A DNA stretch of 63,709 nt, the filler included, from Reclinomonas americana ATCC 50394 (lineage: Eukaryota), in NCBI GenBank assembly GCA_048213135.1. It is 11 parts of 8 records of this genome, joined end to end, with 100 filler letters (N's around TTAATTAATTAA, not from the genome) between each part and the next. Parts side by side here need not be neighbours in the genome. Positions count along the whole stretch, not along the records: positions 1 to 10,899 come from PS015720.1; positions 11,000 to 15,962 come from PS015721.1; positions 16,063 to 26,095 come from PS015722.1; positions 26,196 to 34,903 come from PS015723.1; positions 35,004 to 45,789 come from PS015724.1; positions 45,890 to 49,045 come from PS015724.1; positions 49,146 to 55,376 come from PS015725.1; positions 55,477 to 57,766 come from PS015725.1; 3 more parts are not named here. One strand, 5' to 3'. The stretch's first letter is position 1, and each line of letters begins with the position of its first letter. The position numbers and the translations under genes are program-made. Below the pieces are notes generated by a model. The model was not told the DNA's origin and searched no databases. It worked only from the letters and a program-made list of their open reading frames with translations. Shown here piece by piece: positions 1-63,709 of the stretch.

Positions 1-1309
1 GATGTTGTGCACCGACTGCGATGTGCACATTAGCTCGGAGAACACCGATGTGGTGGGCGGTGACTCCTCCATCGAGTACATCAACTCGGGCTTCTACTAT
101 GTGCGGCCGACGGCGCGCGGCGTAAAGTTGCTGGAGGAGGTGCTCGACGAGGCGCTGCTGCAGGTCGACTTCAACGATCAGGCGTCGTTCCAGAACGTGC
201 TGCACGGCAATGTGGTGCCCGGACTGCAGGCCGTCGGCATGGACGTGGTGCGTGTGTGTACAGCGCTATGCCATCCTTCTTGTGTTGTGCTGATCTAACA
301 TCTCGGAAACCGGCAGCTTAAAGTGCCGAACGGCATGGTGTACTTCCTCAAACGACTGCCGCAGCGCGAGCGAGTGACTCCCATGGTCATCCACAACAAC
401 TGGATCACCGGCAGTGCGGCCAAGGTGTACCGATTCAAGGAGAACCTCATGTGGCATTTGGGTTGCGGAGAGCGCTTGCACATACACACACACGCACGCA
501 TACTCGCTGCCTTTTCTCACCTTCTTTCCCCTTCACGACGCAGATGTGCCCGAGTACCACGAGACGAAAATGTATGTGACCTACACACACAATCTGCGCG
601 AGCTGTTCTCGTCGTGGAGTCGCGGCCGACGCACGGTCGATCGCTACTTTGACGAGTTCACCTATTTCAAGTTGTGTATGGCGTCCACCCAAGACAGGCG
701 ATTGCGTCGTGTTGTCACTCAGCGCGCCCCTCCGACAGAGAATCGCTACGATCGGCGTTTGCCGTGGCCCGCGTGCTGGATCGCACACTCATTTTGCCGC
801 GGTTCGAATGCTCGCGAATCTACGGGCACGACTCGTGCGACTTGGATGCCTTCTTCGCCGCCAATGTGCTGCTGAAGCGCGCCGACGTGCGGGAGCACTC
901 GTTCTTGGTGAACCCGCGTGTAGACAGTCAGGTGCGAGCCAGTGCTACGCCCAATGTGTGCATCGCGCGTCGGGACGAGCGAGGAGGCGAGTGGTGCGAC
1001 GTGGTACACAGTGCCGAGGCCACATTTCGACCGGCCGACGCCTCGGCTGGTGCGTGCATTTGTGTTTCATCTCTCCACTTCCACCACCATCCCCTCACGA
1101 TCACGTGCTTGTGCTGAGCAGGTGCCACGGATGCAGAGGTGCGACAGTGGTTCGGGCAGTCGACGCTGCGCGTGTTGCACTTTGACAGCATGTTTCGGCG
1201 ATTTCACAAGTTTGAGAAGGCCAGTGAGCAGGCCGACTTTGACGCGTGGTTCGAGACGGCCGTGCGGGAGATGAGATTACCGCACCTGAGTGACGACTCG
1301 TGGTCATGA
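1..1309 (+). CDS. Nucleotide-diphospho-sugar transferase (GT77 / RRA-XEG113-like glycosyltransferase), 5'-partial, multi-exon
   Basis: Motifs INSGFYYVRPT, NDQASFQNVL, IHNNWITGSAAKVYRFKE and ARVLDRTLILPRFEC join in frame across GT-AG introns; stop TGA at 1307-1309. Confidence 0.8.
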
Positions 1310-1370
1310 AGAAATAGTAATGTGTGACGAACGACATGCGTGTGCAAACACTGCTTCAAAAATCACTGCA

Positions 1371-4250
1371 TTATCTCTCATCACCGGTGCGCGCTCCCTT
1401 GCTGAAGTTTTGTACAACGTCACGCAACCGCACGTCGCCGGTGCGTTGCTTGCGTAGATTCGACGACACGTCGGCCAGTCTCTTGGCCAGCTCCTCGTCG
1501 GTGAGACCGTCGCGTTGTGCGAGCAGCAGCTGGTTCTCACGCTCGCTTCGCACCAGCCGGTCACGCAGGTCGCCAAGCTCCTGTTCCCGCTCACCAAGCG
1601 CCTCATCCAATTTGCGCCTCTCGCCCTCGCTGTCCGCCAGCTGTGCACGAGGTTGAGGGAGGGAAGAAACAGTCGGGAGGTCGGCAACACCTCGGCTCAC
1701 CTTGCGATTCAGCTCGCGAATGTCATTCTCCAACTTGGTAACCTTGGTGTTCGTCGCTCGGATAAAGTCCTCCGTGGATCTCTGCTCATGAGATCAGCAA
1801 CTAAACGTATGTGCGTACTACTGGACGCAAAAAGACACTGACCCTCGAGGTCTCCAGCGCCTTCAGATCGTCGGCAAGTCGCTTCTCCATCTCCGCCAAC
1901 AGTGTGTCCTTCTTGGCCAGTGCGTCCTTGGCCGAGCGAATGTCACGCGCCAGATCCAGCACTTGGCCCACCAGCAAGTCGCGCTCCGCGACCAAGTCGT
2001 TGTACATGGTATCCACCCTGTGACACACACACACACACACATATGAGTCTTCTGCTGTCAACGCTCAGCTGTCAACTGCACGCAACTTCTTATTTACAGC
2101 CTCCTGTACAACAGCCGTCTGCCGTTCGGCGGCCTCGCGGTCTCGAATAGCCGACGCCAGTTTCTCTTCTGCGGTCGCCAGTGCGTCACGCAGCCTTCCA
2201 ATCTCCAGTCGCGCCTCACGCTCCTGCACGTGTGGCATGAGTGACACATCCCAGCAGGCGCACACCCATCACACCAACGTAGACACCAACCTCATTCCGC
2301 ACAGCCTCCAGGTCAGCCTTGCGATCAGCGAGTTCTGCCTGCAGCGCCGACACACGATCGGTGAGCCGCCGTTGCTCCAACTCATGCTGCGCCTTCATGT
2401 TGTCCAACTCGTGCTCCAGCGTGGTCACCGCGTGCCGCTCCTCTTCCACCTGCCGCGACACCTTGTCAATCTCCTTGCGCAGCTCTCGGCCCTCGCTCAG
2501 CGACGCGTCCAACTCGTGCGACATGCGCTCATTGTCCGCACGGTTGGCCTTGAGCTCGGCTGCAACACACATTCAGTCAGTGGCCAGCCAACACAAACAA
2601 GTGCACGGCGCGATTTACGCAACTGGTGACCGAATCCAACTGCCGGCGCAGATCGTGGAGCGCACGGTCGGCGGATTCCAACTGCTGCTGTCGCTCGCGC
2701 AGCTGCTGCTTCAAAGCATGCACCTCGTCGTTGGTCTCATCGAGTTCGGCGCGAATCGCTTCGTACTGTGACTCGGAGCGCTCCTTCTCGTGACGCAGTG
2801 CGTCAATCTCCCGCGAGTACTCCTTCGCCTTCTTGTCCATCATCAGCATCTGCTGCTGCAGCGACGTGAGCGTCGACTCCATCCAGTCGCGCTGCGTTCG
2901 CGACTCGCTGTCCAAGTGACTCAGTGCCTCGCGCGACTTGGCCAGCGCCTCGGTGGTCGTCTGCGACACCTTGCCTGAGTGCACTCGCGACACACAAACC
3001 TCATTCACATCACCGCCAACACTGACCTTGTGCGCCAGTCGTACGTCCTCCAGTTCTCCACGCCAGGTGGCGGCCGACTGTTCGAGAAGTGCCAACACTC
3101 GATCGTACTGGCGACGCACGGCCTCCTGCTTCTCCTGCGACTCTGACAATGTGTGCTGCATCTCACGGGTCGTGGCGTCCGTGTGCTGTGTGCGCAATGT
3201 CAGTACGAACAAGATGACATGATCACCACAGACGCCAAGCCATTCGACGCAACATCGCGCATTTGACGAATCTGCTCGTGTGCAGCGCGCAGCTGTTCCG
3301 CCAGTGCGTCGCATCGCATCTCCGCATCGGTGTGCTGCCTCTGCTCGCGCTCAAGCTCCTCCTTTGCGCGATGACATGCGCTCTCCTGCAGACACACATG
3401 AGCACATCGAGATACCGATGCACAAAAAACACAGAGCGATGAACGAACCCACTGAGAGGCGGCACGGGTGAGCTCCGCGTTGCGTTCGCGCAGCTCCGTC
3501 GATTGCTGCACCACGCGCTGCACGTGCCTCTCTCCATCCTTTCGCTGCATCTCCAGCTCGCGCTCGTTCGTCTGCAACAACGCACGATCAGCAAACGCTG
3601 CCCTTCACCCCTCCTAACAACCAAGACGTCCCACCTCCAACTGCATGTGCATGCGATCCAGCTCGGCTCGCTGCAACTGATTGGAACCCTGCAGTTCCAT
3701 GAGTTGCGAGTGGACCTCGCTCAATCGTCGCGCGAGATCCTCCTCGGCTCGCGACCTTGCGTTAACAGTCTGCCACCCGCCATATAAGCAAGCCGGAAAT
3801 AGAAAGTCGTGGCAAACAAAAAAGCGACGGCATACACACCAAGTTCAGCGTCTGCGAATGAGCGCGGTGTTCGGCCTCGAGACGATCCAAATCGCCCGAC
3901 AAATCGACCAAGCGCTGCGATGATCTCCGCTGCAACTCGGCGAGATGGTCGGGCAGGCGACTTTGTTCGTGCTGCAAACACACACACAACAACACGTGAG
4001 TCACACACACCACGGATTGCAGCTCCTCTTCTCCCACTCAGCGCACCTGCATGCGTGCCAGCATCTCCGACGTCTTGGCACTCTCATCGCGCAGTGCACT
4101 CGTCTCCAACAGCAGCGTGTCGAAAAAGTGCAGCTGCGTGCGTGCAATGCGCACAAACTCGGCGCGCTCGCGTTCTCCAGCCGCATTCTCCTCGTTCAGC
4201 GCCTCCAAATGCTCGACACGCGCTTGCCTACGCGAACACACACCACGATG

Positions 4251-4291
<41 letters not shown>

Positions 4292-7200
4292 CGACATGAA
4301 AGTCGCAACTTTTGCTGCAGGTGCATGGTGGCCGACTCGTGCGCCTCGTGCAACCGCGACAGCTGAACAGTGGCCTCTTGCAGTCTGTGGCGCAAGTTGT
4401 GGTTCGAACGCAAGACCTGCCGCAGTGGCAGCATCAGGTCGCTCTCCACAAAGTCCTCCAGCCCAGTGGCCAGTCGACCCTCCTGTCCGGCAAACGCATT
4501 AATGTCGACACTGCGCACGCACACACCGTCAGCAGAACAATCCAGAAACAATCGAAGAGAGCAGGGAGGACGCACGCCGAGTCGGGCAAGTCGGCCGAAG
4601 TGGCCTCGTCCAGCGCCGAATTCTCTATCATGTGCGCCAGACAGAGGAGCGCACGACATGCCACCGCATGCTTCTTTTGCAGCGACGACAACCGCGAACC
4701 GTGATCGTCGTTGGACGCCAGAGCCTCCTCGTGAGCGCGCTCCAACGCCCGGTGTTGCACCACGAGATTGCGGTAGTCCTCGGCGAGTCGCTCGCGGTGT
4801 CCATCGAGCTTGCTCTCCAAGTACTCCTGGCTCTGCAACTGACTCTGCGCCGTGTCCAGCATGCGCTTCAGCGCGGCGATCTCTCTGCACACGACATTTG
4901 CGCGGTGAGTATCAGTGGAAAGAAAGGAGGCAGGCAATAAACGATTATCAAGGTACGCAACTGTGCGTGCTTGGTGTTCTCGTCGTGCAACAACTCGGTG
5001 AGGGCGTCGTTGTCGGCGCGCACACGCTTGAGGTCTGAGCATACGCGCAGATGGTCCGCCTGCACCGAGGTCAGCTGCTGCTGCATCTCCGAGAGCATCA
5101 ACGCCTGCTTCTGGCGATTCTCAAAGAACGACTTTTGACCCGAGAGCAAACGCTGCAACGGAAGAATGAAGCACTCTGTGAGTTGGTGCACCGCATACTA
5201 CTCACGGGCTGGTGAAGTGACGAAACCTCGTGCTCAATCTGCAGTTGCTCCAAGAAACGCACAGCATGCGCCTTCTCCTCTGTCGTCTGCGACACGGCAG
5301 CGTCCAGCTCGCTCACGCGATGCTGGCTTCGACCGAGCTCATTCTCCAATGATGACAGCACTTCTGCAAGCCAGCGCCAGACGCATATTAGCCGCACACG
5401 CACGTAGCAACAGAAGAAACAAACATAGCACAACGGCCTGACCTTGATCGCGCTTCTGCAGCGTGGTAAGCGCGTCCCACAGCATCTTGACTTGGCGCGC
5501 CAACGACTCGGTGCGATCACCCAACGACGAGTGCTCGCCCAGCAGACGACTTTGTGTGCGCGTAAGGTTGCCGATACGGTCACCGGCCGACTCGGCCTTG
5601 AGATCAAGCTCCTTGTCGAAACCTGATGCAGGCGTGTTAGCACTAGAGACACTGCCGATGCGCCAATCATGCGACGAAACTCTCTTGCAGCTCCATCAGT
5701 CGCTCCTCGTGCACCTGCGCCTGCATTTGCAACTCGCGCTCCAACGAATCAATGCGGTGCTCCAGCTCCACACGCAAGTGCTGGCAGGGAATGAATGAAA
5801 GGGGAAAGCACCGTGAGGACGACAAACGCGACGATGGTAACCAAACAGCAAGTCGGCAACGCACCTCCAGATCCGCCACACGAGCCTCCGACTCACGAAG
5901 TGATGCCTGGCAGTGAATCAAATCAGACTCCAGAGCACCGGTGCTTGCGCGCGCTTTGCGGTGGTCTCGTTGCACGCCTGGTTTCAAGCCAACACAGTGA
6001 ACATTTTTTCATCAGTGGAACGCACACACACGGGCGGCAACACGTCGACCGCACCTTCCACCTGACCCAGCAACTCCTCGTTCTCTGCCTCGAGCGCACT
6101 GAGCTCTCTCCGCAGCTTCTCCGACCGCTCCTTCAGCATGTCGTTTTCACGCGCCGCTCGTTCCATCGCCTCCTCCGACTGCACGAGCACGAATGGGAGA
6201 AATCAGACGACTGCCTGTCGCCCACGATTCTGTTGCACACGCGCGGATACTCGCTGCGTCTGCTCAAACAACTGTCGACTTCTACCGCTAACTCTCTGTC
6301 TGTCTCTCTGACGCACTCTGTATCATCACAGCAACAACGGGAGGGAGGCAAAGAAAGAGACCAAGAAAGAAGAAAGAGAAGAGAGAGCAACGAAGAAGGG
6401 CACAAAACCCGCAAGTCACGGACGTTTGCCAGCATCAGCTTGGTGTCGTGAGCAAAGTGCCGCGCCGCGCGCAGCTCCTCTCGTGTCTGCTCCAATTCTT
6501 GCACGGCCTATAACCGACGATTAGTTTACGAAAAAATGACAGGATGATCAACGAGCTGCGTGCGACTCACCTCTTCGAGCTCTGTCGTGTGCGCACGGAG
6601 TTGCTTGCTGTGATTCAAGGCCAACTCGGACATTTGCACGACCAGGTGATTCTTCTGCTTTCACCAAGAAATCAGCAATGGTGGGGGACGGAGGTGGATA
6701 CTCATGGCACTCACCTCGACCTCGCCGCCAGTCATGTGGATCGGAGAGCGCGACGACACGGGTGACATTGGCTCGCGGACACCGAGGTAAGTGAGTATCT
6801 GCACATTCGAAAGAAGGCACCAGACATTAGCTCCTTTCAAAAAACAGCAGAATACATCTCGGTATACACACCTCGGCGAGCTGAGCCTGTGCTGTCGCAA
6901 GAGCAGCGTCACGCAGTGCCAACTTGTGCTGCAGCGTGCGATTATCTTCCGCCAATGCCCGCCGCTCGTTCTCCGCCGCCGTCAGCTGCGTCACCTGGGA
7001 ACGCGCATCGGCAAGCGCCGAGTCGCGCAGCGCCAGTTGTGTCGTCAGCGTCTGATGTGCGTCCGACAGCTTCATCGTCTCCACTTCCAGCGACGTCAGC
7101 TCTGTTACACGCGCCTTATGGCTCGTGAGCTGGCTCTCCAGCAGTGCACGCGCTTGCTTCATGTGTGTCAGTTCGTCTGCCAGCGTCTCCTTCTCCAGAC

Positions 7201-10200
7201 GCAAGGCCGTCATCTGCAACGGCAATTGAACAGATCAGTACACAACGAGAGAGAAAGAGAGAGAGATTGGTGACAAACACAGCACTTCCACATACCGCTG
7301 ACAGCTGGCTGCGACACTCTTCGACATTCTTGCGTAGTGACACACCGCGCTCCTCGGCCGCATTACGACGCTCCTCTGACACGCTCAAGTCGTCGGCCAG
7401 TCGAGCGTTCTGTTCGCCCAGTCGCTGCACTTGCAACGAGGCGTCCTCCAGCGAGTTGGTCAACGTCACACACCGATGATCGAGCGACTCGAGCCGCTCC
7501 TCGGCAGCACGCAGCTCGCTCCGGAGACGAGTGATCTGCAGGCATTCGCGACATGCGTCAGCTATCCAGCAGGTGGGGACGCGAGAGAGAGCACGGACAA
7601 TGCAAACCTCATGATCGGCCTCACGAACATCGCCGCTGCTCTTGCGCACATCGCTCTCGGCGGCTTCCGCACGCCGGCGCGTCGACGTGAGTTCACTCAT
7701 GAGTTCATCGACGCGCAGATCCGTCTGCACAATCGGTCGGGCGCAGAGTGAGCCACACACACACTACGCTTCAAAAAAAAAAAGCGACACAATACGGACC
7801 TGGTGCGATCGCTCACGCCACTTGTCGAGCTCGATATCACGTGCCTTGACAGCAGCGTCCAGTTCCGCGGCACGTCGATGCAAATCCTCGCAGCGAGCTT
7901 GCAACTGTGGAAGCGCGCGAGGCACATTGTGCGTCAGACATCGTTGCGAGAAAAGTGTCAGTGCGAACATGCACCAAAAACCACTGACCTTGCCGTTGCT
8001 GTCAAACACTTCGGTCACTGCGTGCTGAATGCTCTCGGCGTTCTACAAGAGAGAGCGAGAAAGCAACATCAGCAGCGGTCAACACAGCAGGTGAGGTGAC
8101 GGCACGCAACTCGCTTGATGGAAGCACCGGCCGGCATGTACTGGTCGATAGCAGAGGCGATTTGTGCCAGGTCGGCCTCCAACGCCGCATTGGCCTCCTC
8201 CAGCGACTGAATGGCTTCGCCGTTCACGGAGGTCTCCTCATTGAGCCGATCGGTGAGAATCTGATTCTTGGTTTGTGCTTCGCGCAGGGCATTGTCGAGC
8301 TGCAGCAAGGGGAGATGAGCGAGTGGCCCTACTAATGTCGTGACAAGGGAGCCGATTCTCCCACATACCCTTTCGATTGACAAGCTGAATTCGCGATTGG
8401 TGGTCCGCACTTCCCTCAGCGAGCCGTCCAACTGCAGATATGTTGACGGTGAGGGATGAATGAAATTGTCTACTCGTGCACCGAGGGGACACACACATAC
8501 ACACCTCTAGACAGCGCGCTTCGGCATCTAATCTCGCTTGCTCAGTCGACCGCCACTTGGATTCCGTCTGTGTGCTTTCGCTGGTGAGCCACCAACACGC
8601 CAGTCGCCACAGCCAGAGAGACGAAACCAACGCACCCTTTCTAGCCTGTCCATGACATCCTCCCGCTCCCGCGAAATCTCGCGAACGCGCGACTCGACCT
8701 GCTCAATGTGCGACTCGGCCTGCGACAGCGCCGACTCCAAATCCGCCAGCTCACCCTCCAGCTGAATGATGCGTGAGTGACGAAGACGACATACTGATGG
8801 TAGAGTAATGAACGGTACCTCACGGCAATGATCCACCGTCCTTCGCAGTTCTGACTCGAGCCGATTGCGATCGGTGAGCACACGATCGAGTTCCTCCGAG
8901 GCCTGCACACACACACACATCCACCCCGGTTCAGTTTCACCGCACTTCTCTTGCTCCTCCCCGCACGAACACACAAACCTCACGTGAACGACCGACAGCA
9001 TTTGTGCGCGCGCTTTCCAGCTGCTGCAAGGCCTCTCGTGAATGGTGCAGCTCCTGCTCGATTTGCTTGTTGATGCGCGCCTGTTCAAATAGCCTCTCCT
9101 CACACTGCGCGCATACGGTGAGTGGCCAGAGGGGGAGGCAACAAACGCACAACCAACTTGCCTTTTCGAGCTTCGCAGCCAGGGTGCTGCGCGCCTCCTC
9201 GGCCTCGGCAAAGTCGCGCTCCAACTGCGACTTGGACTCGACCACTCGGGCAAACTCGTTCTGCAGCTGCGTCAGGCCCATCGACTTGGCTTGCACCAAC
9301 TGCCGCAATTCGTCGCGCGCCTGTTGCATCTCAGCATCGACCTGTGTCGCATTCTAGTGAGCACAACAGCAGCAGCACACGTGCTTGACGGAGAACTGAA
9401 AACACACACCTGCTTTTGCTGCGAGGCCAATTGTGCATTATCTTGTTCCGCTTGCAAAAGGCGATCCTCCGTCTGTGCGCACACGCAGAGCAGTGATCGC
9501 CACGCAAAGAAGAGAACCAAAGCCGCCACCATCATCATCGTTCGCGGGAGAGGAGCAGCAAGAAGGAGCAAGAGGGAAAGAGCGATGAACACGAATCTGT
9601 CTCTCTCTTTCTCGTCACTCTCTCTCTCTCTCACTCATTGTCTGCCTGCGCTGAATTCTCTGCTCCTACTACTGCGCGGGGCGGAACGCATGCGCTGCGG
9701 TGCAGTTTTGCATCGTAGCATGGATTCACACCAACCTGACGCATTTTCTTCTCCATGCGTTCAATCTCGTCCTGCTTGGCGTCTGTGATTCCACCCACGA
9801 GTGAGCAGCGCGCAGATTAACAAGAGTGGAGCACATGCCACATCGAAACACACCGCGCAGCTGGTTCATGGCATTGGTCAGCGACGAGTTCTCGTTTTGC
9901 ACCGTCAGCAGCTCCGACGTCAGCTCATTCTGCACACCACGCAGTTCCTCATTGTCGTTCTCCAGACTCTCAATCCGCCGACGCAGCTCCAGCACCTAAC
10001 AGCAGGCACAGTGAGTGCCAAGCGGCCACACCACGGCGCGAAACACCAACGCAACAGCCTCTTGGTGTCCAGGCGGAGGCGGTGGTCCACCGACGCCCGC
10101 CGCCGACGACGCAAACAGATGCTGCGGGAAGCCAAAATCTCCGCCATTGGCCAGCGGCAGCGGTGTCAACTCGGGCACTTGGATCGACAGCTGCGGCCGC

Positions 10201-10833
10201 TTCATCTCGCCCTGCTGCTGCTGCTGCTGATGCGTCGACGACAGCCGATCCAACCGCTCAATTACCGTGCCCAGCATCGCCGACTCCACCGGCGACGCCG
10301 ACAGCGACGTCTTGAAGACGGCATTGAGCGAGGTGGCCTCGGAGCGCAGACGCGCCAGCAGTGCGCCAAGCGCCGGCGATCCGAGCAAGCGACCACCCGA
10401 CGGAACTCCCAACGAGCGCAGCAACTCCTCCTGCTCGTCAGCCGCCAACTCTGGCACTGTGGGCGCCGCCGAGGGCAGCACAGAGCCCGGCACGCATGTG
10501 CGCAGCAGCGCAGTCACCACAAAGTTGAGCTCGGAGAGGCGTGCGCCGAGTGACGACGACGGTGATCCGGCTGCGGATCGTGGCGACACTCCCGCTGATG
10601 ATGACGAGGAGGTCATTAGAACGCCATTGCCACCGCCGCCACCTGTGTGAGAGAGAGATGTGTGAGTGGGCCCGCGGTCCGAATTGTGAAACCACTCTCT
10701 CTCCAGCACACTTTTTGTCTCACAAACACGAAAAGTGCACTCACACATGCGCGCACACACGCAGTGAACACGCATATGCGCGCGCGTACATGCATGTGTG
10801 CGTGAGAGCGGGCGACTCACCGTCGAAATACAT
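1371..10833 (-). CDS. Very long, many-exon coiled-coil protein (cytoskeletal/centrosomal-like; family not identifiable)
   Basis: Dozens of E/Q/R/L-rich heptad exons separated by short introns; the junctions I traced join in frame. First exon ATGTATTTCGACG|gtgagt at 10833-10821; ends ...GARTGDER* at 1371. Confidence 0.75.
9105..9161 (-). other. GC-AG intron in the coiled-coil gene
   Basis: AAG|GCAAGT donor keeps the frame (LEK|CEERL); the nearby GT donor gives an immediate stop. Confidence 0.7.
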
Positions 10834-10943
10834 CGCGCACGGCCCGCTTTTGTTGATTTGGTGGACAGAGTGCAGCGAGCGTCTGTCCCTTTCAGTAGGN
10901 NNNNNNNNNNNNNNNNNNNNNNNNNNNNNNNNNNNNNNNNNNN

Positions 10944-10955
10944 TTAATTAATTAA
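10944..10955. other. Artificial scaffold linker TTAATTAATTAA inside N runs (also at 16007, 26140, 34948, 45834, 49090, 55421, 57811, 60643, 62431)
   Basis: Identical 12-mer with stops in all six frames, flanked by fixed-length N runs. Confidence 0.97.
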
Positions 10956-11054
10956 NNNNNNNNNNNNNNNNNNNNNNNNNNNNNNNNNNNNNNNNNNNNC
11001 CCTTCTCCTCCCTCCCTTCCGTCTCCCGCCATTGCCTCACCACGTGCGTCGCAG

Positions 11055-11488
11055 TCAAACTGGAGAAGGAGAAGCAAGTGGAGGAGACCAAATCGTCGGT
11101 GTTGCACGACCACGATGCGGTGATTGCGTCGCTACGTGCCGAAAAAGTGCGGCTCGAGGGCCTCCTGCGCGAGAGCCAGGCCTCGGTGCAGGAGTTGCGG
11201 CGTCAGGTGGACGATGAGCGACGGGCGACCATTCGGCACTCCACCGAGGTGCTGCGTGACGACGGCCATGGACCGGCCGGTCTCATGTCGCCTCCGGGTC
11301 GTCGTGAGGCGCTCAACAATGTGCTGCAAGCGGCCGTTGTTTCACACCGCCAACGGGAGGAGCTGGCGCTGCAGCAGCTGGAGCAGGAGCGCAGTCGCAG
11401 TTTTGCGTTGGAGTTGGACGTGCAGGCGTTGCGCTCGGAGCTGCGGTTGGCGCAGAAAATGTCGGAGGGACAGAATGCGGGGCAGGGA
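11055..11488 (+). CDS. Coiled-coil exon, probably a mis-oriented downstream part of the 11844-14473 gene
   Basis: Acceptor gcag|TCAAAC, open heptad-rich frame (SKLEKEKQVEETKSS...), segment bounded by gaps. Confidence 0.6.
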
Positions 11489-11843
11489 GGTGCGATTCGG
11501 TGGANNNNNNNNNNNNNNNNNNNNNNNNNNNNNNNNNNNNNNNNNNNNNNNNNNNNNNNNNNNNNNNNNNNNNNNNNNNNNNNNNNNNNNNNNNNNNNNN
11601 NNNNNNNNNNNNNNNNNNNNNNNNNNNNNNNNNNNNNNNNNNNNNNNNNNNNNNNNNNNNNNNNNNNNNNNNNNNNNNNNNNNNNNNNNNNNNNNNNNNN
11701 NNNNNNNNNNNNNNNNNNNNNNNNNNNNNNNNNNNNNNNNNNNNNNNNNNNNNNNNNNNNNNNNNNNNNNNNNNNNNNNNNNNNNNNNNNNNNNNNNNNN
11801 NNNNNNNNNNNNNNNNNNNNNNNNNNNNNNNNNNNNNNNNNNN

Positions 11844-13800
11844 GAACCGCACCCTGCAGTATTTCACGCTTCAGCTCCGACTCGTGCTCCGTGAGTCGCG
11901 TGACGTCCTCCCGCAGTCGTTCGACCTCGCGCCGCCGCTCCTCGAGACTCTTGCGGTACGTCTCGATCTTGGTGCGCGCCTCGGCGAGCTCCGACTGCAC
12001 ACCCCACGTCTGCAACAAGGAGAGGTGAGACAACGTGTGCTTGTTGGTACGGTGCGCCTCCACGCAACGTCGTCTGTCGCCTTTTTGGCCTCGCGCTCCA
12101 AGTTGCGCAGTTGCTCGCCATGCAACCGCTCCATGCGCTCCAGATCGTTTTCGTGTCGCTGTTGCGCGTCCTCCAACTGCTTCTCCACCAGGCGACATTG
12201 ATTGCGTTGCGATTCCAGCTGGCCGCGCAACTCGATCATCTGCGTCTCCATGGACTGCAGCTCGGCGCGGTGCTGGTTACGAATCTCGCGAATCTCATTG
12301 TCCTTGGCCTGCACGGCCGCACGGTGCCGGTCGCGGTCGTCCATCACCACCTTTTCCAGACGCAACACCTCTTGCTCGGCCTTGCCCAGCTTTTGTTCGT
12401 AGCGCCGTGAGACCGTATCGCGTTCCTCCGTGTTCTGCACCGAGACAATGGTTGGCACTGGTTCTCCCCCTCGCCTTTGTCTTTCTTGCACAGTGCATCA
12501 CTCACCTTGTCCACGGTCATTCGCAACTCCGCCAGCTGATCCTCCTTCAGCGCGACCGTATCGCTGAGCTCCAAGCGTACGGCGCGCAGCTCTTCCTCCG
12601 CCGCTCGCAGACGATCTCGCACGTCGGCCAGCTGCAACTCGGCCTGCTTGCGCTCCCGCTGCGCATCAAAGGCCGCCGAGTCGGCCTCGGAGACCTTGCG
12701 CCGCCACTCGTCCTCGCGCTGCAGCATCTCCTCACGCTCCGCCCGCATGGCGCGATCACGCTGGTCGACGACATCCTCCCACTTGAGGGTGATTTCTCGA
12801 CGCGCCACATCAATCGCCTCCCGACTCTCACGCTCCATGCGCTTGGCGTCGGCCCGCATACGCTCAATCTCGCCCATCAAGCGGCGCAACTCGGCGTCCT
12901 TGCGCGTACGCACCTCCTCCAGTTGATCCTGCACGGTGGCCACGCGCTCCTGGTACTCGGTCTCGATCATGCCCATGCGGCCGCGTTCCTTGTTGGTGGC
13001 GTCGCCAGCGTCGCTCAGCTGAATGCGCAGCTCCGAGATCTCCTTGTCGCTGCGGTGCGCGGTGAGGAAGAGAGGGACGAGAAGGGGATGATGGAGAGAG
13101 CATGGGAGAGAGAGACAGTGCCGAGACGACTTCTTCTCTCGCGAGGCAGGCATCGGGTTTCGGAAATTACAGGGAACAAGTTTTGCGGGAGGGCTACAAG
13201 AGGGAGAGCGCCGAGAAGAGTGCTCTTTCTCTTCTCCGCAAATGCGAGCACAAGAAGACAGAAGGAGCGCCAATGCCGAGTAGCGTGCGGATGCTGTACT
13301 CTGCATTTTCTCGCAATCGGAAGAGCACAAGGACAAGAACCACATGCGTTCACATGAACATCAAGCAGGTGAAGAAAGAAGGAGTGCCACCGATGCAGAT
13401 GCTGTACTCTGCATTCTCGCGCAATCGGGAGAGCACAAGGACAAGAACCACCAGCGATCACATGAACAGCGAGCAGGTGAAGAAAGAAGGAGTGCAAGAG
13501 AGGGAGCACCAAGAGAGCAGGAGAATGGGAATGGAAACAAGCTGCTCCCTCTCTCTCTCCCTGTCTCTTTTCTCGCACTCACCGATCAACAATGACCGCC
13601 TGCAGCTGCTGCACAGTGACATCCATCTGCGCAAGGTCCTCATCGCGCTGCTTGATGAGCGTGAGGTTGTAAAAAAAGTCCTCCTTCACCTCGGCATACA
13701 GCTGTTGCAAGGAGGCAATCTGCGAGGGGGGAGGGAGGGGGGAGGACGAGGGTGTAAATGAGAGAGATAGGAAGAAGGCAAGAGTGAGAGTGGGAGAGCA

Positions 13801-13831
<31 letters not shown>

Positions 13832-14473
13832 CTGAGATAAGAGAAATAGAGAGAAGAGAGAGAGAGGCTCTAAGTGAGGGAGAGAGTGAGAGAGACTGAG
13901 AGAGACTGAGAGAGACTGAGAGAACCTGATACAGACTGAGAGGGAGGACAGTGAGTGAGTGAGTGTGCGTGTGTGCATGAGTGCAGGGTGGGAGAGAGTG
14001 AATGAACGTACAAGTACAAAGTATGCACATGCGTGTGCACGGAGTGTGTGTGAGAGAGAGAGACAGGACTTTAGAGGTTCACAACAGCATTCCTCACGCT
14101 CTCTCTCTCTCTCACACACACACACATACACATAAACACGCATTCGCTCCACAATCACTCATTCTCTCGCCCTCTCCCTCCCTCTCTCTCTCTCCATCTC
14201 TCACACACACCCTCGCTCTCTCCACTCAGACTCCCACAATCACTCATTCTCTCTCTCCCTCCTTTCTCTCCCACTCATTCTATCTCGCCCTCCCTCTCTT
14301 TCCCACACTCTCTCACCCTCCCCCCTCCCTCTCGCCCTTCTCTTCACCTTCTCCCTCCCCTCCCTCCCTCCCCTCACACCCACCTGCTCATCCCGCGAGG
14401 CAATCTCATTGCCGCGCATCTGCAACTCACTGCGCAGCGAGTCAATGATGTTGCCCAGCTGCGAGTCCACCAC
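11844..14473 (-). CDS. Second long coiled-coil protein, partial, multi-exon
   Basis: Exons such as RSDKEISELRIQLSDAG...RMTVDK and NTEERDTVSRRYEQKLG... flanked by GT/AG sites. Confidence 0.7.
13290..13500. repeat. Intronic tandem duplication, 108-bp unit, about 2 copies
   Basis: GATGCTGTACTCTGCATT starts at 13290 and at 13398, each followed by GAGCACAAGGACAAGAACCAC...CAGGTGAAGAAAGAAGGAGTGC. Confidence 0.85.
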
Positions 14474-14673
14474 NNNNNNNNNNNNNNNNNNNNNNNNNNN
14501 NNNNNNNNNNNNNNNNNNNNNNNNNNNNNNNNNNNNNNNNNNNNNNNNNNNNNNNNNNNNNNNNNNNNNNNNNNNNNNNNNNNNNNNNNNNNNNNNNNNN
14601 NNNNNNNNNNNNNNNNNNNNNNNNNNNNNNNNNNNNNNNNNNNNNNNNNNNNNNNNNNNNNNNNNNNNNNNNN

Positions 14674-15060
14674 GCAAAGTACGGCACAGTATAGCACAGC
14701 GCAACACGGTGCAGCACCGCACTTGGTATTGCATAGCACAGCACAAACGACAAGCAAAAGTACGGCACGGCACATGCACAGCACCGACACAACACCAGAA
14801 GAAGAACGGTACAGCAACGAGCAGCACAGCACAGGGCATCGCACAGCAATGCAAGCACCGACACAGCACCAGAAGAAGAGTGGTGTAGCGAAGTGCAACT
14901 GAGGACTCTGTCTATGCTGTGCTGTCGGAGCAGTGCACATGCTGTGTGATGCCACACGTGCTGTGCCGTGCGTGTTGTGCTGCGCAATACCGTGTGTTGT
15001 GCTGGCTGCGCTGCACTACGCGGTGCTGTGTTGCAGTGTACTTTGCTGCGTAATGCCCTG
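14674..15060. repeat. Low-complexity GCACA/TGTGC pentamer-like intronic repeat
   Basis: Degenerate GCACA units followed by a complementary TGTGC-rich stretch. Confidence 0.6.
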
Positions 15061-15112
15061 TGCTGTGGAAGAGACTACAAACCCACCCTCCGCCCCAGTC
15101 CCTCCCACAAAC

Positions 15113-15891
15113 CTCATCGGCCCGCGCACGATACTTGATGTGATGCCGCGCAAAGAACTCGGTCATTTCCGCCTCCGACACGCGATAATGTTCCGACACA
15201 ATGATCGGCGGTGGAGACGACGACGACGAAGACGAAGACGAAGACGAAGGAGGAGAAGAAGAAGACGAAGACGAAGAGGACTGAGGAGGAGAAGAGTCGC
15301 CACCGGTCATCGACAACGAGGACAACACAGACGGCGTCGACTCGATGACATTTGCAGGTGAATCAATTCCTCCTCCATCGTCTGCAGCAACTGTCGCAGC
15401 CACGACAGTGCTCTCCGACGACAGATCCTTCGTGAGTCGCTTGAGTGTGCGAGCGATCTCAGGGTCGCGGACCTGCACCACCGAGAGCGAACATGTCAGC
15501 CACAAACACACACACACACAACACACGCGCGCACATGCAGACACACACACGCACACGCGCGGAGAAGAGAGACGACAGAACAACACGGCCTCGCATACAA
15601 AACTCCTTTTGCAGTCGCGTCTTTACACAAGGCCTGCGCCTGTTTCAACTGTCCACGATCCACCATGCGACGAATGCGCGCCAACAGTGCCGCGCTGGCC
15701 ATCGATGCGCCACCACCAGTCGTGGAAGTCGCACTGGCCGCAGGAGTCCGCGGAGCACGTGATGCACTCCACCATCTCTGCTGCGTCAGTGACCAACATG
15801 TCGACAGAGAAGAAGGCGAGGAGGCAGAGAGCACTCGCGGTCGAGCGGCTGCCGCGGCCACCAGGCTCAACAGCAGCGGACGCAGCAGCAT
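15113..15891 (-). CDS. TWNK: N-terminal exons of Twinkle (mitochondrial presequence-like start plus Ser-rich linker), on an inverted segment
   Basis: MLLRPLLLSLVAAAAARPRVLS... is R/S/A-rich and acid-poor. The last exon ...EFFARHHIKYRARADE|gt is phase 0 and matches the phase-0 acceptor at 16137 (FNLFECPTC). Confidence 0.65.
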
Positions 15892-16136
15892 CAAACGAAG
15901 TCGGTGTTGAGAAGGACAGATGTGCGCGGCGGTGACAATGTCGCTCGCGCTAGTCGTTACGANNNNNNNNNNNNNNNNNNNNNNNNNNNNNNNNNNNNNN
16001 NNNNNNTTAATTAATTAANNNNNNNNNNNNNNNNNNNNNNNNNNNNNNNNNNNNNNNNNNNNTCTTCGTGCTTTTCTTTGCCGTACTTTGCTTGTCGTGC
16101 CGTTCTCACACATCCTCCTGTGCTTTCCCGTGGCAG

Positions 16137-18634
16137 TTCAACCTCTTCGAATGCCCCACCTGTCCACCCCACAAGAACCAGCTCGACAATGTGTGGAAAC
16201 TGTACGTGAACAAACTCAATGGCTCCTACTTTTGCCATCGCTGTGGCACCCGTGGCTCGTGGTGGAACTTTAAGCAGCTCTACAACTCTGGCATCTCAAT
16301 CACGGACTGGAAAGGTCTCGTCAGTCGCGCTCGCGCACACACACACACTTGTCGCTTCACTAACCCTCGTTGTTGTCTTCTTGTTGTCAACCACAGGCGC
16401 CACACCCGACGCACAGAAGCCCATTTACCCCGACGAATCCACAGTCTCTCTCTACCCGGCGGCGCTGCAGTCGGTACTTTCCTCCCTCCTTCTCCCTCTC
16501 TCTCCCTCTCTCCTTCCCTCGCCCACCCTTGCTGACACAGAACCCCGACGTACTTCAACGTCTCGCCGACGAGCGCCGAGTGACCGCTCAAACTCTCGAC
16601 TTTTATCGCGTCGGCCTCGCCACCTACTCCTTCATGGACGACAAGGAGCGCAAGTGGGTGGAGCACGAGTGTCTCACCTTCCCGTGGATGGAACGCACGC
16701 GCCGCGGCTCCGACAAGTGGCGCACGATTCGGTTGAAGGTGCGCTCGCTGCTGCGCAAGGCATTCATGCGACTGGATCCGGCGGGCGGATCGTGGGGTCT
16801 CTTTGGGTGGCACACGGTGCCGGACGACGCCACGCAGCTGGTGCTCACCGAGGGCGAATTCGACGCGCTCGCAGTGTACCAGGCGACCGGAATGCCGGCC
16901 GTGTCGCTCCCCAACGGGTGTCGATCGCTGCCGCTCGAGCTCATCAAGCAGCTGGAGCGTTTTGACCGCATCTACTTGTGGATGGACGACGATGTGCCGG
17001 GGCAAGAAGGAGCAGTGCAGTTTGCGCAAAAGGTGAAGTGCGACTGAGAGAGAGAAAGAGTGAGTAGTAGATGTGGTCTCATTCGAGTGCGAGCAGCTGG
17101 GTCTGGAGCGCTGCTTCATTGTGCACGCCAAGGGCGACCAACCGGATGGACCGAAAGATGCTTGTGAGGCGCTGGTGCGCGGTCTCGACTTGTCGGAGCG
17201 GCTTCGTCAGGCGGCTCGCATCCCGCACCAGGCAATTCTCACCTTTGCCGATCTGAAAGCGGTGCGTGATGTGCTGCGGATGGGGAGAGGGGCAGCGAGT
17301 GAGAGAGGCATCGAGCAAGGTGTCGTACTGGTATCGTGTTGCTTTCCGCCTCATTCACCGCGGCATCGCTGCTACAGGACGTGTTGCGGGAGATTCTGAA
17401 TCCGGATCAGGTGGCTGGCGTGCAGAGTATGCATCTGCCGACGTTGAATGCCATTCTCAAGGTAACATTCCCCTCTCTTTACGACGCTGATTGCGTGTCG
17501 AGCAACTCATCCGCCGTCGCGCTCTCGCACAGGGTCACCGAAGTGGCGAACTCACCATTCTGACGGGTCCCACCGGCATCGGCAAGACGACCATTCTCTC
17601 GCAGATGTCGCTCGACTATGCATCGCAGGGTGTACGCACACTGTGGGGATCGTTTGAGATCAAGTTGCGCTGGTGTGCGTTCTGTGCATGATGTGCGTTG
17701 CAGTGTGCTGACACGCGTCCAACAGAAACACTCGACTGGCGCGCACGATGATGACGCAGTTTGCTGCGGAACCACTGGGACCGGCGAACTTTGAGGAGTG
17801 GGCCTCTCGTTTCTCCGAGGTGCCGATGTACTACCTCAAGTTCTTTGGCAGTACCGATGTGGACAAGGTTGGTCGGGCGTGTGATGATCTTGCACTTTGT
17901 TTCTTGCTATCTTTTGCACCCGTCTTCCATTCCCTATCTCTTTCCCATCTCCTCACCCTCCCCCTCCCTCCCCGCAGGTTCTCGACGCCCTCGAGTACGC
18001 GGCCTACGCCTACGACGTGCGCCATGTCGTCATCGACAACATCCAGTTCATGACCAGTGGGCAGGCGTACGGCGCCGACAAGTTCGACATGATGGACCGC
18101 GCCATTGACAAGTTTCGCAATTTTGCCTCCTCCCGCAACGTGCACGTCACGCTGGTGATCCACCCGCGGAAAGTCGACGACGAGGAACGCCTGGGCGTCA
18201 GCTCGGTGTTTGGCACGGCCAAGGCGACACAGGAGGCCGACAATATCATTATCGTGCAGCGAGGCACTGCGTTTAGGTGAGCCTTCCACGCGCTGTTGTC
18301 GCGCCTCTTTCGTGCTCAACACCCTTCGTCGCGCAGATACCTGGAGGTGAAGAAGAATCGCTTCGACGGTGAACTCGGTCGCATTCCGTTCCTCTTCGAC
18401 AAGGCCACGTCGAAGATCTACGAACTGTCGTCAGAGGAGCAGCGACAGCTGGAGGCGCAGTACCAGCAGCAGTTGCAGGAGAGTGGCGAGTCGTCGCCCA
18501 GATCGTCGTCGTCGTCGTCGTCGTCAATGTCGTGGTCGAATCGCTCGTCGGGTGGTCGTGGCACGCGACGCAAGTACGCGTCGTCGCCCGGCAGTGCATC
18601 GCCCGGTGGCGGCGAGGGCACACTAATGACGTGA
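16137..18634 (+). CDS. TWNK: Twinkle mitochondrial primase-helicase (T7 gp4-like), multi-exon
   Basis: Zn motif CPTC...[21 protein letters not shown] and WMDDD, Walker [56 protein letters not shown]. Confidence 0.95.
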
Positions 18635-18733
18635 TTGCGACTATTAAACACCTGCATGTGCAAGAGAGAAGGCGAAAACTGCAGCGCGTCGATTGTACTT
18701 GTTATTACACACTTTGAGACCGACGGCGACCCC

Positions 18734-19657
18734 TTACTTGGTGTTCTTCCACTGGAAGTAGCCGGTCACAAACGCACCAAGCATGCCGAGCCAGCCAATG
18801 ACATCGTTCCGCAGACCAATGCCACCGGGAACGCCCCAGTGCACGGCCAGCACCAGATCGGCCGTCATCTTGGCCGACTTCCACCATGTGGCCCGTCGCT
18901 TCGCGCGCACCGTCTCCAGCTCATCGCGCAACGCCGCCACATTCTCCGACGGCGCTGCCGTGACAATCGAACGCTCCAGCTCGCGTTGCCTGGCCGCCGC
19001 CAACCGGTCGCGCAGCAACATGGACGAGATGTCCATGACCAGGTTGACGACCCACAACCACATGGTGGCGAGCTCCACGGGCGTCGACACATGCTCCGGC
19101 ATCGTGCCCGGGCTCATGTAGTTCACCCACAGCGCCATCTCCAGTGGATTGTAGGCAATCATGCTGAGCGCCGATATGTCGTCGCAGCGTGAGGCCACTC
19201 GCAGGCGCCAATCCGACGACTGTCGCTCGGCATTCGGCGACGCCACCACCAGTGCATAGTCGATGCCCATGAAGAAGCGCAGACAGTAGCGCGTCATGGA
19301 GAGACCGCTGCCGACTTTTTGCACGGTGGTCAGAATGTGCTTGGCGCGCTCCGAGTTCGCCGGCATGTGTTGCGAGAGGTGGTAGGCTGTTCACACGAGT
19401 AAGTAAAAAAAAGATGCATTTCCCGCGCGTGCGTGTGTGTCTTGTCAAACTGATGATCAGTGTGTGCGTGTGCATGTGTGTATGTGGAGAGTGTGCGAGA
19501 AGAGACACACACACACATTCGCGTGTGGTGAGACGCAACAGACGATTTTGGAACCGTAGGCCAGAGAGCGATACACCTTGTCGGCTCCCCAAATTCCACT
19601 GAGGAAGCGCGAGAGACGGCCCAGCGTCTGCAGTGCGCTTGAGGTGCTGTCGGACAT
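18734..19657 (-). CDS. PEX11: Peroxisomal biogenesis factor 11 family protein
   Basis: N-terminal GADKVYRSLAYG, LSMTRYCLRFF, YNPLE, C-terminal ADLVLAVHW...IGWLGMLGA...W typical of PEX11; one intron. Confidence 0.8.
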
Positions 19658-20065
19658 GGTCTGTGTGTTGGTGTGGGGCGGGCGTGCGCGAGAGAGGCGA
19701 AGCGGAGTTGAGAGGTGCGGAGATGCGCTCGCTCGGGACGTGGGACGAACATCTGAAGCGCGCTTGGCTTTCTCTTCCACGAGGATTTTCCATCCAGCTC
19801 AAGCGATGACCTTCATCAGTTGATCAGTGAAGCTGCAGAAGGCCCAACCGGTTAACCTCGCCACAGCAACAATCCACCAAGTTAAAAAAGAGGACCAGCA
19901 GCTGATCCGTGAAGCTCCCCACAAGAACCACAAGCAAAAGACCCACTCTTTTCCAAGAGAATCGTCAGTTCGTCAATCGCAAGAAACAGACATGCAACAT
20001 AGATGGCCAAGTCCACCCTCCACCTTCTGTCACCATCACGCATCGATTGTTAGAATACACTCTCC

Positions 20066-20733
20066 CTACAGCGGCAATGCCATCTCCTTCTCCAGCACAT
20101 CGGCGAGCACATGCAACAACTGCGTCTCCTGCGCGGCCTCCAATGGCACGCGCAGCAGGTGATCGTCGTTCTGTGCCTCCACGCGACTCGCACCCACCAC
20201 CTTCTCCAGCGCACGCCGACAGCGCACGGAATTGGCGGCCGCCAGCTCCACCAGACGAGCACGCATGTCGTCACCCGCTGGCAAATGGTCCACCGCGTCT
20301 GTCGTGTCAAAATCGATAACCAGCTGGCCGCGCCGCAGCGCCACACTCGACGGCGGGCAGTCGACGAAAGCCTCGCCGAGAATGTTGTTCAGTGTGCGTG
20401 CCACCTGCTGCGGTGTGGACGGCGACGGTGGTAAGCCGACGGGACTCTGCGGTGACTCTGCGGATCGACACAGTGCTGTGTGTGTGAGTGGCTTGTTCTC
20501 GCTGCACGCTCCCCCGGCCGTGCGCCACTCACCCATCCACGATGTTGGCGACGTGATGGAATCGCGCACCCCCGCAATGATGGCATTGGTCTCACTCGTG
20601 CCCTCGCCCAGCCACTTGCAGAAGCACCGCACTGCCTGTTCACACGACGCGTCCAGCTCACTGCGCGCGCGCAGTCAGTCAATGATTCACATGACATGGC
20701 GATACTTACAAACACACATTTGATCTTGTGCGA

Positions 20734-20789
<56 letters not shown>

Positions 20790-22199
20790 GCGCAAGCACG
20801 CATACAGTTGCACACAGACGCACCCACCCACCCACCCACCACCCCCCACACACAGACGCACAGACGCACACAGAGGCACACACACATTTTTGATCTTGCA
20901 CACGCAGGCTCGAGTGCTCTCTTTCTCTCACTCTCTCCTTCTCCCATTCTCCTTCTCTCCTAGTCTCCCTCCCTCTCACCGTTGCTGCTCCAGCTTCTTC
21001 TCCACCACCGACAGCGACTCCAACACGGACGGTTGCGGATTGTGCGCCGATGGGCTGAGCACCTCCAGCGCGGCAACCAGGCGACGCCGTTCAGAACGCA
21101 GGGCCGCCAGGTCTCGTTGATTCTGCATGGGAGACGAATCAACAATGTGCTGAAAGAAGTTCTCTCTCTCACACACTCTCACGTCTCATACCTCCTTGAA
21201 CACCTCCAGCACCACCTCCCTCGACCTGAGCAATCGCTGCGCCCCGCCATCCTCGTCCTCAGAGGCCAAAATGTCGGAGTGTCGCGACACGGTCGTCTCG
21301 CACAGCTGATTGACCGTGTCGCGGAACCACGAGGCAAACGTGGCCTGAGGTGGCTTGAACGGGTTGTCTTCGCCAGCGGCCGCTGCTGAAGCCGCGGCGG
21401 AAGACGACGTGGGCGACGACGCAGAAAACGACACTTGCTTCGGTGACGAGGGGCGACCCGATGCTCGACGATCGTCGCTCGGTTTCTTGACCTCGTTCAG
21501 CGTGTCCTTGCGCGCGAGAATGAGTTCCTTCTTGTTGTGCACGGCCATGATGAGCGAGTCCACGGTCTGTGCGCGTGAAGCAGCTGGCATGTCAGTCCCT
21601 GATTCCTTTCTGCGGTTGCCCTTGCGCACACTCACCGTCTCCTCCGTGTACAACAACTCCAGTCGTCGCTTGGCCTCACGCACGACAGCCTCCTGCTGCT
21701 CAATGGCCGCACGCACTGCGTCGTGCCGCGCCGACAGCATGCTCTCATCGGCCTCGCACTCCGACAGCGCCAGCGCCACTTCTTCGGCGGGCACAGCACG
21801 CCGTTCGGCGCGCGCCACAATGGCATTCCACGTTTCGCTCTCTGCGCCCGTCGGTGGACGCCGCCAGTCCTCTGTGACGAAGCGACGCATGGTTTGTGAG
21901 GCCAGTGTGCGCGAGTCACCATGCGCTTGCATGTATCTGTGCATGAGAAAGACGGGAGAGACAGTTGTCAGCGACGGTTCGGCGAGAGGAACATCGCCAC
22001 ATGCACACGCAACGTCACGTCTCGGTCCTTTTCTGCATTCTGCAGACCACGGTCGGAACGCGTCAGCGTCTGCGCCGTGTCGCGCCACTCGCTGAAGCGC
22101 GGTCGAACAATGTCATTCAGGTCGTGATGCATCTGAGCAAACACCTCTGCAAAAAGACACAGATGGAGGGTCAACAATCTCCATCAACTATCGAGCAGA
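20066..22199 (-). CDS. Hypothetical multi-exon protein with coiled-coil segments, 5'-partial
   Basis: Long open exons (for example about 21190-21935) bounded by GT/AG sites; no recognised domain. Confidence 0.55.
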
Positions 22200-22349
22200 N
22201 NNNNNNNNNNNNNNNNNNNNNNNNNNNNNNNNNNNNNNNNNNNNNNNNNNNNNNNNNNNNNNNNNNNNNNNNNNNNNNNNNNNNNNNNNNNNNNNNNNNN
22301 NNNNNNNNNNNNNNNNNNNNNNNNNNNNNNNNNNNNNNNNNNNNNNNNN

Positions 22350-22806
22350 CGCACCGAAAGAGCCGAGGAGGTGATTCGTGAGATTGTTGACGGATCACAA
22401 TCGTTGTTGCGCGCCGCTCCACTGTGCATCTTGCCGACGCCGTTCACCGGAGGTGCGCACGATGCTGTTGCGCGTTGTTGTTGTTGTTGCGTGTGCCTGG
22501 TCCCTCATCCCCGATCCCTGCGTAGAGATCCATCGCGTGGCGGAACAGTGTCGCGAACTCGCGGCATCGTGGCTGGAGGAGGTGCGAACGGCGTTGTCCA
22601 TTGAGACGGCGGATCAGAGCAGCACCTCCTCCGCCGTGGGACCACCAGTGCAGCAGGTGCTGGAGGCGTATCGGCAGTTTTTGCGTGAATACCCGGATCG
22701 AGTTGCGTGCGCGCAAGGTTGCAGGAGTCAGTCAGTGAGTCACGTGTCATCTCACTCTTTTTCGTGTGCGCGCAGACGATTCGGAGTCAAGCCACAACCG
22801 AAATGG
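22350..22806 (+). CDS. Exon fragments of a hypothetical protein (gap-bounded, possibly an inverted part of the neighbouring gene)
   Basis: TERAEEVIREIVDG..., EIHRVAEQCRELAASWLEE...; GT-AG introns on the + strand. Confidence 0.45.
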
Positions 22807-23155
22807 GTGAGTGGCGGCGACNNNNNNNNNNNNNNNNNNNNNNNNNNNNNNNNNNNNNNNNNNNNNNNNNNNNNNNNNNNNNNNNNNNNNNNNNNNNNNN
22901 NNNNNNNNNNNNNNNNNNNNNNNNNNNNNNNNNNNNNNNNNNNNNNNNNNNNNNNNNNNNNNNNNNNNNNNNNNNNNNNNNNNNNNNNNNNNNNNNNNNN
23001 NNNNNNNNNNNNNNNNNNNNNNNNNNNNNNNNNNNNNNNNNNNNNNNNNNNNNNNNNNNNNNNNNNNNNNNNNNNNNNNNNNNNNNNNNNNNNNNNNNNN
23101 NNNNNNNNNNNNNNNNNNNNNNNNNNNNNNNNNNNNNNNNNNNNNNNNNNNNNNN

Positions 23156-25700
23156 TGCCTCGTTTTCTGTCGGCGTAAAGGTAGGGGGAAAGGTAAGGCG
23201 ACAAGTATATGGGGAGGCTGGTGGGAACAACGCACCGAGCTTCTCCGTGAAAAAGTCCACCTTGCCGCTCTGCACCGCCACTCCACTCGGCTGCACAATG
23301 TACATTTGCGCCGAGTACCGACGCCCCGGCAGGAGCGTGCCGCCCAACTCCATTCGCTCGTCGGCCACGTGGCCGACGGCATATGCAACGGGTGTCTTCA
23401 TCGGATTGACCGTGTCCTGTGATGCAGACAGTGAGCATGCAGGAAGAGGAGCAGGGGGTGGATTGATAAATGTACAGTGGATGTGAATCTCAATTGGAGT
23501 TGACGTACCAAAATCGCTGCGATGCACGGCGCCCCATCGACCGTGTGCGGTGGCAGCATCCACGTGATTGTCACTCCGTACGGTGTGGTACGGTCGACCT
23601 GCAACGACATGGGCTCTGCACGAGACACACAGTTGTCAGTGAGAGGCGCAGAATTCCAGAAACGACGGCACAGCGCACCTTGGCATTTCCACACACGCAA
23701 ACGCCGGTCGTCACCACCCGTGGCCAGCGCGAGCCCATCGGGGCTCCACTGCACCGTGTTGATGCCGCCGCGGTGTGCGTCTTCGATGCATTGTTGCTCG
23801 GAGTACGGGTACGATGCGTCCCACTGTCACGTCGGTGCAAGTGAGCAAGAAATGAAGACTTGCGAGAAGCTCTATCTGCAAAATGCCTCTATGACAATGA
23901 CCGACTGCAGTGGCGCACTGTCTGCTCCTTGTATCATCTATTGGCACAGTCCATTGTTAGAATTCGTGGTGCACTGTCTACAAAGCGCCACTTCTACGGC
24001 TACAGCGAGTCGCCGGCATCATCGCGCACTCTCAGCAAAGTGTCACTATGACTATTGCGGACTGCGAACTTTCGTGGTGCACTGCGTGCTCTTTGTGTTC
24101 CTAACAGCGCAGCTCATTGCCAGCATTCGTGGTGCACTCTGTGTGCAAAGTGCCCCAACCACAACTAAATCGTACGCAGACTCATTTCGTGGTCTACTCG
24201 GTGCCAAGCTCTACAAATACGGCGGACTGCAGACATGCGTGGGGTGCACTCTGTGCAAGGAGACTCCTCTGCGAACTGCAAAAAGCTTGCGGTCCACTGC
24301 CTGTTCTTTGTGCTCGTGGTTCGCTATCTGCAAAGCGTCCCTTCCAGGAACTTCAAACATTCTCCCTCCACACAAACACACGCTTCCTTCTCACTACCGC
24401 CACGCACCACTCGCAAAGTCCGATCCAGTGAGACGGATGCGATTCGTGTGCCGTCGTGTCGCAATGACACGCCCATGATCGCTTCCTGTGGCGCCGAGTG
24501 AGCACACGAATTGTGATTGAGGAGGCAGGGCATGGCGCTTGTAACGCACCTTGTGGCCGACAAATGTGGTCAACAGCTCGCCCGTTTCGGCATTCCACAG
24601 CTTCAGCTGTCGATCGTACGAGCCCGACACGCAGGTGGGCACCCAATCACCCGCCGACTGAACGAGTGCGGTGAGTGTCTGAGTGGTCACACAGTAGTCA
24701 CACGAGAAGCGACTCGACTTACCGACTGCTGCAGAGCACCTGACACGGTGGTGATACCGGCAGTGTGGGAGCGCAGCACGTGCAGTGACTCGGCGGAGCC
24801 ACGCCGCGTGTCCCACACTCGCAGTGTCGAGTCCTCGGAGCTGCAGAGGCGCGGATGAGCAACCCCGATGACATTCATCACCACCTGGAGCCCATGGCCA
24901 CTCACCACGACACAATCAGGTGATCCTTGTCGGCCCACGTCACACCCGTCACCGCCAGTGTGTGCCCAACCAGTTTGGTGGCCTGTTCTCGCGACCGAAT
25001 GTCCCACAGACAGCACATGTTGTCTTTGGAGACAGAGGCCAGCAGCGACTCTTCACGTGGGTGGAAGGCGACGCCCGACACTCCCGACGTGTGCCCGCCC
25101 TCGAGCGTTACTGGTGGGGTGTCGGCCTGCATGACAGCCACAGAGAGGGAGAGAAAAACGAGACACGGCCGTTGGCATTGCGGAGGGATGTGCACGCCGA
25201 CGACGATGATGCAGAAGCTCACCACAGGCTGCGATCCAAAAGTCCACAAGAGAATGTTGCCGTCCTCGGAGCACGTGGCTGCAAGAAGGAAGACGAGTCA
25301 CAACAAAGCATTCGTGTGGACGGTGTGCCGATTTACGCACCCAGCATTGCTCCCTGCACATCCCCATGATGGACACGACATGAGCACACAGGAAGGCTGC
25401 AGCACGTGGAATGACACACAGAACGCACCGACACGCTCCACGACATCGACCGCACATTGTTGGTGTGGCCGTGCAGGGTGTCGGCCAGGCTAAACTCACG
25501 TCCTCGCGCCAGCAACTTGGCACGGTACTCGACGCTCGTGGCGACCTGTCAGACGGGCGGTGAGGAGATGACGGACACACACACACACAGAGAGAGAGAG
25601 AGGATCATATAAACCTCGTCGGGGCGCGACGGAGGCGCCGAGTCCCACACAGTGACGGATTGATTGTGTTTCAGCAGTCCTGCGATGGGAGAAGGAGGGA
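23156..25700 (-). CDS. WD40-repeat protein with a C-terminal beta-rich domain, partial
   Basis: Repeated GH...WD units: LHGHTNNVRSMSWS, GGHTSGVSGVAFHP...CLWD, LVGHTLAVTGVTW...LRVWD, SGSYDRQLKLWN, LATGGDDRRLRVWK. Confidence 0.9.
23860..24340. repeat. Degenerate minisatellite of about 55-bp period inside a long WD40 intron
   Basis: Core TTCGTGGTGCACT at 23963, 24071 and 24126, with variants near 23908, 24021, 24186, 24237 and 24313. Confidence 0.65.
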
Positions 25701-26206
25701 GTGAGTGAGAAGGAAAGAGAAGAGGAAGGCAAGGAGCGAGATCTCTCTCTCTCTTTCTGCAGACTCTTATCCGTAATCTCTCTTGAGAAAGAAAGAAAGA
25801 AACACGAGGAAGAGCGACACGTGAGAGAGTGGTGAAAAGAGAGCGGCATGAGAGAGAGAGAAAACAGGAGCACAGGGGCGACAGAAACGGCAAAGAGAAG
25901 GACAACGGCGAGAGAGAGAGAGAGAGAGAGAGAGTGGGCTTCTCTCGCCGATGTGACTCCCTGTTCTCTCACTCTCTGTCCACCTTTCTCATGTCGCTTC
26001 ATCGCACACTGTCCTGCCCTCGCCCTGCTTTTCCCCATTTCTCGTTCCTTCTCCCTCCCTACCTCTCTCTCTCTCTCTCCTTCTCCCTTCTCACANNNNN
26101 NNNNNNNNNNNNNNNNNNNNNNNNNNNNNNNNNNNNNNNTTAATTAATTAANNNNNNNNNNNNNNNNNNNNNNNNNNNNNNNNNNNNNNNNNNNNGCGGG
26201 TTACGC

Positions 26207-28428
26207 ATGGTTACACAGCGCGGACGGAATTGCAAGCAAAAACGAAGGGTTACCTCGCTTCTCTTTTCCTTCCTTTCATGAGTGTTCCACGTGATATTCA
26301 GCTTGAAGGCGGCGCCTTCGAGTCGACCAGCTCGACAGTGATCAAGGCCAAGTACTTTCCGCAGTACTCGGCCGTGCTGGCCATCTCCACCATTGTCTCT
26401 TGCTACTTGATCTCGGGCGCCCTCGGACACACTCAGGTGAGCGCATCTGTCGCGTGAAAGAGGGAGAGAGCGGGAGAGAGGAAGGAGAGCGCGCGCGCGT
26501 GTGCGCGTGAGAAGTGTTGTTTTGGACGATATGTCATGATGATGGTCATTTGGCGCGATGTGATGTGATGGGGGTCGCCGTGTACGAGAGGCGAAGAGAG
26601 GAGATGTGTGTATGAGAGAGAGAGAGAGGGAGAGGCTGGTGTGCTGGTCATTTGATTGAGAGTCATTCACTGCTCTCACACGCACGGACTCTCTGTTGTT
26701 CTCACTCTCCGCTCGCACACACGCACGGACTCTGTTCTCTGCTACTCTGTGCGTGTGTGTGTGGCTTGCTGTCTGTCTCTCACCCTCCCTCTCTCACTTT
26801 CTCTCACACACACTTGCACACTTTGTCATCCTTCTTCGCACTCCCTCTCCACTGCCATGATCCACTCACTCAATCACTCTCTTGCGCGTCTTGTTTTGCT
26901 GACACAGTGGTGGCTGCCCGGTGAGTCTCGCTCCGCCCTTCTCTCTTTCCCAGCTCTCTTCTCACTCCCGCTGCTCAGACATTACGCACACGGCCATTAA
27001 CATTCCGAGCTCGTACATTTTCCGCATTGGCATGCTGCCGTCGTCGTGCGCGCTGGCCGTCACCTGGTGGCTTGTTGCGTCGCTTGTTCTTTCTACACAC
27101 ACGCATCTACATACTCGTCTGCGACTCATCGTGTGCTCGCCAGACGTGCTCCATGATTGACCGTCTGCGCCCGTCGGCGCCCACTGGCACCATCCTCGGA
27201 CTCGGTGTGACGGCGTCGTGCTGCCTGATTGTGTCGTCGTCGGTGCTGGAGGCCGACGGTGTCTCGTGGACCGTGCATGTCGGTGCGTCTCTCGTGCTTC
27301 TCGCGTGTGTCGGTAGGTGCAGTGACTTACTGTTTGTGTCTTGCAGTGTGCGCCACCTCGTTCTTTGTGAGTGCAGCGTGGCGGCATTCTGTAATGTGGC
27401 ACCATCACTCACTTGTTGTTGTGTGTGTAGATCCTCACCTGGATCGCCCAGCTGTTGACGACGCTGTCGCTGCGCCAGGCGTACGCACGCGATCACACCT
27501 GCCTGTCGTCTGGCTCCATCAAGGCCAAGACCTCCCTCACCGTAATTGTGTTTGTGCTGCTGCTGGTGGATGCGTTCTCTGGTCTGCTGGCGGCGCACAG
27601 CAAGTTCCCGCTGGTGAGAGTGGGAGGAGACACAGTGGAGTGAGCGAGCGGCACTGTGTGTGCGTTGGTTTCAGTTCTGTTCTGGCTGTCGCAACCCTGT
27701 CTTGGGTGGAGACAAAGTGGAGTGAGCGAGCAGCACTTGTGTTCGTTGGTTACAGTTCTGTTCTGGCTGTCGCAACCCTCTCTCTTCCATGGGCACGTTC
27801 TCCGTTCCTCCTGTCTAAGTCGAATTCTAAGAGGCGCACATGCAATGGGAAAGGGAATCACGAAGAAAGAAAGAACGCTATTCCTGCGGTCGTTTATTCA
27901 CTCCCTTACATCCTTCTTCGCTCATTCCTTGTGCCACGTGAGCTCTGATTGCCTATGTCTCCTTTCCGCTCCCTCCTCTTCAGTTATCGTTCACGTTTCT
28001 GTTTCTCCTGGTCACCCTCTCCCCTGCCGTCCTTTCTCTCTCTTTCCTCTCGTCTCCTTACAGCCCCTTCCTATCACGTATCTTTCCCCATTTCTCTCTC
28101 CACTGTTTCCTTTCCGACATATTCACCTTCTCCTTCACTTCCTTCCTCCTTTCCCACCCTTTCCCCTACCCTCCCTTCCCCTCTTCTCCTCACACCCTCT
28201 CTCACCCCCTACAGGGCAACGTGTGCGAGTGGACAATGACCATCCTCATCATTTCGTTGCGTTTCTTAATTCCGGTATGCACTCCCCGCTCTCCACTCTC
28301 TTCCTCACTCCAACCACAGCTACAATCTGACGTACATTGGCGACTTTGGCAACCGCCTCACGGCCTCGGCGCTCTTTGCCAAGCCGTCGGCCGCCAAGCG
28401 CCTGGTGGACTCGTCGATTGCCATCTGA
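26207..28428 (+). CDS. Frag1/DRAM/Sfk1 (TMEM150-like) multi-pass membrane protein; start uncertain
   Basis: WWLPDITHTAINIPSSYIFRIG, WTVHVVCATSFF, GNVCEWTMT; hydrophobic helices; includes exons of 13 nt (26908-26920) and 20 nt (27347-27366). Confidence 0.75.
27635..27782. repeat. Intronic tandem duplication, 82-bp period, about 2 copies
   Basis: GTGGAGTGAGCGAG at 27635 and 27717, each followed by CAGTTCTGTTCTGGCTGTCGCAACCCT. Confidence 0.85.
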
Positions 28429-29335
28429 GAAAAGAAACAGCGCGGAAGCAGTCCCTTGAAACTTGAGTTGCAGGAGATCAGTAACAGACACGCAATGTTT
28501 GCACCCCACCTCTTCGTGAGTTGTGCGGTTTATTGGGTGGATCGCTAGTCGGGCAACAAGCACAAGCAAGTGTGTGCATCATCTTCACCGACATGAAAAC
28601 GGCGCGTGAAAAGCAGCATGCGAGTGGAGATGATCGCTCGTGAAGTTGTTGCCACAGTGTATGTTATGTAACAGCACAGTGTACCCACGGGTTCAGGGTT
28701 CGAGTGACGTCGATCGTCGCCAGGCTGGTGTCCGCTGGGACCCGTATTCGATTTCGATCTCGTCGCAAGAGCGATCGCAGTCGCACTCTTTCCTCTTTCC
28801 CCCCGTCACACTTGAGCACTCGTTCACAGTTGAACACCTGACAAGCTTTCTGCAGTCAAGGTTTGTGCGCTGCCTTCGTCTCTTCGTTCTTGTGTTCTCC
28901 TCGATCTTTCTTCACGCTGTCACTCTCTCTTTCTCCCATTGAGTGTTCCACCGACACACCCTTTCGACTCACCCCTCCCCACCAGCGTACCTGTGCAATC
29001 CCCCTCTTCCGCCCCTTCCTTGCACATGTCTTGATTGTTCCGATGATCACCACACTCCCTTCCCCTCGCAGCCTTTACCCTTGCACTCCTTCCCTCCCTC
29101 CCCCTCCCTCCCTCTCTCCCTCCCTCCTTCTCTTGCTCTCCTCATCGACCCCCACGAGAACCCCTCCCCGCACATTCGCTTCTTCCCAGTTTTCCGCGTC
29201 TCCCGCATATTCCCCTTTCCCCACGTGCACGCTCATCGCACACCTCTGTGCTTCTCCTCCAGAAGCACGTGGGAAGTTGACTACCCCTGTGCACAGTGAT
29301 TGCGTCAGCGACTGACACAATCCACACTAGTGCAG

Positions 29336-31013
29336 ATGTCTCGTCCGGATTCTCCGGCCTCTTTCCACTCGGCGCCTGATCGTCCGCCGGCTCGTGACGC
29401 CGCCAGTGTGCCGCCGCTCGTGTCAGTTGCGTGGCAACAGTGACAAGCCTCAAGCGATTTCCCCGCCCGCTCACTCACAATGCTTACGTCATCAGCAGGC
29501 GGAGCAAGCTCGCGCACGACCGCTGCAGCCGTTGTATCGCCCACCGAGCTCTGCCTCGTATCACAGCTCCCGGTCGTTCCCCGAGTTCGCCATGCCTCCG
29601 ACGCCGCCGCCCATGCGGTCTGAGGCGGTCGTGAACCGACCGGCTGCGCCAAGTTGAGTTGTCTCTGCTCCCTCTGCTGTCTGGGCAGAATGAGCTCACT
29701 CTTGTGTGACTTTCACAGCTCCCGACGCGACCCCGACCAAGCTCCCTCCGTCGGATTCCCCACCGGACGACCGTGGCCACGACAGACGACGCCGTGGTGG
29801 CGGTGGCGATGGTCGTCGTGGTCGAGCAGGTGGTGCCGGTGGTGGAGCGCGAGGTTCTGGCGGCGGCGCCGTTGTGCCCGTACGCAACGCCGCCAACAAC
29901 TACAACAACGTTCCCGGTCGCGAGTTGATTCCGCGCGATCCGAGTCCCGAAGTCGTGCAGGTGCGTGTGTTCGGATAGTCGTGACAGGTGTTTTCCTCTC
30001 AGCTCATCACGTCTCTCGCAGCGTTCCTACGGCTCCTCGCCAACGTGGAACGATGCCGATCGCCGACAGGTCGCGCGACGCGACTATCCGTACGGCGGAG
30101 ACTGGGCGCTGTCGGCCATGGACGACGTGGAGCGCGTCGGTCAGTCCATGATGCAACGCATGCACAGCACCATGGAGAGTTGCGTGCAAAGGACTGCGTG
30201 TGTGAGTCTCAATGCATTGTCTCACTGTCTCTCTCGCAATCGCTGCCGCACAGACATGTTCACCAACATGCAGCGTGCATTCGCCGACGTGAACCTCGGC
30301 TATCCGGACGCACTGTGGGACTCCATGGCGCCGAGTCGCGAACCGCTGCGCATGCAGGCCAGTTCGCCGTCGAAGCCCTTGCGGTGCTTCACGACCACAC
30401 GTACCACGCGCGGCACTGGAGGGGTGTGTGTGCATGCGCGGTGTGATGCGAGCGCTGAACCTGTGGCAGTGTGCTCACTGTCGTTGTGTGCGCGCAGGTG
30501 ATTGAGACGGAGCGCATCAGCAAGGACTATGAGGCAGGCACAGAGCAGCGAGTTGCGTGGCCTACCAAAGTGCCTTTGTCAATCGATATAGTGCTGACGC
30601 TGTGCTGCACAGTGGGTGAAGCGCGAGGCGAACGGAGCGGCGCACACAGTGGTGAGTGAAACGCTGAGGAATTCGCCAGTTAGACAACAGGTGTGCTTAC
30701 TGACCGGTTCGTGAACAGGGCTACGTTCGCGATGCAAGCGGGCGCGACGAGACCATTGACTACGTGGAGAACATGGACGAAGGTTTGCTTGCCACCTTGT
30801 CTGCCTAGAAAGACTCTCTCCTGTCTTTTTCTGACGTCGCGTGCAGCCCATCGAACCCAATTCGACGACGCCTGGAACGCCACGTACGAGCACTCGCTGC
30901 CGGCTTGGAGCCGGCGCAACCACCCCGAGTACCGCGCTCTGCAGCAGCAGACATTGCCGCCCTCCGTCATGCGCCTGCCGGCCATCACCGCCAGCGCCAG
31001 CGGACGCCGTTGA
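29336..31013 (+). CDS. Myeloid leukemia factor (MLF)-like protein with a Pro-rich N-terminus
   Basis: Spliced C-terminal region TTRTTRGTGGVIETERISKDYEAGTEQRWVKRE...GAAHTV...DETIDYVENMDE...TQFDDAW parallels the MLF domain pattern (GG.KET...D...G.E...AH......F...W). Confidence 0.7.
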
Positions 31014-31061
31014 TCGACAGGCAACAGCGAACGACAAGAAGAAGAACAGCACGAGAAGAGA

Positions 31062-32784
31062 ATGGCGGTTGTAAACATGTGTTTGACGCAAGTTCAATCA
31101 TGGATCGTCAAAGCAATCACGAGAGCCGGCTTGCAAATTGGTTCTTTCTCCGAACACTCCGTCTCTCTCTCTTTTGTTTCACGCACGCACAAGTTGCGCA
31201 CACCGTCTCCACTCCCTCCCACCCACTCCCTCTCTCTCTCACTCACTCTGACTCCCTCACAGTGTCACTCGCACCAGTGATCGACACCGGCGACACCGTC
31301 ACATTTCGTTGGCCTGTGAGTGACAGCGCCTCACAGTCCTCCTCCGTGCTGGTCACTGGCAGCTGGGACCGATGGTCGTCGCGAGTGCCACTCGATCGAC
31401 GAGTGACAGTCACTGCCTTGTCGGAGGCACACACAACAACACCAAGTGATTGGTGGGAGGCGAGAGTATTCATCCCCTCGGATGTGGTGCAGATCGAGTA
31501 CAAGGTGAGCGGGGAGAGTGAGTGAGAGAGAGTGAGAGTGAGAGAGTAAGAGAGCAAGCAAGGACATTTTTGGCTTCTGTCATCGTTTCCCCTGCATCAT
31601 CATCACTCGTGTGTTCACTTTGTGTTTCCACACACACATCGACACGCACGTACACACACACACGTGAGCATCGCGCCTTTTGTTGCTGATCGAATATTCG
31701 CATCTTCTTCCCTTGCAGTTCATTGTCAATGGCATTTGGTTGTTGGATCCGGCGGCGCCGACGGTGACTGCGCCCGAGGGCTACATCAACAACGTGCTGC
31801 AGTTGGAGGATATGGTGGCGCGACGCATTCGTGAGGCGCAGGCACGTGAGCGGCAACGACGGGAGGAGGAGCTGAAGGAGAAGGAGAAGCAGGATCGACA
31901 GGTACGTGCGCGGAGGTCGGGCGCTGTTTTTTTCCCCTCCACTGTGCGCGACTCATTGCGTGTGTTGGCAGCCGTGGCGATGCAGGTGCTGTGCTAGTCA
32001 GCGTCGCAGAGACTCTCTGCCGTGCGCTTACCTGTGTTTGTGTGGGGTGCGCAGGAATTGCTGGGGCACAGTGTCAAATCTCACTCCGGGTCCTTGTCGG
32101 TTCCATCCAGTTGCGAGTCTGAATCTACGTCCACTGCTCTGCGTGCGTTTCTCACCCCCCATTTTCCTCGATGCACAGGGCCGGGTGTGTGCTCTTTGGT
32201 GCTATTGTTGTCGAATCATCTGTGCGACCCACTGACATGCATTCCATTTTTTGTTCCCTTGCTGTCTCGGTGGATTCACGGACACAGTGTGTGAGTTGTC
32301 GTTGTCTAGCCGTGTGTGCCTCTGTTCTCTCGCACTGACGTGCTATTCATCCCCGCAGATTGTGCGTTATCAAGTGTCTTGCAAACGTTGTTGTTGTCGG
32401 TGTTCCTTTCTGACACATCTGCGTTCCATCTCTTGTCGACGCGTGATCCGCTGTGCAGGGAGTGCGTTGTTTTCGTGTTCCTTTGTGATTCTGTGCCATT
32501 GTGCTGCTGCTCACATGCTTCGTGTCTGCGCAGAGAGTTGTGTGCCTGGATGCCGTGTGCGTGTGTGGTGCATGTTGACTCACTTTGCGTTTCTCTCATC
32601 TCCATGACGCACGACAACTCAAACAGCGAGTTGCGTCTGGAGCGCTCTCCCGTGATTGTGCACTGTCCGCGGCTAAACTGCGCGTGTATGTGTGCGTCAT
32701 GTGCAGTGGGCCTGCTGCGGATCCGATCCAGAGGCGACCGGCTGCAAGTTTACTCAATTCCACGAGCGTGAAACCCCGGATTAA
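31062..32784 (+). CDS. CBM48 (AMPK-beta-like glycogen-binding) + coiled coil + CHORD/Btk-like zinc-finger protein, built with 3-nt micro-exons
   Basis: VTFRW...VLVTGSWDRW...IEYKFIVNGIWLLDP...GYINNVL is CBM48-like. The spliced C-terminus is PWRCRNCWGTVSNLTPGPCRFHPGRCIGRRWACCGSDPEATGCKFTQFHERETPD*. Confidence 0.8.
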
Positions 32785-33239
32785 ACCGCCTCGCTCTCTC
32801 CTCTCACCACTCTCTAGACGTGAGTGCACATGCTGTGCTATTGCTGCCTCGCAACATGCGACCTTACTTCCTCTCCTGTGCAGTCAAGGCGCGGCGGCGC
32901 GAAATCTCTGTGGTGCGGTTCTGCTGCCTTGAAACGTTCAGGGTGGAAATAGTCTGCTGATCGCCATCCATGTGTACCGCAGTCGAATGTTGTTGTTTCT
33001 TACTCGTGTTAATCCCGTCATCTTAACTCCACTCTGGAATCAATGGTGCGTCGCGTTTGCTTGCACGAGTCCGCGTTGTTGGTTCTGTTGCTCACGAGTC
33101 GTTCTTGTTTGGTTTCGCAGTACTGATTGTGTTTTGTTGCATCCCAGCGTCCATACGGACCCGGTGTCTTGAGTTGGTCTTGCATTTTTGGTTGCCTGCA
33201 CTTGGTCTTGATCTCTGCTGCTGCTCACTCTGCCATCCG

Positions 33240-33440
33240 CCTCGTCCCCCTACTTGCTCGTCCCCCTCTTCCCCCTTTGTTGACATTCTTCTTCCCCCTT
33301 TGCACTTGCTCGTCCCTCATTGTGCTCTTGCTCGTCCCCCACAGTCCCCCCTTGTGCACTTGCTCGTCCCACCTTTGTACACTACTCGTCCCTTCTTTGT
33401 GCTCTTGCTCGTCCCTCTGTGCACTTGTTCCTCCCCTCCT
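33240..33440. repeat. Minisatellite, unit of about 20-22 bp (TTGTGCACTTGCTCGTCCC)
   Basis: CTTGCTCGTCCC and variants recur about 8 times. Confidence 0.8.
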
Positions 33441-33754
33441 TCAGGTCCCGATTCTCATATATACAAACAATGCGTCGGGACCATTCATTCAAAATCGGTG
33501 TCTTTAGTGTCGCGCCAGAGTGGCTCCCACTTNNNNNNNNNNNNNNNNNNNNNNNNNNNNNNNNNNNNNNNNNNNNNNNNNNNNNNNNNNNNNNNNNNNN
33601 NNNNNNNNNNNNNNNNNNNNNNNNNNNNNNNNNNNNNNNNNNNNNNNNNNNNNNNNNNNNNNNNNNNNNNNNNNNNNNNNNNNNNNNNNNNNNNNNNNNN
33701 NNNNNNNNNNNNNNNNNNNNNNNNNNNNNNNNNNNNNNNNNNNNNNNNNNNNNT

Positions 33755-34300
33755 TTAGGGGGCCGAGAAGGGCGAGGTCTGGCAGGTGAGGCCAGAGTAC
33801 GAGCCACAGCAGTTGCCGTTGCCGAGGTGCTGCGAGACGCCCGGGCACGAGGCGGTGCCGGCGGCCACGTCGGGGTAGTTGTTGCAGGCGTAGTGGCACT
33901 GGCAGGTCAGGTCAGCCTTGCAGTAGCCGTTGCTGTTGCAGGCGCCCGGGGCGTCAGTGCACGCCGGGGTCGGTGGTGGCGGCGGTGGCGGGGGGACCGG
34001 CCACACAGCGGGGAAGGGCGAGTTCTGGCAGGTGAGGCCAGAGTACGAGCCGCAGCAGTTGCCGTTGCCGAGGTCGTCGGTGCCGGGCGGGCACGGCGAG
34101 GTGCCAGCGGCCACAGCGGCGTAGTTCTTGCAGTTGTAGTAGCACGAGCAGGTCAGGTCAGCCTTGCAGAAGCCGTTGCTGTTGCAGGCACCCGGGGCGT
34201 CGGTGCACACGCCAGCCGGCGGGTACACAGCGGGGAAGGGGGAGATCTCGCAGTTGGCACCCGAGTAGTAGCCGCAGCAGTTGCCGTTGCCGAGGGTGTC
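33755..34300 (-). CDS. Secreted Cys-rich tandem-repeat protein (10 Cys per 74-82 aa unit), C-terminal part
   Basis: Repeats of CxYxCxNYxxVAAGTxxCP...LGNGNCCGxYSGxxC..SPFPAV..CTDAPGACNSNG[FY]CKADLTC with DNA periods of 246 and 222 nt; stop at 33755. Confidence 0.85.
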   Translation of the reverse strand, partial: DTLGNGNCCGYYSGANCEISPFPAVYPPAGVCTDAPGACNSNGFCKADLTCSCYYNCKNYAAVAAGTSPCPPGTDDLGNGNCCGSYSGLTCQNSPFPAVWPVPPPPPPPPTPACTDAPGACNSNGYCKADLTCQCHYACNNYPDVAAGTASCPGVSQHLGNGNCCGSYSGLTCQTSPFSAP

Positions 34301-34320
34301 NNNNNNNNNNNNNNNNNNNN

Positions 34321-34425
34321 GTCGCCGTCCTCGCCTTGTGCGTGGCCGCTGCCCTTGCCTGCAACTACAACTGCAAGAACTACGCTGAGGTCGCCGCCGG
34401 CACCGTGCCGTGCCCGCCCGGCACC
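34321..34425 (+). CDS. Signal-peptide end and first repeat of the same Cys-rich protein (inverted segment); probable start MSKILF at 34886-34903
   Basis: VAVLALCVAAALA followed by CNYNCKNYAEVAAGTVPCPPGT matches the repeat unit. Confidence 0.7.
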
Positions 34426-35003
34426 NNNNNNNNNNNNNNNNNNNNNNNNNNNNNNNNNNNNNNNNNNNNNNNNNNNNNNNNNNNNNNNNNNNNNNNNNNN
34501 NNNNNNNNNNNNNNNNNNNNNNNNNNNNNNNNNNNNNNNNNNNNNNNNNNNNNNNNNNNNNNNNNNNNNNNNNNNNNNNNNNNNNNNNNNNNNNNNNNNN
34601 NNNNNNNNNNNNNNNNNNNNNNNNNNNNNNNNNNNNNNNNNNNNNNNNNNNNNNNNNNNNNNNNNNNNNNNNNNNNNNNNNNNNNNNNNNNNNNNNNNNN
34701 NNNNNNNATTCGATGCACTGACGTTTTTGGCAAGCGTAGCCATGTTTTTCCCCACCCCATATTTGGCCAGGTGGTGTAATTTTTCCGGCCAGCGGCTCCG
34801 CGCCGCACATTGGCGGGATTCCGAGGCCACGAGCATTATTCATATCTTTCTCACTCACCTCGAGAGAGCAGACCACCTCCCCAAAATGTCCAAGATCCTC
34901 TTCNNNNNNNNNNNNNNNNNNNNNNNNNNNNNNNNNNNNNNNNNNNNTTAATTAATTAANNNNNNNNNNNNNNNNNNNNNNNNNNNNNNNNNNNNNNNNN
35001 NNN

Positions 35004-35830
35004 CACTATTTTGGCGAGTTCTCTCTCGTGCGCCAAGCGACACAGCAGTGCTGCGCGCGGCTGCCTGCTTTGAATTTCTTTGCCAAACAGCTTCACGAAC
35101 AAGATCCGGAAGAGGGAAATCAATCATCGTCATCATCAGAACTCGATTGGTTGTGCGTCCTGCTTTCGCCGTATCGCAAGCAGGCAGGCAGACAGACAGG
35201 TCACTCTCTTTTTTCTCTCCGTGCACCACCTCTCACGTCGTTGCGTCGCGTTGCAGCAGTCGCGAATCGCACGATCGTGATCAATTTTTCCGATCGCGTC
35301 GACGTAATCAAACTTGCTGAATTTGGTGAGCCCCTCTTTATGGATGTGGCCAAACGCAGCGAGTGTAGTGTCGAGGGTCGAGGGTGCTTGTTGGTTGCAC
35401 GCCTGTATGCATATGCATTCTCCCCACCACCGTCTCGTGGATGATCAGCTGCGGCTTGCACAACCCACTGCATGCTTTGTGACAAGGGAAGACCATCGCA
35501 GCGAGCGAGAGTGCTCGATTGGTTGCACGCCAGCGTATCCATGCCATTCTTCCCCTCCACCGTCTCGTGGATGATCAGCTGGAGCTTGCACAACCCACTG
35601 CATGCTTTGTGACAAGGGAAGACCATCGCAGCGAGCGAGAGTGCTCGATTGGTTGCACGCCAGCATATCCATGCCATTCTTCCCCTCCACCGTCTCGTGG
35701 ATGATCAGCTGGAGCTTGCACAACCCACTGCATGATGTGTGTGCTGTCACTGCCACCACTGAAGCGACTGTGACGACGCTACCTACATCACAACAACAGA
35801 AGGGCAAAGCATCGAGTGTCGAGGGTGCAG
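35004..35830 (+). repeat. Dispersed repeat element, left copy (inverted relative to 45149-45789)
   Basis: Shared blocks such as GATCAATTTTTCCGATCGCGTCGACGTAATCAAACTTGCTGAATTTGGTGAGCCCCT and GTCACTGCCACCACTGAAGCGACTGTGACGACG. Confidence 0.9.
35391..35734. repeat. 130-bp tandem repeat (about 2.6 copies) inside the left element copy
   Basis: CGTCTCGTGG at 35431, 35561 and 35691 with near-identical intervening sequence. Confidence 0.92.
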
Positions 35831-36114
35831 CCTGCATGGTCATTCCTTCACGTCCCAGTCGCGATCGCCAGCTTATGCACCAGGAGAGTGACAGACAGAG
35901 AGAGAGAGAGGGAGCGAGAGGGAGAGAGAGACAAGAGTGCGAGATCTGATCATGAGTGAGATCCGATAGTAAGTAGCATTCCCTGAGAGCACTTTTGCTG
36001 CACCCACTGATCCTGTCCGCCCTCTTCCACATCTCCAACCCCATCTCCACCTCTCTCTTCCCCTCGAGCTCGCCCGGGTCTCGAGCTCCCTGCGCGATCG
36101 CTTCGTTGTGCCAG

Positions 36115-37620
36115 ACCGTACAGCCAGCACCATTGCCTGTCCGCCGCTGGCGAAACAGCAATCACCCAGCGTGCTGCGTGCGAGCGCGTTCATCGTTGTG
36201 TCAACAGTGTGATCGCGCGCCAAATTTCATTCCGCACACGCGCACACACCTTCTCGTTCTGCGATCGCACCGCCATGCAGTCGACATGCGTTGTCGGCTG
36301 GGGTCGCAACGCACAGCGCCAGGTACGCTGCGCGAGCGATACAACTCTCACCACATGCCGCTGATCACCTTGTGCATCGCGCCAGTTGTCTCTCGCCGAC
36401 GACGACCACCACCAAGAGATCCTGTCGCCGACGGTCATTGTCGCGCAGTCACAACGCACGCTACAGGCAGTGTCCTGCGGGCGAGAGCACACGGTTCTCT
36501 TGTATGGTGAGGCGAATGATCGCTGTATATACATCGTCGCTGGGATCGCAGCGATCACTCGCTGACCTACTCGCGCACGCAAAGACGACGGCGAGTTGGT
36601 TGTTCATGGACGCCTGTTGCGTCACGAGGCAGGTATACTGCCGGGGGTGTGGAGTGTGCCGATGCAGAGTGGCCTCCGCCTGCAGGCTGTGGCATCGGGC
36701 GACACTCACTTGATTGCGTTGTCGGGTACATGTGTCTATCACGCTCCCTCTGCCACTGGAAGGGCGTAGCTGACGCCTGCTGCAGACAACAATGTGGTGT
36801 ACTCGCTTGGTACGGGCGATGTCCTTGGGCGGCAAAGCACGCCACCGGCAGCTGGATTGGACAGTCGGTGTGCTGTGCGCGGTCTGGAACATGAGTCGAT
36901 TGTGCAGGTGAGTGGAAGGAGAAAGAGAAATGGAGGAAGCGCATGTACTGATGGCGTGGATGCAGGTTGCCGCTGGGGCGCATCACTCGCTCGCGTTGAC
37001 AACCACTGGCCGCGTCTATAGCTGGGGGAAAGGTACGGAATCTGCGTGTGTGGTCGTGCAAGCCGTGATGTGCCAACGCGGGAGACATGCAGGCAACTTT
37101 GGTGCTCTCGGGCTCAACGAAAGCACCCTATCGGTGACTACCGCCACTCTTGTCGCCACTCTGCGGCATGTCGTGCGTTTTATTGATGCTGGAGGTAAGT
37201 GGTCGCTGTTCTTCCTGACCTTCCTTTGCNNNNNNNNNNNNNNNNNNNNNNNNNNNNNNNNNNNNNNNNNNNNNNNNNNNNNNNNNNNNNNNNNNNNNNN
37301 NNNNNNNNNNNNNNNNNNNNNNNNNNNNNNNNNNNNNNNNNNNNNNNNNNNNNNNNNNNNNNNNNNNNNNNNNNNNNNNNNNNNNNNNNNNNNNNNNNNN
37401 NNNNNNNNNNNNNNNNNNNNNNNNNNNNNNNNNNNNNNNNNNNNNNNNNNNNNNNNNNNNNNNNNNNNNNNNNNNNNNNNNNNNNNNNNNNNNNNNNNNN
37501 NNNNNNNNNNNNNNNNNNNNNNNNNNNNNNNNNNNNNNNNNNNNNNNNNNNNNNNNNNNNNNNNNNNNNNNNNNNNNNNNNNNNNNNNNNNNNNNNNNNN
37601 NNNNNNNNNNNNNNNNNNNN

Positions 37621-37695
<75 letters not shown>

Positions 37696-40600
37696 GAAGC
37701 AAGAGAAGACAGTGACCTGTGTGGCTGCACTGAGAGAGACTATGATGCCCGCTCTCACTCTTTCTTGTTCCTCGCTCACCACGTCTTCCGCTTCCTTGTC
37801 CCTTTCAGCGTTCCTCTGCATCCCCTTCTTTCCCTTTCTCGCCACCCTAACATGCCTGCTTTGCAGACTACCACTCTCTGGCGGTCACCGGTACGACACC
37901 AGTAGCCCTCGTTCTCGCACCTCATATCGACCTCTCATCAGCACGCTCTCTCTTTCCGTCTCCCTGTCTTTCTTGTTCCGCACAGAGTCCGGCGACGTGT
38001 GGGGTTGGGGCAGCAACGCCAACGGTCAGCTCGGTAGGCCAGTGGAGGTCTCGATCGTCCTCACTCCGCAGCTGATTGGCCCCTTTCCTGAACCGATCGC
38101 CTCGGCCAAGTGTGGTGGCCTGTTTTCCATATTCCGAGGAAGTTCGTCCCTCTCTCTCCCTCTCTTCTCTCTCTCTCTCTCTCTCTGTGACTGAAGAGAG
38201 CCTATGTTTCTGCAGACAGCGGCATTTTGTACTATTGCGGCACGCTGTTTGCGAATTCTGGCGTGGTAGTGAGACCGGTGGCGATCCCGCAGTTGGAGAA
38301 GACCACCATGGTCAAGTACTCGTGTGGTGCCGCCAGCGCAGTGGCTGTTGGCGGTTTGTGTGTGTGAGAGAGCGCATGTATGTGTGTGCGTGTATTTGTT
38401 GCCTNNNNNNNNNNNNNNNNNNNNNNNNNNNNNNNNNNNNNNNNNNNNNNNNNNNNNNNNNNNNNNNNNNNNNNNNNNNNNNNNNNNNNNNNNNNNNNNN
38501 NNNNNNNNNNNNNNNNNNNNNNNNNNNNNNNNNNNNNNNNNNNNNNNNNNNNNNNNNNNNNNNNNNNNNNNNNNNNNNNNNNNNNNNNNNNNNNNNNNNN
38601 NNNNNNNNNNNNNNNNNNNNNNNNNNNNNNNNNNNNNNNNNNNNNNNNNNNNNNNNNNNNNNNNNNNNNNNNNNNNNNNNNNNNNNNNNNNNNNNNNNNN
38701 NNNNNNNNNNNNNNNNNNNNNNNNNNNNNNNNNNNNNNNNNNNNNNNNNNNNNNNNNNNNNNNNNNNNNNNNNNNNNNNNNNNNNNNNNNNNNNNNNNNN
38801 NNNNNNNNNNNNNNNNNNNNATTTTGATGTGTCGTTGCAGCGGACGACGGCCTGTTGTATTCATTCGGCGATGGATTCCTGGGCGACGGCAGTCCTCTTG
38901 GCGGCTCCACCCACCCATTAGTCGTGCTACACGACCTCGAATCGTTTGCAGTGACGGATGTGGCCTGCGGCTGGCAGCATACGGCCGTGTTGGGTGTGTG
39001 CCCTTTTTCTCCCTCATCTACTTCCCGTCCAGCCGTTCACTCACTTGCACCGTCTGCATCGTCGGCGTTCACTCTCACAGGCTCATGGGTCGCTGACGTA
39101 GCCTCACGAGACAGTGCATCATTACGTGCATCGCAGCATTTCCTACGCAACACCCGAGGCGACACGCTGAGCATGTCGCGGTGAGCACTACCCTTCCCGG
39201 TCGATCGTTGCCGCCACACTTCCGAGCTCACTCCCTCGTTTCACGCGCAGCTCTTCATCATCCGCCCGCGCGCTGGCTACGGCAGCGAGCGACGGATCTG
39301 CCGCCGCCGCACGCTTCCGCGACCCAGTTGTGGCCAGCATCGAGAAGCGGACGTTTGTCAGCGATGTGTGGGGCCAGTTTCACGAGTTGCACGACGTCCT
39401 CTCCAACTACGCCAAGGCTCTGATTCAACAGGAGCGCGACCATCCGGACCGAGTGGCGGCGCTGCTCCGCATTGCGCAACTCGAAAAATCAATGTTGGAA
39501 GGTCAGCTATTGATATGGCACTGAGATCACTCTCCCTTTTTTTCACGCTCATCTGTGCACGGCAGGCCATGCACTCACCGACGATGAGCTGGTGGAAATC
39601 AATCGTCTGCGCTCCATGGTCAATCTGTCGAGTTCGGCCTCGCTGCTGAACAACACTCTGCGCTTTAATCGCCCGCCACCACAGCAGCAGCAGGCGCGGC
39701 GTGCTTCAATATCGATGACCGACGCGGCCTTGGCGCCGGCACCCATCTCGAGCGAGAGCCCACGTGATGTGCCGATGGCAGCGCGTCCCGCCATGCGACT
39801 GTCCATGTTGTCAAGTTGCGTATCTCAAATCTTGTGTTCGCAAATCAGTCAGTGCTCACTGCATCTCCTGCATGCAGATGGCCACCCACCGTCCATGGAG
39901 GACGAAGTTGAGCAGTCGTTGCAGCGTTTCGTCGTTGGTCTGTCGCCACCCAGTTTGTTCACAAACATACTTACTTGTCGCGGGCGGCAGGCATGCATGA
40001 TCTCACTCTCGAGCTCAGCGACATTCAGAACTCCATCCCAGCACCGCCGCCGTTGATGCTCAGCGGCAAGGTGTGTTGTCATGTCGATTGTGGGCTTGCG
40101 CTGTAAGACTTTGCTCACTGTTGCTCGAAGGCCATGAGAGGAGCATCCGGGAGCCTGCTGCCGAATTCGTGGCAGGTGCGTGTGTTCCACATCCCGACTA
40201 AAGTGGAGTCAACTGTCGCTGAAAAATCTCGTCTTGCTCTGCCACAGGCCGCTGTTCAAGACCTCACGCGAGCATTCTCCGGTCTTGTCAAGAGCTGCAG
40301 CGGTGTGGGCGAGTTCCGCGACCGTGCTGGAGATCGTCTGGTGCTGTGGACCTCACTCAACGCACACGACGTGGAGACTGAAGTCGAGGCCATTGGAGTG
40401 CTGGTCAATGTGGCCAGTGCGTGTGAGCTCATGCGCATCGTTGTCGACCGTCTCTGTTGCGTACTCTTTTTCAGGGCCACGGTAGTTGCATCTTGATATG
40501 TTCGTGTATACGTGATGTCGTTCTCTGGCTCTTTCATGGGTTCGACTCGCCCTATTGTTTTCTGTTCCCTCCCCCATGCCTCTCGTCTCACACACACGTC

Positions 40601-43600
40601 TCCCCTGTAGGCCACACCACAAGCATCCAGTTTGATCAAGTTGCCGACCTGCAGAGTGCGTTGGACGCACAACGCCAGGCGTACCGCGTGGCGACTGAGA
40701 ATGCTGCACAGCTGGCACGTGATTTCTTCGCACTCGCTTGCATTCATGTACTTCTTGTCGTCTGATCGTGGCGTCCTTCTCGCCGCCGCGCAGAGTCAGC
40801 AAACCGCCTCACTACAAATGCTGCTCAGTGAGGCCAAGCGACACAACGCGGCGCTCGACCAGCGATTAAGCGAACTGGAGGAACGCAACATGCGGCTGCG
40901 TGATGCGGAAGATGAGCGCGCTGTCATGGAGGAGCGACTGCGTCTGGTGGAATCGCAGCTGCAGCGCGAATTCACCGACCGGGCGCGCGCAGAGGAGCAA
41001 GTGACGGAGCTCCACGAGACTTTGTCGTCGTATGAGAGGTTACTTCGAGGAGAAATAATGGCGGCTGTTTGCAGTTGGTTCTAACGTATGTGTGTCTGCT
41101 CGGCAGACAAATCGAGTCGCTGGAGGGTCGCCTGGAGACTCTGCTACAGGAGCGCAGCACGTTTGACACGCGCGATGCGAGTCAGCAGTCTGAGCTGCGG
41201 CGACTGGGTCAGGAGTGCGATCGCTTGTACCAAGAGCGTTACGTCATACGCAGCCGCTGTCGCTCCGTCTTCTCCCCTCTCCCGCCTTCCTCTCACTCCA
41301 CCGCACAGTTGTGGATCTACGTGAGGAGCATGCTGGAGAGCATGAGGTGTGGACGCGGTACACTCGACGTAGCATTGAGACGTCGCTGGAGCTCGGCTTG
41401 CAGTGCGAAGATCTTCGTGCACAGCAGTACGAGCTGGAGCAGCAATTCGACCGCGCCCATGCCGAGTGGTCCCACAGCCATGTGCAGCTCGCGCGGCAGC
41501 TTGAGCAGCGCGAGGCGGCGCTGGCCGATGTCGATGGTGGTCGTCGTCAGATGGCCGACATGTTGTCGGAGGTCAGCCGCACACTCGAGCAGCGCGAGCA
41601 TCGCCGAGCGGAAAGCGAGCGAATGTTGGAGGAATGTCGGCGCGAACGTGACGAGCTGCGTCTTGAGCTGGAGACCACGAGGTTTGGGTAGATTGTTGTG
41701 CGGAATGAGGATGTATCGTCGATTCATTCGTGTATGTGTGCAAACAATAGCGCGCAAGCACAACTGAAGCACTCGGAGCTGGTGGTCATTGCTGCGCAAC
41801 TGGAGGAACTTCGTGACAGGCAGTCGGTGCAGGCGGCCACGAAAGAGCTGACGTCGGTTGTGGGAAGGGTGCGCGTCACACGCACGTATACACTGCTGAG
41901 CCGACTGTTTCTGTCATTAGCTGATCGTGGAGAGAGCCGCACAGGAAGTCGATGCTCTGCACCGACGCACCACTACGATACTCGAATCATGTGTCGACTT
42001 GCTGCATGTTGATATCGATGGTGTGATGCATGACCCGTGTTGAGTGGTTGCCTGTTGGTGATCTCACCACTCGCATGCACTGCAGAGATTGCGCACATGT
42101 CTCTCGACCAGCATCTGGAGCACATGAGTCGCATCATACAGGGAGCCACCTCACTGCAGAACAGTCGTGCGCAGCTGCAATCGCAACTCGGTATAGTGCA
42201 GGCTGTTGTCTCCATTGCTTGCTGGCGCCTTATGCAGACTGCACGCAGAGGAACTCACCAGCCAGTTGCAACACGCCGACTCGGAACGCCAGCGCCTGAC
42301 AGCAAACACCGAGAATCTGCATGTCTCGATCCAGCAGCTGGGAGCGACGGTTGAAAACTGTTATGTGCTCTCGTGCTGTCTTCATTCCTCACGCACTTCC
42401 ACGCTCTCGCACGCACTTATTTGGCGCATAACAGTGACTCTGCAAGTCAACAACAAGGACGACGAACTGTCCAGGATTCGAGCCGATCTGGAGGCTGCAC
42501 AGGGCGAGATCGATTATCTGCGAAGTGAGCAGCACGCTCGTGCCGCGGTCGCCTCCCCACATTCCACCTCGTCGCGCCACCCGTCGTTGTCCGACAGTGC
42601 TCTCTCGGATACACACGAGCTGCGAGTGCAGCTGGAAAGCGAGCAACTGAGAGCAGATCGCTTGGCGCGCCGCGTGGATCACTTGACCTTGCTGCTGGAC
42701 GAGAAGCACGACGGCCATGACGGGAGTGATCGGCGAGCCGTCGACTCCGAGTCGCAGGTCCGCCAACTGTGGCAACAACTGGACGCACTCAGTGAGCGCA
42801 ATCGCCAGCTGCAGCGCGAGCTGGACTTGCGTCCGTTGACCACGAACCGACCCGCTGCACGAGAGGTGTGTGGAGGCAAGCAGCTCGGTCGTGGAGAGCT
42901 GTGATCGGTTGCTGATTGTTTTGTCACTCGTAGGAGGGGCACGGTGCAGCGTCAGGTGACTTGGAGGCACTGGAGCGGCGAGTGGCCGAATTGCTGCGCG
43001 ATCACAGCATGTTTGGACGCGAGCGTGCCGCATTGGAGGTGCAGCTGGCAAATGAGCGCGCACAGTGTGAGAAGATGGGGGACCACATGCGTGGGCTTAA
43101 TGCGCGAATCGAGAAACTCACGCACGAGCTGGAGGTCTGCATGGTGCCCGCCAGTGTGCTGATGTGACGCAATAGACTGAGCGCCTCTCTCGTGTCAGGT
43201 GGAACGAGAACAATCGACAGTCATGCAGCGCCGTGCGCAGCACGCCGACGACGGCAGACAGGCGGTGCAAGAGGAGCGCAGTCGAGCCGATCGGCTGGCG
43301 CGTGAAGCCGATCGACTTACTGCACAGGTCGAAGCGCTGAGGGTGCAACTCGACGACTGCCGCCGCGATCTGGCACAGGCGGAGGAGCGCGAGACGCAAG
43401 CACGACGAGCGCATGAGGAGGAAAAGGCTCGAAACGAGCGAGCACGTGAGCAGCTGCAGATGCACGTGCAAAAGGTGGCCACTCTGGAGCACATGGAGGA
43501 GGTGAGACAGCAAAACTCGTCGCCAGAATCCGTTGTAGGCGAGTGCTCAACGAAAGTGTGGTTGCACAGTCGGCAGCGCGCTCCGAGCGACGGCTGCGCG

Positions 43601-45115
43601 AGGTGCAGACGCAGTTGGATGAGACTGTGGCGGTGAATCGGAAGCTGCAGACCGTGCAGTCACAGCTGGAACGCGAGGTCGAAAGTGGTCGACATCGTGC
43701 CGACTCGCTGCAGGATGAGCTCGGACGAGTGACGTCGCTGCTTGAGCAGCAGGTCGTGGTGCAGGAGGTGTGTACGTGCCTGTTGCGTTTGTGTTGCGCG
43801 TTTGCACTCACTCGTGGTGAAAGGCGGAGCAACGTCGGCTGTTGGAGCGCCTGGACAAGGTCACTCGGGAGGTGACGAGCGTGAACCAGGAACTGGACGG
43901 AGTGCGCGACGAGAATCGCAGGGTTTGTGCAAGTTGTCGTCGCCTCCATAATGCAGACCCACTCTCATGTCTCCGTTTCGCGACAGCTATCGCTCCACGC
44001 GGCCGAGTTGGAGGCGGTGCTCCAAGAAACCCAAAGGCGCGCCAAGGAGGCCGCTGAAGTGGCGTTGCGCGAATCGCGTCGAAACGACCAGTCAAGGTTG
44101 GCCTCACGCCTGTTGTTGTGATTTTGGGCGTGTCGCGTTCCCACAGTTGTGTGTGCGTATGTGCAGTGTCATTCAGCGCCTCCGCGACGACCTGCGAGTC
44201 TCTCAAGACGCGCGCCGGGAGACTGCGGCTGTGGCGCACGCGCTGCACTCGTTTGTGTGTGCTGTGGATGAGGCGTGCGACGAGTCGAACCCGTCGTTGA
44301 GTGGTCGCACGCGAATGTTGGAGTCGCGTGATCCTTTTGTCGACAGCGAAGGACGGCAGCTGCCCGATCGGTCGGCCTTGTTGCGTGTGTTCTCGCGAGT
44401 GCGCGTACAAGTACTGAAGTGGGGTGCGTCTGCTTTCCGTGCATCGCTGGCTATTTGGCTGCGCCACTCATCCTTCCATTACTTGCAGCGATGCTCTCGC
44501 CGGTGGCTGGTGCGACGTCTCGTGCCTTTCATCCTGCATGTTCGTCACAGCTCTCACTGGTGTGTACACAGGCTCGCCACAGGGACCTGTGCAGGAGAGA
44601 ATACGAGCCAGCGAAGAGGCAGTGGTGAGTCGTCGGCGTGGCTGTGGCCGGTGCGAGTGCACGTGTGTAATTATGTCAGTGTGCAGGCACAACGTGAGCG
44701 CGAACTCGGTCTCCTGCGGCGCGAGCTGAAGGACCTGTGTCACATTTTCTTGCTGGTGATGCCACTGTTGCAAAAGAGTGCCATGTTTGCCGACGCTGCG
44801 GGCCAGCAAACCCTGCAAGATATTGGTCGACGCTTTGCCGAGCTGTCGCCCACCAGTGCGCCGCTCACCGTCGCCATGTCGTCGCCAACATCCACCGTCA
44901 CGACTGATCTCATACGACGCGCGTCGTCGCTGGCCGGATCGTCGGCAGGATCGGGTACACCACTACCACCACGTGCTCCCTCCTCGTCCTCGCGAGCCTA
45001 TTCCAGGTCGCCAACGCGACCGCCAGTGCGCTTGTCTTCAACGGCGATCAACGCCGCCACGCCGTCATCGCGATCGTCGAGAAGTGAGTCCACCACCATT
45101 TTACGGCCCGAATGA
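36115..45115 (+). CDS. RCC1-repeat protein with a long C-terminal coiled coil; start uncertain
   Basis: VSCGREHTVLL, VAAGAHHSLALTTTGRVYSWGKGNFGALG, VWGWGSNANGQLG, VACGWQHTAVL; heptad exons from about 40600 to 44800; S/T/P-rich tail; stop at 45115. Confidence 0.85.
37621..37692. repeat. (GA)n microsatellite at a gap edge (similar CA/GA/GTC tracts at about 4253-4290, 20736-20790, 57867-58080, 62250-62386)
   Basis: Direct observation. Confidence 0.95.
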
Positions 45116-45148
45116 AAACGAATTCGAGGTGCGACACTCTGCTTTTGT

Positions 45149-45789
45149 CGTCGTCACAGTCGCTTCAGTGGTGGCAGTGACAGCACTCAAAGCATGCAGA
45201 GGGTTGTGCAAGCTTCAGCTGATCGAATGATGGCATATATACAGGCGTGCAACCAATCGAGCACTCTCGCTCGATGCTCTGCCCTTGTGTGGCAGTACGT
45301 GGCAGTGACAGCGCACAAAGCATGCAGAGGGTTGTGCATGCGCAAGCCGCAGCCGGTCATCCGCGAAGGAGGTCGGGAGAATGATGGCACACAGGCGCCG
45401 GTGCAGCCAGCACCCTCGACACTCGACACTCGCTGCATTTGTTTTCGCAGTTGAGGCCACATCCATAATAGGGGCTCACCAAATTCAGCAAGTTTGATTA
45501 CGTCGACGCGATCGGAAAAATTGATCAAGATCGCGGCTCCAAGGTGCGATTCGCGACTGCTGACGACGGGAGAGGTGGCGCACAGACAGAAAGAAGAGAG
45601 AGACCTGTCTGCCTGCTTGCGATACGGCGAAAGCAGGACGCACAACCAATCGAGTACCTCTGAATGACGGTGATTGATTTCCCTCTTCAGGATCTTGTTC
45701 GTGAAGCTGTTTGGCAAAGAAATTCAAAGCAGGCAGCCGCGCGCAGCACTGCTGCGTCGCTTGGCGCAGGCGAGAGAAACCCCGCCACC
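45149..45789 (-). repeat. Dispersed repeat element, right copy
   Basis: Its reverse complement aligns by eye with 35020-35778, with substitutions and indels. Confidence 0.9.
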
Positions 45790-45889
45790 NNNNNNNNNNN
45801 NNNNNNNNNNNNNNNNNNNNNNNNNNNNNNNNNTTAATTAATTAANNNNNNNNNNNNNNNNNNNNNNNNNNNNNNNNNNNNNNNNNNNN

Positions 45890-46104
45890 CCTCCCGCATT
45901 CCTCCTCTTCCACGGCCGCTCACTGTCATCGTCGCCACGACCAGCAGCAGAGCGCGAGGAAGATGAAGAGTAGCGCCCTCCTTCATCATCATCATGGTAA
46001 TGCGAGTGGCGATGATGATGATCATCATAGTCGTCGCGGTCGCGTCGCCCACCAGTCGACGACCGGCGGTCGTGCGAGTCGTACGAGGGAGACCCGCGGC
46101 GCAT
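45890..46104 (-). CDS. Probable N-terminal R/D/H-rich exon of the RBM5/10-like gene (inverted segment)
   Basis: MRRGSPSYDSHDRRSSTGGRRDRDDYDDHHH... resembles RBM5/10 N-termini in composition. Confidence 0.55.
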
Positions 46105-46934
46105 GAAAACACAACCAAACACAAACGAGAAGGACACCCGACGTGTGTCCTTGCGGTGTGCGCCTTTGTTCTCTTGATGGAGTCGTGGATTTGGCTTGCG
46201 CTGCTTGCGCTTTTTCTGCTGATGAAAGTCGCCAAGTCGTGCTTGTGGAGCTCGGTGCAAGTGGGACCGCGGGGTGGACGGTATCGCGTGCAGTGGCTGA
46301 CGGGGCAGAAGCGCTATGAGAGGAACGAGGCTGCTTGTGTCATCATATGAAGCATTTGTGCCCTTCTCGCTCTCACCACCATCAGCTTCAAAACTTGGCA
46401 CTCTTGCATGTTTCATTTCACGATCACATCATCAAGAATGCATGCCATGCATGCTTGTGCCGNNNNNNNNNNNNNNNNNNNNTGGAAGGTGCGTGTGGGA
46501 GAGTGAGTGAGGTGCGATTCGTGTCTCTTCCTTCTTGCACTCTCTCCTCACTCTCTCCTCACTCTCTCTCTCTCTCTCTTTCTCTCTCCTTGCGTATGTG
46601 TGAGAGAGGTGCTCATTCGTGTCTCATTCGCTCGCATTCTCACACTTTGAGCTCAGTGTTTGCTTCTTCCACTCTCACTCTCTCTCTCACACACACACAC
46701 ACTCTCTCACTCACCCTCCGTGCGTGTTTGTGAGATAGAGGTGCTCATTCGTGTCTTTCACACTCCATTCTCGCACTCAGAGCTCATTCCTCCTCCTCCT
46801 CCTCTCATTCTCACCCTCTCTCTCTCTCTCTCTGTCACTCTTTCCCTCTCTCACTCCCTTCTCGAGAAAGAATCACCTTGCACGTCTTGTTTCGCTCCGG
46901 TTCCAGTCTGACTGATTCCTTCTCACATGCACAG

Positions 46935-47580
46935 GTCACCTGAACACTATCGAGGTGGCGGTGGTGGCGGCGGTGGAGGTGGAGGTGGCCGCCCGTTCTT
47001 CTCCGAGCGCGAACCGCATCCAAGCGTGGCCATTACGGGAGTGGAGCAGTGGGTGTCGGAGGATCAAGTTGCGCGCACGAGAGCTCTCTCTTGTTTGTAA
47101 GCTTGCGTGAGTGCTGATTCGTTCTCGTGTTTCGTCGCAGCTCGGACAGGCGCTGGCGGCTGCAGGCTATCCGCCGGTGCGTGTGGTCATCAAGGCGGCG
47201 CGTGATCCAACGCGCTCTGCCGGTCTGTGTGTGGCCTTTGCCGAGTTTGACAGCATTGAGTCGTCGACGGCCGTGCTTGACTTTTTCCAGTTGCGTGTGC
47301 TCTCGTTTGCTTTGCTGCTCGGCAACAACCGGCTAACATCGTGACTCTTGCGTGCAGCGGCGTCCTCTACGTGCGTGACCCAAGTGGCGACTCGTGCCGA
47401 GGTTTGCAATGTTTGCGCTCGTGTCTCTCCTGTGCTGGCACTGATTTGTTTGACCTGTGCAGCTCGCCTCGACTACTACGAAGACCGAGGCAGTGGCGGT
47501 CCTGGCGGCCCCAGTCGGCCAAACAATGCCTCCGACGAGCTGCTGGTCCGTGGCCTCGCGCCATACGTGACCGACGAAAG
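46935..47580 (+). CDS. RBM5/RBM10-like RNA-binding protein, RRM1 and start of RRM2
   Basis: SVAITGVEQWVSEDQ...CVAFAEFDSIESS...ARLDY; ASDELLVRGLAPYVTDES. Confidence 0.75.
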
Positions 47581-48643
47581 TGTGAGCTCATACCACCCAT
47601 CTCCTCTCCATATTCCCCTTCCCCAATTCACCCCCCTTTCCCCTTTCTNNNNNNNNNNNNNNNNNNNNNNNNNNNNNNNNNNNNNNNNNNNNNNNNNNNN
47701 NNNNNNNNNNNNNNNNNNNNNNNNNNNNNNNNNNNNNNNNNNNNNNNNNNNNNNNNNNNNNNNNNNNNNNNNNNNNNNNNNNNNNNNNNNNNNNNNNNNN
47801 NNNNNNNNNNNNNNNNNNNNNNNNNNNNNNNNNNNNNNNNNNNNNNNNNNNNNNNNNNNNNNNNNNNNNNNNNNNNNNNNNNNNNNNNNNNNNNNNNNNN
47901 NNNNNNNNNNNNNNNNNNNNNNNNNNNNNNNNNNNNNNNNNNNNNNNNNNNNNNNNNNNNNNNNNNNNNNNNNNNNNNNNNNNNNNNNNNNNNNNNNNNN
48001 NNNNNNNNNNNNNNNNNNNNNNNNNNNNNNNNNNNNNNNNNNNNNNNNNNNNNNNNNNNNNNNNNNNNNNNNNNNNNNNNNNNNNNNNNNNNNNNNNNNN
48101 NNNNNNNNNNNNNNNNNNNNNNNNNNNNNNNNNNNNNNNNNNNNNNNNNNNNNNNNNNNNNNNNNNNNNNNNNNNNNNNNNNNNNNNNNNNNNNNNNNNN
48201 NNNNNNNNNNNNNNNNNNNNNNNNNNNNNNNNNNNNNNNNNNNNNNNNNNNNNNNNNNNNNNNNNNNNNNNNNNNNNNNNNNNNNNNNNNNNNNNNNNNN
48301 NNNNNNNNNNNNNNNNNNNNNNNNNNNNNNNNNNNNNNNNNNNNNNNNNNNNNNNNNNNNNNNNNNNNNNNNNNNNNNNNNNNNNNNNNNNNNNNNNNNN
48401 NNNNNNNNNNNNNNNNNNNNNNNNNNNNNNNNNNNNNNNNNNNNNNNNNNNNNNNNNNNNNNNNNNNNNNNNNNNNNNNNNNNNNNNNNNNNNNNNNNNN
48501 NNNNNNNNNNNNNNNNNNNNNNNNNNNNNNNNNNNNNNNNNNNNNNNNNNNNNNNNNNNNNNNNNNNNNNNNNNTCGAGACTTGTGTGTGGCGCACTCAG
48601 CACACGGAGCACACAAGAAACGAAACAACGCGCGCATTCGTAC

Positions 48644-49041
48644 CTGCTGATCGCTGCCGCCACCGCCATAGATGGATCCCCACGCGGCCACGGCGCTGGC
48701 GTAACCGCTCCAAGCGTCGTCACCAGCGCCGCCGCCGCCGGCGCGGTTGCCGCGTGAGAAACCCATGCTGACTTCTTGGCCGTCAATGAGCAGGCCACGG
48801 GACTGGCGGTACACACGCGTCGCCTCCTATTCAACAACACGCGTGCCATTCCGGCGTCGCAAAATTGTGAGCCGAACGAGAAACGGACGCAGTGTAAAAG
48901 TATGGGTCAAGCCGGAAGTTCGTGTCGTACGTCCACATCCCGGAACTGGACAAAGGCCGAGCCACGGCACTGGCGCGTCTCGCGATCACGCAGAATGTAG
49001 ATGTTGACGGGGGCGGCGAATGGCGCAAAGGCGGCCATGAT
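48644..49041 (-). CDS. RBM5/RBM10-like protein, remainder of RRM2 (inverted segment)
   Basis: IMAAFAPFAAPVNIYILRDRETRQCRGSAFVQFRDVD|EATRVYRQSRGLLIDGQEVSMGFS continues RRM2 directly. Confidence 0.75.
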
Positions 49042-49354
49042 CTGCNNNNNNNNNNNNNNNNNNNNNNNNNNNNNNNNNNNNNNNNNNNNTTAATTAATTA
49101 ANNNNNNNNNNNNNNNNNNNNNNNNNNNNNNNNNNNNNNNNNNNNGGTGGAGTACAACGCCGAGGAGAACATCAGGCACAGAGTGGCCACTCCCAGCAGA
49201 GTCACTGCATAAGTGAACAGCGCCGATGCGCGCTGCGCAAACGTGTGCATGGCGAAGGGAGTGAGAGGCGAAGGACAGCTGCTGCTGGACTTTGTACACT
49301 CTTTTTTCTCTCATGCGACGTTGCTTTTGTTTGTTTTTTTCTCCCTCCTCGTGC

Positions 49355-52300
49355 TTAGACGCAGGCGGCGACCGAAGTGGAGCCTTGTCCGGCGGTGGTC
49401 TTGCCTGCTGGGCACGGTGTGCACACCGGTGACCCTGGAGCGTCCGAGTACTGGCCAATGGGGCAGTTGACGCACGAGGTCTGGCCGCTGAGCGACTGGT
49501 ACTTGCCCTTGGGGCAACTCGCACACGCTCCACCGCCTGTGGTATCTGTGTGTGTGCATATGTGTGTGCAAGTGAATACGGGGCCACGAGGAGGAGAGGG
49601 GCGTCGAGGGGGGCGCACATTCTCCAGGCTGGCAATTGTAGCAAGCGTCTCTCCGGAAGGCCGACGTCTGACCGTTGGTGCACGTGGCGCACGATGTGGC
49701 GGGCACGAGTGCATTCCATGTGCCAGGCACACAGTTCAGGCACTGACGACCGCCGTTGCCGTACGTGCCTGCACGCATGCACAGGAGGGCGGTGAGGCGG
49801 GCCATACACACACAAAACATGAGCGGCGATGAGGCGCACCATTCACGCATTGCTCGAGACGCCCGTCGCGACATGACGAGTTGGTGGGGCACTTGGTGCA
49901 CACGCCATTGTTGTTGTACTCGTCGGCTTTGCACGGTGATCCGACTCCGTTGACACACACCTGGACGAGAAACATGGTCAGGTCAGGGAAATGCGACGCT
50001 TCCTCTCACGCTCTCGATCCTACACCCTCAACCATCGCCTCGCAATCTACTCACCCAGCCCGACGGACACGTGGCGCACGTCGACTGGCCGCCGAACGAG
50101 TGCATGCCGGCGATGGCACAACTGTACCGCTGCGAAGCCGAGCACGCCGACGCCAATTCGCACCAGTGACAAGTGCCGCGGCGCTTCACCTCATAATAGT
50201 AGCCAGGCTGGCAGGAACACGCAACTGCGCAAAGAAGACAGGAAGTCACGGGTTAAACACTCCTCTTTCTGTCACGCGCAGAGATGCAGACACGCAACTG
50301 GTCGGATTGGCCACGATTTCGACGTCGTCAAAGAGCACAGCGCCCGATGTGAAGCCCGACAGCGTGAGCGTCAGCTGCACCGACGTGATACTGCCGGTGG
50401 TCATGGTCAAGTCGTAGCTGAGCGACTGCCACACACCGACCTGACCAGCCGCCGTGTTGAAGGCGAGTTGTTGAGTGGATCCTGCGTTAGGGGAGGAGGC
50501 GAGGGTGAGGCACAGGTCGGAATCCCGAGGAGAGAGGGTACTGCCAACAACAAGCCGCCTGACAAAACCTACACCCCAGCATGCTTCTCTTCTCTTCTTT
50601 CCCCTCCCTTTGCCCTCTCGCCAAACCTGGTGTTATGACCGCAGTCATGCGCCAGTTGCCAGCGCCAACCAGTGCCGTACGCATGTATCCCTTGACGCGC
50701 ACACGGAAGTTGACGGCGTTGGTCTCCTGCACCGTAATGGTCTGCGTCGCCGAGTTGGTGCCACCGTTGCCGTCCATGCGCAGGAAGGGCGCGGTGCCGG
50801 TGCCGGCCGCGTTGCTGTCGATCACGTACGAGCCTGACGAGAGCGTCCATCGCTCCAGTGCGTTGGTGGCTCCCTGCGTGAACTCGGGCCACAGCATGTT
50901 GCCATTCAGCACCCAGCCTCCACCAATGGCATTGATGGCCGCTGCGGATGCATGAGGAAACCAAAGAGACGGCAGAGTGCGACATTCTCTCTCACACACA
51001 CACACACCGTAGTTTGCACTCGCACATGACACGCACTGCGAGTAGCCAACCAGCGAGTACTGATTCGCTGCGCAGGCTGTGCACGCCGACGCTCCTGAGC
51101 CGCTGTATGTGGAAGCCGGACAGCGCTGGCACACGGAGAACGAGGATCCGCCAGCGGTGGTGCTGTACGTGCCAGGAATGCAGGGGACGCATTGTGTGAG
51201 GCCAGTCTGGCCCCAGGTGCCGGCCGCACATCCAGTGCACTGGTTGACATTGGTGAGGCCCGGAGCACCACCAAATGTGCCCGGTGGACAGCCGACTGCG
51301 CATCATGAGCGTGAGTATGAAGCGCAAGAAAAGGTACGCCGCCGAGCAGACGACGCAACTGCAACTGGCCACACTCTGAGCGTTTGTGCCCGGGAAGTAT
51401 GTGCCTTGTGGACACTGCGCCGTCAATCACGAGTGAAATTTTAGAAGCCGCTGCGACGCAAAGTGTCGATTGCGGGACGGACGCAACATTGATACACGAC
51501 GACTGTCCGGTCTGGTCTTGGTATTGGCCTGCGGGGCACACCGTGCAACTCGTCTGACCCAGCAAATTCTGTGCACCCATCGCAGTACGTCAGCATCCAT
51601 CAGTGAATTATCGTGCTCGAGTGCGCTCACCTGGAATGTGCCCTTGGCGCAGGCGACACAGGAGGAGAGTAGGGACTGGCCGCTCAGCGTCGATAACATG
51701 GAGGTACCGGCTGCGCAGCGAAAGAGGAGGTAAGTGGGTGAAGCAGCGGCATAGTTCGCAAGTGAGGAATACCTGGGCACTGGATGCAAGACGTGGACTG
51801 CGAGTTTGGTTGATATCTGCAACCAGAACACAAGAGGTGAGGCCAGCGGAATTGCAAGGCGATGAGCAAACGGCAAGAAGGACGCACGTTCCCGCGATAC
51901 AATTCAGACAAGAACCGGCTCCACCCTGCACCAAAAAAATCGAGAATTCTTTTCAGAAGACATGTCGCCCACCAACTCATTCCACAGCAGTGCAACAAAC
52001 CGCGGCCTTGTAGGTGCCCGGATTGCAAGGCGTACAAGATGCGGCACTCGCACCACTGCAAGGGACACGGTGCATGTCAGCTGTGGCGAGGCACACGGTT
52101 GGCAACACAGTGATAACTCACCTATAGGTGCCAGCTGCGCAGGACTGGCAGGCGGCCGTGTTGGGTGCACCGAACGAGCCGGCAGTGCATGCCGTGCAGG
52201 TGCTGCTGCCGGCCACGGACACGGCACCAGTCTGCGCACAGAGCCACCGAGTGAGTTTCACATCACGAACTACTGAGACGCATGCGTAGTGGTACTGTGC

Positions 52301-54171
52301 GCACCGGGCAAGCCAAGCAGTCGCTGGCCAGGGTGCGGCCGGTCAGGGTGCTGGAGCGACAGTGAGCACTCAGTGCATTCACAAGGGGTTCACATTGCAC
52401 GCAACTTAAAAGTTCCGATCGGGCACTGTGTGCACGTCGCAGATCCCGTCACGGCGGCGTACGTGCCGGCCAAGCACGACTGGCAGACACTGATGGAGGT
52501 CGCATTGAGCTGCGCACATCGGGGTGAGGGTGAGACGTGTGTTGCAACAGACGGGGCGCGGCAAGCGCATGCTGTACGCAACCGCTTGACTCGCTGTACC
52601 GAGTGGACAGTTCCTGTTGCCAGCGCGTCAACAAAGGTGAGAAAAAATGTTCATCTCACACACGCACACACAGACGGCTTGCGCAACGAGCACGAGGCCA
52701 ACGAAGTGCCACCAGCGGCGGTTGCATAGGTGCCTGCCGGGCAGCTGATGCATGTCGCCTGACCGGCACCATTGGTGTAGAATCCCTGCGCGCAAGTGGT
52801 GCACGAATATGCGCCTGTGTAGCACGCACGACACGCAGATGAGTTACGTGATGACACTCGGGAAGGAGTTTACGAATAACAGTCGCACCAATGGCAGAAA
52901 TGCTTCCGGCAGCGCAATTGGAGCACTGTGACGTGCAGCAATAGCAATCGAGTGAGTGGATGTTGCGTTAGAATGGATGGGCACACGATCATTCACCGTG
53001 GAGTCACCAGCTGCGGAAAACTGGCCCGCCGGGCACGTTGGTCGGCTGTAGTCAGTCACTACGACACAGTGCGGTGAGTCGCAACGATTTACGATCGTGC
53101 GTTTCTGGTGACAGAGTGAGCGCAACTCCACGTGTCCGAGAGCGACTGGTACTGGTCTTCGCCGCCATGAACCCACACGGTGTTGTTGAACACAAACATG
53201 CCGAAATTGCGACGCACACCAATGGCCGTCGGGTTGCTGATGGATGGTGTGTACCAGCGATTCAACACATTGTCGTACTCGATCGGTGACGCTGCAGGAC
53301 GGACACATCAGTGGCACGAGTGAGAGTAACAAGAGAGGGGAGTTGCGCAACTGAGGTAATTGGGAAACGTCGATCGATAACCGCCGAAAACGAACATGCG
53401 ATTGCCCTGCACCACGGCCTTGTGACTGGCACGACCGGCCGGTGGGCTCGCTGCAACAATATGGATATTGAGAAGCGAATACGCAAGGAAGGGGAACGGA
53501 AACGCATGCACGCAACAGGCATTGTTGATGGTCGTCCATCCGCCGGGAACTGCGCAACACATACTTTAGGCAACCCTCTCTCACACACACACAGAGGACA
53601 ACGGATACGATTCCGCAACTGCAGTAGCTCATCAGGGTAGAGTACACGGTGTAGACGACCGAGGTTGACACCGTGTTACCGCCAAACACATACATGCACG
53701 TGCCGAGCCACACGGCCGAGTGGTAGGCGGTGGCTTGTGGCCCTGCTGCGAGTGAAGTCCACGTCTTGGTCGCTGTGCGCTACAGTGAGTCGCGATCGCA
53801 GCACCAAGCCTGTCACAATATGCGCTTGCTCAACTGAAATCAAACGAGTACAGGTCGCTGAGGAGACTCAGATCGGCAGCTGCGCCACCGTACAGATAGC
53901 CGAGATTGTTGTTCGGATTCAACACAAACGTGGCGCCCTCCCTGATTGGCGGAGTCGAGCCACTCGTCGTGATGGGTCCCACCCAGGGTCCGTTGGCGCC
54001 GGCGGGATTGCCTGCACGATATCACACGCATGAGCGGGTGGCTGGCACGCGAGAGCGAGCAACGACACGCAACGATACTGCCACAGATCGTTCAAATACG
54101 CTGCGCCACTGTAGCCGCCGAAAATGTACATGGTGCCGTCGGGCGCGATCACGGCGCTGTGATCCACTCGA
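49355..54171 (-). CDS. Kelch-repeat + GCC2/GCC3 (ephrin-receptor-like) Cys-rich repeat extracellular protein, with an internal CBM-like beta-sandwich
   Basis: HSAVIAPDGTMYIFGGYSG, HKAVVQGNRMFVFGGY; many CxxCPxGx[YF] repeats; an NGNMLWPEF...WQSLSYD...VLFDDVEI domain; stop at 49355. Confidence 0.8.
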
Positions 54172-55678
54172 NNNNNNNNNNNNNNNNNNNNNNNNNNNNN
54201 NNNNNNNNNNNNNNNNNNNNNNNNNNNNNNNNNNNNNNNNNNNNNNNNNNNNNNNNNNNNNNNNNNNNNNNNNNNNNNNNNNNNNNNNNNNNNNNNNNNN
54301 NNNNNNNNNNNNNNNNNNNNNNNNNNNNNNNNNNNNNNNNNNNNNNNNNNNNNNNNNNNNNNNNNNNNNNNNNNNNNNNNNNNNNNNNNNNNNNNNNNNN
54401 NNNNNNNNNNNNNNNNNNNNNNNNNNNNNNNNNNNNNNNNNNNNNNNNNNNNNNNNNNNNNNNNNNNNNNNNNNNNNNNNNNNNNNNNNNNNNNNNNNNN
54501 NNNNNNNNNNNNNNNNNNNNNNNNNNNNNNNNNNNNNNNNNNNNNNNNNNNNNNNNNNNNNNNNNNNNNNNNNNNNNNNNNNNNNNNNNNNNNNNNNNNN
54601 NNNNNNNNNNNNNNNNNNNNNNNNNNNNNNNNNNNNNNNNNNNNNNNNNNNNNNNNNNNNNNNNNNNNNNNNNNNNNNNNNNNNNNNNNNNNNNNNNNNN
54701 NNNNNNNNNNNNNNNNNNNNNNNNNNNNNNNNNNNNNNNNNNNNNNNNNNNNNNNNNNNNNNNNNNNNNNNNNNNNNNNNNNNNNNNNNNNNNNNNNNNN
54801 NNNNNNNNNNNNNNNNNNNNNNNNNNNNNNNNNNNNNNNNNNNNNNNNNNNNNNNNNNNNNNNNNNNNNNNNNNNNNNNNNNNNNNNNNNNNNNNNNNNN
54901 NNNNNNNNNNNNNNNNNNNNNNNNNNNNNNNNNNNNNNNNNNNNNNNNNNNNNNNNNNNNNNNNNNNNNNNNNNNNNNNNNNNNNNNNNNNNNNNNNNNN
55001 NNNNNNNNNGAGAGAGAGAGAGAGAGACTGAGACTGAGAGCACTGAGAACGACTTGAGAAGTCTCCTGTTTCTCGTCTTGCGTCTCTATGACTGTGAGTC
55101 TCTCTCCCTCGCACTTCTCTGCTTTCTCCTCTTCTTCTCACTCTCTCTCTCTCTCTCTCCGCTCTCTCTTTCCTCCCGTCTTCATCTTCTTGTCTCCCAT
55201 CTCATCCCCCTTTGTCCCTCACAGATCCCGCCGGCAACTGGACTCTGCTCACCTACCCCTACCCGACGAGTGCTGGACTGGATTTCACACAACCACGTTT
55301 CGCAACTTTCTTTCCCTCCTCCATTCCCCCACTCTCCCCACTCTACTCACTGCGATTCGCAACGCCATGCAGCCGGNNNNNNNNNNNNNNNNNNNNNNNN
55401 NNNNNNNNNNNNNNNNNNNNTTAATTAATTAANNNNNNNNNNNNNNNNNNNNNNNNNNNNNNNNNNNNNNNNNNNNTCGTTCCTCCCCATCTTCATCTTC
55501 TTCTCAAGTCGTCTTCTCTGTGCTCTCTCTTTCTCTCTCAGCCTGTCTTCTCAACTCTCTCTCTCTCTCTTCCTTCTTCTTCTTCTTCTATGCTCTCTCC
55601 ATTCTCTCTTCCTTCCTCCTCTTCATCGCCTTGTCTCCTTTCTCTTTCATCTCTCTCCCACCCTCTCTCCCACTCAAC

Positions 55679-56011
55679 TCGTCAGATCCATGCGATACAC
55701 ATCGGGGCTGACACTCGGGCTGAAGTTGACTGTGACGACACCACCATAGGCGACCGCGTACTGTCCCACCACCAGCGTTGAGTGCCCGCGCGCCACAGGA
55801 AACGTTGGACTGTTCTGCAATGTCCATGATGCGCCGTCCACTGAGCAACAGAAGGAGACACAAGAGAGTGTGAGTGAGGGAGAGAGAGAGAGAGGCAGCA
55901 GAGTGAGAGTGTGAGTGCGCGCGCTCAAAGGCACTGACCGAGAACGATGAGTGACAGCATGATGCTCAGTGCTGCCACGAGCAGCGGTGCATTGTCGATG
56001 CGCCAGTGCAT
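55679..56011 (-). CDS. Signal peptide and first Kelch repeat, probably the 5' end of the 49355-54171 gene; the next exon at about 55225-55290 lies on an inverted segment
   Basis: MHWRIDNAPLLVAALSIMLSLIVL|VDGASWTLQNSPTFPVARGHSTLVVGQYAVAYGG. Confidence 0.65.
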
Positions 56012-56850
56012 CGCTGGCAGTCAGTGTCAGCGTGTGTGTGTGTGTGCGAGCGAGCGTGTGAGCGAAGTGATTGAGATTGTTCATCAACCAACCGAAATTG
56101 CATGTCTGAAAATTGCGAATTTTTTCCTCCCTCCTTCGCCGTCAGCCGCTGGTGCTGTGTGTGAGCCGCTGGGTGTGGCTGGTGGCGAGTGCTGACGGTG
56201 CTCATAGGCTCGGATGCGTGGATGGAATTCGAAGTACAAGCTGCAAGTGAAATCGGACACGATCGTGATATCGATATCGGGCCGGCGCCGGCCTTGGATG
56301 CGTGGGGAGGGTGCAGAAGGCGTGGGTGGGGCGGAGAACAGAGAGAGGGAAGGTGCATCCAGCAGAGTTCACGTCGTTCCGAATTACGGTTTGACAACTG
56401 GTCGTGATACCGGAAATGCATTGGCGATTGCATCGGTCGCAGCTGATTCCAGCCTGTGGAGACAAGGAAGAGCAGGGTTCGATCTCTGCATATTCGACGC
56501 CACAAACAACCAGTTGCATGCATGATCGGAGGTGAACCAAATCTCGGTTTTTGAGTTCGCTGCTGCACGTGCACACGCGCGAATGCAGTTCCTTGCCTCC
56601 AGTTCCGAAGTGGATGCCTCGGGGTTTCTTCCGGCTGTCGCGTCGAGTAAGCCAGCCGATGTCCATAGCTGCGCATGCTTCGAGCCTGCAATTGGCTCGA
56701 GCGGCGCAGCGAATGCAGCAACCAATTCCGACGAATACTCGCTGCAGACTGGTCAAGGGCAGCCACTGCACGCCGTTGTCCACAACATCAGACAAAGGCG
56801 GAAAAGCAAGGCCTTCAACTCGAGCAGGACACAACCAGTTTTCTCTCAAA

Positions 56851-57766
56851 ATGAGTGGATCCGGAGCAAAGGAAGAGCTGCCCCTCGACACGTTTCACGC
56901 CGCCGACGGTTTCGCGCTGCACTGCACCGTGTATCGCCCGCACGGGGATGACACAGCGGAGAATGTAGACTGCCTGCTGGTGTGCCCGGGCATGGGAGTT
57001 CCGTGTCGCGCCTACCGGAGACTCGCCGACTTCTTTTCGCGCCACTGCCACATGCGCGTTATGCTGTTTGATTATCGAGGCATTGGTGTGTCGCGGCCAC
57101 CGCAGTGTGCAGACAGCCTGCGAGGCTTTCACGCGCGCATGTCCACGTTGCGTGCACAGTACAGAGAGAGAGAGATTTTTGACATGCATTGCTCATTCAT
57201 TCATTCTTTCATTCGCATGCAGGTGGGGCACGCAAGACATGAGTGCGGCCATCAAGTTTCGCCCAATACCTCTCCTCCATCCCTCCCTCGCTCCACCTCT
57301 CGATCTCATGCATGCTTCCTGCATAGACACGCGCATGCACATGTTCGATCCGGACCCACTGGTCGTCTCTTCCTCTTCTGTCACTCCATGAGTGGCATTC
57401 TGGTCGGCATGTGCACCCTGGAGGCGCTGGCGCTACCGTCGGGATGCATCACGGCCGGCTCGATGAACGCGCACTCGGGCCACTATCCGTTCCCGCAGTT
57501 TCGTTGGTTATCTCCCTGTGTCTTTGTCGCGTCTTCTTTCAGTCGCTGATGTGAGAGGGTGAGGCAGGCGGGCTGCTCGGTGGACGTTGGATCACTTTAT
57601 CATCCCCGGTCTCACCCGTCTGTGCGGCGAGTGTCCTTCTGACTGGCTCGGCTTCGGGGCTCGGCTGTTGCGTCGCTGTGCTGTTCGACGGCAGATCGAA
57701 CCCCTCACATCCTGTGCATGCGAGCAGACCGGCCGGAGTCGCACTGGAGTCGGCGTGGTGGTCATG
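56851..57766 (+). CDS. Alpha/beta-fold hydrolase (bacterial COG4757-like), 3'-partial
   Basis: AADGFAL, PGMGVPCRAYRRLADF, FDYRGIGVSRP..SLRGF, WGTQDMSAAI, nucleophile elbow CHSMSG. Confidence 0.8.
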
Positions 57767-57999
57767 NNNNNNNNNNNNNNNNNNNNNNNNNNNNNNNNNN
57801 NNNNNNNNNNTTAATTAATTAANNNNNNNNNNNNNNNNNNNNNNNNNNNNNNNNNNNNNNNNNNNNGTCGTCGTCGTCGTCGTCGTCTCGTCGTCGTTGT
57901 TGTGTCGTCGTCGTCGTACGTAGTACGTCGTCGTTCGTTCGTTCGTCGTCCGTTCCTCCTTCCGTTCGTTCGTTCGTTCGTCGTCGTCGTCGTCGTCTC

Positions 58000-58070
<71 letters not shown>

Positions 58071-58480
58071 CCTCCCTCCCTCCCTCGTGCTTGTGTACTT
58101 TATCAATCGTGTGCTGCATTTGCATCGCTCTTACTCTCGTCTCTTTGCCTTCCCTCCCTTCTCCCTTCCTCCCTTCTCCCCCTCCTATCCCTCCTCCCTC
58201 ATCTCTCACTCTCTCCCTCTTTGACAGACGACGACGACTTTGCACGACAGCTCCGCGCCGAGTTGCAAGGCGCACCGTCATCGTGAGAAGACGAAAAATA
58301 ACGACGACTGCATCCGCACCTAAGAGAGAGAGAATGAGAGGCCTGCTTGCGTTGTTTCCTTTGTGCAAAAAAATGAAGAAACGGCAATTGGCTCGGCCGC
58401 GAAGACTATATGGGCGAAATTCCCCCGGCGCACGACAACTTACACACACGCACATATTGAGAGAGAGAGAGAGAGAGAGA

Positions 58481-59502
58481 ATGAGCGAAAGTGCATTGAT
58501 CACCATGGTGGAGACGGCACACGCAATGTGGGTGCCACTGCTCGGGGCCAGCTTGCTGACATTGGAGGTGCGCGCGCGCACGGATGCTTGAAAAATTCTC
58601 CTCTCACTCACTCTTTCTTTGCGCCTCACACGCACGCGTGCAGCTGTTCCATCTGATCTCTCACGTGGTTGTGATGCTCGGTGAGTCGCGCGCGCGAGAG
58701 AGTGACACAAGTGAGCATCGGCATTGCTGCTTCCCGTTTTCCGCCATCGAACGTGTGTCCGGAAACACGACGCCAGCGACAACATGGCAGCACAGCTGGA
58801 GACCCTCGCCCGCGCGACCACTGCACACTGTCTGCATGTGTCCCTTGTCTCCACTGTGCACAGCCGCACCGCTAGATTCCTCGCCACTGTGTGTCTCACT
58901 CATCTCTTGCCAATAGGAATCCGCTTGCTGCCACGACGAATTCTCATCCGACAACGAACGTACTTCCTCGTCGACACCGCCACCGTGCTCGCCTCCTGGT
59001 GGTACACTGGCAAGGTGAGGGCGCGTCATCAGCAGCACAAGAGAAGACAGCTTGTGCGCTGATTCCGTAAACATGCAGGGCTGGTGGGTCGCCGTCGTGC
59101 AGCACATGCAGCATCTGGCGTACGTCTTTACGTGGAACGAGTCGTCGTTTGCACGCCGCGTCATCAGGTACATTTTCGCCATCCCTTGACCCTCCGCCCA
59201 CATCGACTCTGCTCACACACTCTGTGCCTAGTTGGTCGTCGCTGGATTGGGCGTCGTCGCGCTGGGTGCCGACGCTGGTGCTCGGCACGGCGTTCGACTG
59301 CGCCGTGCACGCCTTCTACGCCATGCATCTGGCCATTGCTGTCGGCGTCATTCCCACCCTGCTGGCCGTCGTGGTGGCGCTGGCCATCTGCCGTGCGACC
59401 CTCTTCAACAGTGCCTCGGCGTGGTCGACTCGCAGTGCCATGCCGGAGTGGGTGCGTCGCAAGGTCGAGGACATTCACGACACCACCGAGAACGGCTACT
59501 GA
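58481..59502 (+). CDS. Hypothetical His-rich multi-pass membrane protein
   Basis: Exons join in frame across GT-AG introns; hydrophobic helices carrying FHLISH, QHMQH and FDCAVH. Confidence 0.65.
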
Positions 59503-59623
59503 CAGCAGTTCTAAGTTTATCTGCTGCCACATCCGCCCACCTTTTTCTCTGCTCTCGTTCTGTGGCAATAAAATAGCGTCTCCCCGCTCCAAACAACAAC
59601 AAACTGAACAAAAAACAACACCA

Positions 59624-60598
59624 TCACAACGACAACGAACAATGCGCGCCACCCGTCTCACTGTCGTGGGAGTGCCGACGAGCCGCCATTGGCCGCCTTT
59701 GCGCCACGTGGTCCATCAATGCCGTGGCGAGCAGGATAGACGGCGATTTTGATTGTGTGACGCTGCGTGGGTGCCACCGCTCCCTGTGCGCCGACAGAAA
59801 ATAGTGCGTGTCAGCATTTTGTGACAGCAAGGTGGAGAAGTGGCATTGTCGCAACTCGTTTCCTTTGCTCGGGGGCGGGACTCGCAGGGCAACTCGAGCT
59901 GCGGCCTCGCGACCTCGCGGTGCTGGGGATCGATCCGGGAGCCCACTCGTAGCCTGCGCGTGAACAAGTGAGCGATGGGGCATGCTGCCAGAGAGGAGCA
60001 AAAGGTGACAGAAATCAACCCCTAAACAACCAGCGTCCCTCTTTTTCCCCCACACCCACCTGGCGGCAGTTTCCGACTCGCATACATGTCCATCAACTTG
60101 CTACCGGAGTACTCGGCGATCAGCGGATCCGGCGGTGCCTTGGCGGACCGCGTCTCGGAGCTGGCGCGCAGTCTCCTCATGTCATCTTGCAGGCGATGGA
60201 GACCCGGGCGAGCTGCACGAGAAAAAACGTAAGATCACAGCGCGCACACACACAAAATCACCCTGCCACTCTTGTCGCACCTGGCTCCTCCCACGGCTCA
60301 AAGGTGCCGAACTCGGAGCGCACCGCCTGGTTGTGCAGCGCTTGCTTCAGCTTGGGGCCATTCTTCATGATAAAATCGTGCAGTAATGATCCACCCTCTG
60401 CAGCGCGGCGGCGAAAAGTGAGCAGGTGGCATACAGTAACACTAATCCCCCTCGTCGACACGCAACTGTCTGTCCTGGCGGTGGTGAAAGAATGAGACGA
60501 GCGTGCCGACAATGATCCCGACGGAGGCGCTGCTGCTGCCGCTGCCCCGTTTCCGTTCTCATCCCCACTTGGTGTTCGGGCACGAGCGCTCTGCGGTC
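59624..60598 (-). CDS. Hypothetical protein, 3' exons
   Basis: Exons GGSLLHDFIMKNGPKLKQAL... and ARPGLHRLQDDMRRL... with GT-AG introns. Confidence 0.5.
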
Positions 60599-60698
60599 NN
60601 NNNNNNNNNNNNNNNNNNNNNNNNNNNNNNNNNNNNNNNNNNTTAATTAATTAANNNNNNNNNNNNNNNNNNNNNNNNNNNNNNNNNNNNNNNNNNNN

Positions 60699-61136
60699 GA
60701 CGAGGCGACGCATCGCTGCGCTTCTGCAACTCTCGACCGGCGGCCGGTTTCACTGCGACACACATCAGCACAGGTCGCCCACCACATTGCGTGGCAGGAA
60801 ACGAGAAAAAAACGCAACGCATGCGCTGTGTGGACTCGCGAACGCGATCCCAGCTGCTCTGCGAGATGCGCACAGCTTGCTGCCATTCGGTGCCATTTGC
60901 GGGCGCGGTGGAGGGTCGCGGCGACGACTTGGAGCGCTGCGTCTCCAGCGGCGCCATGCTCATGCCGTCGGCAAACGATGAGCCCGCCGGTGCCTCGCCT
61001 TCTCCCACGGACATTTGCGCCGTCGCGCCGCGAGCAGAGGCAGCGGCACCGGTTCGCTGGCCGGCTGGCAGGATGAAGGTGCCCCGAGCCGCCGCCAGCT
61101 GCTTGCCACTCAAGCGTTTGTTCTTCTCCACAAAGT
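60699..61136 (-). CDS. Hypothetical protein exons (possibly upstream part of the 59624-60598 gene)
   Basis: Open exon DFVEKNKRLSGKQLAAARG...RESTQRMR bounded by splice sites. Confidence 0.45.
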
Positions 61137-62243
61137 CTGGTGAGAGGCAGGGGGGGAATGGGATGAGGAGCAGTGAATAGAAGGGCGACCTNNNNNNNNN
61201 NNNNNNNNNNNNNNNNNNNNNNNNNNNNNNNNNNNNNNNNNNNNNNNNNNNNNNNNNNNNNNNNNNNNNNNNNNNNNNNNNNNNNNNNNNNNNNNNNNNN
61301 NNNNNNNNNNNNNNNNNNNNNNNNNNNNNNNNNNNNNNNNNNNNNNNNNNNNNNNNNNNNNNNNNNNNNNNNNNNNNNNNNNNNNNNNNNNNNNNNNNNN
61401 NNNNNNNNNNNNNNNNNNNNNNNNNNNNNNNNNNNNNNNNNNNNNNNNNNNNNNNNNNNNNNNNNNNNNNNNNNNNNNNNNNNNNNNNNNNNNNNNNNNN
61501 NNNNNNNNNNNNNNNNNNNNNNNNNNNNNNNNNNNNNNNNNNNNNNNNNNNNNNNNNNNNNNNNNNNNNNNNNNNNNNNNNNNNNNNNNNNNNNNNNNNN
61601 NNNNNNNNNNNNNNNNNNNNNNNNNNNNNNNNNNNNNNNNNNNNNNNNNNNNNNNNNNNNNNNNNNNNNNNNNNNNNNNNNNNNNNNNNNNNNNNNNNNN
61701 NNNNNNNNNNNNNNNNNAGAATAGAGACAGAAGGGCGACGCAGAGAAACACGAGCGAACAAACTGGAAGATGTCTGATTCGCAGTCATGATTAGCCACTC
61801 GCTTTTCCTTCTTTCTCTCGCTCTCTCTCGTTCTCGACGCATGAGGATAGGAGCAAGAGAGTACCAAGAAAAACACAGCGACCCAAGCGAACGAATGAAC
61901 ATCGCGAAATGAACCGGATTTGCACTCATCGTCTCTCGCGTTCCCTTCGTCTCCTCTCATTCTTTGCCTCACACACTGCCACGGAGAGAGAGAGAGAGAG
62001 GGAAAGAAAGAGAGAGGAAGGGAGAGGGAACGAAGGAAACACGAGAGACAAGACTCAGGTCACTGTGCTGCCTTTGCTCGTCCGGTCACACGAAGAGAGC
62101 ATCTCTCTCACACACACTCACACTCTAAACGCGAGGCTGCGACCCAGCGATTCACACGAGCGAACGCAAACAGCGAAAGAACGACAAACGCACATGACCC
62201 TTGTCTCGCCTCTTGCTGTCTTCCCTCGTTCCCCTCGTTCCCC

Positions 62244-62299
<56 letters not shown>

Positions 62300-62348
62300 A
62301 CACACCACCACCACACACACACACACACACACACACACGACACACGAC

Positions 62349-62386
<38 letters not shown>

Positions 62387-62486
62387 NNNNNNNNNNNNNN
62401 NNNNNNNNNNNNNNNNNNNNNNNNNNNNNNTTAATTAATTAANNNNNNNNNNNNNNNNNNNNNNNNNNNNNNNNNNNNNNNNNNNN

Positions 62487-63300
62487 GCTCCGCCGCCGCC
62501 GCAAACTTCTCGAGGCGCGGCATGATGAAGTGCTGCTCCGACACGCCGACGGCAAACTCCGGCATGTTGACAGTGCCGGCACCCAGCCACAGGCCGATGA
62601 CCCACGCGAGGAGCTCCACAGATGGCGGCTCCGCCGAGGCGACCTCCGGCTCGAAGCAGTCGGCGAGGACGTCCTTCAGGGTCTTGCCGTGCGAGGGGAC
62701 CGGCCAGTTCTCCACGCCCAGGCAGTGGCGCATGTCGAGCGGGATTGCGCTGCGGCGGCCCGCAGCGACGAGGGCCGCATACTTGCGGTACACGTTGAGC
62801 GGCACGAGCCACTCGTAGACGCCCTCCGTCTCACACATCTCGACGGCGCGGTTGTGGGCGCGATGGCGACTGTTGTACGACTCGCAACCGTCGACGATCT
62901 TGAACTGCTCGCCGCACTTCGCATCCCACTGCACCTGCTTCTCGATTTCGTACGGGCGGTCTGCGCCGAGCTCATCGTCGTACTTCAGCGCCCACAGGCG
63001 CGCGCCGTACGAGCCCGTCTCGGCGTCCTCATCGCCCGCCCGCCGAATGCTCGCCAACTTGGGCAGCACGACGACCAGGATGTGCCGCTCGTTGCAGACA
63101 AAGCCGTCACCGTCAAAGAGGCTGTCCTCGAGCTTGTTGTGGAGAGGGCGCACGCGGAACATGCGCGAGCGGCCCTTGTGGACGTGCGCAACATTGCACA
63201 CGCCGCCGCTGCCGCTGAGCACGCGGTTGCCGACGACGATCTCATCCATGCGCCGCACGGACGCGTCGGCCATGCGCACCGGCGTGTCTGGCGAAACGCA
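62487..63300 (-). mobile_element. PRP8 intein (Hint N-terminal region + LAGLIDADG-like endonuclease motif), truncated by the contig end
   Basis: Block [29 protein letters not shown] starts exactly after VVFY; block [10 protein letters not shown]; block [14 protein letters not shown]. Confidence 0.92.
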
Positions 63301-63680
63301 GTAGAAAACGACCGGAGGGAAACGAGACGGCATCTTGGAGTTGAGGCCGATCTTGATACGCGTCTGGATCTTGTTCTCGCACTTGACGAGCAAGTCGAGC
63401 AGCTCCTCCGTGTGGATGACGGCCTCGCGGAAGTACGTCATCAAGCCAATGATGCACGTGTTCCACTTGTTGGCGATCTTGGTGAACGTGGTCGAACCCG
63501 ACGCCATCAGCACCATACGGATGCGGTTCTCGAACTTGCGCAGGCTCCACTCGTCGACACGCAAAAAGGCTTGCGCTGTGCGCTCCTTGGTCGTCTCATT
63601 TTGCAGGTTCCACACACCGTCGCGGTGCGTGAATTCCTCGCTGTGAGCGCGGATCTTGGGCAGCAGGCGCACCTCGAAAC
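62487..63680 (-). CDS. PRP8: Pre-mRNA splicing factor PRP8 (internal exon, partial) interrupted by an intein
   Basis: FEVRLLPK...[13 protein letters not shown]...[27 protein letters not shown]...[24 protein letters not shown]; acceptor CTGAC-polypyrimidine-CAG ends at 63681. Confidence 0.97.
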
Positions 63681-63709
63681 CTGAGAAAGGAAGGGAGGAA
63701 CGAGGTCAG

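Follow-up and report, generated by a model that had tools for sequence, protein, structure and literature searches.

The introns of Reclinomonas americana ATCC 50394 (GCA_048213135.1) raise the question of whether donors beginning GTTGCG form a 5' splice-site class of their own and, if so, how the spliceosome would read them. The sequence-only reading of the window, the whole 63,709-nt stretch analysed, had proposed that such a class is a major donor type here. The class exists and is frequent, its donors stand in an exon context of their own, and homology confirms the cut at one of them. The favoured account, with a probability of roughly 60%, is that at GTTGCG donors U1 reads the normal signal of the window, (C/A)AG|GTGCGT, in a register that is out by one base. 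The sample is a set of about 11 small contigs from one organism, so that all shares given below hold for this window, and every junction except that at 17664 rests on home-made gene models trained on 64 kb.

GTTGCG occurs in 89 copies on both strands, against 57.81 +/- 6.78 expected from dinucleotide shuffles, and 0 of 100 shuffles got to 89. Within gene spans, 52 copies lie in sense and 16 in antisense orientation (p = 1.4e-5), while a branch-plus-YAG module is found 40-130 nt downstream of 43/84 scorable GTTGCG sites, compared with 2161/7231 of all GT sites (p = 3.5e-5). A donor-blind gene parse, requiring only GT at donors, yields 111 introns, in which GTTGCG is the commonest donor hexamer with 18 introns, followed by GTGAGT (6), GTGTGT (5) and GTGCGT (4); the claim of a genuine, frequent donor type is thereby upheld. 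The same parse uses 18/89 GTTGCG sites, against 1/149 GTTGCH sites (p = 8e-8) and 1/194 GTVGCG sites (p = 3.5e-9). The base at -1 is A in 19/32 GTTGCG sites used in any parse or by homology and in 17/57 unused sites (p = 0.008). Among introns modelled in the window, the share of the shifted class is 16% (donor-blind parse), 21% (mixture parse) or 29% (filtered set), the last figure being partly circular because the two-class model picked among in-frame GTs.

Unsupervised expectation-maximisation (EM) with latent donor choice raises the log-likelihood from 134.3 with one class to 236.5 with two, the classes being gAG|GTG.GT (62%) and ..a|GTTGCGT (38%). The filtered set of 69 introns contains 37 canonical, 20 shifted and 12 other donors. 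At -1, A is present in 12/20 shifted and 0/37 canonical donors (p = 1.8e-7), whereas G is present in 2/20 and 34/37, respectively (p = 7e-10), consistent with the earlier statement that most shifted donors follow an exonic A and canonical ones often follow G. The exon-side consensus is therefore displaced, the shifted -1 position resembling the canonical -2 position, where A occurs in 18/37 donors, with G depleted. The mean column distance between the shifted and canonical matrices is smallest at a displacement of +1 (0.257), against 0.535 at 0, 0.603 at -1 and 0.756 at +2, in agreement with the description of A|GTTGCGT as AG|GTGCGT moved by one base. On the intron side, shifted donors carry +4 G (17/20), +5 C (19/20) and +7 T (16/20), and canonical donors carry +3 G (23/37), +4 C (14/37) and +6 T (25/37). 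The shifted class is narrower than a plainly shifted canonical spectrum, because GTTGAGT and GTTGTGT, suggested as related donors, are rare and +5 C is nearly fixed; a plain shift leaves this difference from canonical +4 C unexplained.

Under the out-of-register reading, shifted-class introns would be ordinary spliceosomal introns of the GT-AG type, 55-85 nt long, with CTSAY as the branch site and CAG at the 3' end, and they would be cut directly ahead of the G in GTTGCG. The exonic A of A|GUUGCGU would stand in for the usual A at -2 and the intronic G for the usual G at -1, the first U would be a mismatch retained only since catalysis needs GU, and UGCGU would fill the usual +2 to +6 places. 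U1 snRNA would pair one base out of register, with U6, U5 and Prp8 then still selecting GU. We infer the shifted U1 register as the most likely mechanism, with snRNAs that may be standard. Computed with the standard U1 5' end printed in PMC4856993, which may differ from that of this organism, the mean number of U1 pairs for the shifted donors (n=20) is 4.25 in the canonical register, 6.55 in the shifted register and 6.70 in a bulged register, so that complementarity in the +1 register exceeds that in the canonical one. Canonical donors show the reverse, with 7.43 pairs in the canonical and 4.76 in the shifted register. Predicted duplexes with the same U1 average -1.9 kcal/mol for the shifted and -6.8 kcal/mol for the canonical class.

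These pair counts do not distinguish the shifted register from one in which +1 G and +2 U are paired to U1 in the usual way, one U of +2/+3 bulges out, and GCGU serves as +3 to +6. Such a bulge +2/+3 register was reportedly described by Roca and colleagues in 2012, and it shares with the present donors a GUU followed by the remaining consensus one base late, at equal pair number. The register has been validated in human cells. For human, 68 such sites are predicted, 54 after curation (Tan et al. 2016, PMC4856993, Table 3). It would, however, leave the exon helix unchanged, with G expected to be favoured at -1, yet G stands there in 2/20 shifted against 34/37 canonical donors and A in 12/20. 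A bulged base should also be free to vary, yet GTVGCG is used at 1/194 sites and GTTGCG at 18/89. The shifted donors of the window thus differ from bulge +2/+3 sites in preferring A to G at -1 and in strictly needing T. The shifted register is favoured because -1 is A with G depleted and because the extra base must be T, which makes the bulged alternative unlikely.

Unlikely, too, is a dedicated or altered snRNA. An additional U1, a U1 with a modified 5' end or a U6 with a modified ACAGAGA box would pair without interruption with AGUUGCGU, and the shifted class would be canonical for it. The U1 5' end is, to our knowledge, conserved across nearly all eukaryotes, which counts indirectly against this explanation. 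In its favour, positions free to vary are tighter in the shifted than in the canonical class (+4 G, +5 C, +7 T), no register gives more than weak pairing with standard U1 (-1.9 kcal/mol), and the C at canonical +4 or shifted +5 is unpaired with standard U1. A like proposal appears in the work of Irimia and Roy on the GTGCGTG donors of Ostreococcus (PMC2483917). A search of the window for snRNA genes returned none at gathering or E <= 1 thresholds. The sequence-only reading had suggested variant U1 or U6 snRNAs, or altered U1C, LUC7 or Prp8, as possible causes; the sole Prp8 piece in the window corresponds to human residues 1189-1317.

The position of the cut, which the out-of-register reading places directly before the G, is resolved at one intron:

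17664..17725, + strand: Twinkle helicase gene, intron of 62 nt with donor A|GTTGCGCT, placed by homology

As judged from protein alignment, this is the sole shifted-class intron with a cut confirmed to the residue. Residues 404-446 of 7t8b_A match the upstream exon and the downstream exon begins at residue 448, leaving room for one residue, the split codon, and two solved Twinkle sequences fit best with the cut directly before the G of GTTGCG. In 28/28 homologous loci the GT17664 variant attains the top score, with one gap fewer than GC17667 and GT17679, and two further homologous loci align to GT17664 only. The earlier claim that cleavage precedes the G is thus borne out at the site open to such a comparison; cleavage at GU, as in shifted-register sites, was tested at 17664 alone, and elsewhere the evidence is frame consistency in the parses. 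The single-matrix and mixture parses both miss this donor, adding five false residues.

The same alignments bear on the proposal that the true donor is the GC lying 3 nt further downstream, AGTT|GCGT. Such a donor would keep the frame and add one codon; it is always frame-compatible, and therefore open reading frames alone are insufficient against it. At the Twinkle intron, GC17667 scores lower with one more gap in 28/28 loci, and the PDB alignments leave exactly one residue's room; the constant preceding GTT would also go unexplained, GTVGCG being used at 1/194 sites. A GC donor is accordingly very unlikely. As a class, the shifted donors resemble GC-AG and U12-type introns in forming a minority with its own tight consensus beside a major class, but they differ from GC-AG introns in beginning with GT, and they are presumably unlike the U12-type donor motif.

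It is equally improbable that the class is an artefact or chance product, with GTTGCG a common word cut by the models or by eye, or with the second GT of GTTGCGT as the actual donor. The gene models are home-made from 64 kb of training sequence and have visible faults, missing 17664 and picking donors inside GT repeats, and a second GT is present at +6 in 16/20 shifted donors. The parse, however, was blind to the donor motif, and its negative controls are clean, with GTTGCG donors in 0/43 introns of antisense models and 0/6 introns of the reversed sequence. A frame-compatible AG within 12 nt of the acceptor, as use of the second GT would call for, exists in only 4/16 cases; the second GT is absent in 4 shifted donors and in 17664, and Twinkle homology favours the first GT.

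Shifted donors are located in the following further features:

51977..54170, - strand: kelch-propeller portion of a gene combining kelch and Ephrin_rec_like (Pfam kelch and Ephrin_rec_like matches on exons), shifted donors at 54073, 53834, 53619, 53351, 53126 and 52405, with 52582 in the mixture parse only
49146..51580, - strand: Ephrin_rec_like repeats, belonging to that gene or to one adjoining it (Pfam matches on exons), shifted donors at 51487, 51359 and 50298
1371..9538, - strand: one or more long coiled-coil genes, about 30 introns in all (donor-blind and EM parses), shifted donors at 2086, 2623, 3253, 4961, 5226, 5680 and 8110
462..543, + strand: 82-nt intron of the first + strand gene, donor G|GTTGCGGA (donor-blind parse; sole frame-compatible GT)
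12010..12068, - strand: 59-nt intron of a coiled-coil gene, donor C|GTTGCGTGG, new to the list (donor-blind parse, EM posterior 1.0)
30552..30612, + strand: 61-nt intron, donor A|GTTGCGTGG (donor-blind parse, EM posterior 1.0)
47068..47357, + strand: RRM-like gene (by eye) with the listed donors 47068 and 47290 (learned-donor-model parse only)
60753..60818, - strand: 66-nt intron, donor C|GTTGCGTTT, new to the list (EM posterior 1.0, sole candidate donor)

In the donor-blind parse, GTTG[CA]G donors open 6/11 introns of the kelch part and GTTGCG donors 3/9 introns of the Ephrin_rec_like part. A single uniform coiled-coil reading frame runs across all exons of 1371..9538, where the listed donor 4309 (- strand) is ambiguous because a GT repeat adjoins it. 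The gene at 47068..47357 gave no Pfam match and no homologue. The window is very intron-rich overall, with about 30 introns in one gene of roughly 1,800 codons.

Every blade of the kelch propeller is one exon closing with a phase-1 shifted donor, and 9/20 shifted donors come from this kelch plus Ephrin_rec_like repeat locus. Its two adjacent gene models may contain duplicated exon-intron units, so that shifted-donor counts are not independent. A recent intron family of the introner-like kind, or tandem exon-intron duplication, spreading one donor sequence is nevertheless hardly credible, since the remaining 11/20 donors are spread over at least 5 other gene models and the mean local alignment of shifted-shifted intron interiors (7.67; shuffled control 6.95) is not above that of canonical-canonical (7.98) or shifted-canonical (7.82) pairs, as a family sharing similarity along its length would show. 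If the kelch introns are old duplicates, the donor was kept while the interiors diverged, which argues for selection on the donor.

Thirty donors had been listed before this analysis, and their record is mixed. All 26/26 GTTGCG coordinates are present on the strands given, 20/26 of them preceded by A; the related donors GTTGAGT at 29653 and GTTGTGT at 671 and 32537 lie on the + strand as described, while GTTGAGT at 55678 lies on the - strand and not on the +. Donors were called at 13/30 listed sites by the parse knowing only GT, at 14/30 after EM refinement, at 11/30 within the filtered intron set and at 21/30 by the parse with a learned two-class donor model, together giving 23/30 in at least one of these sets. 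The Twinkle site at 17664, absent from every parse, becomes the 24th through homology, so that 24/30 have some support. The other six, 32110, 32537, 32630, 29653, 59855 and 55678, found none in any parse or by homology. Coding character was not seen on the + strand at 32.0-33.0 kb, and the intron proposed from 32537 would finish 3 nt upstream of the proposed donor 32630. By eye, 59855, outside gene-model coverage, is intron-like, with a GCTGAC branch and then CAG, 72 nt. Beyond the list, GTTGCG donors appear at 3253, 12068, 22013, 29426, 53126, 54073 and 60818, and other shifted-class donors at 53834 (GTTGAGC), 5226 and 5680 (GTTTCGT) and 41238 (GTTACGT). The observation behind the sequence-only reading is real and partly confirmed, and its interpretation, a shifted register adopted as a common donor class, is partly supported.

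In mammals, U1 pairing in a shifted or bulged register is viewed as a rare exception that is tolerated. The one-base shifted register, reportedly described at mammalian 5' splice sites by Roca and Krainer in 2009, is close to that proposed here: the cut remains at GU with all U1 pairs displaced by one nucleotide, the A that ends the exon and the +1 G imitate AG, and +6 G and +7 U replace +5 G and +6 U. The two differ in sequence, the class in the window being built on GUGCGU with a near-fixed +5 C and the mammalian consensus on GUAAGU. They differ also in frequency, which is what appears new: about 16-29% of introns modelled in the window, compared with far less than 1% in humans. For the validated non-canonical registers combined, the human figure is put at about 1.5% of 5' splice sites (PMC4856993). 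Literature searches found no description of such a donor class. Another close parallel is offered by the strict GTGCGTG donors of Ostreococcus lucimarinus (Irimia and Roy 2008, PMC2483917), which have in common with the window the unusual canonical GTGCGT core with +4 C, short introns and a CTGAC-type branch site. Ostreococcus is intron-poor with a single rigid donor, whereas the window is intron-rich with two donor classes, and a text search of PMC2483917 found no mention of GTT.

A bolder interpretation, offered tentatively as possible but doubtful, is that one major spliceosome may here serve two parallel 5' splice-site codes, AG|GUGCGU and A|GUUGCGU, the offset code marking at least a fifth of introns and being read by a second, matching U1 or by U1/U6 contacts that tolerate an extra nucleotide after GU. 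The class is tight (GTTGCGT, +5 C) and pairs weakly with standard U1, and therefore a testable prediction can be made on the U1 and U6 genes of this organism. In this genome, gene prediction that relies on one donor matrix would put a considerable fraction of exon ends in the wrong place. If the two-code interpretation is true, this would be the first case in which a non-canonical U1 register has become fixed for an intron class throughout a genome. A lineage with such a register as a major class would be a natural experiment in uncoupling U1 pairing, U6 pairing and cleavage-site choice, and would also inform the evolution of 5' splice-site codes.

GTTGCG(T) donors form a separate and major class in the window, on evidence firmer than the sequence-only reading could show. 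All 26 GTTGCG coordinates listed in that reading are present on their strands (26/26), and the hexamer occurs 89 times, compared with 57.8 ± 6.8 in dinucleotide shuffles, with 0 of 100 shuffles reaching 89. A branch-plus-YAG module follows 43 of 84 scorable GTTGCG sites at intron distance, versus 2161 of 7231 GT sites overall (p = 3.5e-5), and inside gene spans the hexamer is found 52 times in sense and 16 times in antisense orientation. The DNA has about 55% G+C and comes from a very intron-rich eukaryote, whose introns are short (medians 67-69 nt), end in CAG and have a CTSAY branch motif some 16-18 nt before that end.

Donor use was assessed with a donor-blind parse, a dynamic-programming gene-modeling procedure that combines codon log-odds, a stop-free frame and a length prior, takes every N run as a border, requires only GT at the donor, and scores the 3' signal crudely, by YAG and a CTVAY motif within 50 nt. 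In such GC-rich DNA an open reading frame is no discriminator by itself, and a gene finder with a single codon table mixed up sense and antisense of coiled-coil genes; it was replaced by tables seeded from Pfam-supported ORFs with 3'-signal scoring, and then by two codon classes. The final parse comprises 30 gene models and 111 introns, in which GTTGCG is the commonest donor hexamer (18 of 111 introns, 16%), followed by GTGAGT (6), GTGTGT (5) and GTGCGT (4). Positions +3 to +6 are invisible to the parse, so hexamer use serves as an internal control: GTTGCG was taken as donor at 18 of its 89 occurrences, compared with 1 of 149 for GTTGCA, GTTGCC and GTTGCT together (p = 8e-8) and 1 of 194 for GTAGCG, GTCGCG and GTGGCG (p = 3.5e-9). 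In the negative controls, models antisense to kept genes had a GTTGCG donor in 0 of 43 introns, and the reversed sequence yielded 6 introns, 0 with GTTGCG.

Genes recognized in the window
16634-18634, plus strand: Twinkle helicase-primase
18737-19366, minus strand: PEX11
37.6-38.2 kb, plus strand: RCC1 repeat
49.1-54.2 kb, minus strand: kelch-propeller and Ephrin_rec_like repeat gene (Pfam)
62488-63705, minus strand: Prp8 fragment with intein

Identical 100-nt linker blocks (n = 10)
10900-10999, 15963-16062, 26096-26195, 34904-35003, 45790-45889
49046-49145, 55377-55476, 57767-57866, 60599-60698, 62387-62486

Each block consists of 44 N, TTAATTAATTAA and 44 N. These ten six-frame-stop linkers show that the window is about 11 small contigs strung together and not one continuous locus; the order and orientation of the contigs may be artificial. 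The Prp8 fragment matches human PRP8 1189-1317, with a Hint-domain intein beginning directly after ...PPVVFY. A contig linker cuts the fragment off within the intein, which makes the truncation an assembly matter, and no Prp8 C-terminal half was found among minus-strand ORFs of at least 35 aa at 57.8-62.4 kb. Prp8 inteins are recorded in fungi, Amoebozoa, choanoflagellates, Chlorophyta and one apusozoan (PMC5784728). Rfam models gave no snRNA match in the window at gathering thresholds, and none at E <= 1, where only weak miRNA-like or snoRNA-like matches appeared. Three hairpin-forming stretches, 14033-14134, 55003-55167 and 61918-62283, have sub-threshold matches to several miRNA-precursor models (E 0.0007 to 0.9) and are probably inverted repeats. 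An intron-less ORF at 33755-34300 on the minus strand, without a Pfam match, holds three cysteine-rich repeat copies of about 60 residues with a proline run between (motif by eye LGNGNCCG.YSG..C....PF). Four single-exon ORFs of the window had no exact match in the protein collection.

Of the 30 donor sites proposed in the sequence-only reading, the donor-blind parse uses 13, the mixture parse, which has a learned two-class donor model, uses 21, and 23 are used in at least one parse; 17664 stands by homology only. Six are without support (29653, 32110, 32537, 32630, 55678 and 59855), and the GTTGAGT at 55678, placed on the plus strand, is actually on the minus strand. The plus strand at 32.0-33.0 kb does not read as protein, and the proposed 32537 intron would end 3 nt ahead of the 32630 donor. 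Site 59855 looks by eye like the start of a good intron, in a stretch outside the gene models and outside Prp8. GT/CA microsatellites in introns (4228-4309 on the minus strand, 1990-2040 and others) mislead donor choice; at 4309 the parses switch between the GTTGCG donor and GTs of the repeat.

The donors were also separated by EM, an unsupervised donor-class split treating the donor as a latent choice among all in-frame GTs within 45 nt for each of the 111 introns (mean 2.6 candidates), with K position matrices. The log-likelihood was 134.3 for K = 1, 236.5 for K = 2 and 272.5 for K = 3. The two classes at K = 2 are gAG/GTG.GT (62%) and ..a/GTTGCGT (38%), the slash marking the cut; K = 3 adds a GT-repeat pattern that probably reflects misplaced donors. 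Filtering for a length of 45-130 nt, a branch motif, YAG and a posterior of at least 0.8 kept 69 of 109 introns, comprising 37 canonical donors (+5 G), 20 shifted donors (+3 T, +6 G, no +5 G) and 12 others. The shifted share is 29% in this filtered set, a figure that leans on the two-class model used for choosing donors, and 21% (29/141) in the parse with the learned donor model. The 20 shifted donors are 13 GTTGCGT, 2 GTTGCGC, 1 GTTGCGG, 2 GTTTCGT, 1 GTTACGT and 1 GTTGAGC; the GTTGAGT and GTTGTGT forms previously put forward as related donors are rare in the filtered set. C stands at +5 in 19 of the 20 shifted donors, compared with 14 of 37 canonical donors at +4, so the shifted class is tighter than a displaced copy of the canonical spectrum. 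Phase 1 is over-represented among shifted introns (11/20), mainly through the kelch gene.

Position +3 T is also frequent in donors keeping +5 G after AG (8 of 37 canonical donors). In the filtered set, where numbers are small, the exon after the intron opens with T at 7 of 20 shifted versus 3 of 37 canonical introns, and with G at 3 of 20 versus 14 of 37.

Donor variants
2290, 9735, 17868: AG/GTTGGT donors
8978, 9146, 43923: GTTTGT donors
5226, 5680: GTTTCGT donors, shifted spacing with T at +4
41238: GTTACGT donor, shifted spacing with A at +4

GTTGCG(T) donors cut before the G, as the sequence-only reading had held, and homology bears this out at 17664 in Twinkle, the sole junction so testable and the only shifted-class intron that falls in a well-conserved protein. 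The exon before the intron (17533-17663) matches human Twinkle residues 404-446 (structure 7t8b_A) over its full length, and the exon after it, from 17727, begins at residue 448, which leaves exactly one residue, the split codon AA/A. Three splice variants at this junction were compared by tblastn against 38 Twinkle-encoding metagenome loci. In 28 of these loci all three variants gave an alignment across the junction, and in each of the 28 the cut before GTTGCG had the top score and one gap fewer; two further loci align to this variant only. The two competing variants, one with a GC donor 3 nt further on and one with the GT that the parser had chosen (17679), each gave a lower score and one gap more in 28 of 28 loci. 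The second GT of GTTGCGT is not a general true donor, being absent at 4 of the 20 shifted donors and at 17664; of the 16 donors that carry it, only 4 offer an AG that suits the frame no more than 12 nt from the acceptor. No homologues were found for exon 739-1049 or exon 47141-47289 at other junctions. The 38 metagenome loci reach at most 73% identity in the best exon, and inter-exon gaps in 7 of them show ordinary donors (GTGAG, GTAAG, GTGGT, GTATG) where a donor is visible; these loci are not close relatives and are uninformative on the donor class in the Reclinomonas lineage.

The shifted introns are not a repeat family, their interiors being no more alike than those of other introns (mean local alignment 7.67 shifted-shifted, 7.98 canonical-canonical, 7.82 shifted-canonical, 6.95 shuffled). 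The kelch plus Ephrin_rec_like locus, two adjoining gene models in which 9 of 20 donor-blind introns begin GTTG[CA]G, holds nine of the 20 shifted donors, and the other 11 lie in at least 5 other gene models. The kelch propeller has one exon per blade, each ending in a phase-1 shifted donor, and these exon-intron units may descend from old tandem duplications, in which case the counts of shifted donors are not independent events. If the kelch introns are old duplicates, the donor was kept while the interiors were randomized, which would argue for selection on the donor. The locus (49146-54170, minus strand) encodes a kelch beta-propeller together with numerous cysteine-rich Ephrin_rec_like repeats and, at the C-terminus, a hydrophobic stretch, by eye a putative membrane anchor; a protein search with its exons gave 8 distant matches at 29-45% identity.

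The exon context of the two classes differs, and the association of the shifted class with a preceding A is supported. In the filtered set, -1 A occurs in 12 of 20 shifted versus 0 of 37 canonical donors (p = 1.8e-7) and -1 G in 2 of 20 versus 34 of 37 (p = 7e-10); among the full 89 GTTGCG sites, a preceding A is found at 19 of the 32 used as donor versus 17 of the 57 unused (p = 0.008). The mean column distance between the shifted and canonical matrices is 0.257 at an offset of +1, compared with 0.535 at 0, 0.603 at -1 and 0.756 at +2, and for the columns that the class definitions leave free the values are 0.225 at +1 and 0.622 at 0. This minimum aligns A/G-U-UGCGU with A-G/G-UGCGU and agrees with the proposal that the class is AG/GTGCGT displaced by one base.

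The shifted register was reportedly first described by Roca and Krainer in 2009, and the bulged register by Roca et al. in 2012. Human 5' splice sites are known to use both U1 registers. Tan et al. 2016 (PMC4856993) put the share of human sites with validated non-canonical registers at about 1.5% and list 68 predicted bulge +2/+3 sites. The canonical core GTGCGT of the window resembles the strict Ostreococcus donor described by Irimia and Roy 2008 (PMC2483917). Diplonemid donors, given as G/GTATG (PMC12621601), differ in pattern from the GTTGCG class. No description of a GTTGCG or GUUGCG donor class was found in full-text literature among the top-ranked matches for the broadest terms, or of a GTTGCG-like class in the protist, U1 and register literature; genome-paper supplements may hold one.

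Canonical donors make 7.43 pairs with the standard U1 5' end in their own register. Shifted donors make 4.25 in that canonical register, 6.55 when displaced by one base and 6.70 when the +3 base bulges out. These counts do not tell a shift from a bulge. A bulge keeps the exon half of the helix and would favor -1 G, which is depleted, and it would tolerate other +3 bases, whereas T alone is used. The shifted register, in which +3 T would partner U1 A7 and -1 A would partner U10, therefore appears to be the best-supported mechanism. The predicted duplex energy with standard U1 is -1.9 kcal/mol for the shifted class versus -6.8 kcal/mol for the canonical class, and these weak duplexes, together with the tightness of the class, make it conceivable that a variant U1 or U6 reads it, for instance an additional U1 whose 5' end would complement AGUUGCGU.

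Follow-up and report, generated by a model that had tools for sequence, protein, structure and literature searches.

In its 3′ portion, a small gene of Reclinomonas americana ATCC 50394 (GCA_048213135.1) contains a chain of seven back-to-back introns, and this chain is real and highly non-random. The introns are predicted to be separated by a 6-nt exon and five single-codon exons, which together would encode the loop of a C-terminal zinc finger. We assign a probability of about 50% to the reading in which five consecutive 3-nt exons are retained in the mRNA exactly as in the original prediction. When this exact reading is summed with a variant differing in donor use or micro-exon skipping, the seven-intron architecture is likely to be functional in some form.

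Gene model and exon-intron anatomy

The window, meaning the whole stretch of 63,709 nt that was analyzed, consists of gap-rich eukaryotic DNA with approximately 58% G+C. Ten of its gaps are built as 44 N, TTAATTAATTAA and a further 44 N, which corresponds to a contig-joining linker. At the locus, a small gene of 12 exons and 223 aa is predicted, in which a CBM48-like module and a charged helix are followed by a Cys/His zinc finger at the C terminus (Table 1). The start was taken as ATG 31062, and TAA 32782–32784 closes the predicted 223-codon open reading frame. How far the gene extends on its 5′ side is uncertain. Use of a different donor, GTTGAT at 31009, would add an upstream open reading frame of the same phase.

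The carbohydrate-binding module is suggested by sub-threshold matches on single exons. AMPK1_CBM (PF16561) gives 20.4 and 19.7 bits, against a gathering cutoff of 26.8, with successive parts of the profile matched, and CBM53 (PF16760) gives 24.5 bits on a single exon, against a cutoff of 27.6. The Pfam query for exon 31263–31504 began with 10 intron bases. Exon 31719–31901 has a coding score of +39.7 in the predicted frame. Longer proteins were searched for relatives of the 84-aa CBM exon, which gave 664 candidates, 0 of them at E ≤ 0.001, and metagenome loci matching the patterns of the CBM exon and the 61-aa exon numbered 596 and 598, of which 0 were confirmed.

All of the exon and intron coordinates originally proposed proved correct when the sequence was checked again. 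The introns after 31901 measure 70, 69, 69, 103, 68, 97, 72, 90 and 77 nt, and every one begins with GT and ends in CAG. The micro-exons, all multiples of 3 nt, had been described as flanked by phase-0 introns, and this holds for all junctions from 32109 onward.

Table 1. Predicted features of the gene (positions in the window; splice-site entries are scores unless given as percentiles)
Feature	Position	Strand	Evidence
Exon 1, probable first coding exon, ATG 31062	31062–31140 (79 nt)	+	Open reading frame; frame joins exon 2
Exon 2, CBM48/CBM53-like carbohydrate-binding module, first part	31263–31504	+	Pfam CBM53 E=3.3e-5, AMPK1_CBM E=6e-4
Exon 3, end of CBM48-like module and charged helical stretch	31719–31901	+	AMPK1_CBM profile 51–81 of 85, E=1e-3
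14-nt exon, source of the first Cys of the finger	31972–31985	+	Acceptor 98.5th percentile, donor 91st; flanking introns 70 and 69 nt
55-nt exon, Cys 2 and 3 of the finger and FHP	32055–32109	+	Acceptor 96th percentile, donor GTTGCG
Chain of seven introns	32110–32178, 32185–32287, 32291–32358, 32362–32458, 32462–32533, 32537–32626, 32630–32706	+	Unbiased parse
6-nt exon GGCCGG (Gly-Arg), Gly completing HPG	32179–32184	+	Acceptor 4.9, donor GTGTGT 4.7
3-nt exon TGT (Cys)	32288–32290	+	Acceptor 2.7, donor GTGAGT 4.5; best donor at m=3
3-nt exon ATT (Ile)	32359–32361	+	Acceptor 6.4, donor GTGCGT; in-frame 15-nt alternative 32359–32373 with donor GTGTCT at +15
3-nt exon GGA (Gly)	32459–32461	+	Acceptor 4.4, donor GTGCGT; m=3 best
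3-nt exon AGA (Arg)	32534–32536	+	Acceptor 7.6 (99.6th percentile); donor GTTGTG, weakest of the set
3-nt exon CGA (Arg)	32627–32629	+	Acceptor −0.3 (59th percentile), weakest of the set; donor GTTGCG, the best type
Terminal coding exon, W-x-CC, x8, C, x5, H, stop TAA	32707–32784 (78 nt)	+	Coding score +6.1, best in the predicted frame

The intron chain compared with chance

The region 32110–32706 was subjected to a dynamic-programming parse, in which the outer sites were fixed and the micro-exons kept in frame, and the outcome was compared with a single-intron model. The parse returned exactly the seven introns that had been proposed as a back-to-back chain. Its gain over the single intron is 61.9 nats, while dinucleotide shuffles gave a mean of 13.2 nats (s.d. 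8.2, maximum 48.9) and 0 of 1000 reached the observed value. A mononucleotide-shuffle control at the locus gave z=5.1. Applied to four other predicted long introns (230–664 nt), the same test yielded z values from −1.2 to 1.3. Furthermore, when both strands of the window were scanned for chains, the locus ranked first for k=3 to 8, with a score of 77.2 at k=8 and 53.8 for the runner-up. The window contains 46 units of the form [CT]AG-(NNN)1–3-strong donor, with 21 on the + strand and 25 on the − strand, and six of the 46 fall within 32176–32624.

The distribution of AG dinucleotides follows the proposed units. The observed and expected counts are 16/21 at the locus and 24/24, 72/39, 31/20 and 21/10 in the other four long introns. 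Seven of the 16 AGs in 32110–32706 are the proposed 3′ splice sites, and the other nine lie at most 18 nt downstream of one. Since these nine are clustered just after the 3′ sites, each intron is free of AG for 47–101 nt before its end. The spacing between sites is likewise unusual. Outside the locus, GT is found at +3 after CAG in 205 of 2418 cases (8.5%; base rate 8.2–8.5%). With a base rate of 8.5%, the presence of GT at +3 in five out of five acceptors therefore has a probability of about 4e-6.

Likeness of the chain to other introns in the window

Reference introns were inferred from the window itself, with the locus excluded. Their source was a self-trained Viterbi exon/intron parse, which contained 215 introns at convergence. 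Because this parse over-calls tiny exons, the set was restricted to 64 introns, each having on either side an exon of 60 nt or more with a good codon score. Of these, 50 are 55–82 nt long and six are predicted at 230–723 nt, with a median of about 68 nt for the set. The commonest donor is GTTGCG (nine introns), followed by GTTTGT (five) and by GTGTGT, GTGCGT and GTGAGT (four each), and the acceptors are mainly [GT]TGCAG, GCACAG or GCGCAG. A CT[ACG]A[CT] motif is present in 44 of the 57 short reference introns. In 33 of these 44 its A lies 41–52 nt from the 5′ site, and the distance from the branch-like A to the 3′ site is 12–31 nt throughout, with one exception at 43. A Twinkle-like gene elsewhere in the window (Toprim and AAA_25 matches), whose introns were placed by protein continuity, has introns of approximately 57–116 nt and donors including GTGCGT, GTGAGC, GTTGCG and GTTGGT, consistent with the reference set. 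A position-weight donor model had little power because the donors form several classes. Naive enumeration of introns flanked by open reading frames was set aside; it produced 91,815 candidates and was uninformative in this GC-rich DNA.

The flanks of the micro-exons carry the 5′ site, branch and 3′ site features of this genome, the weak members being donor 32537 and acceptor 32626 (caaacag). It had been claimed that the donors are of types used across the genome. This applies to GTGTGT, GTGAGT, GTGCGT and GTTGCG, but not to GTTGTG at 32537, which is represented by 0 of the 64 reference donors. A branch candidate had also been proposed for every intron, and in agreement with this a branch-like motif is located 45, 51, 48, 52, 52, 46 and 47 nt from the seven donors. 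In each unit, the first AG downstream of this motif is the 3′ splice site. In the longer three chain introns, the consensus branch motif lies 44–52 nt from the 3′ site, which is beyond the reference range and unusual for this genome.

The predicted zinc finger

The predicted C-terminal tail contains Cys at positions 4, 7, 19, 26, 33, 34 and 43 and His at positions 22 and 49. Leaving aside the Cys of the TGT micro-exon, the pattern reads C-x2-C-x11-C-x2-H-x10-CC-x8-C-x5-H. The finger had been assigned a CHORD/Btk-type pattern, and this description stands for the ligand order of CHORD II and the H-x10-CC spacing of Btk. It does not extend to the CHORD spacing, and the separate exons gave no Pfam match to CHORD or Btk. 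The predicted finger is accordingly described here as CHORD/Btk-like by pattern only and is not called a member of either family.

In Rar1, CHORD II coordinates two zinc ions, one through C159, C164, C178 and H218 and the other through H181, C196, C197 and C213 (PMC2935968). The predicted tail shares with CHORD (PF04968) an eight-ligand arrangement, C, C, C, H, CC, C, H, including C-x2-H, and this order suggests two zinc sites in the predicted finger. The spacers differ, being x2, x11, x2, x10, x8 and x5 here, as against x4, x13, x2, x14, x15 and x4 in CHORD II, and are mostly shorter here. The loop, with residues P, G, R, C, I, G, R, R, W and A, lacks the invariant His plus Asp/Glu of CHORD. 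Moreover, the finger is single rather than one of a tandem pair, and the gene is without a CS partner.

The Btk motif is characteristically preceded by a PH domain. The upstream exons of the present gene match CBM53 and AMPK1_CBM and not PH. The zinc ligands of Btk are His143 and Cys154/155/165, corresponding to H-x10-CC-x9-C (PMC3836457). The likeness of the predicted tail to the Btk motif (PF00779) is one of pattern and consists of HPG followed by W-x-CC, the H-x10-CC spacing, and a further Cys at x8 here versus x9 in Btk. The tail differs from the Btk motif in its four extra N-terminal ligands. The 21 nt of the micro-exons provide exactly the H-to-CC distance of Btk, while the variant with a 15-nt exon provides that of CHORD. 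Because each fits one family, the H-to-CC spacing is unable to choose between the 21-nt form and the 15-nt variant.

Searches with pieces of the finger gave few leads. In a feature-based atlas, the last exon falls with a score of 0.86 (187 of 256 features) in a cluster in which 13% of members carry PF00779 BTK, which is taken as a lead only. Pfam searches with the last exon alone and with the read-through piece returned 0 families at E up to 10, and a phmmer search of the PDB with the last exon returned 0 matches. A 35-aa piece containing the last exon, compared with 1.84 billion representatives, had two matches, both of them spurious repeat proteins without the motif.

Reading through from 32179 to the stop at 32233–32235 likewise yields H-x10-CC in a Cys-rich frame, which indicates that GT-rich DNA readily mimics such Cys/His patterns by chance.

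Donor choice and alternative readings

The self-trained gene parse did not reproduce the originally drawn model at the locus; its splice junctions there ran from 31985 to 32179 and from 32184 to 32707. When exon sizes were left free in the chain parse, the same seven acceptors were chosen and two or three donors shifted. The donors are less robust than the acceptors because the DNA downstream of each micro-exon is GT-rich. Judged by donor hexamer and length alone, exons of 6, 3, 28, 3, 23 and 3 nt score 24.0, against approximately 18.4 (sum of terms) for the original set, and after the acceptors of 32359 and 32534, alternative exons of 15, 23 and 28 nt score equally well or better. A GTGCGT lies out of frame at +23 after the acceptor of the AGA exon. 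The alternative 28- and 23-nt exons have an intron-like composition (−4.5 and −5.6). When composition and branch distance are taken together, the original donor set ranks first and the 15-nt variant second. The composition term deserves limited trust, since the 55-nt exon itself scores −7.3.

These considerations bear on an alternative that appears unlikely, in which all seven introns are removed but with a different donor at one or two of them, or with some micro-exons skipped in part of the transcripts. Skipping would keep the frame because every junction is phase 0, and among the free-size donors, those at 32374, 32387, 32542 and 32561 reach equal or higher scores. The main in-frame variant, with the 15-nt exon 32359–32373, comes within about 0.3 nats on donor and length and would give H-x14-CC, the spacing from H181 to C196 of CHORD II (PMC2935968). 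Its donor, GTGTCT, is nevertheless absent from the 64 reference donors, whereas GTGCGT at +3 is among the commonest types. The alternative exons are intron-like in composition (−1.6 to −5.6), donors at +28 or +23 would have a CTGAC or CTCAC motif only about 26–27 nt away, and other donors leave the GT at exactly +3 in five out of five acceptors unexplained.

It is improbable that the coding region ends early, with donor 32185 unused, a stop TGA at 32233–32235, and the downstream units representing 3′ UTR or relics. GTGTGT is a donor of low specificity, being the commonest GT hexamer in the window (247 occurrences), and the Cys-rich read-through frame is open to 32232. Nevertheless, the sequence 32185–32287 has an intron-like composition with 15% A, and donor 32185 is followed by a CTGAC at +51 and a 101-nt AG-free tract. 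An early end would furthermore make a coincidence of five further units spaced by 3 nt that sum in frame to a stop-ended exon with a positive score.

Less probable again is an artefactual zinc finger, in which the region after 31901 is non-coding or a decayed gene end, and the Cys and His residues result from frame-picking in GT-rich DNA. The codon score of the 55-nt exon 32055–32109 is negative (−7.3), Cys-rich frames are common in this DNA, and each of the finger pieces searched lacks a Pfam, PDB or sequence relative. Nine well-formed introns within 805 nt would, however, be odd in a non-coding tail, and 55 codons stay open across ten junctions with all eight ligands in the published order. 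The last exon, moreover, is not rich in GT, its positive score (+6.1) is confined to the predicted frame, and the atlas points, as a lead only, to BTK.

The least probable reading is a single 597-nt intron, 32110–32706, with the internal sites as unused decoys and FHP joined straight to W-x-CC. The reference set includes long introns, 6 of 64 being predicted at 230–723 nt, and the 32109/32707 junction is in frame. The chain signal, however, is missing from the four other long introns and from the shuffles, the AG distribution is unfavorable, and the loop would shrink to H-x3-CC, well below the spacings of Btk (x10) and CHORD (x14).

Proposed splicing mechanism and origin

In the preferred reading, that of seven introns separated by the micro-exons of Table 1, the 3′ part of the gene would contain nine short spliceosomal introns, seven of them back to back. 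Each unit appears to be self-contained, with a 5′ site of the form GTG[AC]GT, GTGTGT or GTTG[CT]G, a CT[GCA]A[CA] motif 45–52 nt further on, an AG-free tract and a first-AG acceptor, and the next donor would lie 3 nt past each 3′ site (6 nt in the first case). Having its own donor, branch motif and acceptor, each unit should thus be removed separately, with one codon left per junction. The mRNA would keep GGCCGG, TGT, ATT, GGA, AGA and CGA, encoding residues G, R, C, I, G, R and R, and these seven residues would constitute the His-to-CysCys loop between FHP (55-nt exon) and W-x-CC (last exon).

Recognition probably occurs by intron definition, because the introns are short and constrained in length. 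Adjacent introns are probably not committed simultaneously but removed one after another, since the U1 footprint on the following donor covers the whole of a 3-nt exon, which leaves no room for a 3′-site complex beside U1. The odds are about even that the stretch of approximately 600 nt in the finger loop is handled in this manner, as seven minimal introns with the loop assembled codon by codon. In purely speculative terms, micro-exon skipping might generate loop-length variants differing by one residue each.

Two origins may be envisaged: a long intron may have been split into pieces of workable length, or introns may have been gained serially. The chain introns show pairwise identities of 34–66% (gapped), with no tandem repeat, and their matches to the rest of the window do not exceed 16 nt. 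Because they are without mutual similarity, a recent duplication or introner burst is disfavored. Introner-like or duplicated introns were considered as an origin and rejected, with no copies detected in the window.

Comparison with known micro-exon systems

Single micro-exons of 1–3 nt are already known, and what would be new here is a candidate run of five one-codon exons, as deduced from the DNA sequence. Full-text searches of the literature returned no report of a run of single-codon exons; the closest cases were an adjacent plant pair and three micro-exons of RPS24. If true, no longer run of single-codon exons would be known; 3 nt would repeatedly suffice as an exon, in series, and strictly ordered splicing would be forced. 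Confirmation in transcripts would make the locus a test case for intron definition with exons too short for exon-bound factors, for a fixed order in the removal of neighboring introns, and for the origin of such chains by long-intron subdivision versus repeated gain at successive codons. Genes of such structure would be mis-annotated by standard gene finders and read aligners.

In plants and streptophyte algae, coding micro-exons of 1–15 nt are flanked by ordinary GT-AG introns and often missed by annotation (Yu et al. 2022, PMC8831610; Feng et al. 2024, PMC11096116). In a Peptidase M1 gene, two of them are adjacent (5 and 12 nt) and verified by RNA-seq (PMC8831610; PMC11096116). The present predicted exons resemble those of plants and algae in being tiny coding exons between GT-AG introns; they differ in that six in a row are predicted, five of one codon, all in phase 0 and with minimal introns between them. 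In animals, RPS24 has micro-exons of 3, 18 and 22 bp (PMC12207440). Isolated 3-nt exons also occur in hth, cytohesin-1 and MAP4K5. Here too a single codon would be spliced in as a separate exon. The animal 3-nt exons are, however, solitary, mostly alternative, flanked by long introns and aided by exon-definition helpers, whereas the present ones form a constitutive-looking run among introns of approximately 68 nt.

Recursive splicing offers a further parallel. At ratchet points, juxtaposed 3′ and 5′ sites permit the stepwise removal of a long stretch (PMC8605326), and the locus is similar in that a long stretch would be removed through internal acceptor-donor pairs. The sequence CAGGT, as a ratchet site, has 0 occurrences in 32110–32706. 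Whereas the AG/GT of ratchet points leaves 0 nt, each step here would leave 3 or 6 nt in the predicted mRNA.

Inferred introns and 5′ splice sites

In the reference set, which comprises 64 introns lying outside the micro-exon locus between well-scoring exons of at least 60 nt, the length distribution is sharply peaked, with 50 of the 64 measuring 55–82 nt. The distance from the 5′ site to a branch-like CT[ACG]A[CT] motif is almost constant, falling within 41–52 nt in 33 of the 44 short introns that bear the motif. GTTGCG is the most frequent 5′ splice-site hexamer (9 of 64), and GTT-type donors, including GTTTGT, GTTGGT and others, are frequent among the inferred introns throughout the window. 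The T at position +3 of these donors is an unusual consensus. Protein continuity in the Twinkle-like gene supports one such donor.

Alternative readings of the CBM/zinc-finger gene

Should splicing bypass the donor at 32185, translation from 32179 (+) would continue to a TGA at 32233–32235. This read-through frame (32179–32235) repeats, by coincidence, the H-x10-CC spacing of the predicted spliced finger, followed by a Cys and a His.

At the 5′ end, the gene predicted upstream has an ORF that stops at a TGA (31011–31013); this stop codon is in frame with the probable ATG at 31062 and lies only 48 nt upstream of it. A candidate junction between a GTTGAT donor at 31009 and an acceptor at 31262 would splice the upstream ORF in phase, and the CBM/zinc-finger part may therefore form the C-terminus of a longer protein.

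Other features of the window

The Twinkle-like and PEX11 genes adjoin tail to tail. Among the Cys-rich repeat proteins, one ORF combines a Pro run with Cys-rich modules and is broken by gaps, and a second gene carries Ephrin_rec_like repeats. A possible 13-nt exon in a WD40 gene, predicted by the over-calling self-trained parser, would lie between a 75-nt and a 62-nt intron, with a GTGCGT donor. Each linker gap consists of 44 N, TTAATTAATTAA and 44 N, a six-frame-stop linker; since the window is made of artificially joined contigs, adjacency across these sites is meaningless.

Coordinates of additional features in the window
Feature	Position	Strand	Remarks
Twinkle-like primase-helicase gene	16200-18631	+	Toprim_2 and AAA_25 matches; about seven short introns
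PEX11 gene	18737-19390	-	
Cys-rich repeat proteins	33760-34900 and 49358-51600	-	
Candidate 13-nt exon, WD40 gene	25341-25353	-	over-calling parser
Donor examples, GTTGCG/GTT type	17664-17725, 32110, 32630		
Linker gaps, ten sites	10900-10999, 15963, 26096, 34904, 45790, 49046, 55377, 57767, 60599, 62387

Follow-up and report, generated by a model that had tools for sequence, protein, structure and literature searches.

The question raised by this locus is what interrupts the PRP8 gene at the end of a window of 63,709 nucleotides (the whole stretch of DNA analyzed here) from Reclinomonas americana ATCC 50394, at which site it does so, and whether the interrupting element is likely to splice or to move. 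At a probability of just under nine in ten, we read it as a class 1 cis-splicing intein of the VMA1/PI-SceI type, of which the N-terminal half is present, located at the Prp8-e site of a nuclear PRP8 gene. This reading is carried by what is seen directly at the locus, namely, its site, its open frame, its first cysteine, its block B, and its place in a clade with the site-e intein of Capsaspora.

The interrupted reading frame

The features discussed below are as follows.

63681 to 63709, minus strand: probable 3' end of a spliceosomal intron, from sequence; Prp8 homology begins directly after it
63301 to 63678, minus strand: Prp8 N-extein piece of 126 amino acids, ending in PPVVFY (Pfam PF10597 and PDB alignments)
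63040 to 63300, minus strand: intein N-terminal splicing region with Cys1, block A, and block B (Pfam Hom_end_hint)
62611 to 63039, minus strand: accessory region that separates block B from block C and occupies the position of the PI-SceI DNA-recognition region (alignment and model)
62575 to 62610, minus strand: LAGLIDADG block C, with Ala241 for the catalytic Asp (alignment via P0003 to PI-SceI)
62487 to 62574, minus strand: first part of the endonuclease domain, truncated where the scaffold stops; blocks D, E, H, F, and G and the C-extein lie beyond
16364 to 18631 (plus strand), 18737 to 19390 (minus strand), and 52393 to 54170 (minus strand): unlinked scaffolds with Toprim and AAA_25 pieces, PEX11, and a Kelch and cysteine-rich repeat gene, respectively (39 frames scanned)

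An open frame on the minus strand runs from 63678 to 62488, through Prp8 and on into the insert with no break. Its residues 1 to 126 are Prp8 (Pfam U5_2-snRNA_bdg, PF10597, E = 2e-54), and PDB alignments set them against residues 1192 to 1317 of human and about 1265 to 1389 of yeast Prp8, in keeping with the identity given in the initial annotation of this DNA; the terminal PPVVFY, at 63301, ends at the equivalent of human Y1317. Just upstream, a CTGAC branch-point-like motif, a pyrimidine tract, and a CAG that places the exon start at 63680 make the gene look nuclear and intron-bearing, and use of this intron end in splicing is probable from its sequence. The scaffold contributes only 1223 bases to the window, and its end at 62487 cuts the insert. 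As this end is an artificial join (N44-TTAATTAATTAA-N44), one of 13 in the window, nothing past 62487 is physically linked to it. Elsewhere in the window, the Toprim and AAA_25 pieces could represent a Twinkle-like primase-helicase.

The insert after PPVVFY comprises 271 codons, in frame and with Cys first (codon TGC at 63300), which upholds the initial annotation both in calling an intein at this point and in counting roughly 270 visible residues. Its recognition of Hint blocks is borne out as well, with Pfam Hom_end_hint matching insert residues 1 to 87 above the curated cut-off (E = 2.4e-10). Block B reads C69-N70-E-R-H73 and fits the class 1 T/N-x-x-H pattern; across 14 aligned rows H73 is invariant and C1, C69, and N70 are nearly so. 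As is characteristic of class 1 inteins, the insertion is in frame in a conserved host protein that has homologues without it, and Cys at position 1 is accompanied by Hint block A. That the insert is more than a chance reading frame is supported by the fact that a frame of its length stays open in only 29 of 20,000 base shuffles, by a GC3 of 0.90 (0.87 in the extein), and by its BLAST match to the Capsaspora site-e intein (E = 7e-39, 56% identity over 126 amino acids, with 36% over a further 146).

A search of sequencing runs listed no RNA run and one DNA run with a small share. A 206-nucleotide contig from this public run, X1, matches 62529 to 62734 with two differences, neither in the Ala241 codon; because X1 may be the source sample, it lends no independent support. 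No X1 contig bridged the missing end past 62487. The same run, which is of freshwater origin, also yielded a contig from a different organism that aligns with the extein over window positions 63298 to 63413 and then reads PKELGGLGML, an empty allele.

Insertion site and relatives

The insert sits at the catalogued Prp8-e site and not at a new one. Sites e and f were named in Capsaspora by Monier et al. 2013 (PMC3749507), and a 542-amino-acid intein in KJE96844, "Capsaspora_owczarzaki_E", appears with blank extein cells in the supplementary data of Green et al. 2018 (PMC5784728). That intein occupies residues 1839 to 2380, shares the junction of the window (PPVVFY/C, the slash marking the splice point), and ends in VAHN/TPKELGG. 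The comparison with catalogued sites thus removes the possibility, left open by the initial annotation, that the site was novel. Equating site e with VFY/ rests on the Capsaspora row of the supplement and on the order of the three Capsaspora inteins. An intein of Anaeramoeba ignava (KAJ5070282, residues 222 to 691) lies at the same junction, and site e is listed for this species in PMC10710043. As to lettering, supplement 2 of PMC5784728 gives the letter E to the Auxenochlorella intein that precedes CWKAN, yet the position of this intein is that of Capsaspora B, and in the text of PMC10710043 the letters b and d appear swapped for Anaeramoeba. The initial annotation was right to separate the insert from the fungal site a: the window intein is not inserted at FWEKA/S, which lies 189 residues further downstream (1493 versus 1304 in P0171 numbering).

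Site e is mostly empty. Among the 120 extein-search matches listed, 112 run directly into (T/S/C)PKE and are thus empty, 2 carry an intein, 2 are other read-throughs, and 4 are without the motif. Deposited Prp8 proteins of Kickxellomycotina and of environmental origin carry site-e alleles, and many Coemansia, Kickxella, and Dimargaris proteins have more distant ones. Site e also appears occupied in P0099 and P0192 of the glomeromycete Entrophospora (FPCVVFY/CFGENT). The gene models of P0108 (Coemansia mojavensis) and P0110 (Linderina pennispora) read VIFY-CYxxG-xRELGG, and it looks as if annotation has removed a site-e intein from them as a false intron.

The sequence of the insert leads to the same site as its position. 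Against 129 inteins from 33 Prp8 proteins, the top four matches are all site-e inteins (188 to 151 bits), whereas the best intein from another site scores 77 bits and the best fungal Prp8-a intein 37. The window intein therefore shares both the insertion residue of Capsaspora intein e and a closer relationship to same-site than to other-site inteins, as Prp8-e membership implies. Prp8-a inteins have the host protein and the class 1 Hint domain in common with it and differ in site. In a tree of 18 rows over the 271 covered columns, from which two Entrophospora rows had been dropped, the window intein groups with the JGI alleles P0095 and P0094 (support 99/98), within a seven-row clade that includes the Capsaspora site-e intein (99/98). 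A tree on 80 splicing-block columns is poorly resolved and does not unite the site-e inteins (4 changes).

Complete site-e alleles measure 453 to 610 amino acids. The two closest, P0095 and P0094, are 60% and 55% identical to the window intein, both have Ser at position +1, and both keep an accessory segment of 85 amino acids; the accessory region of the window intein is about that much shorter. The Capsaspora intein resembles the window intein in the collinear order of blocks A and B, accessory region, and block C (44% identity over 266 aligned residues) and in being without the block C Asp, but it has the roughly 85 residues that the window copy is without. The Anaeramoeba intein has the same short accessory form; it is only 30% identical, with Cys at +1 and Asn in block C.

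With the insert alone, no homologue emerged from 6844 candidates among proteins of 476 to 2000 amino acids, and a scan of metagenome DNA with the single protein confirmed 0 of 115 pattern matches. The same scan with a close alignment confirmed 9 of 184, each of them a generic Hint start outside any Prp8 context. Among the viral contigs searched, 17 loci showed 23 to 39% identity over the first 75 to 97 residues only, none of them in a Prp8 context, and no close viral donor was found.

Fold and state of the endonuclease

A structure model built with the 14-row alignment reached a pLDDT of 77 and a pTM of 0.54 (a single-sequence fold, with a pLDDT of 37, was discarded). The best 11 Foldseek matches to the model are all PI-SceI (E = 1.7e-7 to 3.3e-6), its superposition on PI-SceI domain I gives a Z of 7.2 and an rmsd of 5.6 over 162 residues, and PI-SceI is also the best solved-structure match by sequence (E = 1e-5). 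This best match supports the VMA1-type layout that the initial annotation had proposed, in which an accessory region separates block B from block C. PI-SceI, the VMA1 intein of Saccharomyces, has the same CNxxH block B and the same long accessory region before block C; it differs in its host protein, in being only about 20% identical, and in being an active endonuclease with Asp218. By comparison with the DNA-recognition region of PI-SceI, the accessory region may have a DNA-binding role. An AP2-like fold of residues 79 to 164 was considered as a lead and proved weak, with Z of only 3.4 to 4.1 to AP2 and Toxoplasma mitoribosomal chains, no Pfam AP2 match, and no Atlas match at 0.9.

The catalytic Asp218 of PI-SceI lies at the end of block C. 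In the window, the block C helix is present and reads W-V-I-G236-L-W-L-G-A241-G. Its WVIGLWLG aligns with block C of PI-SceI through allele P0003, whose GLWLGDG aligns to GLWIGDG of PI-SceI and places the window Ala in the column of Asp218 (codon GCC, 62580 to 62578). The LAGLIDADG-like block of the initial annotation is therefore real as a helix, and what had been missed is that it ends in Ala and not in the Asp or Glu of an active LAGLIDADG enzyme. Loss of this residue is common in the group, as only 4 of 17 other alleles, P0095 among them, keep the Asp. The catalytic acidic residues reside in blocks C and E, and PMC8966425 describes an archaeal intein lacking them as inactive. Lacking the catalytic Asp, the window copy has probably lost homing, and a dead endonuclease is, from its sequence, a good deal likelier than a live one.

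Splicing and rival explanations

In class 1 chemistry, Cys1 undergoes an N-to-S shift, the +1 residue attacks, and the terminal Asn cyclizes. With Cys1 and N70-x-x-H73 intact and a C, S, or T after the terminal Asn in all 16 complete alleles of the 271-column tree, the window intein is predicted to splice in cis by the class 1 route. By analogy with standard intein chemistry and the complete alleles, the insert would be translated together with Prp8, Cys1 would make the N-to-S shift with the aid of N70 and H73, a Thr, Ser, or Cys at +1 would attack, and cyclization of a terminal His-Asn would leave Prp8 rejoined as VFY-(T/S/C)-PKELGG. The initial annotation had put Thr at +1, which remains likely given its presence in four of the six clade members, yet is not a fixed property of the site: the two closest alleles have Ser, and 47 complete site-e alleles (a redundant set, mostly Kickxellales) have Cys in 33 cases, Thr in 12, and Ser in 2. 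The equivalent position in 177 empty alleles is Thr in 123, Ser in 28, Cys in 25, and Ala in 1.

It could be argued that the insert leaves at the RNA level, as an intein-derived spliceosomal intron with its donor GT at 63297. A GT does follow Cys1 directly, 25 of the 177 empty alleles have Cys at this position, and an intron and an intein at one Prp8 codon are described for Bathycoccus (PMC3749507). The donor-like YGTTGCGT is, moreover, enriched in the window (25 occurrences against 7.7 expected, a level reached in 0 of 100 shuffles), but the junction CGTTTCGC is not (7 against 6.0). Against it, the insert holds 271 open codons with the GC3 noted above and with conserved splicing residues and is under coding constraint, and no pyrimidine-tract acceptor was found in its visible part, so that we give this explanation scarcely any credence. 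A dead or second copy of PRP8, whether a pseudogene or a fragment of another organism in a mixed assembly, would not need its intein to splice, and both the truncated scaffold of 1223 bases and the loss of the block C Asp are compatible with it. Against such a copy stand an extein that is 81 to 88% identical to its nearest relatives and free of stops, the intact Cys1, N70, and H73, and the agreement in codon use between insert and extein; we consider it very unlikely.

Slightly less probable again is that the intein persists because it acts as a conditional switch that pauses spliceosome assembly through redox or metal sensing at Cys1, comparable to what has been suggested for the Cryptococcus Prp8 intein. 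Such a role was proposed for site a from in vitro inhibition by copper and zinc (PMC6805012), and a splicing domain retained while the endonuclease decays would suit it. The same pattern is, however, what the cycle of a selfish element predicts, and the predominance of empty alleles at site e (112, against 2 with an intein, among the 120 extein matches listed) speaks against such a role as well. For the class 1 intein that we favor, it can be hypothesized that it entered an empty allele by endonuclease homing, later lost the catalytic Asp of block C and probably about 85 amino acids of its accessory region, and is now most likely an immobile passenger, kept because failed splicing would destroy Prp8.

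Host and transfer

The extein is most like amoebozoan and EukProt sequences, with identities of 88% to a EukProt protein, 86% to Thecamoeba, 83% to other amoebozoans and a ciliate, 81% to mammals, and 71% to Capsaspora; in an extein tree of 126 columns, no supported group includes the extein of the window. P0095 and P0094, which carry the two closest inteins, have exteins that share only 72% and 69% identity with it and lie on a long branch, which suggests from sequence comparison a transfer of the intein between distant hosts. It is conceivable, if rather doubtful, that this scaffold belongs to a PRP8 gene holding as many as six inteins, that the host is a non-opisthokont and possibly an amoebozoan, and that the site-e intein reached it horizontally, across eukaryotic supergroups, from an intein lineage also found in Capsaspora and two distant environmental hosts.

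The intein load of Prp8

Seven Prp8 intein sites were counted by Green et al. 2019 (PMC6805012), and the highest number of inteins in one protein is given as five in PMC10710043. In 98 Prp8-like proteins of at least 2400 amino acids, a set chosen by intein-biased searches, we mapped 19 distinct sites, seven of which match published ones (a to f and AKWK/T); one of the other 12 may be site g. Two proteins of this set have nine inteins, one has eight, two have seven, and four have six. The three with nine or eight are from Dimargaris; P0085 (KAJ1984313.1, D. verticillata; 5994 amino acids) and P0087 (KAJ1982965.1, D. xerosporica; 6000 amino acids) carry nine inserts each and P0089 (KAJ1979992.1, D. 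cristalligena; 5502 amino acids) eight, and these inserts start with Cys and end in His-Asn before Cys or Ser. No report of a nine-intein Dimargaris Prp8 was found among the open-access papers listed by our searches.

This comparison suggests that deposited sequences, with 19 sites and nine inteins, hold well more than the counts in print (seven sites plus one, and five inteins per protein). If unpublished, the nine-intein Prp8 would offer a direct test of how an essential protein copes with nine splicing reactions, all of them obligatory. Should the six-intein gene and the transfer across supergroups considered above be real, then Prp8, taken together with the Dimargaris proteins, would be a far larger and more widely exchanged store of inteins than published work shows. 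The window intein itself is a real, well-supported, and ordinary member of the Prp8-e group whose endonuclease has probably decayed. It adds one host to site e, for which Capsaspora and Anaeramoeba were the published carriers found, and it lends support to the idea that inteins pass between distantly related protists and subsequently decay.
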